DNA from: a virus
Virus genome (UHGV): UHGV-1421865
Strand: one strand, 5' to 3'
DNA length: 64,000 nt
Part shown: one piece after another, positions 1 to 64,000 of the stretch
Layout of the letters: every line of letters starts with the position of its first letter
How positions within the stretch are numbered: the stretch's first letter is position 1
Made by a program: the position numbers and the translations under genes
The notes under the pieces: model-generated
Seen by the model: the letters and a program-made list of their open reading frames with translations, nothing else
The model's database searches: none
Told to the model about the DNA's origin: nothing

Positions 1-495
1 CATTCCTATTTTAATACGAGAATAAACGACATTATTTTGATTCAATAGTTCTATATAAAATGCTTGACACATCTCGTCGTACGTTCTGTCACGGGAATAG
101 TTAAACCAAAAATTCTCAAATAAGATAAAATAGTTCAAATAGCCCAGAGTATGCCGAAATGTTATATTGAACGTCATATCCATCATCGAAAACGGCGAGT
201 TCGGCGCTCTGTATGCGACCGGTGCATTGGGACTGAGTAAATTATTCTGTTCCGTACGTTCTTGTTTTATCAACGGACCTTGTGCTCTATTCGGTTGTTC
301 TTGTGTTACAACGGCATTAGAAAACCCCAACACATCGACACTTTGTATTGTTTCGTTGATGAAATCAATAGGGGTTCTTATAAAAGATTTCCCCCTATTG
401 ATTATATTCGTATACTTTTCTTCTATCTCCGGAGCGATAAACTCTTTCGGCAACAGTAGTCGAAACGCATCTTGTTTCGATTTAAGACTCAACAT
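1..495 (-). CDS. Partial CDS of unknown function; its 3' end runs past the window start
   Basis: Open minus-strand frame from the ATG at 495-493 down to position 1 with no stop. I checked it by hand across several segments; it reads ...SKQDAFRLLLPKEFIAPEIEEKYTNIINRGK... The provided track omits it, probably because it is truncated by the window edge. Confidence 0.5.
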   Translation of the reverse strand, partial: MLSLKSKQDAFRLLLPKEFIAPEIEEKYTNIINRGKSFIRTPIDFINETIQSVDVLGFSNAVVTQEQPNRAQGPLIKQERTEQNNLLSPNAPVAYRAPNSPFSMMDMTFNITFRHTLGYLNYFILFENFWFNYSRDRTYDEMCQAFYIELLNQNNVVYSRIKIGM

Positions 496-510
496 ATTTC
501 TTTTATCGTC

Positions 511-600
511 TTTATATTCTACTACAGTCTACAGTAGTCTTGTGCAGTCTACAGTAGTCTTATACAGTCTTGTGTAGTCTATTACAGCCTGCTACAGACC
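511..600. repeat. Degenerate tandem repeats of about 11-15 bp with the core TACAGTAGTCTTGTG, downstream of the portal-like gene
   Basis: ctacagtagtcttgtgcagtctacagtagtcttatacagtcttgtgtagtctattacagcctgctacagacc. The segment cagtcttgtgtagtctattacag recurs as an inverted copy at 4335-4358. Confidence 0.7.
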
Positions 601-2466
601 TGTGTCATTGCTGTCTGGAGCATCATCTGCCGGGACACTATCAGTCTCAGGTTGGACATCGCCTTGCATTTCGTCGTCTATTTCGTCCGAACTGTCGCTG
701 GCACCTGCTTCCGGTTCCGGACCGTCGTCTTCAGGCTCGTCTCCTTCGTCGTCCATACCGAATCCACTGTCGTCATCGTCACCACCGAATCCACTGTCAT
801 CTTCCGACTCGTCGTCCTCTTCATTATTGGTGGCAGTTTTGTCTTTGAATGACTTATTAAGTGCCAAATCGGACTCACTCATCTTCAGATATTTTGTAAT
901 AAGGAACTCTAAATCGAAATAAGGATTCTCGTTTCCTTCGTCGTCCATTACAGATAGACTGTCTTTCAGATTCGTTATAAATTCGAGGCGCTTTGTCATA
1001 ATCTCTATGTTCATCATCTCTTCGAACATATTATATGAATTAAACCGAAGACCGACGCTACCGATAAGACGATAGTTGTTATTTAGTTTAGGAATACTTA
1101 ACGACAGTTGAATACGCAGCGGTTTCAGTAAGACCTCTGCAAAGACACCCCGAACTCTATTGACGAAACGAGAAAAGTCGATTTCTTCGCGCAGGGCCTG
1201 TGTCGCATCGGTACCGAACCATGTCGCTTGCGCATCGGTACTAAAACGACTGGCTGGAATCTGTGATGCTCTATATAGCTTATTTAAGAAATAATTAAGC
1301 TGATCATTATCGGACAATGTCGGTCCCGAGTCGGTTAAGGTTTCTATCCGGGGTGTGCCGTTCTCATTTTCCGGCATCCAGTATTCTTTGTTGAACGGTA
1401 GATTAACACGGCCGTTTATTTTCAATTCACCGGTTTCGTTATTAAAAGAAATATCTTCTTTATACCGGTTCATCGCTTCGGCTAATGTCTGCCGACCTTT
1501 GGCACGGTTCATACCGCCGACCGGAATAGTAAACATAGTCTTAAACGACGACTGTGTTACCGTCCAAATGATCTGCGCTTGCTCTACAATACGATATATA
1601 TTAAAAGGACGTATCAATCTTTCTAGATACGACTGACGTTGGTTAACACCGGAGTCTTCAAATTTAATATATATCACCTGTGAGTCCAACATTTTACGCT
1701 CATGGCTATGGGTGTCTTTGTACTGTACCCAGTAGGTAACACCGCCATCAACAACGCGAGTCAGTGTACAAGGATCGAGTTCGATTATAGCCTTTACAAA
1801 TTTAGGATGTTGTAGGTCATCGTAGACAATTTCAAAGGCCAGTACACCGTCGATAAGGAATCGTTTGTACTGGTACCATGCCCGTTGTTTCCATTGTAGC
1901 AAATTGTACAGTCGAATGAACTCGTTCTGTAACGTCGTGTTGATTTGTTCTATATATTCCTCTTCGAGATTCTGAATGATAGCATTATCTAAGAAAGGTT
2001 GACAAATGTACAAATCGTTTTCGTCGCCGACAATACTCTCGTTGGCCATTTTGTCGATGATGTCTTCTAATTCGGTATACAACGACATCTGACGTAAGAA
2101 ATCACGACGTTGTGTTAATGTCTTTTCAGAAAACGACCGTTCTTCCTCTGGTTTTATCTTCCAGTTACTAATAGAAGAATATATCGACATCGTATTCTCA
2201 GGCAATAAATCCTTCTGGAGAATAGGGTCTGCAGGTACTGCCTGCATGTTCTTGTATATATCGTCGTCGTAGTTCATCCCATAGTGGGACAACGACTTCA
2301 GGATTTTAGACAGTCCTTTGGGTTTCTTCGGTCTTGTATATTGCTGTGAGAATCCGTTACTGTTACTAAAGTTGTTCTTTATATTTGGATTACCAAAGCT
2401 CTCGTTTATAATGTTGTATATATTAGAACTGTCTTCGAAAACTGAGGACATGTCTGTAAATCTCAT
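592..2466 (-). CDS. Putative portal protein: 624 aa with an acidic C-terminal tail, divergent from terL
   Basis: The size, the position next to the terminase gene, and a strongly acidic Asp/Glu/Gly-rich C-terminus typical of portal proteins. I did not recognise any diagnostic motif. Confidence 0.4.
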   Translation of the reverse strand: MRFTDMSSVFEDSSNIYNIINESFGNPNIKNNFSNSNGFSQQYTRPKKPKGLSKILKSLSHYGMNYDDDIYKNMQAVPADPILQKDLLPENTMSIYSSISNWKIKPEEERSFSEKTLTQRRDFLRQMSLYTELEDIIDKMANESIVGDENDLYICQPFLDNAIIQNLEEEYIEQINTTLQNEFIRLYNLLQWKQRAWYQYKRFLIDGVLAFEIVYDDLQHPKFVKAIIELDPCTLTRVVDGGVTYWVQYKDTHSHERKMLDSQVIYIKFEDSGVNQRQSYLERLIRPFNIYRIVEQAQIIWTVTQSSFKTMFTIPVGGMNRAKGRQTLAEAMNRYKEDISFNNETGELKINGRVNLPFNKEYWMPENENGTPRIETLTDSGPTLSDNDQLNYFLNKLYRASQIPASRFSTDAQATWFGTDATQALREEIDFSRFVNRVRGVFAEVLLKPLRIQLSLSIPKLNNNYRLIGSVGLRFNSYNMFEEMMNIEIMTKRLEFITNLKDSLSVMDDEGNENPYFDLEFLITKYLKMSESDLALNKSFKDKTATNNEEDDESEDDSGFGGDDDDSGFGMDDEGDEPEDDGPEPEAGASDSSDEIDDEMQGDVQPETDSVPADDAPDSNDTGL

Positions 2467-2491
2467 GTGCTGTTATATATTTGATATTTGA

Positions 2492-3475
2492 CTATATCGG
2501 AATAGAAATGCCCGTAAGAGCCATAATTTTTAGTACCGCTTTCTGGATAAGTGACCAGGCGACGATTAGTGCCTTGGACTTTGTCTTTTCCAGTAGTGCA
2601 TGTGCCGTCTCCACACCTTTCTGTCGTACGGCGTCCATTTTAAGTGCCATTTCGTACGCAACAGCGTCGACGGCTTTATCGACAAATTTGTCTCGCTTAT
2701 CTATTATTTTATCGCTATACTTCGTTACTTTCGTATCGATGTACGATAATGCTTTATTTACTGACTTTTCGGCGTATTCGTTAACATAGTCCGGTCCGTT
2801 TTCAATGTACGTCAGCGACAACGAAATGTAACTTTCTACTTGTGGTAAATAGTCGTCGCAGAGTTTTTTAACCTCGTTTGCGTTTTTAATAAGGTCATTT
2901 ACGAATTTCGATGACTTTTTCTTCTTCTTCTTTTCCTGTTCTCGTTTATTGATGTCTTCTGCCGACTTTATTAACGATTCTAAGAGCTCACCTTTCGTCA
3001 TAAAGTAGCCTTTACCGTCTTCTCGTGTTTCGTCGATAATTTCATTAGATATATACGCGATAGCTCTCTTTCCGGCGCGACTCATTATCTCAGATAGAAA
3101 ATCGGGAGGACTAAGAAACGGGCCTATAATACGTACAAGATGTTTTGTGCCGTACGAAACGATTTGCGTCGTACACTTTTCTAATAGTTGCGTACCTAGA
3201 CCTATCAATTCTTCTTTGAAAATATCGATATATTCCGACGCAGACTTGGGATTGATACGTGCGATAACACCTGTCACCGTCGCGGCAATTTTAAGACTGG
3301 ACATGGTCGTCGGGTCTTGTAACGCATCGGAAGTCAGTTTGGTAAGTGCGGTCGTCGCCTTGCCTTGCACAAAACTCGTGGCTTTATTGATAGCCAAATT
3401 AGAAAGTGTCGTACTGCCGCCTGGACCGGTAACTGCATTTATATTACTAATTGTTACTGCGTCTGTTAATCCCAT
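2492..3475 (-). CDS. Hypothetical protein with a Lys-rich stretch; possible scaffold or internal virion protein
   Basis: 327-aa ORF packed tightly between its neighbours. It has an EQEKKKKKKSSKF segment and predicted coiled regions. Confidence 0.45.
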   Translation of the reverse strand: MGLTDAVTISNINAVTGPGGSTTLSNLAINKATSFVQGKATTALTKLTSDALQDPTTMSSLKIAATVTGVIARINPKSASEYIDIFKEELIGLGTQLLEKCTTQIVSYGTKHLVRIIGPFLSPPDFLSEIMSRAGKRAIAYISNEIIDETREDGKGYFMTKGELLESLIKSAEDINKREQEKKKKKKSSKFVNDLIKNANEVKKLCDDYLPQVESYISLSLTYIENGPDYVNEYAEKSVNKALSYIDTKVTKYSDKIIDKRDKFVDKAVDAVAYEMALKMDAVRQKGVETAHALLEKTKSKALIVAWSLIQKAVLKIMALTGISIPI

Positions 3476-4129
3476 TTATCTCATATCATATCGTTCTGTC
3501 GCCCAATCGTACGTACCCTTCGCTTTGACTGTACTTTTCGGCTTGACTGTCGATGCTTTTAGTTGTTCTATAATAGTGTCTTTGTATTTGTTAAAGACAT
3601 TATGATACAACCATTCGGAAATATCGTCATCTGTTAAATTGAAATAGTGTTTTAATACATTTATCGCGTCGAACGGAAACGTACTCTCGTCGAAACTGAT
3701 TTTAACATTTAATTTAACATCTGATTCCGACATTATTTTATCTAACATCTTAACGGCTTCGCTTTGAGGCTCTACTACATCTTCTGAAGACTCGGTTGGT
3801 TGTGTAGTGCTGTCATATAAAGAATCAGGGTATTCTGTAACGACGTCGGAAAGGAATTCTTCGACTTTATTAGTCGGTTTCGCTAACATATCTTGCTGTG
3901 CCATCGCCATCAGGTCTGACGGTGCCGAAATAGGTGCTTCTTGTACCGGTGATGTGACTGTGCCTGTGTCCGATTCCATCTTAACATAATATCTCGAAAA
4001 CTCATTCATACTCATTTGACCGTGGTCTGTCATGATGATAGTATCGCCTTCCGGTGTCATTATACTGTCACGGACGAATATCGTTTGACCGGTTTGTGTA
4101 TTGATAAATTCGCCTTGTATATTTTGCAT
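3476..4129 (-). CDS. Hypothetical protein
   Basis: 217-aa ORF contiguous with the upstream minus-strand gene (stop and start are adjacent). Confidence 0.45.
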   Translation of the reverse strand: MQNIQGEFINTQTGQTIFVRDSIMTPEGDTIIMTDHGQMSMNEFSRYYVKMESDTGTVTSPVQEAPISAPSDLMAMAQQDMLAKPTNKVEEFLSDVVTEYPDSLYDSTTQPTESSEDVVEPQSEAVKMLDKIMSESDVKLNVKISFDESTFPFDAINVLKHYFNLTDDDISEWLYHNVFNKYKDTIIEQLKASTVKPKSTVKAKGTYDWATERYDMR

Positions 4130-4261
4130 AGTTATTTCGTTATTATTCTTTCATCTATATAATAGGACACAAAGGCGAAACACAGTATAGTTTGGGTAAC
4201 TTTTGTATTGTATATGCGTGATTTTCATATATATATGCTGATGTAATCTATCTACGTACAA

Positions 4262-4366
4262 AGCAAGACTACAACACTACTACAGTCAACTAATGTAATC
4301 TATATAGAGCATGTTGACGAAAGTCTATGTCTCGCATTACTGTAGTAGACTACACAAGACTACCAA
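4262..4366. repeat. Inverted copy of the TACAGTAGTCT repeat, in the terL upstream region
   Basis: tactgtagtagactacacaagactacc is the reverse complement of ggtagtcttgtgtagtctactacagta (22 of 23 matched to 566-587). ctactacagtc also occurs at 4268-4280. Confidence 0.6.
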
Positions 4367-4369
4367 AGT

Positions 4370-6223
4370 ATGATAAAAGAAAAAGAATACGAATTTAATC
4401 CTATAAAAGAACAAACTGCCGGAAAGCAATCGGAACAGGTAGTTTGGTCGACAAAATCTATCGAAAAAGCCTGTGAAGGTCTGGATAAGGGTATGCCGCT
4501 GAAAGCATCGCCGTTTATCGGTAAGGTGACGCAGCTACTGAAACCGAATCTGGTATATAGAAGAACAAAGGAGGAAATAGAAGACTATATCCGTTGTAAA
4601 ACCGACGTGGTTTACTTCGCGACGAAATGTTACCTAATGACACCGACGGGTTTACAACCCTGTGTACTTCGTGACTATCAAGAAGGTTACTTACAACATG
4701 TCGCTAATAATAGGTTCTCTATTATGTTGGCATGTCGACAGGCCGGTAAGTCAGTATCTACCGCAATAGCGTGCTTATGGAAGATTCTATTTAATACAGA
4801 CAAGCGAGCACTTATATTGTCTAAATCGGGACCTGCCGGCGAAGACTTATTGGCTAAGATAAAGGACATGTTTATGTTCTTGCCGTATCACCTTAAATGT
4901 GGTGTGATGAAGTGGAATCAAAAAGAAATCAGTTTCGATAACAATTCCAGTATCTCCACAGAGGCTTTCTCCGACACCGCAGGTCTGGGTAAGACAATTA
5001 ACTTTCTTATATTAGACGAGTTCGCATGGTGTCCACCCGGTGAAGTCGAACTGTTCTATAATAACATTATTCCTACTATTACGGCCGATACAAACTCTAA
5101 TATCTGTATCATGTCGACACAGAACGGCTTTAATTTGTTTTATAAGATATATAAAGCGTCGCTGGAAGGAAAAAACATCTATGCACCCTATAAAGTCGAC
5201 TGGTACCAAGTACCGCAATGGGACAAGGAGATAGGGGGTTGGAAGAAACGAGACGAGGCATGGAAACAAGAGATGATCGGTATCTTAGGATCCGAAGAGA
5301 ACTTCTATTACCAGTACGGTACTCAATTTTCTATTTCTAATGCTTGTTTGGTCAGTCGCGAATGTATGACGGTACTACACGACAAGGAAGCCAAGTTTAT
5401 TTCTTATACCGAAAACGAGTACAATGACAAAGGTCTTTATTTGACGTTACAGCATCCGGAATGTCTCAGATGGCATCCCGATTACGATATTTCTAATATA
5501 AAGAAAGACTATTTTGTCATACTTGTCGACTTAGCAGAAGGATCTGGTGGCGACTATACTGTTTTTAATATAATAAAAGTAAACGGAAAAGAAGACTACG
5601 AGGCAGTAGGTCTATGGCATTCCAACCAAGTGGACTTAGAGCATAGTGCACTGGAATTTTGGCTGTTGGTGTGTCAGCTGTTCAACGACGGTAACGCTAT
5701 CATATCCATAGAATACAACACATACGGACAACTGTTTTATACTTATATAACAAACTATAACGAACAAGAGTACGACAAAGAGAAACAGTGGCGATTTAAC
5801 GTACCCGGTGCCGCCGACGGTGTAGATACTTTTAATATAGCAAAATACGGTAAACAGTTCGGTGACGATAACTTCAAATCACTCAATACACCGGGTATAA
5901 AAATAACTAGTACGAACAAACCGGTGCTGTGCTCGATGTTAAAGATGTTGTTAGAGAAATCGAAACTTAAAATATACGACATCGGAACCATTACAGAACT
6001 TGAAAATTTCGAAGATAAAAACGGTACTGGTTCTTATAAAGCAAAATACGGTCACGACGACATTATCATGTCACTATGTCAACTACCGGCATTGGAACAA
6101 AATATAAGATTCAAAAATTTCTTAGAAGACATCGAAACCGCATCAGAATATAGTAATATAGAATCGAAATTCGATATGTCGGGATATGACGATTTCAGCC
6201 CGCACGGGGTGTCGTTATACTAA
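4370..6223 (+). CDS. terL: Terminase large subunit (ATPase plus nuclease)
   Basis: Walker A-like MLACRQAGKSVST and Walker B-like LILDEFAW, then a C-terminal acidic-residue nuclease region, in 617 aa. This is the typical TerL layout. Confidence 0.85.
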   Translation: MIKEKEYEFNPIKEQTAGKQSEQVVWSTKSIEKACEGLDKGMPLKASPFIGKVTQLLKPNLVYRRTKEEIEDYIRCKTDVVYFATKCYLMTPTGLQPCVLRDYQEGYLQHVANNRFSIMLACRQAGKSVSTAIACLWKILFNTDKRALILSKSGPAGEDLLAKIKDMFMFLPYHLKCGVMKWNQKEISFDNNSSISTEAFSDTAGLGKTINFLILDEFAWCPPGEVELFYNNIIPTITADTNSNICIMSTQNGFNLFYKIYKASLEGKNIYAPYKVDWYQVPQWDKEIGGWKKRDEAWKQEMIGILGSEENFYYQYGTQFSISNACLVSRECMTVLHDKEAKFISYTENEYNDKGLYLTLQHPECLRWHPDYDISNIKKDYFVILVDLAEGSGGDYTVFNIIKVNGKEDYEAVGLWHSNQVDLEHSALEFWLLVCQLFNDGNAIISIEYNTYGQLFYTYITNYNEQEYDKEKQWRFNVPGAADGVDTFNIAKYGKQFGDDNFKSLNTPGIKITSTNKPVLCSMLKMLLEKSKLKIYDIGTITELENFEDKNGTGSYKAKYGHDDIIMSLCQLPALEQNIRFKNFLEDIETASEYSNIESKFDMSGYDDFSPHGVSLY

Positions 6224-6235
6224 CTTATCAAAACT

Positions 6236-6418
6236 TACAAAAATCTCGTCTGTGACAACGTGTGGGACACGTTTTGTGTTCCATAACGCACGATTTTTCT
6301 TTGACCTTGGTACTAGTAAGGCTGGCTGGTTTGGACACGATACAGGAGCTCTAAAGTGCCTTTACGGGCTTGTTATAGTTTGGTATACCAGTATACAAAA
6401 CAGAAACCGTCAAAGTTG
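6236..6418 (+). repeat. Conserved intergenic element family, copy 1 (divergent), directly upstream of the 916-aa gene
   Basis: ccataacgcacgatttttctttgaccttggtactagtaagg...ctaaagtgcctttacggg...cagtatacaaaacagaaaccgtcaaag. Confidence 0.7.
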
Positions 6419-6442
6419 AACTAAAATAAGACTAAAAATGAC

Positions 6443-9193
6443 ATGTTTTATACATTAGCAAAAACAGATCCCGCGTTATCGGGGAAATTCGGTCTTAGTA
6501 TAGACTACAAAGAGCACACCGTTGCTAATTTGATGTCTTTAGATACTAAAGCGACAATTCATAATATACCGGTAAAGTTATATAACGGACAGTACGAGTT
6601 CGATATTCGTCGTTGTTATAAACACTATTATGATAAATTTTATGGCACTACAAGCGATGATCCTAAGATGTACGAGTTCGGTGCCCAGCGAGTACAGAAA
6701 CAACTGTTCACACGACAGTTTATGTTTTATGCACCGTTCTATTGTGACGCAGTGAACGACATGCCCGATTCGTTTGTTATCGATATTTATCGAAAAGACA
6801 GAATACTGTCGTCGGTGAGTATTCCGTTAGACGATAAAACGTACGTAGGAAAATACTTACGTTCTTATATAGAGAAAATAGACGATAAAACAATAAACAT
6901 ATCTGTGCGCGAAAACGGTTATATCGTTACATATTACGGTATTGATCTTATAAAAGGCGGCTTGGTAGAATTCGAATATAATAACCTACATTTTGACGAG
7001 AATGGCTTGCCCAATATAGAAACAGGTTATTTCAACAAGAAAATCGTAATGCGGCAAATAATACCCCTTTGTATCACATTCGACTTAGACGAGTACATCG
7101 GACAAGACGTGATAATCCAAGGGTATTATGTCAAAAACAACATTAAATTGCCTTTATATAACATAGATAGGGTAAAAGAAACAAACAAACCGGAATATAA
7201 AAACGCATTGTCGAACAATACAACACCGTATCTATTACGCGAACGACTCCGAGAAACAGAACGCGACTATACATCACCTGTCACCAATGTATATTTCATC
7301 GACGACCTCTATACAGACGAAGAACATACTAAATCATTAAGTGACTTTATCAAATTTGCACAGAGTAAAACAAATACAAGTCTATTAAAGAACATTCAAG
7401 ACGTCGTTAATACCTATCGGTGGATAAACCGGCAATCGACAGACGCCACGGTTGTCGACGGAAAAGCGATGTACAACAATGTACTGTATTCTGGACTGGG
7501 TGATGCCAAACAGTTTAGAATCGAAGTGAATCCGATTGTAAATAACCTTAATAAAGAACATATTGTATCGTCGCGTTTTGTTATCGACAAACCGAACATG
7601 TCAAATACCAGAATCGACATCAATACGAAGGAAGGTCAAAATACATTACGAGTAGTTTCCGAACACAAGAAATACACCGTCGATTTCAATGCGTTTTTCG
7701 AACCGACGGACGATGTCACAGACAAGTCCGATTTGTACATAGAATATACTGGATTTATAAACGAATACATCACGTTAGTCGACTTCTGTGACAAGGCAGA
7801 TGGTGAAAAAGATTATATAAAAAATAATAGACTGGACGGGCAGTACGAATATACCGGTATAACAGTGGCCCCGAATAGTAACTATATCGGCGACGACTTA
7901 TACGTTGCCTCAGAAAACGGTTATACAGAATACAACGATAAAGTACACAAAGGACGGTTATATAAAAAGCAATCGTTTATTGACATTACAAAATTCAAAG
8001 ACCGGATTGTATTTGGTGCGGCAACAAGATACACCTACATACCCGTCGACGAATACAATAACAACGGCTATTTTGTAAAGACAGATTCATTGTACAGAAA
8101 CTTGTATATTTTAGGATATACACCATACAATGTCATTAAAGACTTGGGTGAAGCTGTATCGAACAAACAAATGTACTGCCAAGTCGATAATAACAAGTAT
8201 ACCGTAAAAAATTTTAGTACGTTGTTCACATCACCGGAACAAGTTGATATGTTTTATAATATAGATAACGACAGTAGACTGTATAACTCGACTAGTGACT
8301 TTGCAGCCTGGTTACCTTACCGCTTTATCACAGTACCGAAGTATTTTAATATAACAGCAGATATATATAAGAAATACATCAAATGGGACGGTAAATTTAA
8401 GCACATGTTATATCTTGTCGCATCGACAGAAAACAAACCGGCTGTGTATAATCCCAGTGCGACAAAAATAGATACAACGTCTATATTAGTAGACCCTCTA
8501 TTTGGTAACTTCGTCCAGTTCGAAGATAACGATATTGCTTTATATAACAAATTAAGATCGAAATGCGACTTTATAAACGAGCAAGCCGTCCTAAAAGAGC
8601 ACAATGCAGCATGCTTTATACGCTACGACTTAGCACCCGAAGGGGTACGTTCAACAGCCAAAAAGTATTATAAGAAGATTATCTCCGGTAGTCGTAACAG
8701 TTATATAACAAGTCGAAAAGAAAACGACGTATTTGTCTACACATTGAACGTAAACGTCACGTCGGAAGGGCACGACTGGATTTTACCGAACATGAATATA
8801 GACGTACTGAACGATCCTGAATACGTTAAGGATAACATTAGTATCATATTACCGTTATTAAAAAACAACCTCAACTTGACGGCGATAAACGAACCTGGAT
8901 TTTTTGAGCGACCGTACAAGAATAAGTTCTATTTAGGTTATTATACTCCTTATATAAAACTGTTAGAACAAACAAACCAGTTCTATTATAAGACAGAAAG
9001 GGTAGAAAACAAGTATTTACAGTATAATAAACTGTTCCCCTTACAAGACAAGGTCGTTATACCGTACGAGACCGATATATGGCAACCTTTATTATACTAC
9101 TACGGCCTATCAGACAGTACACATTTAGCATTCTTACAACGTGTTTACAACGTCATCATAACAGATGACAAAATAGAATATACACTTTTATAA
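6443..9193 (+). CDS. Large virion structural protein, 916 aa, function unknown
   Basis: Long uninterrupted ORF directly after terL inside the plus-strand structural block. Confidence 0.6.
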   Translation: MFYTLAKTDPALSGKFGLSIDYKEHTVANLMSLDTKATIHNIPVKLYNGQYEFDIRRCYKHYYDKFYGTTSDDPKMYEFGAQRVQKQLFTRQFMFYAPFYCDAVNDMPDSFVIDIYRKDRILSSVSIPLDDKTYVGKYLRSYIEKIDDKTINISVRENGYIVTYYGIDLIKGGLVEFEYNNLHFDENGLPNIETGYFNKKIVMRQIIPLCITFDLDEYIGQDVIIQGYYVKNNIKLPLYNIDRVKETNKPEYKNALSNNTTPYLLRERLRETERDYTSPVTNVYFIDDLYTDEEHTKSLSDFIKFAQSKTNTSLLKNIQDVVNTYRWINRQSTDATVVDGKAMYNNVLYSGLGDAKQFRIEVNPIVNNLNKEHIVSSRFVIDKPNMSNTRIDINTKEGQNTLRVVSEHKKYTVDFNAFFEPTDDVTDKSDLYIEYTGFINEYITLVDFCDKADGEKDYIKNNRLDGQYEYTGITVAPNSNYIGDDLYVASENGYTEYNDKVHKGRLYKKQSFIDITKFKDRIVFGAATRYTYIPVDEYNNNGYFVKTDSLYRNLYILGYTPYNVIKDLGEAVSNKQMYCQVDNNKYTVKNFSTLFTSPEQVDMFYNIDNDSRLYNSTSDFAAWLPYRFITVPKYFNITADIYKKYIKWDGKFKHMLYLVASTENKPAVYNPSATKIDTTSILVDPLFGNFVQFEDNDIALYNKLRSKCDFINEQAVLKEHNAACFIRYDLAPEGVRSTAKKYYKKIISGSRNSYITSRKENDVFVYTLNVNVTSEGHDWILPNMNIDVLNDPEYVKDNISIILPLLKNNLNLTAINEPGFFERPYKNKFYLGYYTPYIKLLEQTNQFYYKTERVENKYLQYNKLFPLQDKVVIPYETDIWQPLLYYYGLSDSTHLAFLQRVYNVIITDDKIEYTLL

Positions 9194-9200
9194 AAGACTC

Positions 9201-12200
9201 ATGGACAATACACTAAACGAATCCGAAAATATAAAGCCTATTGTTACTATCCAAAATAGGAACTATTCGACCGAAGACCGGGATAATACAATCAATGCCC
9301 TGGCCAATATGGGACAACGGCTCGGCTTAAAAGGAGACAGCGTCGCTTATCGTTATTTTACATTCGGTGACTTGTTTACCGGCAAGTACGATGCACAAAA
9401 ATATGTTGGTGTACTGTATTATGACAACAGTACAGCAAAGTTTTGTGTTGTAGAAAAAAAGGATGTGTCGTTATTATATACCGACGTTACAAAGTTCAAA
9501 ACTGTACAGGACGGTATTCCGGTATACAATACGATAGTGTCGAAAGAGATAAACAAGGCGTCGAACATTCCTATCAATAACATCGAGTACATGTGTCCGG
9601 GCACTAAGTTCTACACTGATAAGTCAAATACTAATAAGACGAACAATACGATTACCAGTGTAGGCTTCGGTAAAATCGCAGGTATGTTAGACGACGAAGA
9701 GAACAACCTCGAACTGTTGTACAGCAGATTCAATACCGAAACACACCGTCTCGAAAAGTATATTCGTATCTTCCATCTCGAAGATGTCTTTAATAACAAA
9801 TTTTATGTACTAGTACGACTCGAAGATACAAAATTAAGTATAAACATACTTGATATTTTACGTATCGACCAATATAAGAAATACTATATAGACGAAATCA
9901 TCAAACGGTTTAGCCTAAAAGGTAATCCTGAATTATCCGATTCGCGACTGTACGACCAAGGCAACTTCAACGGCGAATTGTCAAGTAACATGACAGTGTT
10001 ATTCGAAAGCATAGCCAGAAATACACCCGAGAACGATAAATACGGTCTAACATTAAACTGTACTTTCCACAGCGACGGTGTATTAGGTTATAGTATAGAC
10101 GGGGATAAAGCAAAGTTAACAAACAAATTCCTTAGTCAGTATCAACCTACACTCTCTGTACAGCGTATAATCGACTATATCAATGTATCGATAAACCGTA
10201 ATTATGAGTTTGTACTAACGGCGGTAAACAATAACATATACGGTGAGAACAAGGTTAAATTACGTCATAGTATCGTACAATCTCTGTACGAAACATTTTA
10301 TCCTGCATCACAATCACAATTATCGTACTATACAAAGACATTATATATACCCTTAGACTACAAGTTTTATTATGTCGGCAACTCGAATAACAGTGCGGAT
10401 ATTTACTATTCCAATAACATTTATATTCGACAGGTAAAGATATACCATAACAGCGACAAAGATGAGTTCAATAAACGCAATTCGCCTATTTTACAGAAAA
10501 ATGTGAAGGCGGGTGGTATTTTTTATTTCGACGACGCGGATAACGCAACAAATAAGACAGAAGTATACGGCTTTACTGTAAACTATAACGTTCGTCATAC
10601 GAATTTTATCAACTCTATTGAATCGCAGCATCTTTATACATTACCGTATATAAAAGACGAGCAATGGACGATCAACGACATCGATACTGGTGTGAACGCA
10701 GTAGGCCGAGATGCCGGTGTTCCTCATATAATCTTCGCATCGTATTTCGACGGTAAGTTCAAAATTATAAACACCAATTCACGATTCGGGTTCTTAGACA
10801 CAGAAAAAGAGGAAAATTTTACCCAAGTAGACTTACAGTTCGACGATGTAAACGGTCCGGTGACAGTGAAGGTCCCTCAAGCCTATGACGACTACCATTC
10901 TATATTCCGCGACGCTGTGATGTTTCTTTATATGAAGGTGAATACAAAGTTCGGTACTGTACGTTATCTTACGACAATTTGGGAATATAAACTAAATGCA
11001 AACAACTCGTGGTCGTTCGACTATATCCGGACACAGAATAAAAAGTACCCGATGGAACTGGGTAGTAACATTCAGGTCAGTCAATTCGATAAATTACGTT
11101 CTATTAAGTTAGACGCAACAAGTAAAGAGTTAAAGAAGAACACAGAATACGATCCCAGAGACAAGTCGGAACTTGAACTGTCGTCTAAAAAGAACTTAAA
11201 TTTTTCTATTATATATCGTCCAGACAAGTTAAACAGTACACCGACTAAAAAGTACCTTGCCGATATAGAAGTAACCAATACAGACTATAAACTGATCGGT
11301 GTATCGACTGGGACACCGCCCCCGCAACCGACGATCAACGTTATAAAACCAAATGAGTCTACTACAACAGAATCAGTACAATATACGACTGTTACAACAG
11401 ATCTAAATAGGTACATCTATCGTTCGTATATTGTCGACACTGATGCTACAGGGAAGACTGTAAAATCGTCTACACAAGTGCCAGTAAAACAATACACACC
11501 GACTGTGATGTACAGCGAGGCGCCTGACTCGTATTTTCCAGAGTATGTATTTAAGAACAATGTACCGACGTTTAACTTCGGCGAAACATTCCTCCGTGAT
11601 GTAAATGCGTTAAATAGATACAATGTTATCTCTCTGGACAGCGAAGGCCGGATGTACAATGCTTATATTGGAACACACTGGCGGAATCCCGACAAGAAAG
11701 AATTTGTTATCGGTACGTCGACAGAGAATATCAATTTAGGACGAGAAACGTTGTCGGACTATAATATGGCAGAACTGTTCTATAAGCACGATAGCCTGTC
11801 GTTGGAATTTCCACTTATAAAAACAGAATCTAAGGCGACATATCTTAGTAATCCTATATCGACACATACCATCGGTAACGTAAAACAACATTCGATATGT
11901 GGACTTGTACACGGTCATTATAGTGAACTTGCATGTGGTTATTTGGTCGACGACATGTCCAGGCTACAAGACGTCGACTCTAAATTAGGTATCAAGTTAG
12001 ATCTCACCGGTCAAAAGTTGGACGACAACGTGTTTATTAAAGTAAATCATATTAAACAGATACCGTCTAAGGAAAGGGCGTCAGAGTTAAATGCTATATA
12101 TAACAAAGACACATTATATACAACTGTTTTATATTCTAATAACAAGAGGGTACAGAACAAAGAATGCTCTGTTTACATTGAACAAGTTACTACAAAACCA

Positions 12201-12722
12201 GGTACTGCAGTAGATTTATTAGAGATACTAGGTATGAAAAATGCAGACGAAGCACAAAAAAGTAAAATTGTCTTATATATAGAACAGTATAATTTCGAGA
12301 ACGACCTTTGGGGTCTATATAAGCCGACGTACACCGCTACCGAAGTATCGTTTAAGAAGCAAGGACTGTACCGAATATGTACATGGTTAAAATACAATAA
12401 CGGGCAACATACGGGTAAAACGGTTTATGTTAAATCTATACATGCACAGGATGCTACAAACACCTATATTTGTACGTTGATAAACATCAATAAGCTACTG
12501 GAACAGAAATCTGGTATAAATGTGAATAAATTTGCAAATATAAATGTATTAAATGACGATGATAATGTGTTAAACATTAACAATCAACTATTCTTAGTAT
12601 GTAACGACGGTAAACTAATGTCGACCTCCAATAAATTTTACTATGAAAACGTAGATGTTATTTGGTATATGACCGAAGAAAAGAATGTACCTCAACTAAA
12701 CATTGAAGTTATCGATATATAA
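9201..12722 (+). CDS. Large virion structural protein, 1173 aa
   Basis: Long ORF separated from the upstream gene by 8 nt. Confidence 0.6.
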   Translation: MDNTLNESENIKPIVTIQNRNYSTEDRDNTINALANMGQRLGLKGDSVAYRYFTFGDLFTGKYDAQKYVGVLYYDNSTAKFCVVEKKDVSLLYTDVTKFKTVQDGIPVYNTIVSKEINKASNIPINNIEYMCPGTKFYTDKSNTNKTNNTITSVGFGKIAGMLDDEENNLELLYSRFNTETHRLEKYIRIFHLEDVFNNKFYVLVRLEDTKLSINILDILRIDQYKKYYIDEIIKRFSLKGNPELSDSRLYDQGNFNGELSSNMTVLFESIARNTPENDKYGLTLNCTFHSDGVLGYSIDGDKAKLTNKFLSQYQPTLSVQRIIDYINVSINRNYEFVLTAVNNNIYGENKVKLRHSIVQSLYETFYPASQSQLSYYTKTLYIPLDYKFYYVGNSNNSADIYYSNNIYIRQVKIYHNSDKDEFNKRNSPILQKNVKAGGIFYFDDADNATNKTEVYGFTVNYNVRHTNFINSIESQHLYTLPYIKDEQWTINDIDTGVNAVGRDAGVPHIIFASYFDGKFKIINTNSRFGFLDTEKEENFTQVDLQFDDVNGPVTVKVPQAYDDYHSIFRDAVMFLYMKVNTKFGTVRYLTTIWEYKLNANNSWSFDYIRTQNKKYPMELGSNIQVSQFDKLRSIKLDATSKELKKNTEYDPRDKSELELSSKKNLNFSIIYRPDKLNSTPTKKYLADIEVTNTDYKLIGVSTGTPPPQPTINVIKPNESTTTESVQYTTVTTDLNRYIYRSYIVDTDATGKTVKSSTQVPVKQYTPTVMYSEAPDSYFPEYVFKNNVPTFNFGETFLRDVNALNRYNVISLDSEGRMYNAYIGTHWRNPDKKEFVIGTSTENINLGRETLSDYNMAELFYKHDSLSLEFPLIKTESKATYLSNPISTHTIGNVKQHSICGLVHGHYSELACGYLVDDMSRLQDVDSKLGIKLDLTGQKLDDNVFIKVNHIKQIPSKERASELNAIYNKDTLYTTVLYSNNKRVQNKECSVYIEQVTTKPGTAVDLLEILGMKNADEAQKSKIVLYIEQYNFENDLWGLYKPTYTATEVSFKKQGLYRICTWLKYNNGQHTGKTVYVKSIHAQDATNTYICTLININKLLEQKSGINVNKFANINVLNDDDNVLNINNQLFLVCNDGKLMSTSNKFYYENVDVIWYMTEEKNVPQLNIEVIDI

Positions 12723-13224
12723 TGAACAGAAAAATATGAAATTACTAATCGTTTATATAACAGAAAACGATAAAATGGAATACACCCACAATCATGTCAC
12801 ATGCGGTACCGGCGGACTGTATGATGCCATGGAATACATCAAAGAAGACGAAATAAAACAGACATACAAAAACAAACAATTCTTTTGTATATCACAGATC
12901 GGCGATAACTATATCGGTGTTTATTTAGATACATGGTATAAACTATCGGAACTATCGATTTCTATACACGAGTATTTGTCGATTCCGGAAAGGTATTTAG
13001 ACGATACATTAGTAATCTTTATAGACAATAAAAAAGCACGTAAGTTAACAAAACAACTTGCAGTTAACGTACTGGACGATCTACTCTCACCGGAGAACAA
13101 CAAAATGTGGCTATGGTGTGACGAATTGGACGACCTTCCAAAAATGAAACAAGATGCGAAGGTGATCATGTCGAGCTCGGATCCGTGTACAGCGTACGAA
13201 CAGTGCAAACTCGACAACGACTAA
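12703..13224 (+). CDS. Hypothetical protein; the real start may be the internal ATG near 12733
   Basis: 173-aa ORF followed by a hairpin plus T-run terminator. Confidence 0.5.
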   Translation: MKLSIYNEQKNMKLLIVYITENDKMEYTHNHVTCGTGGLYDAMEYIKEDEIKQTYKNKQFFCISQIGDNYIGVYLDTWYKLSELSISIHEYLSIPERYLDDTLVIFIDNKKARKLTKQLAVNVLDDLLSPENNKMWLWCDELDDLPKMKQDAKVIMSSSDPCTAYEQCKLDND

Positions 13225-13230
13225 CTAAAC

Positions 13231-13276
13231 ACAGCAACTATTGTATAAAATATACAGTAGTTGCTGTTTATTTTTG
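13231..13276 (+). terminator. Rho-independent terminator
   Basis: Inverted repeat acagcaacta ... tagttgctgt followed by ttatttttg. Confidence 0.6.
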
Positions 13277-13319
13277 TATCATAAGGATTTTTACATAAGA
13301 GTACATACAAAATCAAAAT

Positions 13320-16300
13320 ATGTTATTTATAGACGATACCGGACACGGGTTTGAACTTCCCTCTTTCGATAAACTACCCGTGGGATATGAATATAACGAT
13401 AGCGGTTACAAATTCTGGGCAACCGGATACAATAGGAGCAAAGAGATCAGCGTAGGTCATTTTTGTTCCCTAACGACGTATGCCGCTGTACCGGTTAGTC
13501 ATTTGACGGATGAAAACAACGAATACGACGCAGAGTTTATAAATAACAGTCTACACATAGAGCTGTCGACGAATTCTAATGTATTTAGTCTTCTTAAATC
13601 AAAAGACGTGTCTGTACTTGCAGATTCTTCGAAACAATACTTGTCCGGCGTCAAAAGAGTAACGGACACCGATATGGTATGTACTATTATAGAAGGTTAT
13701 CTTATAATACCTATATACATTATCGGATCGTCGCAGGAAGAAGGTGACTGGTCTAGTCATGTACTGATACATCTCGAAGACAATAGTGAAGGCTATGCAG
13801 TACTGGGTACTAAAGAACAGTACTGTCCTATTGTCGTGTCGGCGGAATTTGTATCGGATATAGAAAAGTACAGTATCAATTTAGGCAATAACGGTGTACA
13901 AATACCGTATGACGTGATGCGTGCTGTGTACACTGGTTCAGGTGATCAATTCGATACGGCGAAATACAACGAGAAACTAAAAGAGTACCTTATAAATATA
14001 CATACTATTCATTCACAGGTCGGGAACTATACCTCGGCCTTAGATTCGTTGGCATGGTTCGATTGGGGTAATCTCTTAAAAGTTACAAAGCTGTTGCAGA
14101 CCGATAACGATATACAACGACAGTTTATAAGAGAACATTTTAATATCAACGAACACTTATTAGAATCTTATCGGTATTTTAGAAACTCTTCGTTACTGTC
14201 ACTCTCTGTCGACATTGACTATATTGCCGGTGAGAGTGTTCTCGACCATAGTGACGAGAGCAAGTTCTATGGTGAAGGACATCCTGTATACGACAGTCTC
14301 CTTACCAAAACTGTGGATGTCGTTCACGGTGTATGTGAGACAGTTACTTATATAAAGAACTATTTTGATTTCTCGTTCGTCGAACTGGGTATCAAACTCT
14401 CGATGCTACGGCACTATTACAAGCAACTGTTCTTACCGATTCACCTCGATGTTGCTTCGGCATCGCTAAGCGGGCATGTATGGGCAAACGATATAAAGAT
14501 GTACAATTCGGCATCGGTACAGTTGATAGAACCGACGGTACTTACCGATACAGTGCGGGTTACAGTAGAATTCCCACGTACCGACAGTCTTGTGATAAGC
14601 GAACAGGCACACCAAATCGACGACAGTTTTAATGTATTTGATAACAAAGTAGAGCGTGATGTAATGTACATCGACGAGCCTTGTATTTTCATACCTATTC
14701 GTATCAAGACGGTGAACAGTCACAAACCGGAAATGTTTTATAATGTAAATCTTATATTAGAAAAACAAATCGACGTCGACCTGTCTTATTACGATAGATA
14801 TTGTTATAGCACGGTAAAAGAGCTTAAAACTGTACGAGATATAACACTTAACGGTCAGTCTATATTCTCGGGCAATCGTACGCACAAGGTAGGTTTACAA
14901 GTGGGTAAAAAAGTAGTCTATAAAGACGTCCCGAAATCTGTAGACGATTTCAAGGCACTATTTAGTATCTTGGACGACAAGGTACAGATAATACTTAAAT
15001 TGTCGACTAACTTAGACGACACGCTAGAATTCGACGGTGTGCTGAAAGAATCGAAAATAGTCTATAAAGAGACGAGTAAGAAACTATTGGAGTCTTCTTT
15101 TAGTTTTGTACAACGACTGGACGAACACAAGAATGAAGAACATATCTACAAAGGCTTGGTAATACCCGTAGCCTGGTTAAACACGGAAGACGAACAATTT
15201 GACATCGGTGCCAGATATACGTTACGACTACTGGTGAACAATTCATGGTACAGCTACGACTTCGGTGCACATCTAACAGAACCTGAAATCCATGTCGGTG
15301 CATTAGAGTACAAATACGACGAACGCTTCAAACAGGTCTATTTCGATAATGGTGAACCGAAGTTTAATGCTTATATGTATCATCCGGAACTGGTACAATG
15401 GAATAACAAACAGTATATTTATGATCTGCACAGGTATATAAAAGACAGTAAACTAGCGGCTATAAGTGGGACTAAACTAAATAAGGGAGCGTTCTACTAT
15501 CGTTTCGAACTCGATATTGATAGTGACTACAAATTAGACCTTAATTTGTCCGAACAGGTATATAATAAACTAATAAACGAGAATGTTTACCTGAAAATGG
15601 ACACGTCTAAAATAGACAAGTCCAAGATAGAGACAGGTACGTTACAGGTGTTCGTAGACAATGAAATGTACTATATCCAATCGGGGGCGAGCGACAATGA
15701 AACATTCGACATTTATGATTTAGCCTCGCCGAACGGTGCATTTAGTATTTTACCAACCAATACAGACGTTACAAATACAGTATATCTCTATTATAATAAA
15801 ACCGATAAAGACAATAACGGGTTCGAACTGTATAATGCAGATAACAACTATTTGAGTCAACTGAAAGTACAAACCAATACGAGTAGAGATTATATAGTAC
15901 CCACACAAGTTCATAAGTTGTCGAATACGTTAGACAAATACGTACAAAATACAAGTGTGCTGTCTAAGAAATACCTTAATAGAATGCACCTATTCGAACT
16001 GTATAAGCAAGCACCGGTAAAAGACGATCTACTTTATATAAGAAGAAACTTCAATGTACAGTTCGGTAACATGCTATTTAGTCATAATATAGAACCGGAA
16101 TTTAACACAGACGGTTCGCTAAAAGTCGGAGCAAATAAGATTTTCGTGTACGCATTACCTAAATATCGAGAGACTGCACAAAACGGCATAACGTCAACAC
16201 AGACAGATATAGTAGTATCAGACGAATGGCACAATGTAGACGATACCGCAGGCAACAATACTGCACCGGACAATATAGAATACTTGTACTATACCGACAA

Positions 16301-17822
16301 TAACGACAATGCGATAAACGAGATGTCTTATTCTGTATACAAAACCGAAGAGGTGAACGAATTAGAAAAAGGTAAGAAAGTACAAACGAAATTCAGTACT
16401 ATACAAGAACTAGACGACTATTTCAATCAACCTGAACTCACTGGCGTATACTATAAAGTACTAAATATACTTGACGAGAATGGTAAAGAAATTATAGTGA
16501 CTAACCATAATTTCTATGATACTTATAATGTCTTACAAGGTAAAAGTAGTATAAAATACAGTATAAATATACAGCCTTATAAGACTGTTAAGAGCGGGGA
16601 GATAATATCTGTACCACATGTTGTGTCGGTAGATAAAGTACAGTTTGACAACGACGGTCCGTACACAGAAATCGACGGTAAACGTATTAAAGTATATATA
16701 AAGAGAGACTACGAATCACCTTATAGCGCAACACAACCAGGTATTCACTTTTATAACATCTGGGACGGTAGAGACGATGCGTACGTACAACAAGACTTGG
16801 AGTCGATAACATCGGGGCTTGATATAGATAGGTCCATAATGAACTATCTTTGTTATAAGATAAAACTACAAAAACCGGAGGGTGAAACCGACGTCAGATA
16901 CAAACTAGAACTTGGACACAACTTCACAGGTACTGCTCCGAAGCTGTATGTTTCTTGCGACGGTGGACTGTACAACTCTGTGACGAACAATACCTTTACT
17001 GTAAAATTTAACGACAACAAAAAAGAGGTAATATGTTTGTTTTATATAGAACTGCCGGACATTGTCGGCACAGATAAGTACTACGTAGAGCCTCATCTGT
17101 ATAGACTGCATGCCGAAGAGAATTCTTATGTGAATATCTATTATAGTGACACTGTGGGTGACAACGACAGTAGCATACAAGTCGGGAATACAACGTTGTA
17201 TCCGGTTTCTTCAGAACGTAATTTGCTGTATAAGGAGTTCTTTAAGGAGACAACGTTTAAGGACATACCCGGTACAGGCGATGTCGTTTATATCGACGAT
17301 ATACTAAATACGTCCGGTGCTTTGAGGGGTGAAGCCCTCCAATACGATATGTACCTCATGCACGATACGAAAAAGTACTATGTTGTACTAATATCGAGGC
17401 AAACTGAGTCCAATGTCACTACTTTGAAAGATTTAGAGTTCGTTAACAAACACATTCTTGTTAAAGGTTATAGCGAACAGAGTGAATACAAGTTGGTATG
17501 GCAACGTGCCGACGATAGATTCCTTATCAATAGAATGTCCATAAAAGACAAAGAAGGTAATAATATGTTTTCTAAAGATGAGATACCTGTTATATACACT
17601 ACTAATTACAGTAATATGTGGGCAGCACCGGAGTACGACCATAAATGGACGGTGCAGAACAAGTCGATACTTACTCACAACGAAGAAAAGACGTACAAAA
17701 CAGAGTACCTTATATTAGGAGAGAATCTTAACCGGGGCTACTACCGTATACAACAGAATTATAATATCTCTTATATAAGAAACAATTATAATCACATCAC
17801 TACTACCATCAGAGTAGACTAA
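13320..17822 (+). CDS. Very large virion structural protein, 1500 aa
   Basis: Uninterrupted 4.5-kb ORF. Confidence 0.6.
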   Translation: MLFIDDTGHGFELPSFDKLPVGYEYNDSGYKFWATGYNRSKEISVGHFCSLTTYAAVPVSHLTDENNEYDAEFINNSLHIELSTNSNVFSLLKSKDVSVLADSSKQYLSGVKRVTDTDMVCTIIEGYLIIPIYIIGSSQEEGDWSSHVLIHLEDNSEGYAVLGTKEQYCPIVVSAEFVSDIEKYSINLGNNGVQIPYDVMRAVYTGSGDQFDTAKYNEKLKEYLINIHTIHSQVGNYTSALDSLAWFDWGNLLKVTKLLQTDNDIQRQFIREHFNINEHLLESYRYFRNSSLLSLSVDIDYIAGESVLDHSDESKFYGEGHPVYDSLLTKTVDVVHGVCETVTYIKNYFDFSFVELGIKLSMLRHYYKQLFLPIHLDVASASLSGHVWANDIKMYNSASVQLIEPTVLTDTVRVTVEFPRTDSLVISEQAHQIDDSFNVFDNKVERDVMYIDEPCIFIPIRIKTVNSHKPEMFYNVNLILEKQIDVDLSYYDRYCYSTVKELKTVRDITLNGQSIFSGNRTHKVGLQVGKKVVYKDVPKSVDDFKALFSILDDKVQIILKLSTNLDDTLEFDGVLKESKIVYKETSKKLLESSFSFVQRLDEHKNEEHIYKGLVIPVAWLNTEDEQFDIGARYTLRLLVNNSWYSYDFGAHLTEPEIHVGALEYKYDERFKQVYFDNGEPKFNAYMYHPELVQWNNKQYIYDLHRYIKDSKLAAISGTKLNKGAFYYRFELDIDSDYKLDLNLSEQVYNKLINENVYLKMDTSKIDKSKIETGTLQVFVDNEMYYIQSGASDNETFDIYDLASPNGAFSILPTNTDVTNTVYLYYNKTDKDNNGFELYNADNNYLSQLKVQTNTSRDYIVPTQVHKLSNTLDKYVQNTSVLSKKYLNRMHLFELYKQAPVKDDLLYIRRNFNVQFGNMLFSHNIEPEFNTDGSLKVGANKIFVYALPKYRETAQNGITSTQTDIVVSDEWHNVDDTAGNNTAPDNIEYLYYTDNNDNAINEMSYSVYKTEEVNELEKGKKVQTKFSTIQELDDYFNQPELTGVYYKVLNILDENGKEIIVTNHNFYDTYNVLQGKSSIKYSINIQPYKTVKSGEIISVPHVVSVDKVQFDNDGPYTEIDGKRIKVYIKRDYESPYSATQPGIHFYNIWDGRDDAYVQQDLESITSGLDIDRSIMNYLCYKIKLQKPEGETDVRYKLELGHNFTGTAPKLYVSCDGGLYNSVTNNTFTVKFNDNKKEVICLFYIELPDIVGTDKYYVEPHLYRLHAEENSYVNIYYSDTVGDNDSSIQVGNTTLYPVSSERNLLYKEFFKETTFKDIPGTGDVVYIDDILNTSGALRGEALQYDMYLMHDTKKYYVVLISRQTESNVTTLKDLEFVNKHILVKGYSEQSEYKLVWQRADDRFLINRMSIKDKEGNNMFSKDEIPVIYTTNYSNMWAAPEYDHKWTVQNKSILTHNEEKTYKTEYLILGENLNRGYYRIQQNYNISYIRNNYNHITTTIRVD

Positions 17823-17841
17823 CAAAATTATACTAACAAAA

Positions 17842-18228
17842 ATGAACAAGTCGATTGTTGACCTTGCTAACGGATTTATGATCCTCAAACCTGGTTTTGA
17901 ATATAGAAAAGACGATGTCGAAAGATACCTAATGACAAACGGTTGGTCTGTGTTAAAGTCAAAGGATGAATACATCGACGTCTTCAAAGCGGAAGAGTTG
18001 TATAAGATGTACGAATTCGAAGACTTCTATGTCGACCTCGTTGCTTATATGACGTCTGGTAAGTGCACCATATATCTACTATACAAACCGTCGTACGATC
18101 CTATAAAGGAACTGACTGCGTTAAAAGAGATTATTCGACGGGATTATAGTCTAGATAAAATGAAAAATGTAGTCCATAGTTCAGACAGTGTGGAGAACGT
18201 GCAACGAGAGGCTAAATTATTTTTCTAA
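17842..18228 (+). CDS. Hypothetical protein
   Basis: 128-aa ORF. Confidence 0.45.
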   Translation: MNKSIVDLANGFMILKPGFEYRKDDVERYLMTNGWSVLKSKDEYIDVFKAEELYKMYEFEDFYVDLVAYMTSGKCTIYLLYKPSYDPIKELTALKEIIRRDYSLDKMKNVVHSSDSVENVQREAKLFF

Positions 18229-18229
18229 A

Positions 18230-18478
18230 ATGAGAAAGCAAGTCGCTAACTTGACATATTCCGAATTATGTTCTTATATAGGACAGCATGTGCGAATGAC
18301 GAGCGATTGTGATATGTTTCCGAACTTCGATGTCACCGGTGAAATACAAAATATAACTATCCGTGACAACATAGAATACATTATAACAATAGCTGTCGAT
18401 ACACATACCTCCGTATACCATAAGAAGATAATACAAATAGGTTCTAATATGTCAAATTTAACAATCGAGCTAGAATAA
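18230..18478 (+). CDS. Hypothetical small protein; start moved to the internal ATG (MRKQVANL...)
   Basis: ORF begins right after the stop of the upstream gene. Confidence 0.4.
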   Translation: MRKQVANLTYSELCSYIGQHVRMTSDCDMFPNFDVTGEIQNITIRDNIEYIITIAVDTHTSVYHKKIIQIGSNMSNLTIELE

Positions 18479-18492
18479 AATCTTTATAAACT

Positions 18493-19119
18493 ATGTTAAA
18501 GCATATCACTGAATTCTTAGATAATATAAACGAGTCGTCGTTAGATGCAAACAGTCTAAAATTATACGGTAGTTTATTAGAATCTTGGACCGCCGGCGCG
18601 AATAATACAGAAAAAGACAGCCTACAAGTCGACGTAAATAACATCGGCATCGCATCGGCACCGCCCTTAAAAGACAAAGACCTGTACGCCGATACAGTAA
18701 AGGATATTGTGACAACTAATTTTCAAGACGTCATCAAAGAGTCCAACAAGATGAAAATGACAGCGTCGAAACGCAAAGTTACCGGCTACTGGATACCTAT
18801 AACATACAATGCTGATCCGAATAACGAAAAGTCGTTGACACACATGATAGGACTTGTTCGTTTCGATACTTCTGGACTGTACATCGACTCTGTGATGCAC
18901 ATCTTAGGGATTTATATTAGTCCTGTTGTCAAAAACGATAAAGAGGTCTACAAGGCAATCCTTAGTCAGTTCGGAAAAGAATACCTTCAGAATTTTAAGA
19001 ACCTGTCGAAAACAGTGATGACGGGGCTTACTACGATAGATAATAACGACACACTGTACGATATGGGATTTGAAAAGAGCAAAGTAGGGCTACCTTTCGC
19101 AACTTATGTTATAAGATAA
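18493..19119 (+). CDS. Hypothetical protein
   Basis: 208-aa ORF. Confidence 0.5.
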   Translation: MLKHITEFLDNINESSLDANSLKLYGSLLESWTAGANNTEKDSLQVDVNNIGIASAPPLKDKDLYADTVKDIVTTNFQDVIKESNKMKMTASKRKVTGYWIPITYNADPNNEKSLTHMIGLVRFDTSGLYIDSVMHILGIYISPVVKNDKEVYKAILSQFGKEYLQNFKNLSKTVMTGLTTIDNNDTLYDMGFEKSKVGLPFATYVIR

Positions 19120-19134
19120 ATATACTCGTATAAG

Positions 19135-20646
19135 ATGAGTCAACATGGCATAAACAGAGAACAGTGGGTAAAATTCTATTATACTAAAAACGAGCAACTA
19201 CCAGAACTGTTCGGACGGTATAATACCGGTGCGTTGATAGTTGTTGAAAAAACAGCCGAAAATAAGAAAGACAAGTTTTACGAACTGTACCGTGACGATA
19301 AGCTACTGAGTTCAGGTTACGGATTCCCAAATAAAGGATTAGTAGATACACTTACCGACATTGCCGTAAAGTACAATAAAGATACCACACAGATAAGAGA
19401 TAGTGTCAAGAAAATCAAAGATACGTTAGATCTTGAATATATAAAGAAGAATTCTAATTTAGAAGACGCGTACATCGTCGTAAACACCAACGGTAGCGAG
19501 ACTAAATTGAGTGTATCGAAACTACTCGACGTAGAAAATCCGTTTTTTGAAGATCTTGTTATAACATCGTGTACATACAATATCCGATACGGCTACGGCG
19601 ACGTCAACGACGGTCTTGATAAGAACATACAAGTGCCGATAACGTTAGTAAATAACAAGCCTGTGGACGATAACGTGTCACTAGATATTCCGATAGGGAC
19701 CTTTATAAAAGAGATCACTTGTTCGTTCAGCTATAACTTAAATGACACGCTGGGTATCGATAAAGGAAAATGTACGTTCAATCTACACACCAAAGACGGT
19801 ACACATCGACTCAAAGAAATACTACCGAATATCGACATCGACAGTAGTGACGTACGAACAGAAAATGTAAACATTACGTTGTTGCTTAATACAAATGCGT
19901 CGGAAGGTATCATGCCCTACATAACAGAACAAACTGTATTGTCCGATTTGAAATTCAAAGTTAAATATGGACCTCCCTCGACCAAGAAGCTACTGTACAG
20001 TAATCCACAAGTTTACGTAAAAGACAACTTTTATAGTCGTCCCGAGTCCTACATAGAGCTACCGAAGATAACCATTAAACCTAAACTATATTTTATATCA
20101 GTTGGTATCGACGAGAATAGCAATGAAATCCCACTCAACAAAGTGTCGTTAAAGAACGTCATAGAACTTAAAAGTCTGAACGAAGGTACCATCAAATGTG
20201 ATTATATTGTTAATAAGAAGAATGTGTTGCTGTTACCGAAAGGAATGACAGTGTCGAGAGCTTATCTGGTAGACAAAAAAACAGGTTATAAAGAGTCTAT
20301 ATCGTCTACTGTTAAGTATGTGACCGTGGGAGACGTTATAAAGGTAGTTCAAGTGCCGTTAATACCGTATACCGTTACCGACCAACGCGGTGTTACTGAT
20401 ATGAACTTGTATTTTATTACAGGACTATCGGGACTAACACAGTCTGACACGATGTCTATTGTATTAGACGTCGACTGCAGCGGTACTACAAATTATTTCC
20501 GTACAGACAGTACACCAGTGAACGTTGCTAATAATTTGACGATAGTAAATGGTACAGATGTATTAAAAACTGTTATAGACGAGTCGCACGAGAACTTGTA
20601 TTGGCACGGTGTAACAGATCTATCGACAATACATTTATATAAATAA
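19135..20646 (+). CDS. Structural protein of 503 aa; could be capsid- or tail-associated
   Basis: ORF inside the structural block. Confidence 0.55.
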   Translation: MSQHGINREQWVKFYYTKNEQLPELFGRYNTGALIVVEKTAENKKDKFYELYRDDKLLSSGYGFPNKGLVDTLTDIAVKYNKDTTQIRDSVKKIKDTLDLEYIKKNSNLEDAYIVVNTNGSETKLSVSKLLDVENPFFEDLVITSCTYNIRYGYGDVNDGLDKNIQVPITLVNNKPVDDNVSLDIPIGTFIKEITCSFSYNLNDTLGIDKGKCTFNLHTKDGTHRLKEILPNIDIDSSDVRTENVNITLLLNTNASEGIMPYITEQTVLSDLKFKVKYGPPSTKKLLYSNPQVYVKDNFYSRPESYIELPKITIKPKLYFISVGIDENSNEIPLNKVSLKNVIELKSLNEGTIKCDYIVNKKNVLLLPKGMTVSRAYLVDKKTGYKESISSTVKYVTVGDVIKVVQVPLIPYTVTDQRGVTDMNLYFITGLSGLTQSDTMSIVLDVDCSGTTNYFRTDSTPVNVANNLTIVNGTDVLKTVIDESHENLYWHGVTDLSTIHLYK

Positions 20647-20652
20647 AACAAC

Positions 20653-22101
20653 ATGCCTAACTTTATATCAAATAAAAGTCGTATTTTGTTTGTAACAGAC
20701 TCTACTACGCAGTATGTTACGACTACTTCTGGTACGACGCCGTCTATTTCAAAAGCGCATCCTAATGCAGTGTTCTTTACCAGTGATACGTACAACGGTG
20801 CTGTCCCATACAAGTCGGGAGATATTGTAAAGAACGGTGTTATTTATACTCGTGTCTTAGGTATCGCTAAGAGTGTCGTAGGTGAGGGGGCGAGTCGTAC
20901 TGTAACAGTCGCCGACGATACCAACACAGCAAAGGTCTATATCGGTAATAATAAAGAAATATCCCTCAAATTAACCGACAATAACGGTTCTTCAGGGTAT
21001 CTTTATATGCAACCGTCGCAGCGGTTCTACGAGTATATGGACGGATCGGAATTGAAAGGCGCCACGATAAAACTGTATATGTTAGACAATGGACACGAAA
21101 ACAAGCGAAACAGTATCACCTTGCGTTGTATTAACGTAGACAGTACAATACCTAATTATACCGATTTGAAGTCTGACCTTGTACAAACTGTGTATTCCAA
21201 CGACGGCGGGCAACATAAGGTAACGATGTCAATAAAACCGTTATCGGAGTCTGTTAAAAACACTATAAAAGAGAATTGGACAATCAAGGACATCCGATAT
21301 AAGCTGTGGAACGAGAAAGATATTACCATCCAACCTATACACAACTCTTATGTGTACTGTGGTAGCCGCTTACCGTCCGACGATAATAGAACAATAAAGC
21401 CGAAGTTAGAATTTATAAACGAGCCTACGAAATACCTCCGGACATACAATACCTTAGAAGACTTGATAGATAAAGTGTTTTATGTATCATACAACGACTA
21501 TATTGTACTACCCCAGGCATGGTACGACCAAGTAAAGATTTGTATGGCGAACTACCATTCTGAATACTTCGGACATATCACCAATAACAGTGCCGACTTA
21601 CTGTTGAATTCTTCTAAAGAAAACATTATACTAACAGACAGCATAGGAACAAAATATGTCGTGCTTCGTAGTCAGTCGATGAACGGATTTTCTTATATTA
21701 CATTCAAGAAAGGCAGACCTACCCCGGGTGTTGAAACACCTTCCACAAATGACGTATATACCAATAACGGTAATAGCTATGCCGATATTATTAGTTCGTC
21801 GGCGCGACCAAAACGTGTTGCCGCTATTAGAATTAAAAACAATGGCAAGTTGGTAGTAGGACCTGGAAAACGACTTGAAATCGGATATGAAATTGCACGT
21901 TATACGGGTTCTGTGGTTGATAACAGTACAAATCAATTTACTATCGACGAAATTCCGGGTATAAATATAACAAAAGATGCTACTAAGATTACAGTAGCTG
22001 TACCGACGGGAACACCGAATAAGACGATCTATTTACGACTTAAATTCCCAGGCTCGCCGTTTTCACAAGATATTCCTGTTATTATTGATTCAAACGCCTA
22101 A
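20653..22101 (+). CDS. Structural protein of 482 aa
   Basis: ORF followed by a strong hairpin terminator. Confidence 0.55.
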   Translation: MPNFISNKSRILFVTDSTTQYVTTTSGTTPSISKAHPNAVFFTSDTYNGAVPYKSGDIVKNGVIYTRVLGIAKSVVGEGASRTVTVADDTNTAKVYIGNNKEISLKLTDNNGSSGYLYMQPSQRFYEYMDGSELKGATIKLYMLDNGHENKRNSITLRCINVDSTIPNYTDLKSDLVQTVYSNDGGQHKVTMSIKPLSESVKNTIKENWTIKDIRYKLWNEKDITIQPIHNSYVYCGSRLPSDDNRTIKPKLEFINEPTKYLRTYNTLEDLIDKVFYVSYNDYIVLPQAWYDQVKICMANYHSEYFGHITNNSADLLLNSSKENIILTDSIGTKYVVLRSQSMNGFSYITFKKGRPTPGVETPSTNDVYTNNGNSYADIISSSARPKRVAAIRIKNNGKLVVGPGKRLEIGYEIARYTGSVVDNSTNQFTIDEIPGINITKDATKITVAVPTGTPNKTIYLRLKFPGSPFSQDIPVIIDSNA

Positions 22102-22109
22102 AATAATAA

Positions 22110-22141
22110 AGACCCGACTAGTTTAATAACCGGTCGGGTCT
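22110..22141. terminator. Bidirectional hairpin terminator between convergent genes
   Basis: agacccgac-tagtttaataac-cggtcgggtct lies between the stop of the plus gene at 22101 and the stop of the minus gene at 22153. Confidence 0.65.
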
Positions 22142-22152
22142 TATAATTTATT

Positions 22153-22836
22153 TCAGTGTTTATACTTGTAAGAACGCCAGAACTTATGAATTTGTGTAAC
22201 GGTAGCCTTCGAAAAGTTACCTTCTGTGTACACCGCCGTAGCGAACAGTCTGGTCGGTATGACGTAGCTCTGCATTCTAAGTGATGGGACGTACATTTTA
22301 AGTCCGAATTCTATTGACTTGTTTATATTACAAATCGCTTCCAGTCTGTCTTGTGATATGATGGTGTACGGTTTATTAGACGCTTTATTAAAATACTTAT
22401 CGAACCACGGCTTGAATGTTTCGTACACTTTAATCAACATACGGGCTCGCGCGAAGGGAGGATAGTAATGTAAGTTAAATCCTAACTCTCGTATATTTCC
22501 GTCTCGTGTACGTATCATGCCGATAAATAATGTCAATGGGGTTCTGTCGTAGTACGGCAAATCTTCTTTGTGTTTCGGTTGTGTATAGTTAAACAGTACA
22601 AGCTGTCCGGGTAGTAAGTATTTCTTTGTCGGATGCAACTCCCGTTTTATATAGGCATAAGCCAGTTTCACTCGTACCGGTGTCGGCTTATTTAACAACG
22701 GACTGGAATTGATAGCATGCTCTAAGTCGAAGTTCTTGATCTCATCTGGACTATAAATATGTTTTACGTCCTGTTTGATGTCTCGAACTAGCCCCACAGT
22801 CTGTTCCGACTCGTTAATATGTCTATTATTTATCAT
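22153..22836 (-). CDS. Hypothetical protein
   Basis: 227-aa ORF; one copy of the conserved intergenic element sits directly upstream in the same orientation. Confidence 0.5.
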   Translation of the reverse strand: MINNRHINESEQTVGLVRDIKQDVKHIYSPDEIKNFDLEHAINSSPLLNKPTPVRVKLAYAYIKRELHPTKKYLLPGQLVLFNYTQPKHKEDLPYYDRTPLTLFIGMIRTRDGNIRELGFNLHYYPPFARARMLIKVYETFKPWFDKYFNKASNKPYTIISQDRLEAICNINKSIEFGLKMYVPSLRMQSYVIPTRLFATAVYTEGNFSKATVTQIHKFWRSYKYKH

Positions 22837-22857
22837 TCATTTCGGTCTGATTTTGTT

Positions 22858-23008
22858 GATTTTGTACAGTTTCTGTTTTGTGTACTGAGGTGTAAATATA
22901 TAACGTCCCCATAAAGGCACTTTTAAGGCTCTCTAACGCACTCAAATTAGTTGACCTTACCAACACCAAGGTCAAAGAAAAATCGTGCGTTAGAGTGGAG
23001 ATTTTACT
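22858..23008 (-). repeat. Conserved element, copy 2 (minus orientation), immediately upstream of the gene at 22153..22836
   Basis: The reverse complement reads ctctaacgcacgatttttctttgaccttggtgttggtaaggtcaactaatttgagtgcgttagagagccttaaaagtgcctttatgg...cacaaaacagaaactgtacaaa. Confidence 0.8.
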
Positions 23009-23014
23009 AAGTGC

Positions 23015-23371
23015 TTATTTAGTGTTGCCGTCGGTTGTATCGTCTTCGGTGTGTTTGTTTATATAAGTGCCGATTTCTTTCGACGCTAAATTGATAGCTT
23101 CCGATGTTTGTTTTGTATCAAGTTCTTTATAAGGAGGATCGGAATATGCCACAACACCGGGCTTCCCTACCCATAGGTACCATTTATTGTCTGTTTTACC
23201 TAATAGAAATTGGAATTCGTCGTTATAGGTGTATTCTATTTTCTGAAACTTTGAGTCATCATCCAATTCTGAGACTGTGTTACCTTGTTCGTCGTATATA
23301 TTAAAGACAACATCTCGTGTATTATCGGCTGCCGACTCTTGTAGTTTAATAAAAGAATATATTGATTTCAT
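23015..23371 (-). CDS. Hypothetical protein
   Basis: 118-aa ORF. Confidence 0.45.
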   Translation of the reverse strand: MKSIYSFIKLQESAADNTRDVVFNIYDEQGNTVSELDDDSKFQKIEYTYNDEFQFLLGKTDNKWYLWVGKPGVVAYSDPPYKELDTKQTSEAINLASKEIGTYINKHTEDDTTDGNTK

Positions 23372-23372
23372 A

Positions 23373-25031
23373 TTATACGTTTCTTAGTTTGTCAACGAAG
23401 TCGAAAATACAAAGTTGGTCTGTACCTGAATTTTCCGCTTCTTGTTTATATTTGTTATAATACTCTACATTATGGTCTTGTGCCCACCCTAGCGGACTGG
23501 AGATGATTAGATTCGCACCGAAATCACCGTGACATTGTCGTTCTACGAGACCGTCGCGCAACGAAACATCTTCTGGACATCCAATCTCTTTCATTTTGTC
23601 GATAACAGCTTGGTGGCTATACCCTCGACCCCATGTGTTATAATAAAGTATATTGGTATATTTCTCTTTACAACGTTTTACGAAATGAATAAAAGCGTCT
23701 AAGCTATCTCCTTCGTGGTACAGCCGAACATAGCATCTTTCCGGAAACTTGTTTATAATATCCAACGCTGTTTCGACACTGAACTTGTACTTTCCCCAAC
23801 CGTGGTATGTATAACCGTCGTCGGTAGCCGTACCGTGTCGCCACGAACATTTCGGTCGTAAGTCGAAGTAGCGAACACCCATATCGTATTGCTCGTACAA
23901 GTTGATACGTTGACAGGTCGATTTCGACTCCAGCGCCTTTTGGAATATATTACCTGCAAACTTAGCGAAAGTACAACTGTTATGTGTACCGAAGATAACA
24001 CGTCCCGTAGGAATTTTCTTTATAATAGCATTTCTCATAATTACTACATTATTATACGATACTTTTAACGACACTGGTACATCTCTACCTTTTACTTGTT
24101 TTAGTACACGAACAGTGAGTTTATAATAGAAATTCGACAAGTCTTCTCTGGTAACTTCCAGGTATTCGTTGTCGTATTCTACATTGAAATCGGACGGTAC
24201 TGTCTTTTGCTCTGCACCTTGCTGTTGATATGCCTTAAATACAAGTTCTACTGTATTGTCTTTACTAAGTACCATAGGATTGTCCTTTATAAGCGACGTA
24301 TCTAATAAATGATATGTTATCGGAAGTTCCTTTCGTACGACACTGAGTCTTATTTCGTCACGCCCGATACGAATAACTCTATCTGACACATCACTACTCG
24401 TGCTGGTAAATTTCAGTCTGTATATGCACTCTTCTGTTAGCGTCGTTGTTTCGATTGTGAATTTAGACGTATCGTAATCTATATTCGGCAAATTCCAAAT
24501 CCGGGTACCATTTTCGTCCCGTACAGTACTCTTTATATCTATTATAACAAAACCGTCGGCGTCGATACTAGTCGGGCGATTAAGTATTTCTGTATTGTAG
24601 ACTATGCTTGTTAACACCGTATATTCTTTATTATAAATAATATCACCGTCAACATTAGTCACAACTAGATTATAAGTACCTGATTTGTACGGCATTATGT
24701 TGATTATTTTTTGAGATAAGTCTATTGTCGTTGTTTTGTCGCCGAAAGTAGCTGTTAAAGTGTCTGTACGGCCGTCTCTATCGGTACCTTTATAAGCCGT
24801 TATATTATAGCTAATTGTTGTTTGTTGTCCTACTCGCAGCACTACATTTTCAGTAACAGAAATAGATGATATTCGTTTCAGTACGACATGGTCTTGGGGC
24901 GCTACACTGTTTTGTTGTATATATTCTAGTATATAAGAACGAAATTTAGGATTGTCCATACAAGATCTTATAAAACGAGAAGATAACGTTTTTGCTTTTG
25001 CCAGCTTTATATAATACTCTTTTTCTGTCAT
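23373..25031 (-). CDS. Ig-like-domain protein with a C-terminal PI-PLC X-domain-like phosphodiesterase
   Basis: The C-terminal region contains IFGTHNSCTF...VRYFDLR..., which matches the catalytic-core pattern of PI-PLC-like phosphodiesterases (GTH[DN]S ... RYxDLR). The N-terminal half reads as beta-sandwich or Ig-like segments. The ATGA start/stop overlap couples it to the small ORF upstream. Confidence 0.6.
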   Translation of the reverse strand: MTEKEYYIKLAKAKTLSSRFIRSCMDNPKFRSYILEYIQQNSVAPQDHVVLKRISSISVTENVVLRVGQQTTISYNITAYKGTDRDGRTDTLTATFGDKTTTIDLSQKIINIMPYKSGTYNLVVTNVDGDIIYNKEYTVLTSIVYNTEILNRPTSIDADGFVIIDIKSTVRDENGTRIWNLPNIDYDTSKFTIETTTLTEECIYRLKFTSTSSDVSDRVIRIGRDEIRLSVVRKELPITYHLLDTSLIKDNPMVLSKDNTVELVFKAYQQQGAEQKTVPSDFNVEYDNEYLEVTREDLSNFYYKLTVRVLKQVKGRDVPVSLKVSYNNVVIMRNAIIKKIPTGRVIFGTHNSCTFAKFAGNIFQKALESKSTCQRINLYEQYDMGVRYFDLRPKCSWRHGTATDDGYTYHGWGKYKFSVETALDIINKFPERCYVRLYHEGDSLDAFIHFVKRCKEKYTNILYYNTWGRGYSHQAVIDKMKEIGCPEDVSLRDGLVERQCHGDFGANLIISSPLGWAQDHNVEYYNKYKQEAENSGTDQLCIFDFVDKLRNV

Positions 25032-25207
25032 TGTGTTTTTCTTTGTAGTTTTCCGTTCGCGACCAAATAGTCCAATATATATGATTTCATCTGTTCGAAC
25101 TCCGGACTGGAATAAAACTCGTCGCTGAGTGATTCAGCCTCATCTGCGATAAACGAGTATTCTACATCGCCGACTATTATAGATTCTATATATTCCTTCT
25201 CGTCCAT
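25028..25207 (-). CDS. Small acidic protein of 59 aa
   Basis: I translated it by hand as MDEKEYIESIIVGDVEYSFIADEAESLSDEFYSSPEFEQMKSYILDYLVANGKLQRKTQ. Its TGA overlaps the ATG of the downstream gene. Confidence 0.35.
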   Translation of the reverse strand: MDEKEYIESIIVGDVEYSFIADEAESLSDEFYSSPEFEQMKSYILDYLVANGKLQRKTQ

Positions 25208-25274
25208 TTATACTTATATTGTATATAAATGATAATCCTTTCGTCTGCGTATTTACTATGTATACAAAACATTC

Positions 25275-25431
25275 AAAAACTTGCCCTCTAACGCACGATT
25301 TTTGTTGAGGCTTAGTAGTACCAAGGTAAGTGTATTTGAGTGCGTCAGAGAGCCTTAAAAGTGCCTTTATGGACGTGTCACGTATTTGTACGTCGGTGGG
25401 AAAAACACAAACCGGTCAAAATCGACAAAAT
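25275..25431 (+). repeat. Conserved element, copy 3 (plus orientation, between minus-strand genes); a hairpin and a plus-strand terminator follow it
   Basis: cttgccctctaacgcacgatttttgttgaggcttagtagtaccaaggtaagtgtatttgagtgcgtcagagagccttaaaagtgcctttatggacgtg...aaacacaaaccggtcaaaatc. Confidence 0.8.
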
Positions 25432-25532
25432 CAGGCATACTTTTATAGAAAGAATACCTGATTTGTACGTCACAGAACGATACATTGTACGATCTGTGTT
25501 CTATTCAACGGGATTGTTAGTACAGAACCGTC

Positions 25533-25566
25533 GGGCTGTACCTTCGAGACGTAGCCCTGTTTTTTA
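25533..25566 (+). terminator. Plus-strand rho-independent terminator downstream of element copy 3
   Basis: gggctgtaccttcgagacgtagccc followed by tgtttttt. Confidence 0.55.
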
Positions 25567-25617
25567 ATAGTCGACAGTATATCGTCTGTTATGGGGTCTT
25601 TATTGATTCTAACACCG

Positions 25618-26559
25618 TTAGAGTAGATGTTCCAGTTCTTTGTTTGTGTATCCATGATTTTCTCCGAACAGTTTTATAACAAATGCGTTATTATACTGTG
25701 CCATCTCATCAAAGCCACTATCGAGACTAGTCTTTCCGTCCATAACACCGCTAATATCGACCAGGGCGCGTTCGTACATCGCTTTAATGACATCTTTGTC
25801 GTTGATGTCATTCAGCGTTTCTGCAATGGCCTTGACAGTACCCAGTCGACTTTTCGGTCTGTCGCCATTGACAATAGAATTTCTCTGTGCACTATAATTT
25901 ACTTCGACGCTATTGATAATAACAATCTTACGGGCTCGCATCAACCACTGTGGTATCGTCCGAACATCTTCAAACTCACGTTCTCTACTATACGGATAAC
26001 TCAGTACTATTTTTCGTGTATAGATTTTGTTCCATACATTGAATTTGATAGCATTCTCCTTATATAGCGAAATAAGTGCTTGTTTCGGGTTGTTTTCAAT
26101 ACCGAACGACTCTTTTACAACACTGTTCTTTAGTCTACCGCTCAAATCACGAACTCGAACGCCGTATTCGACAATATCAGCGTTGTTTTCTAGTATTGTG
26201 ATTACAGCCGCATGGACGAAATCGGCGTTGATATAGTAGTCGTCTGCATCTAAAAACATAAAGTAGTCACCGGTACCGGCGTCGATACCGACAGCACGAG
26301 CATATCCACAACCCATATTTTCCGACAGCTCTATACTTTTATATGCGATATGGGAATTATCCGGACGTTCCGAAATCAGCCGTTCTGCAACTGTCATCGA
26401 CGAATCGGTACTACCGTCGTTAACCAGGATAAATTCAATGTTGACGTCGTCTGTTCGCTGCTTTAGAATAGACTGAACTGCACGACCTATGGTTGTCTCG
26501 GCATTGTATACCGTCATTATAATAGACACTTTATGTCTTTGTACGTCCTGTTCGTTCAT
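25618..26559 (-). CDS. Family-2 glycosyltransferase
   Basis: N-terminal SIIMTVYNAE...LVNDGSTDSS and a later DADD motif are typical of GT2 (GT-A fold). Confidence 0.75.
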   Translation of the reverse strand: MNEQDVQRHKVSIIMTVYNAETTIGRAVQSILKQRTDDVNIEFILVNDGSTDSSMTVAERLISERPDNSHIAYKSIELSENMGCGYARAVGIDAGTGDYFMFLDADDYYINADFVHAAVITILENNADIVEYGVRVRDLSGRLKNSVVKESFGIENNPKQALISLYKENAIKFNVWNKIYTRKIVLSYPYSREREFEDVRTIPQWLMRARKIVIINSVEVNYSAQRNSIVNGDRPKSRLGTVKAIAETLNDINDKDVIKAMYERALVDISGVMDGKTSLDSGFDEMAQYNNAFVIKLFGENHGYTNKELEHLL

Positions 26560-27157
26560 ATTGTGGGTAGTTAAAGATTAAAATAGTAGTGTCGTCGATG
26601 CGATTTAGTACCGGGAATGTTAACGTAGACTTTGTAGATGCCTTCTTAACAGTGCCTTTGCCAGTAACGATAACAAAATCACCGGGTTGGACGCTACTGT
26701 CATCACAAAGTACGTAGCATTTACCTAAGATATTCACTTGTCGCCATTCCTGCCGTGTGCTACGAGGCATATATATGGCACTGTCATCGTAATCTGGGTG
26801 TTTAATAGGTGTGTATTCAACATCCTTTACGGTTGTCATAATCGTCATTTCCAGTACCGGGTCGTAGACTTTCTGACCGCGCAAGATGTCTTTTCGTTCC
26901 ATATACGGGTCCCCCATACCGTTTGCACACCATTTCAACGGGTGTTCTTCTGGGTCGTCGGAGACATATTCCCCGTTCATCGCTGTGAACCCTAAGAAGA
27001 AACCACCGGTATACGGTTCTATCTTACCGGGTTCTGTCTTCGACAGCTGTACCGGTGTACCGTAAGGGAGCGACCCTGTCAGATCGCTCCTTATCTCGTA
27101 CATCTCACAGACACCGAATTTATGAACAAAATCCTGATAGTCTATAATGTTTTTCAT
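26531..27157 (-). CDS. Hypothetical protein
   Basis: 208-aa ORF. Confidence 0.45.
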   Translation of the reverse strand: MKNIIDYQDFVHKFGVCEMYEIRSDLTGSLPYGTPVQLSKTEPGKIEPYTGGFFLGFTAMNGEYVSDDPEEHPLKWCANGMGDPYMERKDILRGQKVYDPVLEMTIMTTVKDVEYTPIKHPDYDDSAIYMPRSTRQEWRQVNILGKCYVLCDDSSVQPGDFVIVTGKGTVKKASTKSTLTFPVLNRIDDTTILIFNYPQYERTGRTKT

Positions 27158-27160
27158 GTA

Positions 27161-27562
27161 TTATCCCAGTAGCTGTTTCTCTTCCTTGGTTCGTAGCATA
27201 TCGAGGGGCATATACTCCCAGTATGTCGTCATCATTTCCGAGAAGGCATTGTAATCGAAATCCTTAAAGACTTCCATTACCAACATCGGATTATTGTAAG
27301 CATTCTCCGCAGCGATGTCGATACCGTCCTGTACCAGTACATTGTGTTCGTCGGGGTGTTGTTTTGCCATACCGACATACAGTACGTACTTCGGCATTTG
27401 CCCGTCGATCTTATAAAGATTACCGACAAAGGTGACAGCCTGCTCTCTTCCGGTTTTGTAGTACTTGCGACCGGCAATAACTACCGGCTTCAATACTTCA
27501 CGGTTCTCTGTCAGAGATGTCCAGCTGAAGGACTTTACAAATTCTTTTGATACGTCGATCAT
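27161..27562 (-). CDS. Hypothetical protein
   Basis: 133-aa ORF. Confidence 0.45.
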   Translation of the reverse strand: MIDVSKEFVKSFSWTSLTENREVLKPVVIAGRKYYKTGREQAVTFVGNLYKIDGQMPKYVLYVGMAKQHPDEHNVLVQDGIDIAAENAYNNPMLVMEVFKDFDYNAFSEMMTTYWEYMPLDMLRTKEEKQLLG

Positions 27563-27582
27563 TATAATTTATTATTAAAAAG

Positions 27583-28815
27583 TTAAAAAAGTTCTAGTTG
27601 TACAGCCTCTCCGACTTCACAATCCGGTAGCTGCATTGTTGTCATAAAACGATTAAGCGGAATAATCACCGTCTTGTCCCATTGAATTGTTCTGTTCGGT
27701 ACCGGTGCCCATTCCGGCAACTCACCCTGTGGGAATGCAAAATACTGTCCTTTGTCGAATTCGTAGTATTTAATCTTCCCGGATGTCGTCTTCAGGAACT
27801 TCTGGTTGTTTTTGTACGCCAGATGGTTATAGCGAGCGATACCATGAACACTAACGGGACAACGTTTTTCGAGTAACAACATCTCTTCGTCGTCTATAAC
27901 ATATTTCTTATAGTTACCGATACCGACGCTCGACGAAATATCCTGTACCGGTGCCGTCATGAACTCGTCGCGGTACTTTAACAGTTTCTTGTTAAATTCG
28001 GTTAAGAAAGTACTTTTATCGCTCACATTATAGTCGAACATCAACATCTTCACCATATCGGTAAGGATTTTACGCGACAGCTGTGGCGTCGTCGACTTGA
28101 TGATTTCGATACCGGTACCCGATACCTTCGGACTGTCCAAGAATTTACCTTTATTAAAGACGAGACCTTTGATGTATTTCTTCTTCTTTAGATAAATACA
28201 CGACTTGGAAATTGTCTCAAGCTCAAATTCATGGATGCTAGTTGCATGACGAGGTTTGTAAATCGCCTCGCACCATTCGTTATTCAGCTTATTCTGGAAT
28301 TCTGTATTATAACGAAGAATCCATTCTGTCTTTGCTCTGTCGGACTTGTACAGTTCTTTGTATTCCGGTGTCATACACTCGAAGAACGTACCGTAGCTGA
28401 CATATACCGAATCGGTATCGGAGAACACTGCGACCTGTTGTTGTCGATACCAGTCGTGTTTAGACTCGTCCAGAGCGAAATTAAATTGTTCCCATAGGTC
28501 GTACCGTGTCCAGATGGTCTCATGGAACCACTCTTGCATATTGTGCCACATCGTTTGTGTTAGATGCCGACACTCACCGGTAATGTCACCTGCCAATTCT
28601 ACGTTATAAAAATAGAATCCTGGATTTCCACTCGCACCGTATGCCCCGTTACCGGCCAATTTCTTAGACAATTCGAACATGGTATAGTCGTGACGGAGGT
28701 CTTCGACCTTGTCCCGTAGTTCTGTTAGCTCTTCCAACGACATATTTGCCATCGCCTCTGGTGATGTCTTCAATACGTCAGAAATAATTGTCTTGATGTC
28801 GGGAGAAAATTCCAT
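27583..28815 (-). CDS. Family-B DNA polymerase, C-terminal (palm/thumb) portion only
   Basis: Motif B-like KKLAGNGAYGASGNPGFYFYNVELAGDITGECRHL (compare KxxxNSxYG...YYD...AxxITxxGR) and motif C VFSDTDSVYV (YGDTDS). Neither an exonuclease domain nor motif A (DxxSLYPS) is present in this ORF or in the adjacent ORFs. Confidence 0.7.
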   Translation of the reverse strand: MEFSPDIKTIISDVLKTSPEAMANMSLEELTELRDKVEDLRHDYTMFELSKKLAGNGAYGASGNPGFYFYNVELAGDITGECRHLTQTMWHNMQEWFHETIWTRYDLWEQFNFALDESKHDWYRQQQVAVFSDTDSVYVSYGTFFECMTPEYKELYKSDRAKTEWILRYNTEFQNKLNNEWCEAIYKPRHATSIHEFELETISKSCIYLKKKKYIKGLVFNKGKFLDSPKVSGTGIEIIKSTTPQLSRKILTDMVKMLMFDYNVSDKSTFLTEFNKKLLKYRDEFMTAPVQDISSSVGIGNYKKYVIDDEEMLLLEKRCPVSVHGIARYNHLAYKNNQKFLKTTSGKIKYYEFDKGQYFAFPQGELPEWAPVPNRTIQWDKTVIIPLNRFMTTMQLPDCEVGEAVQLELF

Positions 28816-28887
28816 TTTAGATATGTAGTAGTATTCTATATTATTTAGTGTTTAACACCAGAGCCTATAGAAAGATTCTACAGAATA

Positions 28888-29226
28888 TCACATAAGACCC
28901 AGTGTGTTCGGTACCTTACCGTTCGTTACCGGCGTCGGCATACTGTTAATCACAGCCACCTGTGCGACCGGACTGCCTGCTGTCATGATAGTACCGTAGA
29001 TCTGCGCGTTTTTAACGTAATAGTCGATTGCATTTGCAATACTAGACGCCAGCGGCTGTGATACAAGTTCGTCAAAGGTATCTGCAAAGCGTTGTGCTTT
29101 CTCTTCTGCGAGTTTAGATTTACCGAATTGACAATAGTCTTGTAATACACAGTGCCGGATAGCGTCTTTAAGGTATTTGCTAAATGCAGCTTTTAATTGC
29201 GATTCTAGCGCACTTGCATTTAACAT
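28888..29226 (-). CDS. Hypothetical protein
   Basis: 112-aa ORF. Confidence 0.4.
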   Translation of the reverse strand: MLNASALESQLKAAFSKYLKDAIRHCVLQDYCQFGKSKLAEEKAQRFADTFDELVSQPLASSIANAIDYYVKNAQIYGTIMTAGSPVAQVAVINSMPTPVTNGKVPNTLGLM

Positions 29227-29253
29227 GTTGAATATCAGATATTTATTAACTCG

Positions 29254-29703
29254 TTACTGAGCCATTACAAAGTCACAAAATTGACGAAGGTATTCGTAGT
29301 CTGCTTTGTCTACAGTACCTTTGGTATCATAAAGATACTTGATGATCCAATGTCCGTACTTAGAAGGGGTCAGTACAGGTGAGCTGCAGTCACACTTAGC
29401 GTACGTGTTGTTGTCACAAGTCTTCAGTCGAGCGAGGACATCAATGTTATTTTTGAGGATCTTATCGAAACTATCTTGTGACGACTTGTCGTCCTCAGGC
29501 TGGTCTTTTTCTTGACTGATACCGTCATCGTCAGCATCGTCGTTGCAACCGAACACCTCTGTAAGCAATGCGACAAGTGCATTTTGAAGTGCTTCAAATT
29601 CTTGTTTCACTTCTTTATGTTCATTTACATTGTCCTTTTGTTGTTCTTGTTTGGACTGTTCTTGGTCGCTTTGAAGTAAATTAAAAAGTTCGTCGAGTGT
29701 CAT
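29254..29703 (-). CDS. Hypothetical acidic protein
   Basis: 149-aa ORF. Confidence 0.45.
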   Translation of the reverse strand: MTLDELFNLLQSDQEQSKQEQQKDNVNEHKEVKQEFEALQNALVALLTEVFGCNDDADDDGISQEKDQPEDDKSSQDSFDKILKNNIDVLARLKTCDNNTYAKCDCSSPVLTPSKYGHWIIKYLYDTKGTVDKADYEYLRQFCDFVMAQ

Positions 29704-29708
29704 AATTT

Positions 29709-30056
29709 TTACTGATTTAGTTTATAAAAGAAATTAAGTTTATAGTTGTTGTTTTCGTCGCGGTTTCGTTCCGTCATAGAACGATCGGCTTCGTTGATTT
29801 GTTCTTCTGTCCACGGCCCGTCTCCGTTTGCGTCGTAGAACTTGCCGTCTCTGTATTGAAACGTCGCTTCGTAGTCAGGTTCCCAGTTACCCGGTGAGTC
29901 TATCTTCATCAACGTCCAAAATCCAGGTGTCTTTATATCTCGAAGAAGTTTTGCTACTGTCATATTTTTTATATAAACTAGTGAACTACTTAAGAGTTTT
30001 ACTACTGTATTACTATTTGTTAAATAAAAGTACCCAAGATACCGAATACAACACAC
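29709..30056 (-). CDS. Hypothetical protein
   Basis: 115-aa ORF. Confidence 0.45.
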   Translation of the reverse strand: MCCIRYLGYFYLTNSNTVVKLLSSSLVYIKNMTVAKLLRDIKTPGFWTLMKIDSPGNWEPDYEATFQYRDGKFYDANGDGPWTEEQINEADRSMTERNRDENNNYKLNFFYKLNQ

Positions 30057-30211
30057 AACAAAGTAATAGCGATAGCGATGATAATTACACTTGATATGCT
30101 GTTAATAAGTAGACTAATACCTTGCCATAGGAGTCCGAACACAAAACCGGATACTTTGAAGAATACCCCGATGCCTACAACAAATAATAGGATGAAAAGT
30201 AGAACTGACAT
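30020..30211 (-). CDS. Small membrane protein with two predicted TM helices
   Basis: 63 aa, strongly hydrophobic: LLFILLFVVGIGVFF...IIIAIAITLLCVVFGILG. Confidence 0.4.
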   Translation of the reverse strand: MSVLLFILLFVVGIGVFFKVSGFVFGLLWQGISLLINSISSVIIIAIAITLLCVVFGILGTFI

Positions 30212-30246
30212 ATTAAATAGTCTCTTTTATTTGTATTCGGTTATTA

Positions 30247-30483
30247 TCAACAGTCATCACCAGACCAGTATTGTGGTCCGAAGTAGCTGTTTACACTACG
30301 ATCCATAATTGCCTCTGTTTCTTCGGGGTTGAACATGTTATAATGTTCTGCAGCACCCGGCTCGTCCATGTGTTTAAGATAATTGTACGTGTCGTGAACA
30401 GTCCATTGTTCGTATTCGTCGCACGTATCGATGATAGGCTTGAAGTATTCAATGTCGCTGAGAAGAGAACTGAGATTAATCAT
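30247..30483 (-). CDS. Hypothetical protein
   Basis: 78-aa ORF placed the right distance downstream of a minus-strand promoter that carries the conserved spacer. Confidence 0.45.
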   Translation of the reverse strand: MINLSSLLSDIEYFKPIIDTCDEYEQWTVHDTYNYLKHMDEPGAAEHYNMFNPEETEAIMDRSVNSYFGPQYWSGDDC

Positions 30484-30519
30484 GACTGTAGCACTTTAAC
30501 TGTTTGACTTGTTTGTTAT

Positions 30520-30556
30520 ATATGTAATATAGCGTACTTTGTGAGCAAAATCAATA
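30520..30556 (-). promoter_or_regulatory. Sigma70-like promoter (TTGATT-N17-TATATT) with the conserved TCACAAAGTA spacer
   Basis: On the minus strand: TTGATTttgctcacaaagtacgcTATATT. Confidence 0.55.
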
Positions 30557-30571
30557 CAACCACATAGAAAG

Positions 30572-30835
30572 TTAGTCCTTGAAGAGCATTAGTTTGTCGG
30601 ACAATACTTCCGTCTTGTATTTTATATCACTGTGTTCGATGACAGTAGCCGCGTCTATACTACAAGTTTCTAAGTCAGTAGCCTGCTCCTCTGTTATAGG
30701 TACAGTAGTGTATTCCGGTTGCTCACTGTCTGTACGCTGACACAAATACAGCCGGTTGTCTTTCGAAGACCGACAATAGAACTCTATCGGTTCGTCGTAG
30801 AAACATAAAATCTTAATCTTACCTAACTGCTCCAT
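30572..30835 (-). CDS. Hypothetical protein
   Basis: 87-aa ORF. Confidence 0.45.
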   Translation of the reverse strand: MEQLGKIKILCFYDEPIEFYCRSSKDNRLYLCQRTDSEQPEYTTVPITEEQATDLETCSIDAATVIEHSDIKYKTEVLSDKLMLFKD

Positions 30836-30854
30836 CTTTATCTTGTTTTATATA

Positions 30855-30888
30855 CTTTATATAGTACATGATGTATACAAAATCAGTG
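30855..30888 (-). promoter_or_regulatory. Sigma70-like promoter cTGATT-N17-TATATAAA; its spacer is not the conserved one
   Basis: On the minus strand: cTGATTttgtatacatcatgtacTATATAAA, upstream of the gene at 30572..30835. Confidence 0.4.
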
Positions 30889-30984
30889 CAATTTTGACGG
30901 TTTCTGTTTCGCATACTGGTATGTATAAACGTAGAATCGTAATAAAGCCACCATATTCGTCCTCTGTCGCGTCCGAATGGTCTA

Positions 30985-31040
30985 GCCTTGGTACTACTAA
31001 GCCTCAACAAAAATCGTGCGATAGAGGAGAGATTTTCTCA
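30985..31040 (-). repeat. Conserved element, copy 4: a partial half-element in minus orientation
   Basis: ggtactactaagcctcaacaaaaatcgtgcgatagag is the reverse complement of the gcacgatttttgttgaggcttagtagtacc half found in copies 3 and 5. Confidence 0.6.
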
Positions 31041-31058
31041 AGTTTTTTAATGTTAACA

Positions 31059-31097
31059 AAAAGAACACTTGTACGGTTAGCTGTACAAGTGTTCTTT
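31059..31097. terminator. Hairpin terminator after the 1110-aa gene
   Basis: Perfect inverted repeat aagaacacttgtac / gtacaagtgttctt immediately after the gene's stop codon. Confidence 0.65.
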
Positions 31098-31103
31098 ATA
31101 GTA

Positions 31104-34100
31104 TCAAAGTTTATAGCGTTTATTGACAGTTATTGATATAATATAGTGTTCTAGTTCTTTTAAGAGCGCCGGACGAATATCGAAAGCCAGTGTCTTGCTG
31201 TAGCTCTCTTCTAAACCGTTGTCCTTAAACATATAGTCCATTACGAGAGGTATAGTAATGTCCTTGTTGGAATCTATCGTGCTATATTGGTATTTATCGT
31301 ATTTGTTACATTGAAGCGACTCGACATCTTTCAATTCAAGATAAAGTACCGCACCGAACATCTTAGATTGGAATTCAGTACCCGGTCTACTGTTCTTCGC
31401 CGGATTCTTGATCTTATCCGAAGACGTGACCGGAATATCCACATAACGATAAATATCGGATATTGTATTATATACAAATGTATCTAAAAAGTCCCCGTCG
31501 TCGTACGTTAGGTTGTCTAAGTTATTTATCACATCGACGTTTTCCGAAGCTGTATTGTTTTTATCTAATACATTGTCGTTTTTAAGTACCAATTTATCGT
31601 CTTCTTTCACTAACGACAGTACTTTATTAGTCGCTACATTTATAATACCGTCACTGACATAACTTAAGATGCTGTTTTTATCGCCTATTCTGTACCGATA
31701 CGGCAACGACAGCTGTTGTTTGCTTTCAAGTATCCTATCTTGTGTGGCAATATCGTACCTTAGTCTATCTTTCTTCTCCAACGTCATATTTTTGCGATAC
31801 ACAGCCAAGTCTTTCATTCGTTGCTGCGGACTGTCGTAATAATAAGATTGATGGGTGTACGGATCCGTTGTTCTAAAATAGATAAATTGTCCCAACGTTT
31901 GTGCACGTGCTGTTTTAGTATCGTCTTTTATATGAAACGGTGTTCTTTCGTAGTCGCCTATCTTGTATTCGTAATAGTCTGCGTTTGTACACAGTAACGG
32001 TATCTTCACGTCGCCCGGAAATATACTATACAAATTCAAGTTTGTATCGTTCTCGTTTTTTATAACAAGATTAAATCGTTTTTGTGCATACCCCGATGTC
32101 AGTTCTTCGTGGTCGAACGAGATATAAGCCCGGTTATTACGATGTAGTTCTACTTTCTTGTCGTCGTATTCCAGGTACACCTTCAGATTAGAATGTAGCT
32201 CCGATTCGATAAGAGCTTTGTACTGTTGTAGTTCAGAATTCAGATCTGTTAGTTTATCCTTTAACGACAACATTTTACTGTCCTTGTCCATAAATCCGGA
32301 ATAGATGTTCTCCGGTGTATGATAGAACTTACGGTCTTTGGCTAAAATCTTATCGTCGACATGTTCTTGATAACCTTCGTTCAGTAGGTGCCGTATAAAG
32401 GCGGACTCTATTAAATCGGCGTTATTTTGTGTAACAATGTTGTATATACTGGTAACGTCGGCGTATTCGTGAGGGAACTGAATGACGAATTCTTCGCTCC
32501 ACGGTGTATATAAATCGATAAACGGTTGTCCGATAGAGTATTTGTATCTGAAACGAATCGTAACGTCTTCACCGACGACGATAGGAATATCCAGTTGGTT
32601 CCATCGTACACCGACGTCTTGCCCTTCTTTGAAGACTGGTTTGTATGCCCCGGTGACACTGTCGAAGACAATAGAACGTTCTCTTTCTATATTATACTGT
32701 TTATTCCATACCGACAACGATGTCTCGCCTCGCGTATTGATACCGGTAATAGCTGTGTTGTTAGAACTTGTATTCGAATACTTGTATTCTATATCTAAAG
32801 CGATAACATTGATTTCTTCGTTGTAGGTATCTTTTAACGCCAGTTCTAATGTATCGTACGCAGTAACACCACGGACAGCGAATTTAGGACTTTCAAAACC
32901 GTAAACGTCGTCTTTTATGTTATTGATATTGTCTATAATAGAAATATACTGTTTCTGGAGCGCGATTCGGTCTGTGTATTTCTTGTCGATTTCCTTCTTT
33001 AGCTCCGTCGCATTTGTAGCACCTTTCAGTATTTTGGTCTGTGTATCGTCGATACTACTTTGCAACGCCGTTAATGACGCGTTGATGTTCTGTTTTTGTT
33101 TATGTAAGTTAATAACGTCTTTAGAACTGTTGTCGTCGATAAGGTGCTTGTTTATCTGCACAACTTGTACATTATCTCGAACAAAGGTAGCACTAACAAT
33201 ACTTTTTATGGTATCAGAAGTTACTATCTCACTGATAATGAAGTTGTTAAAGTTACGAATAGACGGGTAGGCTACTTCTGTTAGTCCTAATATAATATCG
33301 CCGATGTTACGACAGTATTTTTTATAGTACTGAATGTAGTTCATACGAACATCGTTGTCGTACACATACTGGTTGTTTCTATCCTTTACAAAGACCTTTT
33401 CGAGGTCGACCAGGAACGGTTTACTGAACTCGCCGCGGACGTTATTGACAACCGAGCCGATAAAGACACAAATGTACCTGTTTTCTTCCAGTGGGATGTC
33501 GACGTATCTAAATTCCGAAAAGCTTTCGTTATATAAGACAAAATACATATCCTTGTCCTCGTTAATAGGTTGAAGGACTGTGTGGCCGATTTCCTCTTCT
33601 ACCTCTATATAGAACTTTTTATCGTCGCGATTACTGTTTTCTAATTTAGTTATCTTATATATAACATTACGGCCCGGAATAGTCAGCTTATCGCCGATGC
33701 GAAGGTACTGCTCTATGGCGTTATCTTCTGTTCCGGTGTACTTAAAGGTATTTATTCTGATACGATAGGTGTTATTTAGTCCGTCGATATGAGTGTTGTC
33801 GAGACGGGTTACGTCCAAGATCTCGAATCGACTGTCGTACTTGTTGTATTTTGTCGGCGCGGTGATGTGTGCGTCGTATTCGTCGTAATCGCGACCTGGA
33901 ACATAGTTGAACAGCGCTTGTTTGTATTCTTTGTACGACTGTAGATTGTTCCCCGACAGCAACGTAAAGAGTTCCTGACTGTATATTACAATCTTTTTAT
34001 ATACATATTCGTTTATCGTATCAGGAATGTTCTGAACATTCAGTCGAAGGTACATATACGGCGATACAAGGTCTTTGAGGAAATTGTTATCGCGGATGTG

Positions 34101-34436
34101 GACATGTCCAGAGTCGACATATTCGGGTTTGTTCGGTGCCGAGTTCCCTACCGACAGTTCTATTTTGTGCATATTGTCGGCATGTGTCAACCACGCGGAA
34201 CCCGTCTTGTTTAGATTTACCAGCGACTCGATAGAACTACTCAGTTCCTCTACCTTATTGTCTAAATAAAGTAACGATGGAATACGATATTCTGTATCGT
34301 CTTCTAATTTAATAGAAATTTCAGGCGATCTCGACAGTAGACTTTGGTTGATACTAGTGAGCATATTCACCGCGTCGTTGTACATCGACTGCAGTTTTAT
34401 GTAGTATTCTTTTAGAGATGAATTTTCTGTGACCAT
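31104..34436 (-). CDS. Large tail or baseplate protein of 1110 aa with coiled segments
   Basis: Long ORF with coiled-coil-like stretches; lies directly downstream of the 400-aa fibre-like gene. Confidence 0.55.
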   Translation of the reverse strand: MVTENSSLKEYYIKLQSMYNDAVNMLTSINQSLLSRSPEISIKLEDDTEYRIPSLLYLDNKVEELSSSIESLVNLNKTGSAWLTHADNMHKIELSVGNSAPNKPEYVDSGHVHIRDNNFLKDLVSPYMYLRLNVQNIPDTINEYVYKKIVIYSQELFTLLSGNNLQSYKEYKQALFNYVPGRDYDEYDAHITAPTKYNKYDSRFEILDVTRLDNTHIDGLNNTYRIRINTFKYTGTEDNAIEQYLRIGDKLTIPGRNVIYKITKLENSNRDDKKFYIEVEEEIGHTVLQPINEDKDMYFVLYNESFSEFRYVDIPLEENRYICVFIGSVVNNVRGEFSKPFLVDLEKVFVKDRNNQYVYDNDVRMNYIQYYKKYCRNIGDIILGLTEVAYPSIRNFNNFIISEIVTSDTIKSIVSATFVRDNVQVVQINKHLIDDNSSKDVINLHKQKQNINASLTALQSSIDDTQTKILKGATNATELKKEIDKKYTDRIALQKQYISIIDNINNIKDDVYGFESPKFAVRGVTAYDTLELALKDTYNEEINVIALDIEYKYSNTSSNNTAITGINTRGETSLSVWNKQYNIERERSIVFDSVTGAYKPVFKEGQDVGVRWNQLDIPIVVGEDVTIRFRYKYSIGQPFIDLYTPWSEEFVIQFPHEYADVTSIYNIVTQNNADLIESAFIRHLLNEGYQEHVDDKILAKDRKFYHTPENIYSGFMDKDSKMLSLKDKLTDLNSELQQYKALIESELHSNLKVYLEYDDKKVELHRNNRAYISFDHEELTSGYAQKRFNLVIKNENDTNLNLYSIFPGDVKIPLLCTNADYYEYKIGDYERTPFHIKDDTKTARAQTLGQFIYFRTTDPYTHQSYYYDSPQQRMKDLAVYRKNMTLEKKDRLRYDIATQDRILESKQQLSLPYRYRIGDKNSILSYVSDGIINVATNKVLSLVKEDDKLVLKNDNVLDKNNTASENVDVINNLDNLTYDDGDFLDTFVYNTISDIYRYVDIPVTSSDKIKNPAKNSRPGTEFQSKMFGAVLYLELKDVESLQCNKYDKYQYSTIDSNKDITIPLVMDYMFKDNGLEESYSKTLAFDIRPALLKELEHYIISITVNKRYKL

Positions 34437-34440
34437 AATG

Positions 34441-35643
34441 TTAGTTTATCGTTGTTGATGTTGTATCGAGATTCCAGCGTAAGGTATCTAAGATAGTTCT
34501 AAATTCGTCTAATTGCTTCTGGTTGTTCTGTTGTAGTTCTTTGAAGTTGGCCATCAACGTCTTTTGGACATTGTCTAACACAGTCTGTGACGACGACTGT
34601 GCCGTTATATTGTCTATTCTTGTATTTACGTCCATCAACTGACTCGATAAGGTATCTACTTTATTAGACAGAGCTGCAATCTGCGACAGTACCTGTGCGA
34701 AGGTGGCGAACGAATTGGTGATTTCTGAATTCCGTGCCTCCGAGGGCATTTGTTTAGAATATGGGAAGGGCTTGAACTGTGAGGCTATCGAAAGCGACCA
34801 TGTCGGTGCGAAGCCAGATACCTTGTCTCTTTTAAGGACAATATCGTCACCGAACCAGATACCGTACGGCACATTGATAGTACCCGTCGCTGGTAGTTGT
34901 TCACTGTCCTTAGAAAGTTCGCTTAGCGAGATATTATTCGTGACATAATTTGTATCGACCAAGTCGAACAGTGGTATAATACAGTTGAATACAAGCTCGT
35001 CTTTGACGGTACTGTTGTCTGTTACTTTAACATATTTGTTGGCTAATGTAGAATAGTAGTTTTTACCGTCTTGTGTAGTGTCAAATTCTGTTTCCAATGT
35101 AGACCATTCTGTGTTCGACAGCTCCTGTTCTGTCCAGCCGTACAGTCTTGTTTTGTTATCGGTTACTTCGATGAAACTTGTATTGTCTTGGGTTGTATCA
35201 GTAGGTTTGACTGTCCCACCAAGTTCAGTACTAACAATACTGTCTAAATTAACAATACAAATGGTGTCGGTATAGGTACCGTTATAGTCTTGTTCTGTTA
35301 TTTCGTTTATAGCACGTACTTCAAATCCGTCTATACTATCGTTGATAATACAGTCCAATAGATAGTTTAACGGTAGTAGCACATCGTTTGCCTTCGACCT
35401 ACTCTGACCGTCGAAATGGTCACGTAAGAATGCCAGTTTAGACTCGTAGTGTTTTATTAAGCTTTCTATTATAATAGGTTTATTCGTTTCAATGTTGGGA
35501 ATATAACAACAAAGGAATCTGGAGGGGTATAGTTTGGTATATGTCGACAAGAAATGACCCGTTAGTGCTTCGGTGTAATTACTAAACGTCAAAAACTTAC
35601 TGTCCGGACCGTCTTTATAAAATAAATTAGTTCTTCTTTTCAT
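34441..35643 (-). CDS. Putative tail fibre protein
   Basis: C-terminal heptad-like coil LSQIAALSNKVDTLSSQLMDVNTRIDNITAQSS...; the upstream region is dense with palindromic sites. Confidence 0.5.
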   Translation of the reverse strand: MKRRTNLFYKDGPDSKFLTFSNYTEALTGHFLSTYTKLYPSRFLCCYIPNIETNKPIIIESLIKHYESKLAFLRDHFDGQSRSKANDVLLPLNYLLDCIINDSIDGFEVRAINEITEQDYNGTYTDTICIVNLDSIVSTELGGTVKPTDTTQDNTSFIEVTDNKTRLYGWTEQELSNTEWSTLETEFDTTQDGKNYYSTLANKYVKVTDNSTVKDELVFNCIIPLFDLVDTNYVTNNISLSELSKDSEQLPATGTINVPYGIWFGDDIVLKRDKVSGFAPTWSLSIASQFKPFPYSKQMPSEARNSEITNSFATFAQVLSQIAALSNKVDTLSSQLMDVNTRIDNITAQSSSQTVLDNVQKTLMANFKELQQNNQKQLDEFRTILDTLRWNLDTTSTTIN

Positions 35644-35669
35644 GTGTTCTCTTTATAGTGATACAATTA

Positions 35670-35777
35670 AAAATCTCTATCAGAGATTTTATATTTGAAC
35701 TTTGTTCAAATCAAAAATCTGCGTCGCAGATTTCATATTTCAATTTATTGAAATCAAAAATCTATATCATCTGTTTT
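35670..35777. promoter_or_regulatory. Three spaced operator-like palindromes around an AAAATCT / AGATTTT dyad
   Basis: Sites read aaaatctct-atc-agagatttt (35670-35690), aaaatctgcg-t-cgcagattt (35714-35733) and the degenerate aaaaatctatatcatctgtttt (35756-35777), at about 44-bp spacing, interleaved with tgaac-ttt-gttca and ttcaat-tta-ttgaaa dyads. Confidence 0.5.
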
Positions 35778-35808
35778 GTACCATCTTCTTATAACTTATA
35801 AAACGCCC

Positions 35809-35960
35809 AAAAATTTGCTCTCTACCACACGATTTTTGTTGAGGCTTAGTAGTACCAAGGTAAGTGTATTTGAGTGCGTCAGAGAGCCTAAAAAGTGCCT
35901 TTATGGACGTGTTATGATTCTACTGTAGCCTACCCAGAACAGAAACCGTCAAAAAATCAA
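35809..35960 (+). repeat. Conserved element, copy 5 (plus orientation, between minus genes); a hairpin follows
   Basis: Nearly identical to copy 3 over about 100 nt. Tail is cagaacagaaaccgtcaaaaaatc followed by cagacg...cgtctg. Confidence 0.8.
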
Positions 35961-36007
35961 CAAAAAACAGACGCATTCTAGTTAAAGAACACGTCTGCTT
36001 GTTCAAA

Positions 36008-36922
36008 TTATAATATAGAATAAATCAAAGATTCTGTTCTGTTCTGCCACTGTCCGGATTTAATACTTCTTCTGATAGGTATATATTCTATTTTGTATCG
36101 TTTGTCGTTATATAGTGTCTCGAAGAATTTATCTGAGCCACTCGTATCGGAATTCGACTGTACCGTACACCCGCCGTTACTTATAATGTAATCTGATAAT
36201 TCTTTAATTTGTTTTTGACAAGAGTCGTCAAACGAGTTAGCGGTATAGCTACTGTATTCCGAATTGGTTTTGACTACATAATACGGTGGGTCGAAATATA
36301 CAAACGTCTTTTCGTCTTTGTTGTATACTTCTTTTAACAGACTATTAAAGTCTTTATTGTACAGTTCTGCTCTTTGTAGTAACGTAGAACATTCCTTAAG
36401 TGTATCAACATCAAATACAGCTGGATTCTTTTTACAACCGTGAGATACATTATATAAACCTTTTGAGTTTTCTCTGTACAGGCCATTGAATCCTGTCTTA
36501 TTAATGAACATAAAAAGTGCAGCGGACCGTACTGTGTTTTTAGGTTCTGCATTGTACTCGTCCCGACAGCGATAGTACATGTCTTCTCTGTCTGTACTAC
36601 CAAATTCATAACCTACATATTCTAATCTAAGATCAGTAAGTAAGTCAATCAAAGCATCTACATTGTCTCTAATTTGTTTATATACGTTAATAAGACCGGT
36701 ATTGACGTCATTTATCACGACACGCTTACAGTTTTTATAATGTTTTAGTATATAAAGCGACAATGCAGCGCTGCCGGCGAAAGGTTCTATAAAAGTGAAC
36801 TCCGGTGAGTTTAATATGTCTTTGTTTGTATGTGACAGTATAGTATCGATAATAGTATGTTTAGAACCGACCCATTTCAACACTTTCGGAATATCTACTT
36901 TATATTGTTTTATATCATTCAT
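36008..36922 (-). CDS. dam: N6-adenine DNA methyltransferase of the Dam / D12 class
   Basis: KWVGSKH (compare KWAGGK), EPFAGSAA and DPPY motifs appear in the order expected for Dam-family methyltransferases. Confidence 0.8.
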   Translation of the reverse strand: MNDIKQYKVDIPKVLKWVGSKHTIIDTILSHTNKDILNSPEFTFIEPFAGSAALSLYILKHYKNCKRVVINDVNTGLINVYKQIRDNVDALIDLLTDLRLEYVGYEFGSTDREDMYYRCRDEYNAEPKNTVRSAALFMFINKTGFNGLYRENSKGLYNVSHGCKKNPAVFDVDTLKECSTLLQRAELYNKDFNSLLKEVYNKDEKTFVYFDPPYYVVKTNSEYSSYTANSFDDSCQKQIKELSDYIISNGGCTVQSNSDTSGSDKFFETLYNDKRYKIEYIPIRRSIKSGQWQNRTESLIYSIL

Positions 36923-36942
36923 GTAACTTAATTTACGAAGTT

Positions 36943-37443
36943 TTAACCACGAAGTGTTATTATTCTCTGATTGACAGAGCCTCTAAACTTTAAGTTCAAG
37001 TCTTTCTGCGACTCTTCGAAACGCCCGTCGACTAAGGTACCGATATAGTCCAAATACGGTCGACACAGTTCGTTCTGTTGTAAGTCTTCTAACAAATAAC
37101 CTGTCCATACCCATACGTCGGTAGTGTACTTGTTAATTAGTTTGAACAGTTCTAGTACGTCTTCAGAAGCCTGCACATGCCCGTTCCATGCGTGGTAGAA
37201 AGGATCACCCCCTAAGATAGATACTTTTACAGGTGTCGACGTATATGATTTTAGAAGAGACTCTATATAAGGTAATTTGTCTGTCAACAAATCCCCTTTA
37301 TTCGGGTCCCAGGTATGTGGTGACCAACACCCTTTACAGGCATTAGAACAACCACTCAACCATATCGACAGTCGAATACCCGGACCGTTCTGTACGTCGT
37401 ATTTATGAATTGCTAAGACACGTGATTGCATTGTATCTGTCAT
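36943..37443 (-). CDS. nrdG: Anaerobic ribonucleoside-triphosphate reductase activating protein (radical SAM)
   Basis: CX3CX2C cluster (CSNACKGC) plus [30 protein letters not shown] and FRGSVNQ, which are collinear with E. coli NrdG motifs. Confidence 0.8.
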
Positions 37444-38731
37444 CTTGATTTGGTATTATTTGATGTAGTTCGAATTGCTCGGCAAATTCCTTAACTTCCG
37501 TCTTAATAGCCTGCAAGGCATCGTCGTCATTCCACTTGTCGATAGCACGCACGATAAAGTTAGCGACCCATACCATATCCTCTTCGTCCATACCTCTTGT
37601 TGTTAGAGCTGCAGTACCAATTCTGATGCCAGATGTTTGGAACGGACTTCGCTTGTCGTACGGTATCATGTTCTTATTAACGGTGATACCGGCTTTTTCT
37701 AATGCGATTTCTACCTGCTTTCCTGTAAGGTCGGGATGTGCGTACGTTAGGTCGACCAAGAAAGAGTGATTGTCTGTACCACCCGACACAATTCGTTCAC
37801 CCCAGTGTTGTAGACTTGTAGCCAACGCTTGTGCGTTCTTAATTACTTGCTGTGCATATAATCGAAATTCTGGTTCACAAGCCTCTTCGAAACATACGCA
37901 TTTCGCTGCGATGACATTCTCCAACGGACCGCCTTGAATACCAGGAAAGACCATACTATCGATGACTTCCGACATCATTTTTACGCTGCCGTCTTTCTTT
38001 CGTAGACCTTTAGGATTTTCAAAGTCTTTTCCCATCAAGATAATACCGCCACGAGGTCCGCGCAATGTCTTGTGTGTCGTCGATGTTACAATATGTGCGT
38101 ACTTTACAGGGTTACTCAAACATTTACCGGCGATAAGTCCCGCGGTATGTGCCATATCGACAACAAGGACCGCACCGATACTATCGGCGATCTGTCGAAG
38201 ACGTTCCCAGTCCCATTCTCTGGAATATGCCGACGCACCTGTCATAATCATTTTGGGACGATGTGAGGTAGCTAACAATTCTAATTCGCTGTAGTCTACA
38301 CGTTCTGTGTTGGGGTCTACATGATACGGAATAGGTTTGTAAAGCATACCAGACAGATTAACAGGAGAGCCGTGAGTAAGGTGGCCGCCGTGTGCCAAGT
38401 CGAGACCTAAGAATTTATCACCTGGTTCCAGTACAGCATTGAAAACAGCCTGGTTCGCTTGAGACCCAGAGTGTGGTTGAACATTGGCATACGTCGCATC
38501 GAACAATTTACAAACAGTATCAATAGCTCGTTGTTCTATTTTGTCTATTACTTCACAGCCACCGTAGTATCGTCTGCCGGGATAACCTTCAGCGTACTTA
38601 TTAGTAAGTACAGAACCCAAGGCGTACAATACGCCATTCGATACATAGTTTTCTGAGGCAATCAGTTCGAGACCGAACAGCTGCCGCTGAGTTTCGTCTA
38701 ATATAAGATCGTATACATTTTTTTCAAGCAT
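37403..38731 (-). CDS. glyA: Serine hydroxymethyltransferase
   Basis: [26 protein letters not shown], a PLP-lysine context ([12 protein letters not shown]) and GHLTHGSP all say SHMT. The 3' end overlaps the nrdG start by about 41 nt. Confidence 0.9.
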
Positions 38732-38737
38732 ATATTA

Positions 38738-39304
38738 TTAATCTTTAAGTTTTTCTATAAGTCTTTTGAAATTTTCTAATTTTACCGACAAGTCTTTCTC
38801 GATAGAGACAAAATTTATTCTTTTAAGCTTGTCGAAAAAATTAGTTGTGAAGTTTTCAAAACGTCTACTGTAGTCACCAAGTACATCGGTAGAGAGTATA
38901 TCAAAATTGGTATTGATACGAATTGGATCGTCATACATAACATTCATATAATATGACGTACTTAGACTACCTGTATTAGTGTTATAATAACAAACAACCT
39001 TAATAGAAGTTATGTCGGTACCGATAATGAATTTATCTGTTTCAAACGAATAAATATCATACTCACTATTTAAATCTATACGTTCTGTTTTATCATTTAT
39101 ATCATCACTGTAAATCTCGTAAAAGTCACGTAGCATTGTTGTGATAAGGATACCGTCAATAATAGCCTCTTTATTTGAATCGATGAACTCCTCGATTTGT
39201 TTTATACTACTATTGATACGCTCGATATAGATCGTCGCCCTGTCGTTTACGAACTTATTATAGTCTTCTATTGTATCATTAAACAAGTTTAGAATCTTGC
39301 TCAT
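38738..39304 (-). CDS. Member A of a four-gene paralog family of about 190 aa
   Basis: Shares an N-terminal F..F..NKEAI.DG.. motif and a C-terminal K-rich helix with the ORFs at 39660, 40264 and 40848. Confidence 0.55.
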   Translation of the reverse strand: MSKILNLFNDTIEDYNKFVNDRATIYIERINSSIKQIEEFIDSNKEAIIDGILITTMLRDFYEIYSDDINDKTERIDLNSEYDIYSFETDKFIIGTDITSIKVVCYYNTNTGSLSTSYYMNVMYDDPIRINTNFDILSTDVLGDYSRRFENFTTNFFDKLKRINFVSIEKDLSVKLENFKRLIEKLKD

Positions 39305-39660
39305 TTTGTTTTGGATTGTTTACTGTTTGGATTGTCTGTCATAGAAAAACCTGTAATGTGTTTTCTAGTAAACTGTTGCGCGTTATCGTCGCCACCGTAC
39401 AGTCTACGATACAGGTATTTGATAATTAGCCCTATCAACATACAACCACACCAAATACTTAAGAAAATACCGTACAGAAACGGAAATATCGATAGAAAGA
39501 CAATATGGTTATCTGTCGTCTCACTATAATAGGTAAATTCCGTGTCAGGTCCGATGTTGTTATACACGACGCGCAGTTTCAGAAACAGAAGAAAACACAC
39601 TATATTAAATACGACACCGACGATGTGCAGTAAGAAATATATAATTGTGGTCTGTGTCAT
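39301..39660 (-). CDS. Small membrane protein with two TM helices, embedded in the paralog array
   Basis: Hydrophobic segments IIYFLLHIVGVVFNIVCFLLFL and FLYGIFLSIWCGCMLIGLII. Confidence 0.5.
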   Translation of the reverse strand: MTQTTIIYFLLHIVGVVFNIVCFLLFLKLRVVYNNIGPDTEFTYYSETTDNHIVFLSIFPFLYGIFLSIWCGCMLIGLIIKYLYRRLYGGDDNAQQFTRKHITGFSMTDNPNSKQSKTK

Positions 39661-40253
39661 TATATGCTTGATTCTATTTCTTTCAAGTTCTTATTTAACT
39701 CATCTTTTACCGACTTAAAATTATAATAAAACTTTCGTTGTTCAACGTATGTAATCAACTTATCAAACGACTCGATGATACATGTTAGCAACTGTGTGCT
39801 ACAGGACGGAGCAATTACTTCTACTGTAAGACCGTCATTTAGCGCTTGTCCGTTATTGTCGGTAATAAGAAATTTAATCACATAATCATTCTCACCGTAA
39901 TAAAACACCGGTTTAACATAGATAAAACTGTTATTGAATTTAACAGTACAATCATCCGGTTTATTTATAATACAATATGATAAACCGTCAATTTGTTCAA
40001 ATTTATAAATACCGCAATTTGAATAGATAACAGACGGGTCTAAATTAGAATCCGGGTTGGCTAGTTTGAATTGGTTTAATAACTGCCATGCAGTAAGACC
40101 GTCAATAAGCGCTTCTTTGTTCGAAGAAAAGAACTTGATGAAATAATTCATCTGTTTAGACAGTGTATTTAACAGCGTCGATCTTCTATTTTCTTCTACG
40201 TTACTATATTGTTTAATAAGGTTACTAACCTTGTCAGTAATTTCGTAGTCCAT
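39660..40253 (-). CDS. Paralog family member B
   Basis: Carries the FIKFFSSNKEALIDGL motif. Confidence 0.55.
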   Translation of the reverse strand: MDYEITDKVSNLIKQYSNVEENRRSTLLNTLSKQMNYFIKFFSSNKEALIDGLTAWQLLNQFKLANPDSNLDPSVIYSNCGIYKFEQIDGLSYCIINKPDDCTVKFNNSFIYVKPVFYYGENDYVIKFLITDNNGQALNDGLTVEVIAPSCSTQLLTCIIESFDKLITYVEQRKFYYNFKSVKDELNKNLKEIESSI

Positions 40254-40263
40254 TTGGTTTGTA

Positions 40264-40851
40264 TTATTGTAATTGTAGTTTAATGTCTTCGAATGTTTTA
40301 TTTAACTCGTTGTACACCGACAGAAAACCGCTGCATCTTAGGATTTCTCTGAATTTATTCACCATCTTTTCAAGACATTTATCGATAGCGTGCAACTCTT
40401 CTTTGGTATATGTCATGTTATCCAAATCACCATAGCTCAAATTTATGTACCCACTATTGCGATAAATAGTCAGGTAAGACGTAAATTCATTAGTAGGGGG
40501 ATTTACAACCGTAGTAAACGATACTCTAAACATATCGTTTGTACCGACCGGTGCAACATCGATAGAATAATAGTTTATAATAAAGCCATTTTCCTCGGGT
40601 ACGAATTTATATAAACCAGATTTGTGGTCTAGCGCTGTTCGAAAGTCTTTATTTGTAACAGTTTTGTATTCGTTCGAAAACTTACGAAGTACATCTAACG
40701 TCTTCAAACTTTCGACAATACCTTCTTTTTGTCCGTCACAGAAATCGTTAAAGTGATTAAACTTTTCTTTAATACGTTCTATAAGTGTACTTTCCTGTTG
40801 GTTTTGTTTGTACGTCTTAAACAAGGATTCCATTTCGCTTGCAATGTTCAT
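40264..40851 (-). CDS. Paralog family member C
   Basis: FNHFNDFCDGQKEGIVESL; LDHKSGLYKF is shared with member D. Confidence 0.55.
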   Translation of the reverse strand: MNIASEMESLFKTYKQNQQESTLIERIKEKFNHFNDFCDGQKEGIVESLKTLDVLRKFSNEYKTVTNKDFRTALDHKSGLYKFVPEENGFIINYYSIDVAPVGTNDMFRVSFTTVVNPPTNEFTSYLTIYRNSGYINLSYGDLDNMTYTKEELHAIDKCLEKMVNKFREILRCSGFLSVYNELNKTFEDIKLQLQ

Positions 40852-41408
40852 AGTAGTTCTTTTTTAATTTGTTCTAATGTTTTCTTTAGTTCGTCGTTCA
40901 CCGATTTGAAATTACTGCTGTATTTGATCTCGTTAAATTTCTTAATCATCTTATCAAGACACTTTTCGATAGTACACAACTCTGCGTTGTTATAGCAGTC
41001 CATTTTCTTTATATCGGCATAGTTTACTATTCTATGACAACCGTAGCGATAAATTACAAGACGCGTAATAAATTCGTTATTTTCTTCACCATTTACAGTA
41101 AAATCGACTACCACACTAAATCCCTCGCCTGTCGAAGGTACTGTTTCATAATTTTCACCGTAGCGTATAATAACACTTCTATTTTCACGCTGGAATTTGT
41201 ACAAACCATTTTTATGATCTAACTCACTGGGAAGTATTTCTGCGGAGAAGTCATTGATAACATCCAACATATTCAATCCGTCGGCGATAGCTTCTTTGTT
41301 TTCCAAAAAGAATTTACGAAAGAAATTGAACTTTTCTTGTATACGACTTATAATAACAAGCTTATTTTCTTTTTTCTTGTTTTTGTGTTCTTCCAACACC
41401 GCTATCAA
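40848..41408 (-). CDS. Paralog family member D
   Basis: FNFFRKFFLENKEAIADGL; LDHKNGLYKF. Confidence 0.55.
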   Translation of the reverse strand: MIAVLEEHKNKKKENKLVIISRIQEKFNFFRKFFLENKEAIADGLNMLDVINDFSAEILPSELDHKNGLYKFQRENRSVIIRYGENYETVPSTGEGFSVVVDFTVNGEENNEFITRLVIYRYGCHRIVNYADIKKMDCYNNAELCTIEKCLDKMIKKFNEIKYSSNFKSVNDELKKTLEQIKKELL

Positions 41409-41449
41409 TTCACTTGTGATACTTATATTCTGAGGACTTTATTGTTATA

Positions 41450-41487
41450 TATATATTATATAGTCTACTTTGTGAACAAAATCAGCA
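41450..41487 (-). promoter_or_regulatory. Sigma70-like promoter with the conserved spacer (cTGATT-N17-TATATAAT)
   Basis: On the minus strand: cTGATTttgttcacaaagtagacTATATAAT, upstream of the paralog array. Confidence 0.55.
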
Positions 41488-41585
41488 TGTAAAACATACA
41501 AAATCAGTGTACTTGTGCACAAAAATCAATGTACCAAATTAGAATAGAGTGATTTTCAAATAAGACGTATATAAAGAACACCGAC

Positions 41586-41867
41586 ATGTCTATCACCGAG
41601 ACTAATACACACACCAGTACGAGCGCCATACAGTGGCCCGGTTATGTCTTTATATATAAGAACGAAAACAATCGCATTGTAATATATTTCTATAAAGGTC
41701 TGGAATACAATGAGTTAGACTTGTCTGAAATAGACGTACCGTATGAAATAGAATATATAAGTGACGGTGCTGTCAAACTATCGTTTTTAACTGATATTTC
41801 TTATATAAAATGTAAGTTAGTAAAAACAGACGGGTCATACGAGTATATCCGATATAAATCAAACTAA
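41586..41867 (+). CDS. Hypothetical protein
   Basis: 93-aa ORF. Confidence 0.45.
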   Translation: MSITETNTHTSTSAIQWPGYVFIYKNENNRIVIYFYKGLEYNELDLSEIDVPYEIEYISDGAVKLSFLTDISYIKCKLVKTDGSYEYIRYKSN

Positions 41868-41880
41868 AACGAATCAAAAT

Positions 41881-42186
41881 ATGGACATCACAGAATATCA
41901 AGAAACAATAAAGAACTTTGCAACATACAATCACGATTTGGGTGCGTTCTTAGTACCGTATAACATCGGTGCCGCTGTGGGTACATTGCAGACCAAAATA
42001 GCTAATATAATGAACACGGACAGTACGGCGATAACAGAACGCGACAAGATCAGTTTAGCTATCAGCATAGGCGATATATTACAGCAACTGTCTTATATGA
42101 CATCCGAACTGGGTCTGTCGTTAGAAGAAGTAATCGCTCTTAATATAAAGAAAAACGCATCGCAGCAACCGAAACGAGAATTCTAA
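41881..42186 (+). CDS. MazG-like nucleotide pyrophosphohydrolase-fold protein (tentative)
   Basis: C-terminal LAISIGDILQQLSYMTSELGLSLEEVIALNIKK resembles the MazG family helix pair. The N-terminal EExGE motif is not conserved. Confidence 0.35.
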   Translation: MDITEYQETIKNFATYNHDLGAFLVPYNIGAAVGTLQTKIANIMNTDSTAITERDKISLAISIGDILQQLSYMTSELGLSLEEVIALNIKKNASQQPKREF

Positions 42187-42189
42187 TCT

Positions 42190-42642
42190 ATGAACAAAAG
42201 AAGATACAAAGAGTACAGTGTTGTTATAAATACGAATCCAAATAATTCCGTACTAAATTACGAGTACGATCCGGAGAAGAACATTCATATAACAAACATC
42301 GGTTCGGGTACATTCTATAAAACTTACTATAAAAAAGAACTAGTCAACACCGGTACAGCCAATACTGGTACAGTCAACACCAATACGAACAACACTACAG
42401 TCTACCCGACGTCACTAACCGACGTTTTTAATAAGTACAAAACCGAACTAGAAAATGACAAGTTAAATGCCTATCGACTGTACAACAACGTCGATGAGGA
42501 GGCTATATTAAAGGTAATAAAGAACGGTAACGGACATATTTATCTTAAAAGAATGCCCTCCGGTCACTACTACGACGACACTGTTATCGACCGTCTCGAA
42601 CTATTACTGACAAATACCGAAAATGATGTCAAAAATAAGTGA
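42190..42642 (+). CDS. Hypothetical protein
   Basis: 150-aa ORF. Confidence 0.45.
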   Translation: MNKRRYKEYSVVINTNPNNSVLNYEYDPEKNIHITNIGSGTFYKTYYKKELVNTGTANTGTVNTNTNNTTVYPTSLTDVFNKYKTELENDKLNAYRLYNNVDEEAILKVIKNGNGHIYLKRMPSGHYYDDTVIDRLELLLTNTENDVKNK

Positions 42643-42647
42643 TTTAT

Positions 42648-42690
42648 TTGTTGTTTCGATCTATTATATAAATAGATTTATTTGTAACTA
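42648..42690 (+). terminator. Possible hairpin terminator
   Basis: atctattatataaatagat inverted repeat after the stop codon. Confidence 0.35.
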
Positions 42691-42707
42691 ATTCAGAACA
42701 ATATAAC

Positions 42708-44606
42708 ATGGGAAAAATTCATATCACAGACTGGTCACGCGACGTGTGTGGAGAATACCAGGCAAAAGAAAAGGAACGTCATGAACGCGAAGACGAACAG
42801 TATCATTTTGCTGCAAAGCATTACGAGGAAGAGAACCCCAACCATATTTCCGACGAGGAGTTTTTGAAAATGATTCCTTATAAGATAGTACATCTCACTA
42901 ATAACAAGTTGTACTATGCCGTTTCGTTTGCCGCTATCCTTCAAAATATGCAAGGACAGGTGAATCCGTTTGATACTTTCTTTTTGCTTATCGACAATAC
43001 ATGGGACGCAAACAAACGATTCGGTTTCTTCCCGTTCTTTAAGCGACTCGCAAAGGCCAAGGACTTCAATGAAGTATCGACGATTCTCCGAAATAAACTC
43101 GACTACATCAAAAATTATGAATTCGGTTTTTATGTAGCTCCGATGGAACGTCACCTCGAAGTTATCTATATGGATAAAGACTCGTTTAAGATGCCGAACC
43201 TCACCGGTGATACCCCCCAGTACGAAGACGGTGTTGATTATAAGAAGATTTTACCTAAAATGGTTACACCGCGCGGTGACAAATTTACGAACAAGACGAT
43301 TGAAGAACAGATTAAGTTAGGTGTAGTACCGGAACTCTCCACCGATTTCGTCGGACGAACTATTCCCGCTATTTCTGAAGAAGCAGAACGACTAATCGCA
43401 GAACGTAACGCTCGCCGTGCTACAGATGTGCCTCATACTGTTTCTGACAGTGCTGTTGATACTACTAATGATACAGCCGGTGATACACTCAATGATACAG
43501 TACATGATACTACTAAAGATGCTGATTTACAAGCCGTTAACTCAACCAATAATGTAAGCGGTGATACAGTAGATGATACAGTCATTGATACAACGACTGA
43601 TATGTCGACGACGACGGCCACTATTAAAGACACTAATATAGTTAACAATACAGGCCGTACAAGTTCAGTACCAGATACCGATGTAGGACATGTCGATAAC
43701 ACAGTTGTAGACAGTAATAGAGACGATACAAGCGCAAAACAAGTACCGAAACTAGTATTGCCGGGTATTAAAATGGAAAGTTTGTATATCGACGATCAAT
43801 TTACATTGAATCAAAAGTATAAATTGCTAAATATCACGTTAAGTAATGCTATATTAGAAGCTCGTAAAAACGGACTGGTATTTTCCAAACAAGACTTGTT
43901 GAACCTTAATAAGACGTTTAATAAAACAATACTAGATAATATCTTGGACGACCCGGAAGAAGGGCCACCCAAGACACCGAAGACGGACTTTTATCGGTCT
44001 ATAATGTCTTATTATAAGAACAACAAAACAGACTGTGTCGTACTGGGTCTACAACAACTGGAGACTTTTAAGAATGCCAAGGCACCCCCTACAGATAGAT
44101 CAAAGTTCGACAACAGTATGCCGAAACGTGCCGGGTGTGTGACAATGGTACAACCCACACCGATGCAACCAAGCCCGACAGTGCAAGTTTCGTGTACGGA
44201 GCAGTACAAAAAAGACATGGATGAGGCTTACAAGAAAATGTTAGGTGACTGTGAATTTTATTGTATGTTTATAAATCCTGTGTTGAACAGTATGCTGCAA
44301 CAACTTTTAGGGGACTATATAAAAGCTGTATCACAAAATCCAGAATTTGCAGATCCCAATTCGTCCAGTGGTATACAAAAGTGTGCATCTAATTATACGA
44401 ACAATGTAAATAGATGTCCTGACATTTGTAAGTCACAGTTTATGACGGGTGCCGTACAATATCAAGTACAGTTCAATGCAATCAGTACAGTAACTGCAAT
44501 GTCAGAACTATTAAAGCGTATTGCTAGTGGTGAAAGCCCGATGGACATGTGTAATTCATTTATGATTACCGGTACGCAGTTCGCAGACTTTTTGTTACAG
44601 CACTAA
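42708..44606 (+). CDS. Hypothetical protein of 632 aa with a Thr/Asp-rich low-complexity repeat region
   Basis: Degenerate repeats DTxxDT (VDTTNDTAGDTLNDTVHDTTKD...) in the middle, and a Cys-rich C-terminus. Confidence 0.5.
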   Translation: MGKIHITDWSRDVCGEYQAKEKERHEREDEQYHFAAKHYEEENPNHISDEEFLKMIPYKIVHLTNNKLYYAVSFAAILQNMQGQVNPFDTFFLLIDNTWDANKRFGFFPFFKRLAKAKDFNEVSTILRNKLDYIKNYEFGFYVAPMERHLEVIYMDKDSFKMPNLTGDTPQYEDGVDYKKILPKMVTPRGDKFTNKTIEEQIKLGVVPELSTDFVGRTIPAISEEAERLIAERNARRATDVPHTVSDSAVDTTNDTAGDTLNDTVHDTTKDADLQAVNSTNNVSGDTVDDTVIDTTTDMSTTTATIKDTNIVNNTGRTSSVPDTDVGHVDNTVVDSNRDDTSAKQVPKLVLPGIKMESLYIDDQFTLNQKYKLLNITLSNAILEARKNGLVFSKQDLLNLNKTFNKTILDNILDDPEEGPPKTPKTDFYRSIMSYYKNNKTDCVVLGLQQLETFKNAKAPPTDRSKFDNSMPKRAGCVTMVQPTPMQPSPTVQVSCTEQYKKDMDEAYKKMLGDCEFYCMFINPVLNSMLQQLLGDYIKAVSQNPEFADPNSSSGIQKCASNYTNNVNRCPDICKSQFMTGAVQYQVQFNAISTVTAMSELLKRIASGESPMDMCNSFMITGTQFADFLLQH

Positions 44607-44623
44607 GTGCATTGTGAATAAAT

Positions 44624-45076
44624 ATGCTAATAAAAATGCAATCATTACAGAATTGGGTAGATACTAGGCAGTCTATCACAAAACCTAAGATAACCGGTGA
44701 CAGATACTGTTTATTGTACGACGAATACAAAGATGTCACGACAGAAACCAATACCCGTCACCGTGTGTACAGAATATGTGCTATTATCGATATGCCGGAA
44801 ATCGATGTTTATAAAGGCGACGTCGGTGGTTATATCGAAGAGGAAGCTAATTTAGACAATGACGAACTAAGCGGTAACACACCGTGGATATACGACGATG
44901 CCATGGTATACGCCGGTGCTCGTGTTACAGACTATGCTACAATTCACGATAGTATAAAAATAGTAGGCAATGTCTTGGTGTCCGGTTCGAGTGTGCTGGA
45001 AGGTGATGGTGTACTACAAAACTTCAAACCCGAAAGAACAGAGTTCTGTGACATGTTTATCAATCAAAATAAATAA
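44624..45076 (+). CDS. Hexapeptide / beta-helix repeat protein; paralog of the ORF at 61717..62511
   Basis: GDVGGYIEEEANL...WIYDDAMVYAGARVTDYATIHDS closely resembles GDKGGWIQTEENL...WLYNDAKVYDDAKV in the other ORF. Confidence 0.5.
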   Translation: MLIKMQSLQNWVDTRQSITKPKITGDRYCLLYDEYKDVTTETNTRHRVYRICAIIDMPEIDVYKGDVGGYIEEEANLDNDELSGNTPWIYDDAMVYAGARVTDYATIHDSIKIVGNVLVSGSSVLEGDGVLQNFKPERTEFCDMFINQNK

Positions 45077-45085
45077 GACCAACAA

Positions 45086-45904
45086 ATGTCCGATAGACTA
45101 CAAAACAAAGAAAATACGGACTTAAAACGAATCAAGAAGTGGGTAAAGCCGTGGAACAAAGCAAAGTTCGACGACTTGTACGATAGAGACGATAGATTCT
45201 TTGCTGTTATCACTAAGGGCATACTGTCTTATCTAAATGAACATATCGTTCTGTACGACAAATCTATCAATCATTTTATCTTCAATACAGGTTCGTCCTA
45301 TCTTTATATAGAGAAGAACGGTTATCAGTACAAGATGAACGAAGTAACCGGAGAGGACAATCTGTATATGAAGATGCCCCGCGGTATGGTAGAACTATCT
45401 AGTATTTCTGTTGATACTGCCGAACTGAGTAATCCTTTCGTAAGAGGACAGTACGAACGACTTAACGGCGACGTGATACAAGGATTCAATGCGACGATGC
45501 GACGTCTTCCGATAGAAATAAGTATGGAAATAAAGTACGTGCTTAGTAATTACAACGAGTCGATAGTATTGTTACAAGAACTGTACGACAAGTTGATATT
45601 CCAACGGTACTTTTATATAACATATTTAGGTGAAACAATTCAGTGTTCGATAGAGTTCGGTACCGACGCGAAACCTGAGTTTAACAAAGTTGATCTAACG
45701 TCGACGGATGTCAATCAACGTAATTTGACTATCGGTATCAAAGTAGCTACAAATTATCCGATTATAGACGAACGAACAGAGCTACTTAATGATATGATAA
45801 TTGATAATGGCACCAGGCAACAAATGACTATCAATCATAACAATGCCGATACTGGGCAGCATACAACAGACAAATTGCCCATAAGAAATATAGATAGAAC
45901 TTGA
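45086..45904 (+). CDS. Hypothetical protein
   Basis: 272-aa ORF; its TGA overlaps the ATG of the next gene. Confidence 0.5.
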   Translation: MSDRLQNKENTDLKRIKKWVKPWNKAKFDDLYDRDDRFFAVITKGILSYLNEHIVLYDKSINHFIFNTGSSYLYIEKNGYQYKMNEVTGEDNLYMKMPRGMVELSSISVDTAELSNPFVRGQYERLNGDVIQGFNATMRRLPIEISMEIKYVLSNYNESIVLLQELYDKLIFQRYFYITYLGETIQCSIEFGTDAKPEFNKVDLTSTDVNQRNLTIGIKVATNYPIIDERTELLNDMIIDNGTRQQMTINHNNADTGQHTTDKLPIRNIDRT

Positions 45905-48900
45905 ATGATAACTAATATAGATAAATTTAGTAATCTTAGATTCATTACGTCGTCGTTAAATCCGCTGGAGCTTATTGGAAAGGTATTAAAGGATGCACAA
46001 AACAGTATTATAATAAATACCTACGGAGGTCATATCGGTATCTTTGTTTGTGACGGTGTCGGTAACATCCAACGTGCAACGGCCGAATTTTCTAATGACT
46101 TCAATATCGACGGTAATGTCGCGTCTATATCCGGTGCGGTAAATGAGTTGAAACAACAAATCAAGGACCTTAGAGATGCTTTCAATAAACTAAGTGAAAA
46201 TGGAGGTAATGTTCATGTACCGTTGATTACCAATCCTCCGCTACCGAAACCGGTTGATGTGAACTTATCTACTTCGAATGTTGTTATATTGGGGGATGAA
46301 GTGGCAAAAGTCACGATTACAGTCAGGTACGATAAGAACATTCGTTTTGATAGCGATGTAATTACACCGTCTATACATAAGAAGCACAGTGATATTCGGA
46401 CTGGTCTAAAGCTGGAGAATAGAGGTAGCAATACATGTCAATATACACTAACCATTTCTAAAGGCGATGCTACAGTCAGTAATAATACTATAACGGTTAA
46501 TGTAGGTGATCTGCACGCTAGGTTAGATGTAACTGTAACCAGACAAAATGATGTATTAGCTAAAATAACAAGATTACGTGTCACACCGGATAAAATAGTA
46601 TTTAATAACGATAATCAGTCGGCAATTATAAAGGTACATAAAGACTTATCGGCGGGTACCCAAAATATCAATCAATTAAAGACAGAAATTATCTCTTCCT
46701 CTGGTATAACAATTTCTAAAGTTGAATACAGCGAGCAAGTCGATAAGTACTATGTATCGGCTTCCGGGGGTGGTGGTACAGTAGTCTTCGGTGTGGCCGA
46801 TAGAAATTGGAATCCGGGTGTAGATAACACAAGTATTTCTATTACCGATAACAGAACAGTCGTTACACCGTCTGTAGTTCCAACACCCCCAACACCGAAA
46901 GCATTGCGTCGTATATCGAAGGTGATAGTAGAAGGTAATACTGGTATTGCTAATTCAGTACAATTCAAGGCAGGTACAGTTAAGACATTTAAGTATACTG
47001 CAGACTATGTAGGTGAACAAGAAGACGACTATACTAATAACATCTATATTGCATCTAAGGACGGTATCACAGTTGAAGTAGACAAAAAAACTAAAACAAT
47101 TACGTTCACTACACCGCGCACTTTAAGTGCTAAATCAGATGTCATATTTGACGTAATGTCTAATAACAAAGTAGTAGGTACAATACATGTTAACGTAACG
47201 GCACTTGAAATTCAACGTATATCGTCTGTAAGGGTAAACAACGGTGAACCTATAAGTATCACAGCGGGTACCGACAAGAAAGTATCGTACGAGATTGTGT
47301 CTTATAATGGCGAACTACCTGATAACGATACTAATAACATTGAGATTGCATCTAAGGATAATATAAACGTTACAGTAAATACAAAAGAAAAGACGATTAC
47401 ATTCCATACGGAAAGGACTTTAAGTGCTAAACAAGTCGACTTTGATATAACATCTAATAACAAAGTAGTAGATACAATACATGTTAATGTTAAGGCACTG
47501 CCTCTTAGACGTATAACTAAGATAACGGTAAATACTACTAATTCAGTACAATTCAAGGCCGGTACAGACACTACTGTTAACTACACTGTAACATACAACG
47601 GTAGCCCAGAAGACACTATTAGTGACAACAATACAGACAACATCGAGATTGCGTCAACACCCGACGTCATGGTTGGTATAAATCCTGTAGGAAAACAAAT
47701 TATGTTTAGTACAGAAAGCAATCTGGGTAAAAAATCAGTCGACTTTACTGTAACGTCGAACGGGGAAATAGTAGGTACAGTGCATGTTGATGTGACAGCT
47801 CAAGAGCCTCGACGTATAAGTGAAGTCCGAGTAAACGACAATAAACCGGTAAGTATCACAGCGGGTACCGACAAGAAAGTATCGTACGACATTATAGCTT
47901 ATAAAGGTGAACTACCAGATAACAATACAGACAACATTGAGGTTGTATCACCGGACAGTAGCATCACTGTTAAAGTAGACAAAACAAATAAGTCAATTAC
48001 GTTCACTACACCTCGCACTTTAAGTAGCCAATCGCATACCTTTAATGTGACATGTAACGGTAATAAAGTAGGCACAGTAAATGTTAACATTACGGCATTG
48101 CCAATTAGACGTATAACTAATGTAAGTGTAAACGGTGGTAGACCTGTAAGTCTCGCGGCCGGTGACGGTACTACTGTGGACTATACTGTAGCATACAACG
48201 GTAGCTCAGAAAACACCAATAGTGACAACAATACAGACAACATTGAAATCGTATCAAAGGACAATATCAATGTTATATTAGACCCTCGGAGAAAAAAAAT
48301 CACGTTCAGATTATCGCTCGATGTAATAAGTGCTAAATCGGTTAGCTTTGATATAATGTCTAACGGTACGAAAGTAGGTGAGGTAAATGTTGTGTTGCGT
48401 TATAATATAGTTCTTAAAAACGGATTAGGTGAGAATCCTATGATTCTGGTTCAGAATAGACGTGTCGCATTATCTGACTTAGCAAAGATTACCGGTACCT
48501 ACGGTACGCTTAAATACAAGTCATCTGTCTTTGCTTTAGAGAATCTTGATAATGAGTTGCAGTTTACAGAAAATGAAAACAAGCAGGGTACAGTTACGCT
48601 TTATGTAAAGGAAGACCCGACAGTCGAAAAATCGTTTACCGTTAAAATGTATAAGGCTTCGAGGGCAGAGATATATGCAGACGGAAAAGATTTAACAAGC
48701 GGTGTATTACGACGTGATCTACCGTTACAGTTAGCTACTAGATTTATTGACGGTGGTGTTACATTCTTTAATGATACCAATACGTTTAGAAAAGAAGTTA
48801 CATGGTCAGTTGAAAATGTCCATGGTAATACTAAAGTTGTAGATGCAATAGATCAAAACGGTCAGTTTAGAGTAGACAATGCTAGTGAATATAATATAAC

Positions 48901-50710
48901 GGGTATACTTACATATAAGTTGGCTAATGGCCGTGAAGTTTACAGAGAAAGTCTTTTTAAGCGAATTACAGTGTCCAACGATGAACTGAAGCGTCCTCGA
49001 TTTATATCATTAGACCCCGAGAATATCGAAATCACAGCCGGTACATCTAAAGAAATAGGATATAAGATAACATCACATAAAGGTACAGATATTACCGACG
49101 GTCAACAAGATACTATAACTGTAAAGCCTAAAAACGCTGAAGATAACAGACTTGTCGACATTACTGTAATGTTGGGTGATAATAAAATACGAATAACACC
49201 GAAAGTTACAGATAAAAATAAAACTGTTACATTAGGCATTTATGACGCGGACGATCGCCTAGTAAGAAATTTTGACGTGAAAATTAAAGGTGTTCAGAGG
49301 CACGGTCTGATACTAAAAGAAGGTGTAAAAACGCCGCTTGTTTTGTTTAAGGACAATACTATAGACTATAATGATTTAGTAACTGTTACAAATCGTTACG
49401 GTAATGAGAAAGAAAACCTAGTAGTTACATCACAGGATTTCAAGTTGGGTGGAGCATCTACTAGTTACTATATAATTGGAGATGAAACAAAACGTGGTAC
49501 TATAACGGTCAGCCTTCCTGGTGACGATAGTATGTCCTTAGATATAGATGTTCAACAGTATAAACGACCTGAAGTAACAATCAATGAAGGCAATCAGACT
49601 ATATTCAGGGATGAAAAGAAGCGGTTTACAGTAACATATCATATAGATTCGGATAATATCGACGTGCGAACTCGAGATGAATTTAGGTATGAAATAGAAT
49701 GGTCTGTACGTAAAGAGTTTAATAAACCAATTATCGGTACTATAAATCAAAATACTGGTGAATTTATACCGCAGGCAGAAGGTGAATGTACAGTAGAAGC
49801 AACGGTAACACACTTTAAGCTTAACAACGTTATATATACTCAAACGATTACTAGAAAGGTAACAGTAAAGGCATCTGACAATGCGAATTATGTATTACGT
49901 GCTACACAACCAGTTAAAAAAGTGGAAATCAACCAATTTAATATAACTGATACAATTGGTGTATCTGCGGACGTTATCTTAACATCTACACGTAACGGTA
50001 ATTATGAAATACCTAGTGTTGAAGTAATAACTAATAACGGTGCTCCAAAATCAGCTATAAATTATTATTTAACACGAGTAGAAGGTACTAATAATTGTAA
50101 ATTAACAATAGCATCTGCGACACATTCTACTACAAATGGACAAAATCTAAAGGGTGCTACAGGTATTGTTAAATTAACATTAGGTAAGGGTAGTAGGAAT
50201 GAACAAAATGTAGAAATACCCTTTGTGAAGAACTACGACACACCACTTAACGGTATATATGCAGACGATAAGACCGTAGTAATACGTAATACAGATAAAG
50301 ACAAGTCTGCAACTATTAGCGGCACAATTCGTTATAGTGATAAAGTTAATAATGTTGTACAAAGAGATGCCAATGGTGTCGTAAGACCAGTGAGTAACTT
50401 ATATACTATAAATACAACACTGAATGAGTGGAACGAACGTAATCCTAATGACAACAAATGGAATGATTGGCAAATAGGTAAAATTAGTAGTGGTGATAGA
50501 TTTAGTATACCTGTATCAGTAATGTATCCGAATGAATCGACTGGTTATGAATCTAATATGAGAATCTACTCAGAGGTCGACCCGAACTGGTCTGCAGATG
50601 TACATTTAGTTTATTGGAGCGAAAACGGTGATAATTCACTTATCGAACCGACAGTATCACCTTCACCGGTACCGACGGGAGATACATCTGCGTCCACACC
50701 AAAACCATAA
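45905..50710 (+). CDS. Ig-like (BIG-type) tandem-repeat structural protein of 1601 aa
   Basis: About seven tandem domains of roughly 100 aa, each with the pattern IT(F)TTPRTLSAKS...VGTIHVNVTALPIRRI; the C-terminal remainder is beta-rich. Confidence 0.65.
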   Translation: MITNIDKFSNLRFITSSLNPLELIGKVLKDAQNSIIINTYGGHIGIFVCDGVGNIQRATAEFSNDFNIDGNVASISGAVNELKQQIKDLRDAFNKLSENGGNVHVPLITNPPLPKPVDVNLSTSNVVILGDEVAKVTITVRYDKNIRFDSDVITPSIHKKHSDIRTGLKLENRGSNTCQYTLTISKGDATVSNNTITVNVGDLHARLDVTVTRQNDVLAKITRLRVTPDKIVFNNDNQSAIIKVHKDLSAGTQNINQLKTEIISSSGITISKVEYSEQVDKYYVSASGGGGTVVFGVADRNWNPGVDNTSISITDNRTVVTPSVVPTPPTPKALRRISKVIVEGNTGIANSVQFKAGTVKTFKYTADYVGEQEDDYTNNIYIASKDGITVEVDKKTKTITFTTPRTLSAKSDVIFDVMSNNKVVGTIHVNVTALEIQRISSVRVNNGEPISITAGTDKKVSYEIVSYNGELPDNDTNNIEIASKDNINVTVNTKEKTITFHTERTLSAKQVDFDITSNNKVVDTIHVNVKALPLRRITKITVNTTNSVQFKAGTDTTVNYTVTYNGSPEDTISDNNTDNIEIASTPDVMVGINPVGKQIMFSTESNLGKKSVDFTVTSNGEIVGTVHVDVTAQEPRRISEVRVNDNKPVSITAGTDKKVSYDIIAYKGELPDNNTDNIEVVSPDSSITVKVDKTNKSITFTTPRTLSSQSHTFNVTCNGNKVGTVNVNITALPIRRITNVSVNGGRPVSLAAGDGTTVDYTVAYNGSSENTNSDNNTDNIEIVSKDNINVILDPRRKKITFRLSLDVISAKSVSFDIMSNGTKVGEVNVVLRYNIVLKNGLGENPMILVQNRRVALSDLAKITGTYGTLKYKSSVFALENLDNELQFTENENKQGTVTLYVKEDPTVEKSFTVKMYKASRAEIYADGKDLTSGVLRRDLPLQLATRFIDGGVTFFNDTNTFRKEVTWSVENVHGNTKVVDAIDQNGQFRVDNASEYNITGILTYKLANGREVYRESLFKRITVSNDELKRPRFISLDPENIEITAGTSKEIGYKITSHKGTDITDGQQDTITVKPKNAEDNRLVDITVMLGDNKIRITPKVTDKNKTVTLGIYDADDRLVRNFDVKIKGVQRHGLILKEGVKTPLVLFKDNTIDYNDLVTVTNRYGNEKENLVVTSQDFKLGGASTSYYIIGDETKRGTITVSLPGDDSMSLDIDVQQYKRPEVTINEGNQTIFRDEKKRFTVTYHIDSDNIDVRTRDEFRYEIEWSVRKEFNKPIIGTINQNTGEFIPQAEGECTVEATVTHFKLNNVIYTQTITRKVTVKASDNANYVLRATQPVKKVEINQFNITDTIGVSADVILTSTRNGNYEIPSVEVITNNGAPKSAINYYLTRVEGTNNCKLTIASATHSTTNGQNLKGATGIVKLTLGKGSRNEQNVEIPFVKNYDTPLNGIYADDKTVVIRNTDKDKSATISGTIRYSDKVNNVVQRDANGVVRPVSNLYTINTTLNEWNERNPNDNKWNDWQIGKISSGDRFSIPVSVMYPNESTGYESNMRIYSEVDPNWSADVHLVYWSENGDNSLIEPTVSPSPVPTGDTSASTPKP

Positions 50711-50720
50711 TGTACAGAAC

Positions 50721-51173
50721 ATGGGATTTGATATTAAAACGTTAAAACCGAATAAAAATGGTCGATATAAACAAGGTTATTTAGATAAATCACAATGTAA
50801 GAAATTAGTATGTGAAAATAATGAGCCTGTTATATATCGTTCCGGTCTGGAATTAAAGTTTATTAAATACTGTGAGACGAATCCGCTGATCAAACGTTGG
50901 GGGTCTGAAATAATCAAAATAGATTACTACAACCCCCTTCGTGAGAAGATGTGTGAGTATTTTCCGGATTATGTGATAGAACATACCGACGGGCAGAAGT
51001 TTATTGTTGAAATTAAACCGTACGAGCAAACCAAGAAGCCACGGAAGAAAGCGTCACAATGGTTGAAAGAGCAATATGTTATCAACGTTTCTAAATGGCG
51101 TGCAGCTCAGGCATACGCTACGGCAAATAACGTTAAGTTCGTTGTTGTCACAGAACGGTTCTTCGGTCACTGA
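50721..51173 (+). CDS. Possible PD-(D/E)xK-fold nuclease-like protein; start moved to the internal ATG
   Basis: FPDYVIEHTDGQKFIVEIKPYEQ looks like a D...E.K core. This is tentative. Confidence 0.35.
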   Translation: MGFDIKTLKPNKNGRYKQGYLDKSQCKKLVCENNEPVIYRSGLELKFIKYCETNPLIKRWGSEIIKIDYYNPLREKMCEYFPDYVIEHTDGQKFIVEIKPYEQTKKPRKKASQWLKEQYVINVSKWRAAQAYATANNVKFVVVTERFFGH

Positions 51174-51193
51174 TTTTTACTATTGAAAAAATA

Positions 51194-51229
51194 AAAAGAG
51201 ACTGTGCAGTTACTTGTACAGTCTCTTTT
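51194..51229 (+). terminator. Hairpin plus T-run terminator
   Basis: agagactgtgcag...ctgtacagtctcttttttg. Confidence 0.6.
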
Positions 51230-51250
51230 TTGTCAACTTATCAAAACATA

Positions 51251-51400
51251 CAAAAATTTGCTCTGTATCGCATTATTTTTCTTAGCCTTGGTGTAACTAA
51301 GGTCACTACATTTGAGTGCGTCAGAGGGCCTTAAAAGTGCCTTTATGAAGACGTAGGGTATTTACATACCAGTATGCAAAACAGAAACAACACAAAAACT
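51251..51400 (+). repeat. Conserved element, copy 6, between convergent terminators
   Basis: tttgctctgtatcgcattatttttcttagccttggtgtaactaaggtcactacatttgagtgcgtcagagggccttaaaagtgcctttatg...cagtatgcaaaacagaaacaacac. Confidence 0.8.
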
Positions 51401-51428
51401 ATAAAATTAGATTGAAATATAAAGAAAA

Positions 51429-51466
51429 AAGACTGTACAAGTAACTGTACAGTCTCTTTTTAGTTT
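51429..51466 (-). terminator. Hairpin terminator after the minus-strand gene at 51465
   Basis: agactgtacaagtaactgtacagtct with a flanking T-run on the minus strand. Confidence 0.55.
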
Positions 51467-51938
51467 AGTAAAATACCAGACCCAGTGATCTGTCGATGAT
51501 ATAATTACTGTCGTTGATAGTTTGTTCGTTCGGTGCTCTGGTATCTGAAAGTAGCTTCTTGAAATTGTCCGATTCGTTATTGACACTGATATTTACATCG
51601 TCGTCTTTATCTGGTGTAACAAATTCAGATGCTTTCCGTGTCTTTTTGATAAATTCCATAACAGTCTCTACACTTGGTATATAAAGAATATCGTCTTCAT
51701 TTATCTCGAACGGATTACTAATACCGTTTACCTTACAAATTATATCGGCATAATCGTCTTCACCGTACATTGCCAAGGATATAAGATCAGGACGGGCGAC
51801 ATAATGTGCATTCACTACTATCGGTTGTCCCGACATTATATCTAACGGTATAACGTTATCTGTTAGTAGGTCGATAAATTCTTCACCGTCGACATTAACA
51901 GTTGCTTTGGTGTCCAAAATCTTATATTCTAACGCCAT
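51465..51938 (-). CDS. Hypothetical protein
   Basis: 157-aa ORF. Confidence 0.5.
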   Translation of the reverse strand: MALEYKILDTKATVNVDGEEFIDLLTDNVIPLDIMSGQPIVVNAHYVARPDLISLAMYGEDDYADIICKVNGISNPFEINEDDILYIPSVETVMEFIKKTRKASEFVTPDKDDDVNISVNNESDNFKKLLSDTRAPNEQTINDSNYIIDRSLGLVFY

Positions 51939-51950
51939 TGTTTTATATTA

Positions 51951-52424
51951 TCATTTCACTACTAACGTAGACGGCTCACCTACTACACTTTCAGACACTG
52001 TTTCTGTGGCTTTATGATCTTCAGGTTCAGGCACAACGGGAGACGACAAGACACTGTCATGTACGTCAGCTTTATGATCCTCAGGTTCAGGTGCTGTGAG
52101 AGAAGTTACTACAGTGTCATGTACATTGGCTTTATGTTCTTCTGATGCTACTGCCGCCACGGTTACTGTCTCTCCAGCAACGTCGCCTAAAACGGGCACT
52201 GTAGGTGTCACTAAACTGTCACCATCAGTATCTGTTAATGTAGTGTCAATAGCTTTTCTAAATGCAGCAGCTTCTGCATTGGCATCTGTTTTACCGACAG
52301 ACCATTTGATAAAGTCGTGTAGTGCCTTTTGTTCGTCTGTTTTAGGATCCAGTGCTGTGTTAAAATCGGCTTCACTGATGTGTACAAGACCGGTTAGATC
52401 AAGAAATTTTTGGTATAGTGTCAT
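51951..52424 (-). CDS. Hypothetical protein with an internal duplicated segment
   Basis: APEPEDHKADVHDSVLSSPV and APEPEDHKANVHDTVVTSLT occur as a repeat. Confidence 0.5.
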   Translation of the reverse strand: MTLYQKFLDLTGLVHISEADFNTALDPKTDEQKALHDFIKWSVGKTDANAEAAAFRKAIDTTLTDTDGDSLVTPTVPVLGDVAGETVTVAAVASEEHKANVHDTVVTSLTAPEPEDHKADVHDSVLSSPVVPEPEDHKATETVSESVVGEPSTLVVK

Positions 52425-52510
52425 TATCTTAAAGTATATATACGTTACTATATAAATAATCCGAATACGCCTGATTTTTGATATATAAGATAAATTATAG
52501 TATAAACAAG

Positions 52511-54901
52511 ATGTTATCGTTCCCCAATGGTCTAAATGTAGGCGGTGTCAATATGCACCCAGAAGGCAAGTCGCAAGCGACGAAAGTAAAAACACAGAAC
52601 GTAAAGGTTCCTATGCAGTCGGCGTTGGAGCGTCTTCGCGCTGTGAATATCAATATGAATCCTTATATTAAAACCAGTCTTTATGACAGTCAATACGTCG
52701 ATATTACATCAAATACAGAATATACACCACAATCAATACTTCAAAGCGGTAGTAATAGACCCGGTGACCCATTTATAGAGAACCCGTTTACAGAGCCTCA
52801 ACGCTTCATTGCCGGAATGAACAGATACCGTTTTGTATATAATGCTAAATTGAAACAACTCGTCGACGCTGGTTTATTAAAAGATTCCAAAACGCCACAG
52901 GCGCGGTATGTAGAAAGCGGGCCGAATACGATAGTAACATCTATATTTAATCCTCTTTATTGTGTACAGGTTCGCGGTATCGCACCGAATGTGCCCCTAC
53001 TCGACACACATAAGTCCGACGGTGTATCGGTCGCCGATAATATATCAAATTGTACTATCCGAGAACTTGTCGGTCTATCGCAGAAGAGATCGTCGGTACT
53101 GGGACAGGCACGTTATAAGTTCGCGGATTTCATGTACTGTTACGATTTAGGTAAATTTGCCAATAACCATCTTATAACACTGAGGAAGTTCGCTCACCCT
53201 GTCGGCGATAATATCTTTAAGTACACATCGGGTAAGCACAGAAAAAATACCAGAATGGATAACGGACAAGATGTCGCTCGTCTTGTTACCTGGTTCGGAA
53301 CAGAAGATAACAAACTAGAAAATATCTTAAGATACAGTTATAAAGCAACATGGAAACCCTTGAATTCAGAAATCCAAGAGATCGATACCGACTCAGAGAG
53401 CCAGGACAGAGGCATTGTCGGTTATATCGGTAACTCTATCAATGCGGCACACAATACCTACCAAGGCGGTGATTACGTGTCTGGTAAGAGCGTCTGGACT
53501 GATTTAGGTAGCTGGGTGATGAAAGCTACACCGTTGAGTAAGTTACTTAATACAGAGCCACACGGTACAGCAAACGACGCAGTACTTAGAAATTACGACA
53601 GTAATAAAGTATACACACCGAAAGATACGGTACAGAGTACGCATATCTACGAAGGTAAATTAGAAATGTCACAAGACATCACGTTGGTTTTTCGTTATAA
53701 GCTACGGTCGTACGACAATATCAATCCGAAATCGGCATTTTTGGACCTTATCGGTAATATATTAGAATTAACCTACCGACGAGGACATTTCTGGGGTGGT
53801 TCTAGAAAAATGATAGGTCCGCCTCAAAATATGGCGGTATACAAGAAGGTGAACGCTTTTATCGATAACAGCTTTGATAAATTAGGTGGTTTCGCCGCCG
53901 CTTTGGGTAACGGTACATTAGACTTGGGAAGTGTTGTCGCGTCAATCAGCTCCGCCATAACATCGGGTGCCGGTAAGGTTGTTGATGCCGCATCGAAGGC
54001 TGCGTCGGGTATCGCGTCCGGAAAAGTGAATATCGTACAGTCTATCTTCAGTGGTCTAAATAATATAAATAACAAATTCGGTGTATCGCATGCCTTAAAG
54101 GGACAGTTAAAGGCTGCATTGGGACGCCCTGCACTGTACGCGATGAATTCCTTACTGAGCGGTGATAACGTCGGTCTATGGCACCTTACTATCGGTAATC
54201 CTAAGAATCCTATCGCCGCTATCGGTAACCTTATATTAGAAGACTCTACCATAGAACATACCGGGCCGTTGGGTATCGATGATTTCCCTACTGAGATTAA
54301 AGTAACGGTGAAATTAAAGAACGCAAAACCTCGCGACCTTACAGAAATCAGTCGCATGTACACCCACGGTGTTAATTCTATTTATATGTCGAACGCTCGT
54401 AATAAACTCGGTGACTTTTATAGTTATAGTGGTTTCGACGAAGATAAATTAGACCAAGCACAAGCCAATGCACATGCCGCGGCGGTGCGGGCAGAAAGAA
54501 GTCGTGCTAAAGATGCAGCGTCCGTCGCAAAGAGTGCAACCGATGCACAAAAGAATGCCGACAGTGTAAATGCGGCATCGGGAACACCTCAAAAAACAAA
54601 GGATGTAAAACGACAGAATCAGCAACAATCACCGGTACAAACCCCCGACGACGGTCAACAAACACCGGTACAGGACAGTAAAGAAACAAAATCAGCCGAT
54701 AGTGCAGCAGAAACCGCCGATGTCGCCGTAGCAAAAGAATTAGATGCAGCATACGAAAAGGCCGATGATTTAGCTGTGAACGACGTAGATACATTTGATG
54801 ACATTGACCCTGAAATAACTAGTAAGAATAATGAGTTACACCATCAAGGGGGTTACGAACGTGCGATAGAACTTCGACAAAATATCGATGAGATCGCTTG
54901 A
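52511..54901 (+). CDS. Large virion protein of about 796 aa with a Gly/Ala/Ser-rich segment and a coiled C-terminus
   Basis: The track starts this ORF at a TTG. I prefer the ATG at 52511, which gives MLSFPNG... Confidence 0.55.
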   Translation: MLSFPNGLNVGGVNMHPEGKSQATKVKTQNVKVPMQSALERLRAVNINMNPYIKTSLYDSQYVDITSNTEYTPQSILQSGSNRPGDPFIENPFTEPQRFIAGMNRYRFVYNAKLKQLVDAGLLKDSKTPQARYVESGPNTIVTSIFNPLYCVQVRGIAPNVPLLDTHKSDGVSVADNISNCTIRELVGLSQKRSSVLGQARYKFADFMYCYDLGKFANNHLITLRKFAHPVGDNIFKYTSGKHRKNTRMDNGQDVARLVTWFGTEDNKLENILRYSYKATWKPLNSEIQEIDTDSESQDRGIVGYIGNSINAAHNTYQGGDYVSGKSVWTDLGSWVMKATPLSKLLNTEPHGTANDAVLRNYDSNKVYTPKDTVQSTHIYEGKLEMSQDITLVFRYKLRSYDNINPKSAFLDLIGNILELTYRRGHFWGGSRKMIGPPQNMAVYKKVNAFIDNSFDKLGGFAAALGNGTLDLGSVVASISSAITSGAGKVVDAASKAASGIASGKVNIVQSIFSGLNNINNKFGVSHALKGQLKAALGRPALYAMNSLLSGDNVGLWHLTIGNPKNPIAAIGNLILEDSTIEHTGPLGIDDFPTEIKVTVKLKNAKPRDLTEISRMYTHGVNSIYMSNARNKLGDFYSYSGFDEDKLDQAQANAHAAAVRAERSRAKDAASVAKSATDAQKNADSVNAASGTPQKTKDVKRQNQQQSPVQTPDDGQQTPVQDSKETKSADSAAETADVAVAKELDAAYEKADDLAVNDVDTFDDIDPEITSKNNELHHQGGYERAIELRQNIDEIA

Positions 54902-54914
54902 TTTAGAAGAAGTC

Positions 54915-55070
54915 AGAAAATCTGCCCTCTAACGCACGATTTTTCTTTGACCTTGGTACTACTAAGGTCGCTACATTTGAGTGCGCCAGAGAGCCTAAAA
55001 AGTGCCTTTACGTGGACGTCAGATATTTACACATCAGTATGCAAAACAGAAACGTCAAAATAACCAACCC
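54915..55070 (+). repeat. Conserved element, copy 7; the strong terminator at 55082 follows
   Basis: ctgccctctaacgcacgatttttctttgaccttggtactactaaggtcgctacatttgagtgcgccagagagcctaaaaagtgcctttacgtggacgtc...cagtatgcaaaacagaaacgtcaaaataacc. Confidence 0.85.
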
Positions 55071-55081
55071 AACATAACAAA

Positions 55082-55126
55082 AATGCCTGTCGAAGGAACT
55101 TGTTGATTCCTTTAGACAGGCATTTT
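55082..55126 (+). terminator. Strong hairpin plus T-run terminator after element copy 7
   Basis: aaaatgcctgtc...gacaggcatttttatatttt. Confidence 0.6.
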
Positions 55127-55159
55127 TATATTTTGTTGTTTGTCACAGATATAAAGCTA

Positions 55160-55320
55160 TAAAAACTTGCCCTCTAACGCACGATTTTTCTTTGACCTTG
55201 GTGTTGGTAAGGTCAACTAATTTGAGTGCGTCAGAGGGGCTAAAAAGTGCCTTTACGGACGTGTGATGATTCTGTACGTCGGTGTACAAAACAGAAACCA
55301 CCCAATCAGCCCCAATATAT
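55160..55320 (+). repeat. Conserved element, copy 8, in tandem with copy 7; a hairpin follows
   Basis: cttgccctctaacgcacgatttttctttgaccttggtgttggtaaggtcaactaatttgagtgcgtcagaggggctaaaaagtgcctttacggacgtg...gtacaaaacagaaaccacccaatc. Confidence 0.85.
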
Positions 55321-55522
55321 AACAAAAATGTCTGCCGAGGAACGAACAAGAAACCCTCGACAGACAAATAATAGCAATTCTTAAGTCAGGATAAGTAATA
55401 ACTTTCCTAACACCCATGATGTTGTTATTAGTCATCTAGATATACGTTGATCTATATCAGTTTTACGTGATAATGGTACGATTCTATTGCCTCTGCAGCG
55501 ACAATAGACATTCTCATTTTAG

Positions 55523-55595
55523 TACGGCCACTGGGATTCAAACCCAGGTAGTCCCTTTAGAAGAGGGATATTCTATTCAATTGAATTATAGCCGC
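55523..55595 (-). tRNA. tRNA-Arg(TCT)
   Basis: Hand fold: acceptor GCGGCTA/TGGCCGT with two G-U pairs, D stem ATTC/GAAT, anticodon arm TCCCT-cttctaa-AGGGA, T arm CTGGG-tttgaat-CCCAG. Confidence 0.65.
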
Positions 55596-55604
55596 ATGTA
55601 AGTG

Positions 55605-55703
55605 TGGTATCTACAAGAATTGAACTTGTGACACACGGATTTTCAGTCCCACGCTCTGGTCAACTGCGTTGACTTACTTTGTCACCAACTGAGCTACATC
55701 ACC
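55605..55703 (-). pseudogene. Degenerate tRNA-Phe(GAA)-like locus with a 26-nt hairpin inserted in the D-loop
   Basis: Has GTAGCTCAGTTGGT...AGAGC, a CTGAAAA anticodon loop and a T arm ACAAG-ttcaatt-CTTGT. The acceptor strands and the anticodon stem do not pair. Confidence 0.35.
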
Positions 55704-55705
55704 GA

Positions 55706-55781
55706 TGGTTGCCTTGCAAGGATTCGAACCTCGACTATTTGAACCAAAATCAAATGTGCTAAACCATTACACCACAAGGCA
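55706..55781 (-). tRNA. tRNA-Gln(TTG), CCA encoded
   Basis: Acceptor TGCCTTG/CAAGGCA, anticodon arm TTTGA-ttttggt-TCAAA, T loop ttcgaat, 3' ACCA. Confidence 0.7.
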
Positions 55782-55811
55782 AGACAATTATTGTGTACTA
55801 TACACAATCAG

Positions 55812-55885
55812 TCACGCCGGTGGGACTCGAACTCACAACTCCTTGCTCCCAAAGCAAGTACCTTAACCGATTAGGCTACAGCGTG
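55812..55885 (-). tRNA. tRNA-Pro(TGG)
   Basis: Anticodon arm CTTGC-tttggga-GCAAG and T loop ttcgagt; the acceptor has one wobble pair. Confidence 0.65.
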
Positions 55886-56022
55886 GGATCTTATAGTGTT
55901 CATGACCACATATAAGATCTGTACGATGAAAGGCTACACATCGCCATGTAAGATTTGTATTTTATACAAATCACCGACCGTTAGGCTATATTTTTATAAA
56001 AAATAGCTGTCGGGCACTGTCG

Positions 56023-56109
56023 CGGAAGGTGCAAGATTCGAACTTGCGGTACAGTTACCTGTACATCTCCTTAGCAGGGAGACGGTTTAAGCCACTCACC
56101 CAACCTTCC
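56023..56109 (-). tRNA. tRNA-Ser(GCT), class II
   Basis: Acceptor GGAAGGT/ACCTTCC, anticodon arm TCTCC-ctgctaa-GGAGA, long variable arm, T arm GCAAG-ttcgaat-CTTGC. Confidence 0.8.
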
Positions 56110-56114
56110 TAAAA

Positions 56115-56195
56115 ATAGTCCCAGGCCAGGATTCGAACCTGAATTTCGTCTCCAATGAGACGTGTATTAGCCTTTATACTAACTGAGTAATATAG
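56115..56195 (-). pseudogene. tRNA-like remnant: a T arm is present, but there is no foldable anticodon arm or 5' acceptor
   Basis: caggTTCGAATcctg T arm; the central segment forms a cgtctc-attg-gagacg mini-hairpin instead of an anticodon arm. Confidence 0.3.
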
Positions 56196-56270
56196 TTGCG
56201 GGAGGGGGACTCGAACCCAACCGATCTTCAGCTTATGAGGCTGACGAGATGCCATCTTCTCTATCCCGCG
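56196..56270 (-). tRNA. Initiator-type tRNA-fMet(CAT)
   Basis: Starts CGCGGGA and ends TCCCGCAA, giving a C1-A72 mismatch as in bacterial tRNA-fMet. Anticodon arm is TCAGC-ctcataa-GCTGA. Confidence 0.65.
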
Positions 56271-56280
56271 ATATTTTGAT

Positions 56281-56580
56281 TTAGTTTTCCATTTTTGGTT
56301 TATAAGATACTGTCTTAATTTCTTCACCTTCAAAAGCATAGCAATTAACATCACAATCAGAAGCCAGCATGTATTCACTGTATACATTAGATAAACCTTC
56401 AATACCCAAAATACCGTCTTCTAATTGAAAGTAAGAAGTGCTGGTTTCGTACCATCTATGACGGTTTATATCAATGTTACTTGCTAATTGTGTTTCGTAG
56501 TCAATTACACTTTCTGCATCGTCTATATAATAGAGTTCTTCAGAATTATTTATTCGTTCTATTGCTTCTTTTAGTTTCAT
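56281..56580 (-). CDS. Hypothetical protein
   Basis: 99-aa ORF. Confidence 0.4.
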   Translation of the reverse strand: MKLKEAIERINNSEELYYIDDAESVIDYETQLASNIDINRHRWYETSTSYFQLEDGILGIEGLSNVYSEYMLASDCDVNCYAFEGEEIKTVSYKPKMEN

Positions 56581-56586
56581 AATTAA

Positions 56587-56770
56587 ATTGAATTAAAAAC
56601 AAATGTCGTCATGCCAATTGCTTAACATATCACTACGGAATTCTTTCGCATCATCTAAATACTCAGACAAAAACGAAGACACTTCCTTAAAGTTGCTTAT
56701 GTCACCATTAAAGGGTACGTTAAGTACATCTTGACAAAATCTAACGGCAGCTTTTTGTCTTTCTGTTGTC
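56587..56770 (-). CDS. Small hypothetical protein of about 60 aa
   Basis: Hand translation gives MTTERQKAAVRFCQDVLNVPFNGDISNFKEVSSFLSEYLDDAKEFRSDMLSNWHDDICF. Confidence 0.3.
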
Positions 56771-56773
56771 ATA

Positions 56774-56846
56774 AGTTCGCTCGCTGGAACTCGAATCCAG
56801 GACTCCTTGATTAAAAGTCAAGTGCTCTACCAACTGAGCTACGAGC
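56774..56846 (-). tRNA. tRNA-Lys(TTT)
   Basis: Acceptor TCGCTCG/CGAGCGA, D arm GCTC-agttggtag-AGC, anticodon arm CTTGA-cttttaa-TCAAG, T arm CTGGA-ttcgagt-TCCAG. Confidence 0.8.
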
Positions 56847-56867
56847 GATTCTATAAACTATACAAGT

Positions 56868-56941
56868 TGCGGACAATGCAGGATTCGAACCTGCGACCTA
56901 CTGATTAACAGTCAGCCGCTCTAACCATCTGAGCTAAATGT
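56868..56941 (-). tRNA. tRNA-Asn(GTT)
   Basis: Anticodon loop ctgttaa, D arm GCTC-agatggtta-GAGC, T arm GCAGG-ttcgaat-CCTGC, discriminator G. Confidence 0.75.
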
Positions 56942-56955
56942 CCATACTCTATTAT

Positions 56956-57027
56956 AGAGCTTCCTGTCAGAGTCGAACTGACAACCTCTTCATTACAAGT
57001 GAAGCGCACTGCCATTGTGCTAAGGAA
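56956..57027 (-). tRNA. tRNA-Thr(TGT)
   Basis: Acceptor GCTTCCT/AGGAAGC, anticodon arm CTTCA-cttgtaa-TGAAG, T arm GTCAG-ttcgact-CTGAC. Confidence 0.8.
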
Positions 57028-57147
57028 GCGAATGCTTCCAGTATATCACGTTAGTGACATTAAGGAAGCGAATGCTTCCAGTATATCACGTTAGTGACAT
57101 TAAGGAAGCGAATGCTTCCAGTATATCACGTTAGTGACATTAAGGAA
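57021..57147. repeat. 40-bp tandem direct repeat, 3.2 copies, starting inside the 5' end of tRNA-Thr
   Basis: Unit aggaagcgaatgcttccagtatatcacgttagtgacatta, three times and perfect. Each unit holds the palindrome ggaagc-gaat-gcttcc and a TATACT (-10-like) on the tRNA strand. Confidence 0.85.
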
Positions 57148-57215
57148 GCAGGTGTAGTCTAAATTAGACTTTGATTGTGGTGTAAAATCACGCTAATTAA
57201 ACTACATTCATTGAG

Positions 57216-57290
57216 GGTGTCCTATGGGATTCGAACCCATGACCTTCAGAACCACAATCTGACGTTCTAACCGTCTGAACTAAGGACAAC
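57216..57290 (-). tRNA. tRNA-His(GTG) with an encoded G-1
   Basis: Anticodon arm TCAGA-ttgtggt-TCTGA, D arm GTTC-agacggtta-GAAC, T arm ATGGG-ttcgaat-CCCAT. The extra 5' G pairs with discriminator C73, a His-specific feature. Confidence 0.7.
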
Positions 57291-57388
57291 ATGATGGTGG
57301 AAAAACGACTGCGCCCCACCTACGCAAGGTCTTCAAAGACCACCGACCGTGTTTTATAGTTAACTATAAAAGTAATCAGGTACTGTCG

Positions 57389-57488
57389 TGGACCAGGTAG
57401 GACTTGAACCTACGACTCTGGAAAACAAACTAGAGAAAGGAGGTTAAACTAGTGTGAATTCGGCTCTGGCCATCTGAGCTACTGGTCC
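57389..57488 (-). pseudogene. Interrupted or intron-like tRNA gene: acceptor, D and T arms are canonical, but the anticodon and variable region is 49 nt
   Basis: GGACCAG-TA-GCTC-agatggcca-GAGC and GTAGG-ttcaagt-CCTAC-CTGGTCC-A. No 17-nt anticodon arm can be folded. The insert carries an actag/ctagt stem and, on the opposite strand, AAGGAGGT followed by GTG then TGA. Confidence 0.45.
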
Positions 57489-57582
57489 GGTTGACGGTCA
57501 AACGCTCCACACCGTCGGGTGGATGTCTGTACTAAACAGACAACAAACAGTATGCTTGAATCAGAGGCCGTTGTGCTTATTG

Positions 57583-57657
57583 ACAGTGTTATAGGATTCG
57601 AAACTACATCTCTTGATTCAAAACATCAAGGCTCTACCAATCTTTGAGCTAGACACC
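57583..57657 (-). pseudogene. tRNA-like locus with a Lys-type anticodon arm; the acceptor does not pair
   Basis: D arm GCTC-aaagattggta-GAGC and anticodon arm CTTGAT-gttttga-ATCAAG are fine; the T stem and acceptor are aberrant. Confidence 0.3.
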
Positions 57658-57864
57658 GCGCATGTAGTTTTTCTATGCCCACATAAACTACAAAAATGTT
57701 CTGTTTGCTATGTATTCTTTGAACACGTAGTGTTCATACGTTGAACAGCTGTCTGTTTGAGGTTAATTCTGTGCACAGAAACATAGCCTTAACATGGGTC
57801 TTTACAATATGATTTGCAACGCAATACGATTCGTACTAAGCACGACACCAGTATTGTTCTATTT

Positions 57865-57898
57865 ATAATAATAGCGAACTTTGTGAGGTAAATCAGCG
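57865..57898 (-). promoter_or_regulatory. Sigma70-like promoter with the conserved spacer, upstream of the tRNA block
   Basis: On the minus strand: cTGATTtacctcacaaagttcgcTATTAT. Confidence 0.5.
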
Positions 57899-57923
57899 TA
57901 ATTTACAAGAAAAATCAGTAAAG

Positions 57924-58271
57924 TCAATCATTAAATTCATAATTTAGTACCTTACGGACTTTTTTATAAGTGCTAATTACTATCTGGTCGTTATAGACCC
58001 AATAGGTTTCCTCTTCATTGTGAGGGGGGATTCCACTGTTTATTTTCTTTAGATAAAAGAGAATGAATATCAGCAGCGTAACGAAACAAAGGTAGTGTAC
58101 GTTACCGATAAGCAACAACAGTATATGCCACAGTTTAACTCGGAAATTCCTATTAGGGTACCTGTGTACATTAAAACCTCGGTGGTCTACATCGAAATCG
58201 TAGTACTGTGTATTGAACAACACACGTAGTTCTATTAGAAACAGAACAATACCTGGTACATACCACATCAT
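57924..58271 (-). CDS. Membrane protein with two or three TM helices
   Basis: Hydrophobic N-terminus MMWYVPGIVLFLIELRVLF and LLLIGNVHYLCFVTLLIFILFYL. Confidence 0.45.
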   Translation of the reverse strand: MMWYVPGIVLFLIELRVLFNTQYYDFDVDHRGFNVHRYPNRNFRVKLWHILLLLIGNVHYLCFVTLLIFILFYLKKINSGIPPHNEEETYWVYNDQIVISTYKKVRKVLNYEFND

Positions 58272-58302
58272 ATTTTAAGAACTTAATTAAACTTCAACGT
58301 AT

Positions 58303-58500
58303 TTAGTCATAGCCTTTATAGACTCTTTTGAACTTGTGAACGTCACAGTCTTCAAAGACGACTCTGTTTCTGTGTCTGATGTACCGATTCAATTGATTCT
58401 TCAACCATTTTCTTTCACCGGCCTTGATGTACTTTCTTTTCTTGTGGTCTTTATTGTAAGGCAATAAAGTTGAACACAGTTGTAGTCTACGTAATGCCAT
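58303..58500 (-). CDS. Small basic protein of 65 aa
   Basis: Lys/Arg-rich: KRKYIKAGERKWLKNQLNRYIRHRNR. Confidence 0.35.
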   Translation of the reverse strand: MALRRLQLCSTLLPYNKDHKKRKYIKAGERKWLKNQLNRYIRHRNRVVFEDCDVHKFKRVYKGYD

Positions 58501-58505
58501 ATCTA

Positions 58506-58862
58506 CTAATATAATCCAGCATGTCGCTTAATAGGTTCATAATACAACTCGTCTACTCGTTCGTTGCTGTACTTATCGTTTATTGCGACAACCAGCTTAC
58601 CATCTTTTTCTGAAACAACATACTCAGCAATGGTCCGACCGAACACATAAAGTACGATGTGTAGGTTTTTATAGTTCGAATGATCGAACATCACTTCAAT
58701 TTCATCGAGCAGGGCACATTCATTATGATACAGATACGGCAATGTTTCTACGAAATCGATGATGCTATCGGTATTGGTGAATTTTGAATATGCGCAAAAC
58801 ATAACAAACTCGTCTCTGTCACTATCGACAGGATAACCTGACTTCATTTCTGTGTACAACAT
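58506..58862 (-). CDS. Hypothetical protein
   Basis: 118-aa ORF with a conserved-spacer promoter immediately upstream. Confidence 0.5.
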   Translation of the reverse strand: MLYTEMKSGYPVDSDRDEFVMFCAYSKFTNTDSIIDFVETLPYLYHNECALLDEIEVMFDHSNYKNLHIVLYVFGRTIAEYVVSEKDGKLVVAINDKYSNERVDELYYEPIKRHAGLY

Positions 58863-58904
58863 ACTGTGTAATTTTTACTGGTCTTGTTTCTAACTTGATT
58901 TGTT

Positions 58905-58941
58905 ATATATTATATAGTCTACTTTATGAATAAAATCAACT
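58905..58941 (-). promoter_or_regulatory. Sigma70-like promoter with the conserved spacer
   Basis: On the minus strand: TTGATTttattcataaagtagacTATATAAT. Confidence 0.55.
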
Positions 58942-59111
58942 TATGTAGTACCAGAAGCGGGACTCATCGTACATGAAAATCTAAATCATTACATTTAGTT
59001 TTCACTTCTTGCTTCAATCTATCACTACTAATTGTAATCAATATCACAATCCCATAGGAGGATAGTCCACAAGCGTAAATTCGGTACTACGAATACCTAC
59101 TAGTTTTGTTC

Positions 59112-60251
59112 TTATACTGCACTTATCCTACGACCCTCGTAGAGGATATTTAGTGCTGCATTGTAATCTCTATCATGGTTTGTGCCACATTTAGGACAAC
59201 ACCAATAACGGTCTTGTAACTTCAAGTCATTGTGTACATAACCACATTGTGAACAAGTCTTTGAGCTGGGATAAAATCGATCAATAAGTACAACCTTCTT
59301 GTCGTTTTGTAAAGCCTTAGTTGATAGCACAGTCTTGAACTTAAAAAATCCAACTTCTTGGATTGCCTTGGCAAGTTTATGATTTTTCATCATCCCTTAT
59401 ACATTCAAGTCTTCCATGTAGACAGTATCATACTGTGACAATAACTCATTTACTACAGAATGTATATAGTTTTCCTTCTTATTCGTAATAGTCTCAAACA
59501 CTTTCGCTATCCTCTTACACTGTTTATAGAAGTTGTTTGAACCTTTACGTTTCCTCGACAACTGTCGTTGTAGCTTTACAAGTCGCTTTTCTTCTTTATT
59601 ATAGAAATGTTTGTTGTCAAATGTAGTGTCATCTGATGTTATAACAAAATCCTTAACACCTAGATCGATACCGACATCACGACCTGTTTTATTGAACTTA
59701 GTAAGTTCGTTATCATTCATATCAATAAGAATAGATAAGAAGAAATTCCCACTCTTGGTTTTCGATAAGGTTGCACTTCTTATATTGTTCTTATATCTAC
59801 GCAATCTTGCCAAGTACAAATCAGAACATCTAAATGATATGTCTTTTAATTTGGTTGTAAGTGTTATCTTACGTGTCACAAATGTATTTTTCTTGGATAT
59901 TGTACCTTTCGGGAACAACGCAGATTGGTTATTCTTCTTCGACTTGAACTTTGGAAACCCATTATGTTGTTTGAAGAATTTTTGGTAGCCACTATCCATT
60001 TGTCTAATAGCTTGATTCATTATCTTTGTATTCTGTTCCTTCAACCAAGCATATTGTTCATCTTTCAATAACTCATGATGAAAATGTTTGGATAGTTGAG
60101 TTGTTCCAAGATTTGTTTTATCTGTGTTATACGCTTCTTGTTTACGAGCAAGCATGTAGTTATAAACAAAACGATAACACCCAAGCACACTATTTAGTAC
60201 CTGTTCTTGTGTTTTATTTGGATATAACCTTATTTTGATTGCTCGTAACAT
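59112..60251 (-). pseudogene. tnpB: IS200/IS605-family tnpB (OMEGA / RNA-guided nuclease), interrupted by an in-frame TAA
   Basis: N-terminus MLRAIKIRLYPNKTQEQVLNSVLGCYRFVYN and GIDLGVKDF (RuvC-I) ...MEDLNV, then TAA, then in the same frame GMMKNHKLAKAIQEVGFFKF...CSQCG...CPKCG...HDRDYNAALNI (zinc finger plus RuvC-III). Hand translation confirms a single in-frame stop where a Lys codon is expected. Confidence 0.8.
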
Positions 60252-60293
60252 TGATTTCCTTATTTAACTACTTGATTGTTTACTGTTACTATT

Positions 60294-60382
60294 TGGTGCC
60301 CGAAGTGGGGGTCGAACCCACACGAACATTACTGTTCAAGAGATCCTAAATCTCTCATGTATACCAATTTCATCATTCGGGC
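60294..60382 (-). tRNA. tRNA-Leu(TAG), class II, CCA encoded
   Basis: Acceptor GCCCGAA/TTCGGGC, anticodon arm AGAGA-tttagga-TCTCT, variable-arm hairpin GAACA-gtaa-TGTTC, T arm GTGGG-ttcgacc-CCCAC, 3' ACCA. Confidence 0.8.
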
Positions 60383-60635
60383 AACTAAGTATGGTTATAA
60401 CGTTACCAACGCAGCTCACTAAGACTAATTCGCGACTTAGCAAATAATGATTACTCCGAGATTTGGAATGTATAATTACTCTATCTTCTACGGCTGTATG
60501 ATAGAAACCTAATTAGTTTAGGATACTCTGGGTCCCAATGTGCCCAAATTTTGCATACTCTTATCGTACGTTATATATGTTAATAGTATGCGAAAAACAT
60601 ATACACGCCAGTTTCTAGTGACTTGGGTACTGTTG

Positions 60636-60709
60636 TGGACCAGGTAGGGATTGAACCTACGACCTTCGCCTTATGAGGGCGCCGCTCTGTACCACTGAGC
60701 TACAAGTCC
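60636..60709 (-). tRNA. tRNA-Met/Ile(CAT), elongator type
   Basis: Anticodon loop ctcataa; the T arm and 3' acceptor are the same as in the interrupted tRNA at 57389. The acceptor has one mismatch. Confidence 0.55.
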
Positions 60710-60714
60710 TTATT

Positions 60715-60790
60715 CAAGACAGTATAGGATTCGAACCTATGACGTTGGTATAATCACCTTAAGCATTCGTCCACTCTGCCAAGCTGTCTT
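60715..60790 (-). pseudogene. tRNA-like locus: good T arm and acceptor, but the D and anticodon arms do not fold
   Basis: ATAGG-ttcgaat-CCTAT, acceptor AGACAGC/ACTGTCT; no canonical anticodon arm. Confidence 0.3.
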
Positions 60791-60809
60791 GTTATAAATG
60801 TGTATTAGT

Positions 60810-61193
60810 TTAGTAAGTAAAAGTAATACTATAGATATAATCGTCGTTATAGTTTTCAAGAATCTCTTGAAATACAGTTAAGACTTTCTTCACATCCTTA
60901 AAATAATTATTATTGTATTTTGACGGTACAAATAAGAAATGATCTGTTGTCGGTAACAATTCAGTACACATGCTGTGATCTTCTAATACAAGTGTACAAT
61001 CCTCAACTAAATACTCAATTTCTTCTTTTGTAATTGGTGTATTATGAATACAATTTTCTCCGTACGGATGTCCAGCGAAATACCTATAAAGAAAGTTAAT
61101 ATCAGTAAGAAGACTAATATCTTCATATTCAGAACCCATACCCGTACGGTGTTCTTCTTTAAGTCCTCTACCAATCTCAATTTTCAAACTCAT
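60810..61193 (-). CDS. Hypothetical protein
   Basis: 127-aa ORF immediately downstream of tRNA-Leu(TAA). Confidence 0.5.
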   Translation of the reverse strand: MSLKIEIGRGLKEEHRTGMGSEYEDISLLTDINFLYRYFAGHPYGENCIHNTPITKEEIEYLVEDCTLVLEDHSMCTELLPTTDHFLFVPSKYNNNYFKDVKKVLTVFQEILENYNDDYIYSITFTY

Positions 61194-61221
61194 AACCTAC
61201 TTGATTGTTTACTGTTACTAT

Positions 61222-61308
61222 TTGGTACCCGAAGTGGGGGTCGAACCCACATGGTCTACTGACCAAAAGATTTTAAATCTTTCATGTATACCGATTTCAT
61301 CATTCGGG
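61222..61308 (-). tRNA. tRNA-Leu(TAA), class II, CCA encoded
   Basis: A paralog of the tRNA at 60294 including about 30 bp of 3' flank. Anticodon arm AAAGA-tttaaaa-TCTTT. Confidence 0.75.
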
Positions 61309-61469
61309 CATTGTATATACTATAATCCGTCCCCAACCGCTATTATAGTATATGATTCATTACAAATTTATGGCTTCTGACTGGACGGTTTTGTAATTAC
61401 GCAGGAAATGTTCTTCATCTTAGGAAGACAAATCCCGAAACTGAATGTATTTATACATCAGCGAGTAGT

Positions 61470-61540
61470 ATTCAGGCTGGGACTTGAACCCAGATTGGAT
61501 GTGTATAAGACATCTAGCCTAACCTTTAACTGACCTGAAC
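61470..61540 (-). tRNA. tRNA-like, probably Ile(TAT); the D arm is poorly resolved
   Basis: Anticodon arm GATGT-cttatac-ACATC, T arm CTGGG-ttcaagt-CCCAG, acceptor TTCAGGT/GCCTGAA. Confidence 0.45.
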
Positions 61541-61594
61541 GTGCAACCTACTTTAGAGTAGGTCTTGATTGCGTTACATACTTGATGTGTTACA

Positions 61595-61630
61595 TATCTA
61601 AAATAGTACACTTTATGAGAAAAATCAATG
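61595..61630 (-). promoter_or_regulatory. Sigma70-like promoter with the conserved spacer
   Basis: On the minus strand: TTGATTtttctcataaagtgtacTATTTTAG. Confidence 0.5.
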
Positions 61631-61716
61631 TAGGCTCTAAAAATTTATTGCCATATTGTTTTGTTGTAACTCACATTCATAATAATAGTCTATATTAGTA
61701 GCAAAATCAATACAGT

Positions 61717-62511
61717 CTACACATTTTGTTGTTTTGTATCGAAATAAATTGCCTTCACAACACCAACGTATTGCTGTGCAAGCCGGTACGCATGCTCACT
61801 AACGGTCTTTTCGTGCTTCAAAAATTCCTCCGTAGTCAAACTACCCAACCAGTCGAGTGACCACATCATATTTGATGCACTATACGTTACAACATGCTTA
61901 CGTTCATCATCTTCATTTACAACAAAGGTTATAAACGACTTATTACTGTCGATAACGGCATCGCCGCAGATAATATCGTCAGAACCTAAAACAACGTCCC
62001 CGTAGATTACAACATCATCTTCGACGTAAGTAAATCCAGTAAGCATAGCGTGTCCGTAAATGTTGACATTGTCACCGACATATACATCACCGCTAAGACT
62101 AGCATTACCGTGGATATGTGCGCGGTTACTGACAGTAACTCTATCTGATATATTAGCATTTTCATATACCTGTACAAAATACTGTAGGATTACATCACCG
62201 AATACCCTTGCATTGTCTTTAATAATAACATTCTCACTACATTTTACACTGCCGCCGATATACGCATTGCCGAAAACACAAACATTATCTCTTAACGTCG
62301 CATTTTTCTCTACCTTAGCATCGTCGTACACCTTGGCGTCATTGTATAGCCAACATAAGCCGTCCTGGGATAGATTTTCCTCTGTTTGAATCCACCCACC
62401 CTTATCACCCGACTTGACATCGTTGAAGTCTTTTACAGCCTGAACGCGGTACAGCGTACGACCTTCATGCCGAATAGTCTCGTCTACCAGCATTACATAT
62501 TTTCCTCCCAT
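61717..62511 (-). CDS. Hexapeptide / beta-helix repeat protein of 264 aa; paralog of the ORF at 44624..45076
   Basis: Long run of approximately pentapeptide or hexapeptide repeats ([YV]xG[ND]A/V...). Confidence 0.55.
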   Translation of the reverse strand: MGGKYVMLVDETIRHEGRTLYRVQAVKDFNDVKSGDKGGWIQTEENLSQDGLCWLYNDAKVYDDAKVEKNATLRDNVCVFGNAYIGGSVKCSENVIIKDNARVFGDVILQYFVQVYENANISDRVTVSNRAHIHGNASLSGDVYVGDNVNIYGHAMLTGFTYVEDDVVIYGDVVLGSDDIICGDAVIDSNKSFITFVVNEDDERKHVVTYSASNMMWSLDWLGSLTTEEFLKHEKTVSEHAYRLAQQYVGVVKAIYFDTKQQNV

Positions 62512-62684
62512 ATCTTATTATTTAATTTCAAAATCGTTCAATTGAACGAGTAAATCACTCATAATGCTATCTAATTCACTAAACGCGTCCGGTGAAATTA
62601 GTCCCCTATTATCTTGTAAACAGACATTTAGTTGTTGTGCACTTTCTTTTATTGAGTTGAATAGCCCTTGTTTGTACATATTAA

Positions 62685-63041
62685 TCACTTGAATTTTGGT
62701 TTATATGCATCATCTATATGACAATTATCGAACATAAAACGATGGTATTTTACATTGCTGACGTCCCACTTAGACAAGTCACAGCTGAATTCTTTACAAC
62801 CAGAAAACATTTTGTCCATGTTCGTAACGTTAGAGACGTCCCATTCGTCGATTTTGATGTTTCTAATACCAACCCAAACAAATAAAAACGACATGTCTGT
62901 AATCAACGACGTATCAATGAAATTGAGATCAGCATCTGGACCTTGTCGCTTAATTTCTTCCATTATAATAGAAGTAAGTTCATCTTTTGATGTAGGCGTC
63001 AATGTTGCCGATTTTGTATTTGATGTGATATGTATTGCCAT
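62685..63041 (-). CDS. BspA-type leucine-rich-repeat (DUF285-like) protein, paralog 1
   Basis: WDVSNVTNMDKMFSGC...DLSKWDVSNV repeats. Confidence 0.65.
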   Translation of the reverse strand: MAIHITSNTKSATLTPTSKDELTSIIMEEIKRQGPDADLNFIDTSLITDMSFLFVWVGIRNIKIDEWDVSNVTNMDKMFSGCKEFSCDLSKWDVSNVKYHRFMFDNCHIDDAYKPKFK

Positions 63042-63059
63042 TACTATTTAATCTAAATA

Positions 63060-63560
63060 TCATCTATATCCAAATAACTGTCTCATAATCCTATTTAATT
63101 CATCAACACGGTCAGACGACATTGCGTCATTGTTAAATTTTGGTTTATATGACTCCATTATAGGACAGTTATAGAACATACCAGACATATCTGTCACATT
63201 AGAAACGTCCCACTTAGACAAGTCACGGTTGAATTTGATACAACAATCAAACATGTTTTCCATGTTAGTCACATTAGAGACGTCCCACTTAGACAAGTCA
63301 CAGTTGAATTTTAGACAACCACAAAACAGGTGGCGCATATTTGTCACATTAGAGACTTCCCACTGGTCTACTTTAATGTTACCAATGGTAATCATACCAA
63401 ACAACATAGACATGTCTGTTATAAGCGACGTATCGATATGATTCAAATCGGCATCCGGACCTTGCCGCTTAATTTCTTCCCAGATAATGTCTCTGAGTTC
63501 GTATTTTGTTGTTGGTTTTATTGTTAATGATCTCGCATTTGATGTAATGTGAATCGGCAT
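63060..63560 (-). CDS. BspA-type LRR (DUF285-like) protein, paralog 2
   Basis: Three units of FxCDLSKWDVSNVTxMxxMF. Confidence 0.65.
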   Translation of the reverse strand: MPIHITSNARSLTIKPTTKYELRDIIWEEIKRQGPDADLNHIDTSLITDMSMLFGMITIGNIKVDQWEVSNVTNMRHLFCGCLKFNCDLSKWDVSNVTNMENMFDCCIKFNRDLSKWDVSNVTDMSGMFYNCPIMESYKPKFNNDAMSSDRVDELNRIMRQLFGYR

Positions 63561-63576
63561 AGTAAAACTGTGTTAA

Positions 63577-63933
63577 TCAATAAAATTTTGGTTGCAGTTC
63601 CGGTGTCATATTAGGACAATCCTCAAAAATACCATCATATCGTTCTACATTGCTAACATCCCAACCAGACAAGTCACACTTGAAATTTTGATTTGTAAAC
63701 ATGGCGATCATATTCGTGACATTGGATACGTTCCATTCGTCTATCTTAATGTTTCCAATCTCAATCCACCAAAACAACATAGACATATCTGTAATAAGCG
63801 ATGTATCGATAAAGTTCAAATCAGCATCGGGACCTTGACGTTCCAATTCTTGTTCTATAATAGACCTCAGTTGTTTTTTCGATGTTGGTTTCAGTCTTAA
63901 TAATTTGCTGTTAGATGTGATGTGAATTGGCAT
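63577..63933 (-). CDS. BspA-type LRR (DUF285-like) protein, paralog 3
   Basis: MPIHITSN...QGPDADLNFIDTSLITDMSMLF...WNVSNVTNM. Confidence 0.65.
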   Translation of the reverse strand: MPIHITSNSKLLRLKPTSKKQLRSIIEQELERQGPDADLNFIDTSLITDMSMLFWWIEIGNIKIDEWNVSNVTNMIAMFTNQNFKCDLSGWDVSNVERYDGIFEDCPNMTPELQPKFY

Positions 63934-63938
63934 GGCTA

Positions 63939-64000
63939 CATAAATTTAGGTTTTAGATCATCTGTCATCTTGTCACAAAACGTGAACATACCTGCTGCAT
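63939..64000 (-). CDS. Partial CDS: C-terminus of a fourth BspA-like paralog; its 5' end is beyond the window
   Basis: Hand translation ends ...AAGMFTFCDKMTDDLKPKFM*, matching the YKPKFK / LQPKFY C-termini of the neighbouring paralogs. Confidence 0.5.

Follow-up and report, generated by a model that had tools for sequence, protein, structure and literature searches.

A compact PI-PLC-like domain fused to three Ig-like domains in a protein encoded by a gut virus genome

The locus studied here raises the question of what a phage protein does when it joins Ig-like domains to a domain resembling bacterial PI-PLC, and whether it acts from the virus particle or inside the host cell. The gene lies in a 64,000-nucleotide stretch of the virus genome UHGV-1421865 (the window) and encodes a protein of 552 aa; its coordinates in the ORF list match exactly those given in the first-pass annotation (Table 1). 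Direct Pfam and PHROG scans of the protein yielded nothing significant, so a family profile was required to establish the link to PI-PLC. Neither a signal peptide nor a transmembrane segment was found in the protein: with a mean KD of -0.35 the N-terminus is hydrophilic, and no 19-residue stretch exceeds a hydropathy of 0.99. Ten full-length homologues show 65-88% identity. The megablast search with the locus gave no match to cultured phages, and every source-named public copy of the protein and of its stand-alone relatives that was checked is labelled 'hypothetical protein'.

Table 1. Coordinates of the PI-PLC-like gene, its parts and its cassette partners in the window
Feature	Coordinates	Strand	Basis or remark
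59-aa ORF, first cassette gene, upstream of the PI-PLC-like gene	25028..25207	-	TGA overlaps the ATG of the PI-PLC-like gene (ATGA)
Whole gene: helical hairpin, three Ig-like domains and compact PI-PLC-like domain	23373..25031	-	ORF list, homologues
N-terminal helical hairpin, aa 1-43, candidate docking module	24903..25031	-	Model, alignment
Ig-like beta-sandwich domain 1, aa ~51-140	24612..24881	-	All-beta, pLDDT ~76-91; Foldseek
Ig-like beta-sandwich domain 2, aa ~143-232	24336..24605	-	Full-length model, Foldseek, homologue alignment
Ig-like beta-sandwich domain 3, aa ~236-338	24018..24326	-	pLDDT 85-95; Foldseek
Compact PI-PLC-type (PLC-like TIM-barrel) phosphodiesterase domain, aa 343-552	23376..24005	-	Model, Foldseek, profile
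GTHNS motif, aa 348-352 (H350, N351)	23976..23990	-	HMMER alignments to Listeria and S. aureus PI-PLC
RYFDLR motif, aa 387-392 (D390, R392)	23856..23873	-	Aligned to IRYIDIR (Listeria) and VRFFDIR (S. aureus)
TYHG motif, aa 408-411 (H410)	23799..23810	-	Aligned to YHG/HHG of PI-PLCs
IFDF motif, last beta-strand (D544)	23397..23408	-	Family conservation; strand 205-209 of the domain model
118-aa ORF, third cassette gene, downstream	23015..23371	-	Starts 1 nt past the stop of the PI-PLC-like gene

The C-terminal domain is a true homologue of bacterial PI-PLC, both by sequence and by fold. A single-sequence search against PDB placed Listeria PI-PLC on top at E=0.06, and a profile of the protein's own lineage only reached E=0.0065 against PDB sequences. 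With a family profile, built on an alignment (A3) of 49 diverse relatives, Listeria PlcA (2plc) was found at E=2.8e-14, and 25 PI-PLC sequences were below 2e-7. The AlphaFold model of the domain (pLDDT 85, pTM 0.84) leads to the same enzymes: the 13 top Foldseek matches in PDB are all bacterial PI-PLCs (probability 1.00, E 9e-6 to 3.5e-3), relative to which the barrel is reduced (TMq 0.36-0.55). The Pfam PI-PLC-X model PF00388 does not match the 552-aa protein even at E<=10; it is matched by 32 of the 49 relatives at E<=1, with a best E of 1.7e-6, and at least three relatives lie above its cut-off of 23.1 bits. The catalytic domain is under very strong purifying selection (dN/dS 0.010). The first-pass annotation had assigned the C-terminal 250 aa to a PLC-like phosphodiesterase, and both the fold match and the family profile bear this out, the length being about 210 aa. 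It had named the lack of a PLC-like fold or of conserved catalytic His residues as grounds for abandoning the assignment; such a fold was found, and both His residues are conserved across the 49 diverse relatives.

The enzymes taken for comparison were Listeria PlcA (1AOD/2PLC), the B. cereus/thuringiensis enzyme (1PTD/1PTG) and S. aureus Plc (3V16/4F2T), all of EC 4.6.1.13 and PF00388. The phage domain has the homologous PLC-like TIM-barrel fold and shares with PI-PLC the collinear motifs GTH(D/N)S, (T/C)Q, Q..GxRxxDxR, (Y/H)HG, xRLxxE and P..(W/Y)A...N...D(F/Y). However, it is about 100 aa shorter (~210 versus ~300 aa), is phage-encoded and fused to three Ig-like domains without a secretion signal, carries Asn in place of Asp33, and has a central barrel that cannot be aligned.

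The GTHNS and RYFDLR signature noticed at first sight was recovered on both counts, aligned to PI-PLC and conserved in the family. H350 of GTHNS, which falls on the GTH of the Listeria and S. aureus enzymes and is at least 90% conserved in the 49-member family, is predicted to be the general base equivalent to B. cereus His32. The next residue, Asn351, stands where PI-PLC has Asp33; at least 90% of the family share this Asn, and the same His-Asn pair occurs here in eukaryotic PLCs. The R, F, D and R of RYFDLR are each at least 90% conserved in the same alignment, D390 and R392 being aligned to the Asp67/Arg69 pair via RYIDIR/RFFDIR of PI-PLCs. In bacterial-type PI-PLC, an Arg replaces the Ca2+ site, and R392 is aligned there, so the domain is predicted to be metal-independent. 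H410 of the YHG motif is invariant in 49 of 49 sequences and is the predicted general acid, equivalent to His82. D544 and the following F are at least 90% conserved in the family, and D544 is collinear with the Listeria stretch '...ILIMDF', which on its own scores only 0.6 bits and is non-significant; D544 is probably the counterpart of Asp274, the partner of the base His. In domain numbering, the conserved set comprises H16, R53, D56, R58, H76 and D210, and the titles of PDB entries among the PI-PLC matches name H32, H82 and D274 mutants. A later His/Asp-rich region had also been read as part of the PLC signature. This region (QCHGDFGANL / AQDHN, aa 499-521) is an insert specific to the lineage of the protein and is modelled with low confidence; the conserved residues of this kind are H410 and D544 instead.

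Because the profile alignments to PI-PLC are limited to the initial ~105-125 positions and the last strand, inositol-binding residues could not be identified. In B. cereus, these are Lys115, Arg163, Asp198 and Tyr200, located in the central part of the barrel; D198 is named in one PDB title among the PI-PLC matches. The column equivalent to Lys115 holds Tyr438 and is not a conserved family column, and E440, two residues further, aligns to a Glu in Listeria PI-PLC. No counterparts of Arg163, Asp198 and Tyr200 could be assigned in the PI-PLC profile alignments. The ~100 aa missing from the barrel presumably include the interfacial rim loops of PI-PLC. The family also has a KCQ motif of its own, which is absent from PI-PLC.

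The glycerophosphodiester-type activity proposed as an alternative in the first-pass annotation received no support from Pfam, PDB sequences or folds. No GDPD family occurs among the Pfam matches of the 49 members, and GDPD chains were absent both from the PDB sequences matched at E<=1 and from the 50 best Foldseek hits; a viral GP-PDE protein appeared only in BFVD, at rank 6 (E=3.3e-3). GDPD enzymes are metal-dependent. Structural similarity (E 2e-4 to 6e-4) was also detected to PI-PLC-like proteins of giant viruses, namely A0A481YY43 of Marseillevirus LCMAC201, annotated as 'phosphatidylinositol diacylglycerol-lyase', and A0A481Z2V0 of Pithovirus LCPAC001. These are full-size (~275-312 aa), canonical proteins of eukaryote-infecting viruses, whereas the present domain is a compact phage form. 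Nothing relevant on a phage PI-PLC or PLC-like phosphodiesterase was found in the literature.

In the full-length model, the N-terminal hairpin consists of helices at aa 18-26 and 28-41; the alignment of full-length homologues shows many invariant residues in it, and it is followed by a Pro/Thr-rich linker whose length varies through indels. The Ig or beta-sandwich repeats suspected in the N-terminal part are well founded: three beta-sandwiches are predicted, and the Foldseek search with the full-length model matched these all-beta domains to tandem Ig-like arrays at E~1e-11, including those of SbsC, SbsB, EA1, titin and invasin. The second domain has a 9-aa deletion in two homologues, and the third gives a weak Pfam match to Ig_TPPC8_4th (E=0.063). 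The dN/dS value is 0.13-0.31 for the hairpin and ~0.3 for the Ig stalk, compared with that of 0.010 for the catalytic domain, and the identity among homologues is 57-84% in the stalk versus 78-99% in the catalytic domain. Ig-like domains of phage proteins are reportedly found overwhelmingly in virion proteins. T4 Hoc and Ig-decorated tail or fibre proteins likewise contain tandem Ig-like domains without a signal peptide, and the phage under study is T4-related, but the protein has neither sequence homology to Hoc nor any PHROG homology. Hoc binds the capsid via its C-terminal domain and carries no enzyme, whereas the putative anchor of the present protein is N-terminal and its tip is predicted to be catalytic.

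Many crAss-like and other gut phages carry the catalytic module as a gene of its own, and the module defines a compact PLC-like phage family that was previously unannotated and unnamed. At E<=1e-5, at least 318 protein clusters belong to the family, from gut metagenome contigs of phage size. Most members are stand-alone proteins of ~175-220 aa (typically ~190 aa), several of them in crAss-like phages, and the named relatives of the domain belong to Crassvirales from human faeces. The best viral structural match is A0A7M1RZ08 (195 aa) of the uncultured crAss-like phage cr128_1 (TM 0.66/0.73, E=3e-7), and other crAss-like relatives are the hypothetical proteins of cr118_1 (QOR58363.1) and cr85_1 (QOR59440.1). 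The stand-alone relatives are 22-30% identical to the domain and retain the same conserved residues; they begin at the GTH motif and thus lack a secretion signal and an anchoring module. The protein studied here is one of very few fusions in the family (another is P0082), and its lineage is the sole one with an Ig-like stalk. One further candidate member, P0012, is a GYR-repeat protein and was discarded as a false positive. The family is matched by no PHROG, NCBIfam or PADLOC model; the PHROGs search with the protein returned only phrog_35613, of unknown function, at E=0.058, and tblastn against 50,697 phage records returned only crAss-like hypothetical proteins. A scan of 185,579 species genomes with the A2 alignment found no relatives, and that of IMG/VR gave a single distant locus.

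Nine genomic contexts of stand-alone homologues were examined, and the gene was located in crAss tail/capsid blocks in three contigs and elsewhere in six. One homologue is wedged between fibre genes near Crass_capsid, another follows four large genes (of 322-804 aa), again near Crass_capsid, and one more lies between Crass_capsid and CrAss_Ring_2. Several are located among small non-structural genes, such as those of Thy1, Cpn60 and guanylate kinase, some near genome ends of crAss-like phages, and one ~2 kb upstream of the endolysin genes GH108 and PG_binding_3.

In the window, the PI-PLC-like gene is the second of a three-gene cassette, which is conserved in the related loci L001, L002 and L014. 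The product of the 59-aa ORF weakly resembles the hairpin and was the sole other match (E=0.0014) when the hairpin HMM was run against the 325 ORFs of the window. The 118-aa ORF gives a weak match to the Ig domain Big_8 (E=9e-4), and the sequence search found no PDB relative of its product. The neighbours in the window are mixed: a T4 gp2-like end protector and an IMC-domain protein are of the virion type, whereas GT2 and PolB are not. The flank with GT2 and PolB is not conserved in L014. A GT2 gene, GtrB-like and of the surface-modification type, adjoins the PLC-like gene in L013, and one is close by in the window; as a functional clue this linkage was rejected, being absent in L014 and recurring in only one of the nine stand-alone contexts. 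The T4 late-promoter motif TATAAATA is enriched in the window; TATAAATA is absent upstream of the cassette on the minus strand, so it gives no information on timing.

TerL, the portal and a 1110-aa protein are closest to those of Tenacibaculum and Chryseobacterium jumbo phages, Sphingomonas phage PAU and uncultured huge phages, and the host, judged by sequence, is probably a member of Bacteroidota. The IS-type transposase of the phage was tried as a host marker and set aside, its relatives, at only 28-44% identity, being spread across Bacillota, Bacteroidales and others. More than 50% of the lipid in outer membrane vesicles (OMVs) of B. thetaiotaomicron is sphingolipid, with IPC and EPC as the most abundant kinds (PMC8791184). 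An attractive candidate for the substrate is an inositol phospholipid or sphingolipid of the probable Bacteroidota host.

The structural or adsorption role suggested earlier for the protein can be retained only in part. It is consistent with the Ig-like domains, whose matches are surface-displayed arrays, the absence of a signal peptide and the location of some relatives in crAss tail/capsid modules; on the other hand, PHROGs and the tblastn search of the phage records detectably linked the protein to no PHROG and to no virion protein already known, the neighbourhood is mixed, and most relatives are stand-alone. Carriage on the virus particle, or the cutting of host inositol lipids, is plausible. 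The reading that we favour, with a probability of roughly 0.45, is that of a modular late-type phage protein in which a virion-docked hairpin and an Ig-like stalk carry a PI-PLC-type tip acting on a phosphodiester of the host envelope. The hairpin would dock the protein to a partner, most likely the virion, and the flexible linker with the three Ig-like domains may serve as a spacer or an adhesion stalk, while the tip would be a compact, metal-independent phosphodiesterase. By analogy with B. cereus and Listeria PI-PLC, H350, polarised by D544, would deprotonate the hydroxyl beside the phosphodiester, this hydroxyl would attack the phosphorus, R392 would stabilise the transition state, and H410 would protonate the leaving lipid or alcohol, to give a cyclic phosphate head group as the product. 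The target may be a phosphodiester head group of the host envelope, the best candidates being phosphatidylinositol or inositol-phosphoceramide of a Bacteroidota host. Cleavage could occur on the cell surface while the phage adsorbs or penetrates, or could serve to destroy receptors or OMV decoys. The jumbo phage studied here has tethered the widespread catalytic module to an Ig-like stalk within the three-gene cassette.

A somewhat unlikely alternative places the enzyme inside the cell, acting on phospholipids of the host membranes from within or after the holin and endolysin have acted. Its role might then be outer-membrane disruption similar to that by mycobacteriophage LysB or spanins, superinfection exclusion by remodelling of envelope lipids, or release of progeny from debris and OMVs, and the Ig-like domains would bind envelope glycans rather than the virion. 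The stand-alone homologues, starting at the catalytic motif with neither anchor nor signal, speak for such a role, as do the many homologues among small non-structural genes, the one upstream of the endolysin genes, the GtrB-like GT2 adjoining or near the gene, and the lack of a signal peptide in the protein itself. Set against it are the virion association attributed to phage Ig-like domains, the conserved hairpin and linker, more typical of a docked appendage, and the three crAss contexts within tail/capsid blocks.

A virion position could also be combined with another substrate, the protein being a depolymerase of a non-lipid phosphodiester polymer (capsule, phosphoglycan or a teichoic-acid-like one) joined by sugar-phosphate or polyol-phosphate linkages. 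To our knowledge, Bacteroidota hosts have no teichoic acids, and both the phage and the family have their phylogenetic affinities with Bacteroidota phages, although the relatives of the transposase are mostly in Bacillota. The specificity may have changed, given that the half of the barrel that binds inositol in PI-PLC is either missing or cannot be aligned; nevertheless, all sequence and fold affinities are to PI-PLC and not to GDPD, and this depolymerase is improbable. Its model would be the GDPD domains established in tail modules of phages of Gram-positive hosts (enterococcal and staphylococcal), which belong to a different branch of the same PLC-like phosphodiesterase superfamily, cut teichoic acid phosphodiesters and provide a precedent for a virion-borne phosphodiesterase cutting envelope phosphodiesters in infection (PMC10194240). 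Those GDPD genes are in clear tail modules, unlike the gene studied here, and the host type and the substrate differ as well. Least probable, and very much so, is a soluble phosphodiesterase of diffusible small molecules (such as glycerophosphoinositol, a messenger in defence, or a signal that is cyclic or derived from nucleotides) or a pseudo-enzyme that binds a phosphorylated ligand, with an incidental Ig stalk. The Asn in place of Asp33, the KCQ motif, the shortening of the barrel with the presumed loss of the rim loops, and the predominance of stand-alone cytoplasmic versions in the family would agree with it. However, no PADLOC model or curated NCBIfam family was matched, an Ig-like stalk makes little sense on a cytoplasmic enzyme, and the strict His/Arg/His/Asp conservation together with the low dN/dS of the domain argues against a pseudo-enzyme.

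The identification of the domain as PI-PLC-type provides a concrete and cheap assay for the whole set of gut-phage protein clusters, including the crAss-like ones. If the enzyme is intracellular, it would point to an unrecognised step of lipid remodelling or egress. It is also conceivable, if unlikely, that gut Bacteroidota phages possess a dedicated miniature PI-PLC family directed against host phosphatidylinositol and inositol-phosphoceramide, mounted here on the virion by means of an Ig-like stalk; if true, no earlier phage would have had a phospholipase C on its particle, and the enzyme would serve to breach or strip the sphingolipid-rich outer membrane or to destroy OMV decoys. The inositol sphingolipids of Bacteroidota affect capsule expression, resistance to antimicrobial peptides and gut fitness (PMC9246714). 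Should the substrate be an inositol lipid of the host, phage infection would be linked to these eukaryote-like lipids, and a lipid-directed enzyme would join the glycanases, peptidoglycan hydrolases and GDPDs borne by virions.

The C-terminal domain of the target protein is a PLC-like (PI-PLC-type) domain with a probability of about 0.9. The single sequence gave nothing in a Pfam scan and matched the PDB weakly, the best two hits being Listeria PI-PLC (E=0.06). A profile from ten close homologues brought 13 PI-PLC chains to the head of the PDB list (E=0.0065), and a profile of A3, the alignment of this domain with 48 relatives, matched Listeria PlcA with E=2.8e-14 and 25 PI-PLC sequences below 2e-7. 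Pfam PI-PLC-X was matched by 32 of the 49 A3 members (best E=1.7e-6). The AlphaFold model obtained from A3 (pLDDT 85, pTM 0.84) has a beta/alpha pattern, and the 13 PDB structures that Foldseek ranked highest against it are without exception bacterial PI-PLCs (probability 1.00, E 9e-6 to 3.5e-3). The first-pass annotation had proposed a PLC-like phosphodiesterase; the fold match and the conserved catalytic His on which that depended were both found. The "later His/Asp-rich region" it pointed to is present (aa 499-521) but is lineage-specific and poorly modelled. A GDPD identity was rejected, there being no match in searches of Pfam, PDB sequences or PDB folds.

Target gene, its flanking ORFs, and motifs and residues of the C-terminal domain
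Feature	Position	Strand	Remark
Target gene	23373-25031	-	552-aa ORF
59-aa ORF	25028-25207	-	overlaps target's ATG (ATGA)
118-aa ORF	23015-23371	-	begins 1 nt past target's stop
GTHNS motif	aa 348-352		
RYFDLR motif	aa 387-392		
TYHG motif	aa 408-411		
H350	aa 350		aligns to His of GTHD in PI-PLC
D390/R392	aa 390, 392		align to IDIR/FDIR in PI-PLC
H410	aa 410		aligns to YHG/HHG in PI-PLC
E440	aa 440		aligns to Glu of RLKDE in PI-PLC

We take the B. cereus PI-PLC equivalents to be His32 for H350, Asp67/Arg69 for D390/R392 and His82 for H410; PDB titles of the matched PI-PLC structures name H32, H82, D274 and D198 mutants. Three A3 columns are invariant (Q40, H76 and P179 in domain numbering; +334 for full length), and twelve more are at least 90% conserved (H16, N17, C39, Q47, G51, R53, F55, D56, R58, G77, D210, F211). 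A conserved C-terminal P..WAK..N...DF is collinear with Listeria P.QYAAALN...MDF, a stretch not significant alone, so that D544 is the probable equivalent of Asp274.

Bacterial PI-PLCs are the closest characterised enzymes, but they differ from the target's domain in several respects. Asp33 is replaced by Asn (N351), the compact phage family has a KCQ motif where the bacterial enzymes have TQ, and the domain comprises ~210 aa against ~300 aa. No alignment is possible over the region that bears the inositol-binding residues in PI-PLC. The target lacks both a signal peptide and TM segments (peak 19-residue hydropathy 0.99). Since it lacks Asp33 and a secretion signal, falls short of the Pfam threshold and leaves the inositol-binding residues unassignable, it should not be classed as a true PI-PLC. 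The domain is likely to be catalytically active. The mechanism predicted by analogy from the bacterial enzymes is a metal-independent intramolecular phosphotransfer by a His base, an Arg and a His acid, which would release the head group as a cyclic phosphate along with a free lipid alcohol.

In the full-length model, helices at 18-41 and a variable-length linker rich in Pro and Thr precede three all-beta domains (~51-140, 143-232 and 236-338; pLDDT mostly 75-95). Foldseek matched this N-terminal region to tandem Ig-like arrays of surface proteins (S-layer SbsC, SbsB and EA1, invasin, titin; E~1e-11), and neither PHROGs nor tblastn against phage records linked it to any particular family of phage structural proteins; the modelled fold is generic Ig-like. 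Among homologues, identity is 78-99% in the catalytic domain and 57-84% in the N-terminal region. Compared with L001, which carries a homologue, the catalytic domain is strongly constrained (dN/dS 0.010), the Ig region having a value of 0.30 and the hairpin 0.31. These figures agree with an active enzyme carried by a stalk that evolves rapidly and is probably exposed.

The order 59-aa ORF, target, 118-aa ORF is kept in L001 and L002, and also in L014, a 66%-identity lineage that lacks the neighbouring GT2 and gp2 genes. An HMM of the target's hairpin had one other match among the 325 window ORFs, a weak likeness to the 59-aa ORF (E=0.0014). A GtrB-like GT2 glycosyltransferase gene (25618-26559, -) lies ~600 bp upstream of the target, and in L013, an unrelated crAss-like contig, a GT2 gene (7156-7998) lies 3 nt upstream of the stand-alone PLC-like gene. 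As the linkage is absent from L014 and the other eight stand-alone contexts, it may reflect chance, or else a loose connection in function through envelope modification. A gene that overlaps the GT2 gene's end encodes a 208-aa protein (26531-27157, -) with a Peptidase_G2/intramolecular-chaperone domain typical of tail-spike or fibre C-termini, the protein being unusually short for this type.

HMMER, run exhaustively against 1.84 billion representatives, yielded 79 relatives at E<=1e-3, nearly all stand-alone, 175-220 aa long and starting at the GTH motif; 48 of the 79 went into A3, and a word-indexed search with A3 gave 318 clusters at E<=1e-5. P0012, ranked third in the HMMER search (E=1.6e-11), was discarded as a false positive: it is a GYR-repeat protein of 989 aa in which "DDGYRYK" repeats give 13 matches to the "DDGYTYHG" of the target. 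Fusions are rare, comprising the target's lineage and another hit, P0082. Among 120 matches listed and four clusters inspected, every source name was "hypothetical protein" and the longest contig for a stand-alone member was 182 kb. PHROG, NCBIfam and PADLOC have no model for the compact family, and a search of 185,579 species genomes, limited to the target's own lineage, found no close relative. The best viral structural match was a 195-aa protein of crAss-like phage cr128_1 (TM 0.66/0.73); the tblastn matches were limited to two Crassvirales of human faecal origin, cr85_1 and cr118_1. In three crAss-like contigs the stand-alone gene lies in a tail/capsid block (L008, between fibre genes; L010; L013, between Crass_capsid and CrAss_Ring_2). 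One contig has endolysin genes ~2 kb downstream, and in five the gene either has small or metabolic genes around it or lies close to a genome end.

The window belongs to a large phage related to T4 and encodes a portal (phrog_213), large terminase, T4 gp2-like DNA end protector and 14 tRNAs. The target's 90% cluster has members on contigs that reach 205-223 kb; the copies in NCBI are titled "MAG TPA: hypothetical protein [Caudoviricetes sp.]", and a nucleotide-level search of cultured phages gave no match. The T4 late-promoter-like octamer TATAAATA occurs at 19 sites against 9.6 expected (0/100 shuffles reach 19), including 20638, 42667 and 52451 (+), and copies lie 15-41 nt upstream of plus-strand genes starting at 20653, 42708 and 52478; this suggests T4-type late transcription in a distant T4 relative. 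The tRNA cluster (55706-61540, -) is interrupted by an IS-type transposase ORF (59397-60251, phrog_506), uninformative for host inference, and one of its tRNA calls, with a 2-nt "tt" anticodon (56118-56188), is aberrant. The family-B DNA polymerase ORF (27583-28815, -), 410 aa only and also carried by L001, aligns solely to the C-terminal half of PolB profiles (phrog_262 positions 489-838 of 856), suggesting a split or fragmented gene. A nucleoside diphosphate kinase gene (17842-18228, +) lies amid very large, functionally unassigned plus-strand ORFs (916, 1173, 1500, 503 and 482 aa; 0/5 match PHROG and 0/3 scanned match Pfam), which may encode structural proteins.

The closest TerL is that of Tenacibaculum phage PTm1 (31.6% identity, E=3e-69; next group E=4e-43), the closest portals are those of uncultured 460-735-kb phages and Sphingomonas phage PAU, and matches of a 1110-aa protein are limited to Tenacibaculum, Chryseobacterium, PAU and uncultured phages. 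These affinities suggest, without proving, a Bacteroidota host. PAU appears beside Bacteroidota phages as a cultured match of two proteins; Sphingomonas and Bacteroidota both produce sphingolipids (PMC9246714), which may bear on a lipid substrate or be a coincidence.

Localisation and substrate are hypotheses. Display on the virion, for which the chances seem about even, would fit the Ig stalk, the missing secretion signal, the conserved hairpin at the N-terminus and some of the gene contexts seen in the family. Among virion components, the nearest parallel in function is the GDPD domain that occurs in tail modules of phages infecting Gram-positive bacteria (PMC10194240). The host affinity, together with published work, makes PI or IPC conceivable substrates: sphingolipids form >50% of B. 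thetaiotaomicron OMV lipid, EPC and IPC being the most abundant of them (PMC8791184). An inositol-lipid substrate is a tentative and rather doubtful proposal.

No report of a phage PI-PLC-type enzyme was found in the literature. The target's C-terminal domain represents a compact branch of the PLC-like superfamily that is specific to phages, with a fusion to an Ig-like stalk that is unique here. The solid domain call provides a testable function for many unnamed gut-phage proteins.

Follow-up and report, generated by a model that had tools for sequence, protein, structure and literature searches.

A stand-alone C-terminal half of a family-B DNA polymerase in a jumbo phage, probably one subunit of a split replicase with the gene for its N-terminal half 35.9 kb upstream

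Does a phage gene that encodes only the C-terminal half of a family-B DNA polymerase (PolB) belong to a working enzyme, and if so, where is the other half? The question is raised by a 410-aa ORF with an ATG start on the minus strand (positions 27583 to 28815) of a 64,000-nt stretch of phage DNA, referred to here as the window. The initial annotation had offered three explanations: a split PolB with its N-terminal half encoded elsewhere, a polymerase gene interrupted by an intron, an intein or a homing endonuclease, and a degraded duplicate. Our analysis favours the first of these. With a probability of roughly 0.87, we regard the ORF as encoding the C-terminal chain of a replicative PolB made of two subunits in a T4-like jumbo phage, and the sequences compared below suggest that the two subunits assemble non-covalently.

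The window is part of the genome of a large tailed phage, with a T4-type portal gene (592–2466, minus strand) and a large terminase gene (4370–6223, plus strand). It also encodes serine hydroxymethyltransferase (SHMT), a Dam methylase, an array of tRNAs and numerous long ORFs for which no family was matched. When 20 kb of the window was compared with the phage collection by megablast, no match was returned.

The C-terminal half and its motifs

The 410-aa protein consists of the second fingers helix (helix P), the C-terminal part of the palm and the thumb. Pfam DNA_pol_B matched it above threshold (E=6.7e-8) over profile positions 265–356 of 453. The PHROG family phrog_1918, a 382-position 'DNA polymerase' family whose members are stand-alone C-terminal halves, covered it from end to end (positions 8–367 of 382, E=6e-44), whereas phrog_262, the family of full-length gp43, matched only over positions 489–838 of 856. 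With phmmer against PDB sequences, residues 15–346 were aligned to residues 526–827 of RB69 gp43. A family profile (A3) built from an alignment of 18 homologues that share 55–61% identity was aligned over its positions 19–398 to RB69 residues 529–889, and the start of the protein falls at about RB69 residue 512–526. An AlphaFold model built on the same alignment had a mean pLDDT of 80.8, and its best Foldseek matches in the PDB were chains of RB69 gp43 (E~1e-12). The TM score to RB69 gp43 was 0.6 when normalised to the query and 0.3 when normalised to the target, as fits a piece somewhat smaller than half of the enzyme. Pfam, PHROG, the RB69 alignments and the AlphaFold model thus agree with the original description of the ORF as a stand-alone PolB C-terminal half with motifs B and C.

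Motif B of fingers helix P (28636–28662, minus strand) reads K52-L-A-G-N56-G-A-Y59-G60 and is aligned to the K560/N564 region of RB69. It conforms to KxxxNSxYG with G in the place of the usual S, and K52, N56, Y59 and G60 are invariant in A3. Its first residue, K52, bears out the estimate that the ORF starts about 50 aa before motif B. Motif C, with a catalytic aspartate, had been read as SDTDS and is found as S132-D133-T134-D135-S136 (28408–28422, minus strand), aligned to DTDS at RB69 621–624; D133, T134, D135 and S136 are invariant. Further downstream, a KKKY motif of the KKRY type (residues 211–214; 28174–28185, minus strand) is aligned to RB69 K705-K706-R707-Y708 and is likewise invariant in A3. 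The protein ends in QLELF (27586–27600, minus strand), of which Q406, L409 and F410 do not vary. The C-terminal tail of T4 and RB69 gp43 binds the sliding clamp, and for this reason the QLELF tail is a likely clamp-binding peptide. The first residues of the protein, beginning MEF, are also invariant among the 18 homologues. Invariance of this start, of motifs B and C, of KKKY and of the terminal Q..LF argues against a pseudogene.

Homologues of the C-terminal half are numerous, with 466 in the protein database at E<=1e-5; the best 120 of these are nearly all 408–425 aa long and 54–61% identical to the query. At least 8 contigs, from several samples and with Logan assemblies among them, carry the identical protein with the same neighbouring genes. 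Its 90% cluster holds two GenBank members titled 'MAG TPA: DNA polymerase [Caudoviricetes sp.]'. The contigs that bear members of this cluster are 205–228 kb long, which suggests that the genome of the window phage is of about that size.

Around the ORF, an AT-rich spacer of 72 nt (28816–28887, minus strand) lies between its ATG and the preceding 112-aa ORF. Neither a Shine-Dalgarno-like sequence nor an RNA family match was seen in this spacer, and no terminator-like site was found within 27000–31200. The three small ORFs upstream (28888–30056) had been described as free of polymerase motifs, and they indeed gave no polymerase match in Pfam or PHROG. Among the large ORFs of the window that were tested with Pfam, none had an exonuclease or PolB domain, and tblastn with the N-terminal halves of the polymerases of phages PAU, pT24 and MA9V-1 against the 64-kb window gave nothing better than E=0.3. 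The earlier statement that no exonuclease or motif-A gene lies nearby therefore holds for the window. Exo I–III and motif A are missing both from the ORF and from the 64 kb around it, and they are carried by a separate protein of 506 aa.

The N-terminal half past the window edge and the site of the break

An ORF with the exonuclease motifs and motif A had been proposed as the thing to look for in the rest of the genome, and it lies just beyond the right edge of the window. The edge itself (63060–64000, minus strand) carries DUF285-family genes and no polymerase sequence. It served as the anchor: from the last gene of the window (63060–63560, minus strand) we read 10 kb past the right edge, and the N-terminal half was found in the locus so obtained (L123). 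Positions 9561–16500 of this locus correspond to window positions 64000–57061 with 99.99% identity. The source contig is ERZ772909 NODE_12 (187,286 bp), to which the window is 99.99–100% identical on three separately fetched stretches. On the minus strand and outside the window, the gene for the 506-aa protein occupies positions 64719–66239 by extrapolation of the window numbering (L123:7322–8842; NODE_12 167115–168635). The gene for the C-terminal half is at 130019–131251 of NODE_12. Both genes are on the same strand, with that for the N-terminal half 35.9 kb upstream and 719 bp outside the window. About 3.4 kb from the N-terminal half there is also a gene for a distinct RNase_T/ExoX-like exonuclease of 252 aa.

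Broader searches had returned other N-terminal halves. A protein search with a profile of distant N-terminal halves was dominated by the clade of the huge phage LR745206 and gave no match from the clade of the window phage. A search of 1.8 billion representatives yielded 150 diverse N-terminal halves, and when these were clustered the window clade lay outside them. Many N-terminal halves of the clade were recovered in a protein search with the N-terminal part of a fused homologue (L014) and in a scan of JGI metagenomes; the window species' own was not among them.

The 506-aa protein contains the N-terminal domain, the 3'-5' exonuclease, motif A and the first fingers helix (helix N). Its motifs are FDIETE (Exo I), GWNSYRFDWMY (Exo II), YNAVDSL (Exo III) and YDFASLYPSQ (motif A), and its C-terminal end reads ...QRIDSELLTYIDSLIKLKNNK. 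It was matched by Pfam DNA_pol_B_exo1 (2.6e-15), by positions 18–135 of 453 of DNA_pol_B, by phrog_2062, a family of stand-alone N-terminal halves (1e-74), and by positions 90–482 of 856 of phrog_262. A profile of the N-terminal halves of the clade (A4) matched RB69 residues 107–431 with E=2.8e-35. Catalytic and DNA-binding residues are invariant in the families of both halves. Each half has its own start and stop codon, both are on NODE_12, and the arrangement of an N-terminal and a C-terminal half recurs on independent assemblies. In the ~83 kb read of a genome of roughly 220 kb, there was exactly one match to each half. Plus-strand ORFs lie between the two genes at 42190–54901; the halves therefore share no common transcript and belong to different transcription units.

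The site of the break was defined with L014, in which the polymerase is a single 927-aa ORF on a 435-kb IMG/VR contig. Joined end to end (506+410 aa), the two proteins of the window phage are colinear with this homologue at 55.6% identity. The junction is free of gaps: ...IDSLIKLKNNK/MEFSPDIKT... in the window phage is aligned with ...IDNILNHSNDH/IEFHQDIVD... in L014 (the slash marks the break). Coverage of phrog_262 is complementary, with the N-terminal half reaching position 482 and the C-terminal half starting at position 489. By these alignments the break is at the loop that joins the two long fingers helices, the fingertip, with nothing lost and nothing added. A gap-free junction of this kind excludes split-intein fragments. 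No Pfam intein domain was found in either half, and Rfam searches of the window at gathering score returned tRNAs only and no intron. Permissive RNA searches at both junctions gave weak unrelated matches (E 0.3–0.8) with no intron model at E<=1. Endonuclease remnants were sought beside either half in the window genome, and none were seen. The interruption by an intron, intein or endonuclease that had been considered is thus not found at the break as it now stands, and neither junction carries the signature of a split intein or a group I intron.

A two-subunit polymerase and its probable origin

These properties lead us to propose the following enzyme. The break in the gene falls at the fingertip, and the 506-aa and 410-aa subunits would be made separately and assemble non-covalently into a heterodimer. 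The chains would meet at the two antiparallel finger helices and at a palm sheet common to both, and the active site would be a composite with catalytic aspartates from both chains. To this the 506-aa chain would contribute the N-terminal domain, the proofreading exonuclease, the motif A aspartate and fingers helix N, and the 410-aa chain helix P with motif B, the motif C aspartate, KKxY, the thumb and the probable clamp-binding tail. Since each half lacks residues that the other provides, activity would need the non-covalent heterodimer. Two precedents are at hand. According to Petrov et al. 2010, as relayed in PMC2988022, the two split gp43 proteins of Aeromonas phage 25, 43A and 43B, purify together and show polymerase activity. 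Pfu PolB divided at the fingertip has full activity once its separate fragments are reconstituted or refolded, and its C-terminal fragment is soluble only together with the N-terminal fragment (PMC3061061); this activity gives direct support to the proposed two-subunit mechanism.

To see how the gene is laid out among relatives, IMG/VR and JGI metagenomes were scanned with alignments of both halves, which gave about 100 loci; the set includes redundant entries, and relatives of a fused query are over-represented in it. In IMG/VR a single C-terminal-half protein used as the query found no loci, whereas the alignment did. Judging by the contig names, we take most of the loci to come from rumen and gut metagenomes. 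A fused ORF of 922–934 aa was present at about 43 loci, and at about 9 more the fused gene carries an intein in motif C (DTD/S...HN/S; L013); inteins (PF14890) are also found in the related proteins P0079, P0113 and P0116. In 8 loci the gene is split by an insert of 1.0–1.1 kb exactly at the fingertip, and in one by 2.9 kb. One locus is bicistronic with a 14-nt gap, and in two (L087 and L099) the C-terminal half lies directly upstream of the N-terminal half. The N-terminal half stood alone in about 35 loci, 16 of which had at least 5.6 kb of downstream sequence available. The inserted gene was called as Pfam DUF7487 in L117 and L118, and that of L117 matches the PHROG 'homing endonuclease' family phrog_3339 at 8e-20.

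An endonuclease gene thus occupies exactly the same site in relatives, and for this reason a homing-endonuclease insertion is the likely origin of the split; for the lineage of the window phage itself the case is circumstantial. In the fractured-gene model of Dassa et al. 2009 an endonuclease gene invades a coding sequence and provides the stop and start codons, and in the last stage the pieces may be dislocated to separate loci (PMC2677866). The endonuclease-split and dispersed layouts seen among the relatives fit this model, and the path taken here may likewise have been a fractured gene, then dislocation. For both halves the neighbouring genes vary from species to species, which indicates repeated rearrangement. 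In a rough neighbour-joining tree, the rooting of which we trust too little to choose between fission and re-fusion, the window species and other dispersed forms are basal and the fused forms are in the crown.

Other readings of the locus were weighed against the two-subunit polymerase. It is highly improbable that duplication or disruption left the ORF as a redundant or decaying remnant and that a separate full-length polymerase replicates the phage. Such an enzyme could lie outside the ~83 kb inspected of a genome of roughly 220 kb, and some jumbo phages do carry a second, Pol III-like polymerase (Iyer et al., PMC7824862). Against this, motifs B and C, KKxY and the C-terminal tail have remained invariant among homologues only 55–61% identical, the best 120 of the 466 homologues keep nearly the same length, an equally conserved stand-alone N-terminal half without motifs B and C lies on the same contig, and relatives in the clade have a single fused gene. 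Invariant catalytic residues in all 18 aligned homologues, along with a matching partner, also contradict the degraded duplicate that had been listed as an option. Even harder to credit is a joining of the halves after expression, whether by a split intein with trans-splicing, as for the PolB of Nanoarchaeum equitans, or by RNA splicing. This polymerase family does contain inteins, in motif C of the about 9 loci and in the three related proteins named above, and group I introns are abundant in related gut jumbo phages (PMC12880540). The gap-free junction with the fused homologue nevertheless leaves no room for intein fragments, neither junction has an intron match at E<=1, and genes on the opposite strand lie within the 36 kb between the halves.

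A role of its own for the C-terminal half, with another partner such as a DnaQ/ExoX-like exonuclease or as a DNA-binding or clamp-binding factor, is very unlikely. The independent and poorly conserved neighbourhoods of the halves across species would agree with it, as would the separate ExoX-like exonuclease gene near the N-terminal half. In PolB enzymes, however, the motif C aspartates require motif A; those of the C-terminal half need the motif A of the N-terminal half for an active site, and both halves co-occur wherever the available sequence suffices. The chance that the separation is an artefact of assembly or gene calling is close to nil. The source is a metagenome assembly, but the identical C-terminal half with its neighbours recurs on the independent contigs described above, the window matches NODE_12 almost perfectly on the three stretches, and curated complete genomes, those of Lak and other huge phages, also contain dispersed halves.

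For the two-subunit polymerase we add one extension that we hold to be improbable. Once broken, the halves might move freely, and the clade may have repeatedly split, shuffled (including to C-before-N), dispersed and possibly re-fused them; separate transcription units could then let the phage time or titrate the assembly of its replicase, or alter the nucleotide selectivity of the enzyme. If true, this could matter to a phage that may modify its DNA (SHMT, DHFR and Dam are encoded), and in Pfu a break at the fingertip widened the range of substrates used.

Implications and comparison with known split polymerases

For annotation, a phage 'half polymerase' should be taken neither for a pseudogene nor for evidence that an intron was missed. 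In this clade and several others of jumbo and huge phages the replicase would be a heterodimer, the genes of which may be tens to hundreds of kb apart, and completeness or marker-gene pipelines that expect one PolB gene mis-score such genomes. The gut and rumen clade described here holds fused, intein-bearing, endonuclease-split, bicistronic, order-swapped and dispersed forms of one essential gene. It is a usable natural series in which to follow the fracture of genes by homing endonucleases and the later drift of the pieces. Enzymes with a naturally split fingertip are, for enzymology, candidate polymerases with altered tolerance of nucleotide analogues.

Among the closest known parallels is the split gp43 of T4-related phages (Petrov et al. 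2006 and 2010; PMC2988022, PMC3061061, PMC2677866). In Aeromonas phages 25, 44RR, 31 and 65 and Acinetobacter phage 133 the break between 43A and 43B is likewise at the fingertip, between the finger helices, and the products are two separately translated subunits. In phage 25 a homing-endonuclease gene is reported between the halves. These genes are adjacent, separated by 2 bp to about 3 kb in the order N then C, whereas those of the window phage are 35.9 kb apart in different transcription units. The wide spacing is a difference of layout and not of protein type. In sequence the C-terminal half is only about 20–25% identical to T4-like gp43. The jumbo phages PAU (gp105/gp110), Tenacibaculum pT24, PTm1 and Chryseobacterium MA9V-1 share the break point of the window phage. 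Their C-terminal halves are 24–27% identical to that of the window, and in these phages the two genes share a strand and the gap between them, of about 1.2–4 kb, holds only two to four genes.

Dispersal comparable to that of the window phage was seen in Lak phages and in huge phages of 634–642 kb (LR745206, LR756502 and LR756504), which have both stand-alone halves in one genome. The halves are 101 kb apart on opposite strands in LR745206, about 132 kb apart in LR756502, about 282 kb in LR756504 and about 226 kb in Lak-A1, while in Lak-B6 they are about 6 kb apart with the C-terminal half upstream of the N-terminal half. A DUF7487-type endonuclease gene immediately follows the N-terminal half in Lak-A1, and its product is 39% identical (E=3e-60) to that of the DUF7487 gene inserted in relatives of the window phage. 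These phages belong to another clade, with C-terminal halves at most 31% identical to that of the window and far larger genomes, and Lak has a recoded stop codon, unlike the window phage. We found no description of the dispersed halves of Lak and the other huge phages in the literature searched; a Jug-phage paper describes polymerase genes split by endonucleases.

Outside phages, the PolB of Methanothermobacter thermautotrophicus also consists of two subunits encoded at distant loci (about 85 kb) without inteins. That enzyme is archaeal, and its break lies in the palm, some 83 residues to the C-terminal side of the fingertip site (PMC3061061). In Nanoarchaeum equitans PolB and the fractured genes of Dassa et al., an essential replication gene is in two pieces as it is here (PMC2677866); in those cases the protein is religated by split inteins, whereas the window phage has no intein residues at the break. 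The engineered split Pfu enzyme shares a break near the fingertip and activity upon reconstitution (PMC3061061), and differs in being artificial, bicistronic and archaeal. The polymerase of the window phage is thus of the same kind as the known split PolBs, and is set apart by the 36-kb separation of its halves in a phage and by the many layouts of the gene within one clade.

Order and interruption of polymerase genes in relatives

The two halves of the split family-B DNA polymerase also occur side by side. In two related loci (L087:1398-4183 and L099:1-2690), the gene for the C-terminal half, with motifs B and C, lies directly 5' of the gene for the N-terminal half, which carries Exo I-III and motif A. 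The two genes are on the same strand and are separated by a gap of 17-20 nt. Here the halves of a single enzyme are encoded in swapped order.

The polymerase gene of some other relatives contains an insertion within motif C that has intein-like ends (DTD|S...VHN|S). Such insertions were observed at L013:6290-10840 and also in L025, L034, L055, L062, L064, L074, L075, L107 and L109. The reading frame is disrupted at the insertion, and a separate 415-aa ORF (phrog_22677) is nested inside the insert. The insertion may represent a functional intein, a split intein accompanied by a free-standing endonuclease, or an intein that has decayed.

We compared relatives with dispersed polymerase genes (L028-L035, L083, L111 and L113) with two window genes, the portal gene (592-2466) and the gene at 45086-45904. 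In these relatives, no more than about 3 kb separates the N-terminal half from the portal gene, and a homologue of the gene at 45086-45904 is approximately 5 kb away from the N-terminal half. Large rearrangements are therefore implied, because the same three genes are separated by 20-62 kb in the window species.

Genes around the N-terminal half and the tRNA region

The N-terminal half is surrounded by small paralogous DUF285 genes, at least six in number, in an array that spans window positions 62500-64000 and continues into L123, the source-contig locus that reaches beyond the right edge of the window (L123:4842-10876). A stand-alone gene for a 252-aa DnaQ/RNase_T/ExoX-like 3'-5' exonuclease is located approximately 3.4 kb from the N-terminal half, at L123:3190-3948 (about 69.6-70.4 kb when window coordinates are extrapolated), with PDDEXK_5 protein and DHFR genes beside it. 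Within the window, a minus-strand cluster for nucleotide and one-carbon metabolism (36008-38731) encodes a serine hydroxymethyltransferase (E=2e-156) along with a radical-SAM-like protein (Fer4_12) and an N6-adenine methylase of the Dam type. This cluster, together with the DHFR gene close by outside the window, could hint at modified DNA bases.

A phage tRNA array occupies 55523-61540 on the minus strand of the window, for which Rfam reported 16 tRNAs and ARAGORN 14. The 14 comprise Gln, Pro, Ser, Met (two), Lys (two), Asn, Thr, His, Leu (two) and Ile(tat), plus one tRNA with an odd anticodon loop. The window and its source contig, NODE_12, differ in length by 40 bp, in a repeat at about 57061-57109 in this tRNA region. 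A minus-strand IS605-family TnpB/OrfB gene also lies here, covering 59397-60251 and the small ORF that follows (L123:13310-14449), which places a mobile element of this family between the two polymerase genes. It was called as two ORFs, one of 284 aa with HTH_OrfB_IS605 and OrfB_IS605 and a second of 93 aa with Cas12f1-like_TNB; a stop codon or a frameshift may have broken the gene.

A homing-endonuclease homologue in Lak-A1

Lak-A1, which uses genetic code 15, carries a DUF7487-type homing-endonuclease homologue (L009:4314-5354) directly after its N-terminal half. The homologue shares 39% identity (E=3e-60) with the endonuclease that splits the polymerase in the relative L117. Despite this adjoining homologue, the C-terminal half of Lak-A1 lies approximately 226 kb away.

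Follow-up and report, generated by a model that had tools for sequence, protein, structure and literature searches.

Promoter-like sites in the window

The 64,000-nt stretch of virus genome UHGV-1421865 analyzed here (the window) carries eight members of a family of long promoter-like sequences, seven on the minus strand and one on the plus strand, with the common skeleton TGATTT-N15-CTAT. Downstream of them are tRNA blocks, small ORFs, a paralog array and genes of replication and nucleotide metabolism. Eight such copies in an uncultivated gut Bacteroidales jumbo phage are in themselves an ordinary kind of phage feature. The members are listed below with their scores against the family PWM, together with neighbouring 22-bp units and a promoter-like sequence of another class.

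30517-30555, minus strand: A1 (site 1), PWM score 47.2; TTGATT-ttgcTCACAAAGTAcgc-TATATT, with TGATTT at 30548-30553, core TCACAAAGT at 30536-30544 and CTAT / -10-like TATATT at 30526-30532; downstream, small ORFs 30247-30483, 30020-30211 and onward
30849-30887, minus strand: A7 (sixth site of the original prediction), two-box skeleton, PWM score 35.7; degenerate spacer TGTATACATCATGTA, 9/14 to the spacer consensus; downstream, ORF 30572-30835
41448-41486, minus strand: A2 (site 2), PWM score 46.1; CTGATT-ttgtTCACAAAGTAgac-TATATA, with TGATTT at 41479-41484, core TCACAAAGT at 41467-41475 and CTATATAA at 41456-41463; downstream, 186/195/197-aa paralogs (41% and 26% identity), SHMT, a Fer4_12 protein and Dam
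41486-41529, minus strand: two extra 22-bp units upstream of A2, in exact register (repeat family D20), CTGATTTTGTATGTTTTACATG at 41486-41507 and TTGATTTTTGTGCACAAGTACA at 41508-41529
41549-41585, plus strand: promoter-like sequence of another class, outside the family, GATTTTCAAATA-N7-ATATAAAGAACACC
42638-42676, plus strand: A10, the sole plus-strand skeleton member, PWM score 22.9; TGATTT-ATTTGTTGTTTCGAT-CTATTATA; downstream, a 632-aa gene at 42708-44606
57859-57897, minus strand: A3 (site 3), PWM score 26.1; CTGATT-taccTCACAAAGTTcgc-TATTAT, with TGATTT at 57890-57895, core TCACAAAGT at 57878-57886 and CTATTATT at 57867-57874; downstream, a tRNA block from 57658 down to 55523
57897-57918, minus strand: distal 22-bp unit upstream of A3, CTGATTTTTCTTGTAAATTACG, 10/14 to the spacer consensus
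58902-58940, minus strand: A4 (site 4), PWM score 39.3; TTGATT-ttatTCATAAAGTAgac-TATATA, with TGATTT at 58933-58938, core TCATAAAGT at 58921-58929 and CTATATAA at 58910-58917; downstream, ORFs 58506-58862, 58303-58500 and 57924-58271
61591-61629, minus strand: A5 (site 5), PWM score 40.4; TTGATT-tttcTCATAAAGTGtac-TATTTT, with TGATTT at 61622-61627, core TCATAAAGT at 61610-61618 and CTATTTTA at 61599-61606; downstream, tRNA-Ile, tRNA-Leu, ORF 60810-61193, tRNA-Met, tRNA-Leu and TnpB
61673-61711, minus strand: A8, two-box skeleton, PWM score 20.8; degenerate spacer TGCTACTAATATAGA, 10/14 to the spacer consensus; 82 bp upstream of A5, right after the stop of a 264-aa gene

A copy of an approximately 150-nt intergenic repeat ends exactly at A7, and A4 lies 170 bp downstream of a split TnpB gene. 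The sequence of the other class, across the divergent region, directly precedes the ATG at 41586, and both of its blocks are kept in three relatives.

The observation behind the original prediction, five minus-strand sites (A1-A5) with a near-identical core in a 17-bp spacer, was confirmed. All five were recovered where they had been placed; TGATTNNNNTCAYAAAGT has five exact matches, all on the minus strand and all at these sites (0.00 expected, 100 dinucleotide shuffles), and the 18-nt pattern TGATT-N4-TCAYAAAGT has the same five (0.00 expected). The sites had been described as heading small ORFs, the paralog array and tRNA blocks, and indeed all eight members are intergenic and co-oriented with the next gene. 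The proposed common hexamer TTGATT occurs at three of the five, A2 and A3 having CTGATT. A7 is present as described with its hexamers, but it does not lack the spacer, of which it carries the degenerate version. The statement that there is no plus-strand copy holds only for the exact core, given the skeleton member A10. A8, the tandem units at A2 and A3 and a further full copy about 7 kb past the right end of the window (L005:2881-2917) had been missed.

Consensus and statistical support

The skeleton is found eight times against 0.28 expected, and exactly the eight members score above the shuffle maximum of the PWM (20.2). A repeat search independently recovered the family (families D8 and D10), and intergenic sequence has 11 times the TGATTTT density of coding sequence. 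The family consensus of about 38 bp, R-yTGATTTTG-yTCAyAAAGT-rnr-CTATAWWA-n-ATATA, has TGATTT(T)(G) as its conserved upstream box and is built on a 22-bp module, of which A2 has three tandem units and A3 two; neither extra unit at A2 has its own CTAT box after it. Similarity among copies ends within about 45 bp, flank identity (about 13.5/40) being at the level of unrelated AT-rich sequence. Neither RNA structure (folding z-scores -0.5 to +1.1, no hairpins) nor adjoining terminator-like sequences were found at the sites.

Placement, orientation and the two boxes 17 bp apart support the reading of these sites as promoter-like elements, a geometry suited to a multisubunit bacterial RNA polymerase with a sigma70-family factor (regions 2 and 4). 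The functional unit would be the whole extended consensus of about 38 bp. If the T of TATAWW is taken as -12, the upstream box TGATTTTG would lie at about -34 to -27 and the preferred spacer yTCAyAAAGT at about -25 to -17, followed by an invariant C at -13, the -10-like TATAWW and an ATATA block at the expected initiation point. Among 23 promoters, T-12 and A-11 are invariant, -6 is mostly A, -5 is unconstrained, and -7 is T in only 14, a low share for a classical sigma70-type -10.

Conservation and recombination in relatives

Relatives sharing 79-95% protein identity have retained both boxes at their orthologous promoters; in those at about 40% the motif was not seen. Seven exact skeleton sites stand at syntenic positions in relative L174, whose 264-aa protein is 88% identical. 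At the A2 orthologue both boxes are kept in L010 (79%), L012 (about 90%) and L176 (95%), and A10 including its flanks is 95% conserved in L176. Units of 22 bp are gained and lost between relatives. The A4 orthologue has 40 of 40 downstream bases identical and a spacer matching at 7/15 only, together with an extra unit whose spacer matches that of A4 at 11/15, and one promoter (L174:14361) is a chimera of the A8 5' flank and the A5 3' flank.

Host and candidate reader of the promoters

The host is almost certainly a member of the Bacteroidales, as judged from the scarcity of Shine-Dalgarno sequences (a Shine-Dalgarno-like motif precedes one of 51 genes), the SHMT, with nearest cellular homologues in Bacteroidales (62-65% identity), and the infection range of relatives, the portal and a 1110-aa protein being related to those of Tenacibaculum, Chryseobacterium and Prevotella (Lak) phages. 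The same evidence speaks against the E. coli-type host implied by the test with host sigma70 holoenzyme that the original prediction proposed. The primary sigma of Bacteroidota reads TTTG/TAnnTTTG, with T-12, A-11, T-8, T-7, T-6 and G-5 of the -7 element nearly invariant in host promoters (PMC6847099). No such boxes stand in register at the family sites, and TAnnTTTG is not enriched (54 occurrences vs. 65 expected). The two boxes thus appear unlike the host's own promoters, with the proviso that the consensus is that of the phylum and the host is assigned indirectly.

Early promoters read by the host primary holoenzyme right after infection, as in T4, seem rather unlikely, although they would suit the early-type downstream genes (tRNAs, small ORFs, nucleotide metabolism), these units showed no other type of promoter upstream, and T4 early promoters too carry "additional regions of consensus" (PMC2988021). 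The invariant T-12 and A-11, and a TTTG inside TGATTTTG in 15 of the 23 promoters, would also fit; that TTTG, however, is 14 nt from the TA instead of 19-21, and the composition at -6 and -5 departs from the near-invariant -7 element of the phylum. The lack of TAnnTTTG enrichment and the indirect host assignment weigh further against it.

Because the boxes differ from those of the Bacteroidales primary sigma, and related megaphages encode sigma70-family proteins, the likeliest reader is a phage-encoded sigma70-family factor on the host core enzyme, which probably reads the family promoters. Proteins of this family covering regions 2-4 are present in all 15 Lak genomes and in LR756500.1, the closest public relative by portal, and group 2 jumbo phages (including Lak and PTm1) encode sigma factors and no RNA polymerase (Iyer et al. 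2021, PMC7824862). In the present phage no sigma gene was seen in 84 kb (the window and 10 kb on each side) of a contig of at least 187 kb, nor was a host-type promoter, needed for the first expression of a phage sigma, found here.

Role of the spacer

The original prediction took the conserved spacer as a second recognition element. The spacer is indeed non-random: it is 17 bp long in all five core sites, the non-core members match its consensus at 8.8/14 against 4.8 for shuffled spacers (reached in 0 of 20,000 shuffles), and in all 23 promoters position 9 is Y, position 10 is W and position 13 is Y. The signal is graded over the whole family, with a degenerate version in every member. In close relatives, orthologous promoters that keep both boxes have often lost the exact core or carry another sequence in its place, and outside the promoter register the core has two coding matches where 1.85 are expected by chance in the whole window; both results speak against a second site, such as an operator, that is independent and obligatory.

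We therefore regard as improbable a binding site for a phage regulator at TCAYAAAGT, perhaps with TGATTT, that would make the core promoters a separately controlled class, under either a repressor shutting off a sub-regulon or a sigma-appropriation activator like T4 MotA/AsiA. In favour of such a site, the core is nearly invariant in six promoters of the phage and degenerate in four other family members, blocks about one helical turn apart and units every 22 bp present the same helix face, and the upstream box is like the GATT variant of the MotA box (PMC2988021). Read directly, four of the six core copies also contain TTTRy-N2-ryAAA inverted repeats, A4 showing one compensatory change, but the repeat fails at A3, A5 and in relatives. 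The MotA box, moreover, lies 12 +/- 1 bp from the -10 element (PMC2988021), as opposed to 15-16 bp here, and the Pfam matches of the 84 kb inspected include no MotA/AsiA family.

Going by these comparisons, with boxes kept, exact core often lost, units gained and lost and a chimera, the spacer is not an obligatory second site but a part of the promoter that is preferred and homogenised by recombination. Because a 22-bp promoter module undergoes duplication, deletion and recombination between loci, the spacer would stay alike across one genome, and its near-identity in five or six copies would be the consensus form of a family-wide preference, not a separate operator.

A non-promoter origin, as recombination or mobile-element sequences (TnpB/IS605 element ends, homing sites, packaging-related repeats) or an AT-rich transcribed RNA motif, is very improbable: the split TnpB gene by A4 and the copies at indel and chimera boundaries between relatives would fit it, but TnpB neighbours a single copy out of eight, its relatives elsewhere reach only 28-44% identity, and the loss of similarity beyond about 45 bp, the lack of hairpins or significant folding and the strict orientation with the downstream gene all oppose it.

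The sites may accordingly be read as one phage-specific promoter class, recognized by a phage sigma70-family factor and with no separate operator in the spacer, a reading that we hold, as a whole, to be moderately probable. The class would drive early or middle functions (tRNA blocks, small ORFs, paralog arrays, nucleotide-metabolism and replication genes) and, if the reading is true, would amount to a phage promoter code unused by the host. The interpretation in the original prediction is thus partly supported.

Comparison with known phage promoter systems

Among the options first proposed, an extended early-promoter class analogous to that of T4 comes closest. T4 early promoters (Pe), read by the E. 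coli sigma70 holoenzyme, likewise occur in many near-identical copies before early and tRNA genes of a T4-superfamily myovirus, with two boxes at about 17-bp spacing and a consensus extending past the hexamers (PMC2988021). The present family differs in having neither a TGn extended -10 nor a conserved A/T-rich UP element (upstream identity among members is only 13.7/40), in an upstream box TGATTTTG instead of GTTTAC/TTGACA, and in a host sigma of Bacteroidota type, which should not read its boxes. PeSL (promoter-early stem-loop) cassettes of T4-like phages likewise repeat early-promoter sequences in plastic regions, at the places where close relatives differ by indels and gene swaps (PMC4122927), a plasticity paralleled here by the 22-bp unit indel and the chimeric promoter; PeSL are, however, composites of a stem-loop terminator and a promoter, and the family sites have no stem-loop or terminator.

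T4 middle promoters (MotA box plus sigma70 -10, with AsiA/MotA appropriation) also carry a phage-specific upstream box in place of the host -35 and precede middle-type genes including tRNAs, and yTGATTTt of the family resembles the MotA box (a/t)(a/t)TGCTT(t/c)a and its GATT variant (PMC2988021). Besides the wider spacing and the MotA/AsiA family not being detected in the 84 kb, the family differs in that its -10 is also not host-type. Phage-encoded sigma cascades are exemplified by gp28 of Bacillus phage SPO1, and the family resembles these in its phage-specific two-box promoters, which in such cascades are read by host core with a phage sigma.

The Lak megaphages and LR756500.1 carry sigma70-family genes, of which none was located in the 84 kb inspected of this phage. 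LR756500.1 has its own promoter family of about 50 bp, ACTTTA-N7-ATTTTT-N13-TGTTATTAWWTTTA, with 14 copies in 50 kb, likewise a long multi-block consensus that is repeated and intergenic, with all copies on one strand. Its sequence is unrelated, and it ends in a block, TAWWTTTA, similar to the Bacteroidota -7 element, a similarity that the window family does not have; a sigma gene in the lineage thus does not by itself predict classical boxes.

A repeated family of putative promoters with a fixed architecture

The original prediction of five promoter-like minus-strand elements (sites 1 to 5) between 30520 and 61630, with common hexamers and a conserved core in a 17-bp spacer, is well borne out. 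In the window, exact matches to the 18-nt pattern TGATT-N4-TCAYAAAGT number five, only at these sites and all on the minus strand, as against none in 100 dinucleotide shuffles, and the same family was recovered by an independent repeat search (repeat families D8 and D10). On the minus strand the upstream hexamer reads TTGATT at sites 1, 4 and 5 and CTGATT at sites 2 and 3, the spacer is 17 bp long at all five sites, its core being TCACAAAGT at sites 1-3 and TCATAAAGT at sites 4 and 5, and the TA-rich hexamer with the invariant C before it is, from site 1 to site 5, CTATATTA, CTATATAA, CTATTATT, CTATATAA and CTATTTTA. The 9-mer core alone occurs seven times in the window, the two extra copies lying inside genes at the level of chance (1.85 expected).

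The skeleton TGATTT-N15-CTAT, which leaves the spacer free, was found eight times in the window (0.28 expected), at sites 1 to 5 and at three further places.

Skeleton members in addition to sites 1 to 5
30849-30887, minus strand, sixth site
61673-61711, minus strand, seventh member (A8), 82 bp upstream of site 5
42638-42676, plus strand, in front of a 632-aa gene

All eight are intergenic and directed toward the next gene, in agreement with the predicted placement before transcription units, and TGATTTT is 11 times as dense in intergenic as in coding DNA. The statement that there is no plus-strand copy holds for the exact 18-nt pattern (5/5 minus) but not for the skeleton, with its plus-strand member. 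A PWM was built, together with an alignment, on 23 distinct promoters, taken from the window phage and from four relatives and partly orthologous, so that counts over them are not independent; exactly the eight skeleton members exceed the best shuffled-sequence score, and nothing else in the window comes close. A generic sigma70 scan shows no enrichment in the window (66 vs. 63.6, and 31 vs. 34.2), and it is therefore the specific consensus that matters and not resemblance to TTGACA/TATAAT.

With the T of TATAWW taken as -12, the consensus of the 23 aligned promoters reads R-yTGATTTTG (-36 to -27), yTCAyAAAGT (-26 to -17) and r-n-r (-16 to -14), followed by C (-13), TATAWW (-12 to -7), A, n and ATATA (-4 to +1). 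The ATATA block is conserved at the position of the predicted transcription start, and further downstream, at a distance that varies, is the loosely conserved leader AACAA..CAAG. Positions free of the search pattern are still informative: R is found at -36 in 23/23 promoters, spacer positions 9, 10 and 13 are Y, W and Y in all 23, and position 18 is Y in 22. A-11 is likewise present in 23/23, partly forced by the search pattern, and -7 is T in 14 and A in 8 of the 23. The arrangement TTGATT or CTGATT, 17 bp and TATAWW is found in 8/8 window members and in 23/23 promoters across the relatives. Among six core-bearing promoters of the window phage the spacers are alike at 10.7 of 15 bases; outside the consensus stretch similarity stops abruptly, the flanks being alike at about 13.5 of 40 bases on each side, which is the level of unrelated AT-rich DNA. 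RNA and DNA folding at the sites gave nothing significant (z-scores -0.5 to +1.1), and no terminator-like hairpin adjoins any member in 55-64 kb.

The stretch from yTGATTT through the base before CTAT forms a 22-bp module that also occurs in tandem, in exact register. There are three units at site 2 (41464-41529; repeat family D20), which heads the paralog array and SHMT, and two at site 3 (57875-57918), with CTATAWWA only after the last unit of each array.

Identity of the phage and its host

The window lies within a 187-kb metagenomic contig (ENA ERZ772909 NODE_12). The phage encodes a T4-type portal, large terminase, gp2, a split family-B DNA polymerase, SHMT, Dam and NDK, as well as DUF285 paralogs, a split TnpB and 14-16 tRNAs. 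Its portal and a 1110-aa protein have distant kin (23-40% identity) in uncultured megaphages, Sphingomonas phage PAU and Tenacibaculum phages; the portal additionally matches Prevotella Lak phages, and the 1110-aa protein Chryseobacterium MA9V phages. No close relative of the phage was found in the phage collection or IMG/VR, and a search of IMG/VR with the 1110-aa protein found no related loci. Scans with the motif as a DNA pattern gave four single chance matches in IMG/VR, none related to the window, and at least 116 single-match loci in metagenome contigs, none of those listed being related to it (blastn, tblastx).

A Shine-Dalgarno-like motif precedes 1 of 51 genes and the start regions are A-rich, features described as a signature of Bacteroidota (PMC6847099). 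The SHMT of the phage shares 62-65% identity with enzymes that, where a source is named, come without exception from Bacteroidales (e.g. Alistipes, Rikenellaceae MAGs). The Shine-Dalgarno scarcity and the SHMT make a Bacteroidales bacterium of the gut the very probable host. TnpB, compared with reference genomes, was uninformative about the host, its nearest cellular relatives being only 28-44% identical and scattered among Firmicutes and Bacteroidales MAGs.

Comparison with host promoters

The primary sigma factor of Bacteroidota has diverged, and its promoters consist of TTTG at -33 and TAnnTTTG at -7, with T-12, A-11, T-8, T-7, T-6 and G-5 nearly invariant and, in sigma ABfr promoters, the -33 TTTG sitting 19-21 bp upstream of the -7 element; promoters of the E. 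coli type give no expression in this phylum (PMC6847099). The window family shares T-12 and A-11 with the -7 element, but -6 is mostly A and there is no G at -5 (TATAWWA). TTTG occurs inside TGATTTTG in 15/23 promoters, where its distance to the TA of the downstream box is 14 bp and not 19-21 bp. The window has no excess of TAnnTTTG (54 vs. 65 expected), and no copy stands in register before these units. A Bacteroidota -7/-33 reading was rejected on either strand, the would-be TTTG of the plus strand being lost in sites 4 and 5. Given the Bacteroidota consensus and these mismatching boxes, the in vitro test proposed with host sigma70 holoenzyme rests on an assumption about the host that the sequence does not support.

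Spacer and boxes in related loci

We compared loci of four close relatives, L174 (88% identity in a 264-aa protein), L176 (95%, SHMT), L012 (about 90%) and L010 (79%; both in the 1110-aa protein), all of which carry the skeleton at syntenic places. Both boxes are retained in every orthologous promoter pair, the exact core often not. The spacer of site 2 is GTTCACAAAGTAGA in the window phage, GTTCACAAGCTGCA in L010, ATTTTGTGCAGTATA in L012 and GTACTCTGATTGTG in L176; the L174 orthologues of sites 5 and 3, which head tRNA blocks, are GCTTGTAAAACGAA and GTACACAAACTGGA, and the polymerase promoter has the core in L174 and lacks it in the window phage. Site 4, 170 bp downstream of the split TnpB, and its L174 orthologue are identical in both boxes and at 40/40 downstream bases, with spacers (TGTATGTAAAACATG in L174) alike at 7/15. 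Upstream of this orthologue L174 has an extra unit whose spacer matches that of site 4 at 11/15, so that the difference at site 4 amounts to one 22-bp unit gained or lost. The promoter at L174:14361 has the 5' flank of A8 and the 3' flank of site 5 and is, judging by these flanks, a recombinant between two promoters.

Even members that lack the core agree with the degenerate spacer consensus at 8.8 of 14 positions, compared to 4.8 for shuffled spacers (0/20,000 shuffles). The simplest reading is that a spacer preference is common to the whole family, the core being its consensus form, and that module duplication and recombination keep the copies of one genome similar. Much of the residual spacer pattern is made up of transitions from the core, so that part of it is accounted for by common descent. 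The conserved spacer had been taken to point to a second recognition element. The spacer signal is graded across the whole family; an obligatory, separately bound element is not supported, because the core is lost in orthologues that keep the boxes. A modulatory spacer contact, or a labile sub-regulon, is conceivable. TGATTT-N15-CTAT was not found in L178 and L179, relatives at about 40% identity with very AT-rich intergenic DNA, and the motif does not extend beyond the close clade.

Candidate reader of the promoters

A phage RNA polymerase was not found, DFDxD occurring in no large ORF and RNA polymerase families being absent from the Pfam and PHROGs matches. According to Iyer et al. (PMC7824862), Lak and PTm1 belong to group 2 of the jumbo phages, which has sigma factors and gp33 and no polymerase. 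In tblastn, 15/15 Lak genomes are matched by a B. subtilis SigA fragment (regions 2-4); the Lak-B8 gene encodes a 329-aa sigma70-family protein, which in turn matches LR756500.1, by its portal the nearest relative of the window among public genomes. No sigma gene was found in the inspected 84 kb of the window phage (the window and 10 kb on each side). Considering the sigma genes of Lak and LR756500.1 and the lack of a detectable polymerase, a sigma70-family factor encoded by the phage could reasonably be what reads two boxes set 17 bp apart.

LR756500.1 carries a promoter family of about 50 bp, ACTTTA-N7-ATTTTT-N13-TGTTATTAWWTTTA, with 14 copies in 50 kb (0.14 expected).

Promoter family of LR756500.1
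L181 (LR756500.1, 412001-462000), 14 sites from 23428 to 48970, all on the plus strand

The last block of this family resembles the Bacteroidota -7 element and the same genome encodes sigma70-family proteins, so that a sigma factor in the lineage does not by itself predict classical boxes. An orthogonal code, which we regard as possible but rather unlikely, would have a phage sigma70-family factor read classical-looking -35/-10 boxes plus a third, spacer-borne element (yTCAyAAAGT at -25 to -17), unusable by the divergent sigma of the host, on early/middle genes, the promoter evolving as a stackable 22-bp module. If so, sigma or an accessory subunit would make a real third contact in the spacer, and the family could serve directly as an orthogonal expression system in Bacteroides.

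To our knowledge, almost nothing is known about transcription organisation in T4-superfamily jumbo phages of Bacteroidota. A repeated promoter consensus is in itself expected for a large lytic phage; the present family supplies a concrete, easily testable one, with the prediction that host sigma A leaves the promoters silent and that a phage factor drives them. Orthologous promoters with identical flanks and different spacers represent a natural experiment separating box from spacer function, and strong promoters unread by host sigma would be useful for engineering gut Bacteroidales.

Neighbouring repeats, tRNA genes and split genes

A second promoter-like box, TATAAAGA(A/G)CAC, lies directly before start codons.

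Copies of the second box
41570-41582, plus strand
35645-35657, minus strand
31088-31100, minus strand
504-516, minus strand

It recalls the T4 late box TATAAATA and is a candidate late promoter class. At 41549-41585 it is paired with GATTTTCAAATA, both blocks being conserved in three relatives.

An intergenic repeat of about 150-200 nt has at least eight copies in the window, in both orientations, and others outside.

Copies of the intergenic repeat
6284-6437, plus strand
22847-23005, reverse complement
25275-25413
30942-31050, reverse complement
35809-35947
51251-51389
54916-55054
55161-55299
L005:2050-2314, beyond the right end of the window
L005:2675-2955, beyond the right end of the window
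L008:17409-17578, outside the window

Its conserved blocks are, in order, CTCTAACGCACGATTTTT, ATTTGAGTGCGTCAGAGAGCCTAAAAAGTGCCTTTA and AAAACAGAAACCGTCAAAA; an internal hairpin is inverted between copies (CCTTGGTACTACTAAGG vs. CTTAGTAGTACCAAGG), the stem predicted by RNAalifold has 16 pairs and weak covariation, and the repeat matches nothing in Rfam. The end of two copies coincides exactly with a family promoter (30885 and L005:2884), and two contain a perfect Bacteroidota -7 box, TACATTTG.

Rfam identifies 16 tRNA genes vs. 14 by ARAGORN, which assigns an unreadable 2-base anticodon to the tRNA at 56118-56188. The two extra Rfam tRNAs (55605-55703 and 57389-57488, minus strand) are about 100 nt long, which suggests an intron or large insert. 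Between tRNA genes, at 57021-57149, lies a perfect 40-nt tandem repeat with three overlapping 49-nt copies of 100% identity (D11). A 55-nt segment (60268-60322 and 61197-61251, 98% identical; D19) precedes two tRNA-Leu genes and contains the leader-like AAATAGTAACAGTAAACAATCAAGTAG, which is also found before two ORF starts.

The IS605-type TnpB (OrfB; 59112-60251, minus strand) is split into 284-aa and 93-aa ORFs, while L174 has an intact gene of 379 aa plus a second copy. Two genes separated by about 45 kb (27583-28815, minus strand, and L005:7695-9215) make up the family-B DNA polymerase, one part comprising the exonuclease and N-terminal polymerase part and the other the C-terminal part. 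The DUF285 (BspA-like repeat) paralog array (62685-63933, minus strand, and L005:5215-11249) is made up of 290-nt DNA repeats of 63-74% identity (D1), and its copy number differs between the window phage and L174.

Comparison with known promoter and repeat systems

T4 early promoters combine an excellent match to the host -35, TGn and -10 elements with an UP element and are read by unmodified host holoenzyme. Their alignments show a consensus beyond the hexamers (PMC2988021). They are the closest functional analogue of the window family, and among the options first proposed that of an extended early class akin to theirs comes nearest; unlike them, the family has neither TGn (-16 to -14 being r-n-r) nor an UP element (13.7 of 40 upstream bases alike), and its boxes are not of the host type. 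Classical sigma70 promoters have hexamers like TTGACA and TATAAT 16-18 bp apart, with A-11 and T-7 highly conserved and transcription starting 5-9 nt downstream of the -10 element. Their two-hexamer arrangement is found here as TTGATT/CTGATT, 17 bp and TATAWW, although a match of so generic a kind carries little weight by itself.

PeSL cassettes of T4-like phages, consisting of a stem-loop terminator and an early promoter, mark rearrangement boundaries (PMC4122927). The 22-bp unit indel between site 4 and L174, the extra promoter inserted with a 67-aa gene in L174 and the chimeric L174:14361 are reminiscent of them, but the window family has no stem-loop or terminator. In T4 middle promoters the MotA box is centred at -30, 12 ± 1 bp from the -10 element (PMC2988021); the upstream box of the family resembles it, but stands 15-16 bp from -10, and MotA and AsiA families are absent from the Pfam matches of the inspected 84 kb. 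T4 late promoters (gp55/gp33) have a single -10 element, TATAAATA, and no upstream box, whereas every family member has an upstream box at fixed distance and CTATAWWA as its -10 element. In upstream regions of Tenacibaculum phage PTm1 the repeated motif is another one, TTGTTTAATAC(T/A)ATAGAAAT, and cannot be compared with that of the window family.

A palindromic operator (TTTGT-N2-ACAAA or ATTTTG-N4-CAAAGT) holds in 4/6 core copies, with one compensatory pair, and was rejected because it fails in sites 3 and 5, L174 and L010. A Crp/Fnr-like site (TTGAT-N4-nTCAn) would be centred near -28.5, which is no activator position. Ends of IS200/IS605 elements, with subterminal hairpins flanking tnpA/tnpB, were dismissed, since TnpB is close to site 4 alone and the folding predictions show no hairpin. 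The window family is a phage-specific, repeated promoter class and as such belongs to a known kind.

Follow-up and report, generated by a model that had tools for sequence, protein, structure and literature searches.

A conserved, lineage-specific stem-loop cluster upstream of a two-gene module in a gut jumbo phage, with a proposed role in transcription termination or attenuation

The intergenic region at 35670-35780 of the window (the whole stretch of DNA analysed, 64,000 nucleotides) carries a conserved, lineage-specific cluster of stem-loops, which may be involved in transcription termination or attenuation. The hairpins are unique to this locus, they are conserved in related genomes with compensatory changes in their stems, and they leave a loop of 3 nt free. 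Judged from the sequence comparison, the element very probably consists of stem-loops under selection and not of plain double-stranded operator sites. That it acts as a termination or attenuation cluster is proposed tentatively.

The transcription organization of uncultured gut jumbo phages related to PAU and pT24 is almost unstudied, and the cluster is a concrete cis-element in such a genome. It adjoins a high-copy structured repeat (R) that is absent from RNA family databases, and it fronts a gene pair found in more than 1300 metagenomic phage sequences. As a set of weak terminators, the cluster would be no more than routine punctuation of the genome. With a specific factor that reads the hairpins, it would define a new regulatory signal of phages and give access to the gene pair.

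Source genome and position of the cluster

The window derives from an uncultured jumbo phage of the gut with a genome of about 200 kb, and its host is presumably a member of the Bacteroidota. The same sequence is found on metagenomic contigs of 187-223 kb, and the window carries a terminase, a portal, a family-B polymerase, and a cluster of 14-16 tRNAs; its start codons are without Shine-Dalgarno motifs. Comparison with 50,697 deposited phages (INPHARED) gave no DNA-level relative of the window, and only distant protein matches were obtained, for the 1110-aa protein encoded downstream of the cluster. IMG/VR contained no relative, and a 16-mer scan gave chance matches only.

The cluster occupies a 364-bp gap between two minus-strand genes (Table 1). 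Beyond the Dam methyltransferase gene, further upstream, are genes for an anaerobic-RNR-activase-like (NrdG-like) radical-SAM protein, a serine hydroxymethyltransferase (SHMT), and ThyX, and PolB is located 6 kb downstream of the cluster. The coordinates previously assigned to the two downstream genes are correct, and the start codon of the first is confirmed by an N-terminus that is invariant in 42 homologues.

Table 1. Positions of the hairpins, the neighbouring features, and the full copies of repeat R in the window
Feature	Position	Strand	Description
Downstream gene 2	31104..34436	-	1110-aa protein, phrog_29329 (unknown function)
Downstream gene 1	34441..35643	-	400-aa protein
Conserved box	35644..35669	-	TTAATTGTATCACTATAAAGAGAACAC (TTAATTGTATCACTATAAAGAGAAC); between hairpin A1 and ATG; candidate promoter
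Hairpin A1	35670..35690	-	AAAATCTCT-atc-AGAGATTTT; 9 bp, 3-nt loop; nearest gene
Hairpin B1	35693..35711	-	ATTTGAAC-ttt-GTTCAAAT; 8 bp, 3-nt loop
Hairpin A2	35715..35733	-	AAATCTGCG-t-CGCAGATTT; perfect 9-bp palindrome, effectively 8 bp + 3-nt loop
Hairpin B2	35737..35754	-	ATTTCAAT-tt-ATTGAAAT; 8 bp
Degenerate third unit	35755..35780	-	Tail GATTTTTGATTT kept; left arm replaced by ACAAAACAGATGATATA
R copy adjoining the cluster, upstream	35808..35949	-	At this place in every cluster-bearing genome
Intrinsic terminator, canonical	35965..36000	-	15-bp stem + T-run; ends upstream Dam methylase unit
Upstream gene	36008..36922	-	D12-class N6-adenine DNA methyltransferase (Dam)
R copy	6280-6410	-	
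R copy	22867-23005	+	
R copy	25274-25414	-	
R copy	30897-31037	+	
R copy	51251-51388	-	
R copy	54916-55053	-	
R copy	55161-55300	-	

The box before the ATG is a candidate promoter of the two-gene module. Its distance from the ATG differs by sub-clade (12 vs 30 nt), and the relatives L004 and L137 carry a duplication of 13 nt of it. The box has one copy only in the window, where neither the 11-mer flank nor the TTGTATCACTATAA box recurs beyond this locus; a similar sequence, TATAAAGAACAC, precedes the gene at 41586. The promoter motif of the Bacteroidota is TAnnTTTG (PMC7366714). This motif is not enriched in the intergenic DNA, and its sole match in the cluster is on the plus strand and has no -33 element. 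A sigma-70-type promoter scan gave matches at chance level. Each unit of the cluster was also considered as a promoter in its own right, which was rejected because relatives do not preserve the -10-like hexamer. T4-late-like TATAAA sequences near starts are mildly enriched, a result that is confounded by the AT-rich composition.

Architecture and uniqueness of the hairpins

The cluster is built from four perfect hairpins of 9, 8, 9, and 8 bp, which stand back to back in one uninterrupted run at 35670-35754. Two types alternate: type A has the form AAATC-variable stem-GATTT, and type B has the form ATTTSA-variable stem-TSAAAT. The linkers between A1, B1, A2, and B2 are 2-3 nt long, and the repeat period is 44/43 bp. 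The earlier note on this DNA had described two perfect 9-bp dyads, which were recovered here as A1 and A2 with exactly the sequence and positions claimed. The secondary dyads that it listed are present, but they are longer than written and form the 8-bp stems at 35693-35711 and 35737-35754. Its degenerate third palindrome proved to be a shared flank only: the third unit (35752-35780) repeats the flank AATCAAAAATCT but contains 0 bp of foldable dyad on either strand.

On the minus (coding) strand, TTTTTAATTG comes right after hairpin A1 and TTTTTGATTTG right after hairpin A2. Every A hairpin has an invariant TTTTT[GA]ATT (TTTTTRATTT) 3' of it when read on the coding strand. For the B hairpins, a U-run is missing from both strands. 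Stem stability ranges from -5 to -9 kcal/mol, with 3-4 G-C pairs in 8-9 bp. The 126-nt stretch folds into separate hairpins in both the minimum-energy and the centroid structures. A closing helix (GGTACAA/TTGTATC) round the whole cluster appears in the fold of the window and is not consistent among relatives.

Such an arrangement is far from chance expectation. The pattern AAATCT-N1-9-AGATTT occurs twice, both times in the cluster, against 0.11 expected, and adjacent hairpins of at least 7 bp form one run in the window, whereas shuffled sequences gave 0.1 runs of at least two and 0.0 runs of at least three. Folding z-scores are -4.1 to -6.6 for either strand, whether RNA or DNA parameters are used, and folds with DNA parameters equal the RNA folds in significance. 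A search for further dyads, as the earlier note had advised, found no other AAATC-N-GATTT dyad in the 64-kb window or in the 128 kb searched of a related genome, and no second hairpin cluster was found in the 64-kb window or in about 190 kb of related loci.

Conservation and compensatory change in related genomes

The loci of eight further distinct genomes, in which the 400-aa protein is 82-90% identical, were compared with the window, which gives nine genomes in total. The cluster is present in all eight relatives at the same place, between the same upstream repeat R and the same start codon. In relatives at about 40% identity, the same gene pair starts a divergent unit at an AT-rich region, and the cluster is absent. 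The number of units is 2-3 per genome (two or three A hairpins) and changes by 43/44-nt steps, which shows that the cluster region is not coding. Two small plus-strand ORFs over the cluster (35658..35801 and 35776..35928) were discarded because the 43/44-nt indels among relatives break any frame. At least two A hairpins and at least one B hairpin are kept in all nine genomes. L135 and L137 have a true third A hairpin where the window has its degenerate unit. Individual hairpins have decayed, namely A1 of L138, A1/A2 of L137, and the third unit of the window.

The upper stems and loops vary among copies and genomes, and complementarity is kept. The stems of A hairpins read, for example, CTCT/AGAG, CTGCG/CGCAG, CTACG/CGTAG, CGAC/GTCG, CAAAC/GTTTG, and TGACC/GGTCA. 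Orthologues of A1 have the upper stems CAAAC/GTTTG, TTGC/GCAG, and TGACC/GGTCA, and variants of A2 are CTACG/CGTAG and CGAC/GTCG. B1 shows the compensatory variants GAAC/GTTC, CAGT/ACTG, and CAAT/ATTG. In L136, an otherwise invariant C-G pair of the half-site has changed to T-A on both arms.

Covariation was scored in an alignment of 11 A-B-A units from the nine genomes, in four rows of which one base pair was cut from the 21-nt hairpin for register. Paired cells amounted to 96.1%, compared with 87% in shuffles, and eight pairs (26 cells) showed changes on both sides. The covariation score was reached by none of the 500 shuffles, and slid controls gave 30-50% pairing. In the A palindromes, complementarity is 13-15/16 at positions 2-5 from the centre and 3/16 at the centre-flanking pair. 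Complementarity at chance for this pair implies a free 3-nt loop.

The lower stems and linkers (GATTTTTRATTTSA and the near-inverse TSAAATRTNAAATC) are invariant in the nine genomes, whereas in the same alignment the 30-50 nt spacer between R and the cluster is free to diverge. This contrast implies that some sequence reader is also involved, which may be a protein, RNA polymerase, or another RNA. A reader specific for the sequence of the lower stems and linkers appears likely from this pattern.

The same data bear on whether the element has any function. A tandem-duplicated palindrome could be kept by hairpin-templated repair or template switching (quasi-palindrome correction) beside the mobile-looking R, and the varying copy number, the decay of single hairpins in L138, L137, and the third unit of the window, and the limitation to one clade would all agree with such an origin. 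However, template switching would carry palindromy to the centre, where the central pair is at chance. It also does not predict lower stems and linkers that stay invariant while the nearby spacer diverges, or the retention of at least two A hairpins and one B hairpin in all nine genomes. A cluster without function is regarded as quite improbable.

Stem-loops and double-stranded binding sites

The earlier note interpreted the dyads as cooperative sites for a dimeric regulator. A dimeric protein would then bind double-stranded DNA, as an operator or activator, on AAATC...GATTT or on the 14-bp blocks GATTTTTRATTTSA/TSAAATRTNAAATC, cooperatively at 22/44-bp spacing, and would control the promoter just downstream. 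Part of this interpretation stands, as conserved, repeated half-sites do lie upstream of the gene pair and regulation is plausible. The invariance of blocks and half-sites next to a diverging spacer, the 43-44-bp period that puts the sites on one helix face, the position immediately upstream of the promoter-like box, and wobble pairs without strand bias are all consistent with operator sites.

The requirement for double-stranded DNA fits less well. The centres covary and the loop is free, and binding to a duplex leaves unexplained both the compensatory changes in the centres and the loss of complementarity at exactly the 3-nt loop. At the altered half-site position of L136, the two arms changed jointly, the third site lacks dyad symmetry, and the motif is confined to this locus in the searched 64 kb and 128 kb. 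The earlier note had seen no obvious repressor gene adjacent, and none was recognizable in the 20 neighbouring ORFs, in which neither an HTH nor another DNA-binding domain was found. A double-stranded operator or activator is considered unlikely on these grounds.

The lambda operators of the OR1-3 type and the palindromic iterons of the lambda origin are repeated dyad sites with conserved outer half-sites and helical phasing, and they are adjacent to promoters. The cluster shares the dyad repetition, the outer half-sites, the phasing, and the promoter-side position with these arrays. In contrast to them, its centres differ yet are self-complementary, its loop-sized centre is free, and no cognate regulator gene or second motif locus was found.

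Nature of the folded strand

The active form of the hairpins would be a folded single strand, most probably that of the minus-strand (coding-strand) transcript, so that the folded molecule would be RNA and of the sense strand. On the author's reading of the alignment rows, the wobble pairs are without strand bias, as four G.U cells speak for the sense strand and five A.C cells for the antisense strand. Sense RNA, antisense RNA, and single-stranded DNA are therefore indistinguishable by this measure.

A single-strand DNA signal would be an origin, a priming site, or a partition- or packaging-type site, whose hairpins extrude from unwound or lagging-strand DNA and are read by a phage replication or segregation protein. 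The cluster occurs at one locus per genome, it is inside a nucleotide-metabolism and replication module (Dam, NrdG-like, SHMT, and ThyX upstream; PolB 6 kb downstream), and its repeat number varies as in iteron arrays. The equal significance of DNA-parameter folds and the missing strand bias point in the same direction. On the other hand, iterons and centromere repeats are normally identical, whereas the centres of this cluster are not alike even in a single genome. Genes for an initiator, ParB, or a terminase small subunit were not identified beside the cluster, no adjacent AT-rich unwinding stretch stands out, and distant relatives are without the cluster. Such a DNA signal seems distinctly improbable. 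The sopC centromere of the F plasmid consists of 12 near-identical 43-bp direct repeats, each with a short inverted repeat. It resembles the cluster in the 43-44-bp tandem period and in the inverted repeat of each unit; the cluster has only 2-3 units, the centres of which are dissimilar, and ParA/ParB genes were not found in its vicinity.

If the folded strand is RNA, the hairpins could also belong to a structured 5' leader. The mRNA would start upstream, for example at a promoter of R, and the hairpins would be regulator-binding, stabilizing, or processing signals for the translation or stability of the two-gene mRNA. Selection on stem-loops combined with sequence-specific lower stems is typical of hairpins recognized by proteins, R folds on the same strand just upstream, and the 126-nt stretch folds into separate hairpins. 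Nevertheless, the loops are not conserved, and the box at a variable distance from the ATG resembles a promoter more than a leader. Distant relatives have the same gene pair without any such leader, and no candidate RNA-binding protein was found. A leader of this kind is judged to be an unlikely explanation.

The structured repeat R

A profile search found eight full copies of R in the window, in both orientations (Table 1), and at least 17 strict-pattern copies are present in a related genome that is split over two contigs. The main helix of R is 12-13 bp long, with 5-7 compensatory pairs, and one of its positions is G.U in 15 of 23 copies. These G.U pairs indicate that the fold of R is specific to its own strand, which is the minus strand at this locus. 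R belongs to no Rfam family, and neither IMG/VR nor the GTDB representative genomes contain a match to its strict pattern. Many R copies are bracketed by canonical terminators. Three other copies in the window have a canonical terminator 20-30 nt later, which is the position taken by the cluster here. A general rule that a terminator always follows R was dismissed, as it is true for only three of the eight window copies. The cluster was not found beside other copies of R.

Termination or attenuation as the proposed role

The preferred explanation is a cluster that terminates or attenuates transcription. It is placed between the upstream unit (Dam methylase, terminator, and R) and the promoter-like box of the two-gene module. 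The A hairpins, each followed by UUUUURAUUU, would form a series of weak intrinsic terminators or pause sites. The cluster would thereby act as an attenuator or insulator that halts or reduces transcription coming from R and the upstream operon. The two-gene module would be expressed from its own promoter, or only once termination is overcome. The invariant lower stems and linkers may be read by RNA polymerase or by a phage factor. Folding itself would be the cause of termination or attenuation in this mechanism.

As an observation that would speak against a regulator, the earlier note had named dyads that are present only here and act as intrinsic terminators. The dyads are indeed present only here, and a U-run follows the A hairpins, but the B hairpins are without one.

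Composite terminator/promoter cassettes, known as PeSLs, are found in T4-type phages (PMC4122927, PMC2839356), and jumbo phages of the Bacteroidota such as PTm1 have been assigned to the T4-type supergroup (PMC7824862). In intrinsic terminators and PeSLs, as in the cluster, an A-tract and a T-run flank the stem-loop on the transcribed strand. They too are intergenic between an upstream unit and a promoter-like box, and they retain the T-run although the stems undergo compensatory change. The cluster differs from terminators in that a row of four to five weak hairpins (8-9 bp, mostly A-T) takes the place of a single strong one, in the lack of a U-run in half of the hairpins (B), and in the sequence invariance of the lower stems. 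PeSLs are dispersed, whereas the cluster and the box are each single in the window, and the dispersed element here is R.

Several observations count against termination. The stems are weak, and a consensus terminator scan did not list the hairpins of the cluster. With B hairpins that have no U-run, only half of the cluster is explained, and a terminator would not require lower stems and linkers of exactly invariant sequence. Few copies of R have a terminator just downstream: a strict perfect-stem search of 38 copies from all loci found a strong one in only a few cases.

It can also be hypothesized that R and the cluster form one previously undescribed regulatory module of a gut jumbo-phage clade. 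R would be a new multi-copy family of structured small RNAs. The cluster would consist of hairpins specific in both sequence and structure, which a phage factor reads in RNA or in transiently single-stranded DNA and which switch on the gene pair, for example by hairpin-dependent antitermination or promoter activation. This combined module is a speculative idea and rather unlikely.

Resemblance to other repeat arrays

The REP/BIME elements of enterobacteria are intergenic, imperfect palindromes in alternating orientation with short conserved linkers. Their proposed roles are those of RNA hairpins, barriers, or protein-binding sites; hundreds of copies are dispersed over a genome, and the elements are linked to RAYT transposases. 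The alternating imperfect palindromes joined by short conserved linkers are common to these elements and the cluster. The cluster differs in having a single locus, and no RAYT-type transposase was seen.

A further alternative is a decoy RNA against host defence, either as a mimic of a CRISPR repeat (Racr/solitary repeat unit) or as an array resembling a type III antitoxin. The tandem 43-44-nt RNA-like repeat with variable copy number suits this proposal, as do the A2 stems of L005, L008, and L136, which read TCTAC..GTAGAT. The resulting UCUAC-loop-GUAGAU presumably resembles the repeat handle of Cas12a. The TCTAC..GTAGAT core is not in the window, and the stems differ between copies and genomes, whereas a mimic must copy one repeat. 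Rfam gave zero matches in the window and its relatives, with the CRISPR-DR families included, and a search of 185,579 species-representative genomes (GTDB) and of IMG/VR with the conserved block gave no match. No ToxN/AbiQ-like gene follows the array and PADLOC finds nothing; in addition, the 400-aa family occurs without repeats in distant relatives, which speaks against a ToxI-like decoy. The decoy reading is largely refuted and highly improbable.

Racrs, including those of type V-A, exist in phages, and the Racr/solitary repeat unit mimics the CRISPR repeat of the host in sequence and structure (PMC10651486). Racr and ToxI-like arrays are, as the cluster is, short, structured, non-coding intergenic phage repeats of variable copy number downstream of a promoter-like region. 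In contrast to these arrays, no similarity of the cluster to a CRISPR repeat family or host genome was found, its repeats are non-identical, and no toxin gene accompanies it.

The downstream gene pair

The first gene of the module had been called a tail-fibre gene, a designation that was not borne out. No family, PDB, or fold match of known function was obtained, and the neighbouring genes belong to nucleotide metabolism and replication. Neither the 400-aa nor the 1110-aa protein has a match of known function in Pfam, PHROG, NCBIfam, PADLOC, or the PDB sequences, and entries named 'tail fiber' appear in searches with the 400-aa protein only at E>0.3. A virion role for the gene pair is conceivable but not indicated. 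The AlphaFold model of the 400-aa protein (mean pLDDT 68) has a beta-rich core and a C-terminal helical hairpin, and a fold search with this model returned only uncharacterized proteins of PAU/PTm1-like and uncultured phages.

More than 1300 homologues of the 400-aa protein were found, always paired with a protein of 1100-1230 aa. Distant homologues of the 1110-aa protein (about 23% identity) occur in the jumbo phages pT24, PTm1/5, PAU, and MA9V, whose hosts are Tenacibaculum, Chryseobacterium, and Sphingomonas; the PAU homologue is unannotated. The gene pair sits among genes of nucleotide metabolism and replication in the window, and in distant relatives it adjoins a helicase or an exonuclease.

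Structured repeat R

R is a dispersed structured repeat of approximately 140–190 nt that is present in eight copies in the 64 kb of the window, in both orientations. Its appearance is that of a small-RNA gene or a regulatory cassette in multiple copies, with no assigned function. Its helix of 12–13 bp carries compensatory changes, and the G.U within this helix is strand-specific. Copies of R share the conserved 5' box GGTTTCTGTTTYG, and many of them have terminators on both sides.

Copies of the structured repeat R in the window
Position	Strand
6280-6410	-
22867-23005	+
25274-25414	-
30897-31037	+
35808-35949	-
51251-51388	-
54916-55053	-
55161-55300	-

R was also found in the related phage loci L140-L155, and at least 17 copies occur in one related genome, a lower bound that counts strict-pattern matches. 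Rfam has no family for R, and searches of IMG/VR and GTDB representatives with the strict pattern found nothing. In two R copies of related phages, the apical hairpin is extended by a 37-nt insertion, TATATTCACTGACGTGAATACTCAACGCACAGCGTTG, which forms two small hairpins in itself and lies at L004 ~2845-2885 and L144 ~11060-11100. These nearly identical inserts, at different loci of different genomes, suggest either a mobile mini-insert or the existence of long and short forms of R.

Variation of the second gene and neighboring genes

The related contig L001 is identical to the window in the 400-aa gene and in the hairpin region upstream of it. The second gene of L001 (7259-10540) encodes a 1093-aa version, compared with 1110 aa at window 31104-34436, and is separated from the 400-aa gene by 55 nt, whereas the two genes abut in the window. 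This difference indicates that the large second gene is variable between otherwise identical strains.

Serine hydroxymethyltransferase and an NrdG-like radical-SAM activase are encoded at window 36943-38731, and the phage also encodes Dam, an N6-adenine DNA methyltransferase. Some relatives carry ThyX as an insertion that separates Dam from the R/hairpin region (L005/L008 1791-2624). Together, these genes form a block devoted to nucleotide metabolism and may point to modified DNA, which has been reported for phage PAU (PMC7824862).

Promoter-like boxes

Three TGATTTT(T)G boxes with an exact spacing of 22 bp, followed by GTAGACTATATAAT, lie on the minus strand at window 41483-41527, within the divergent region 41409-41585. 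The arrangement TGATTTTG-N13-CTATATAA was found again upstream of other minus-strand genes (30552, 30884, and 61708), and may represent the phage's own promoter type. It does not match the Bacteroidota TAnnTTTG consensus.

tRNA cluster and tandem repeats

At window 55523-61540, 14-16 tRNA genes are clustered, and all of them lie on the minus strand. ARAGORN assigned an abnormal 2-nt anticodon to the tRNA at 56118-56188. Two long tRNA matches, at 55605-55703 and 57389-57488, came from Rfam only and possibly contain introns. Inside the cluster, a perfect 40-bp tandem repeat (57021-57149; 3.2 copies, 100% identity) begins within the 3' end of tRNA-Thr (56957-57029), and its unit contains the hairpin GGAAGCGAATGCTTCC. 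Two further tandem repeats, with 76-82% identity, are located at 63186-63364 (75 bp x 2.4) and, in or beside small minus-strand ORFs, at 52009-52136 (60 bp x 2.1).
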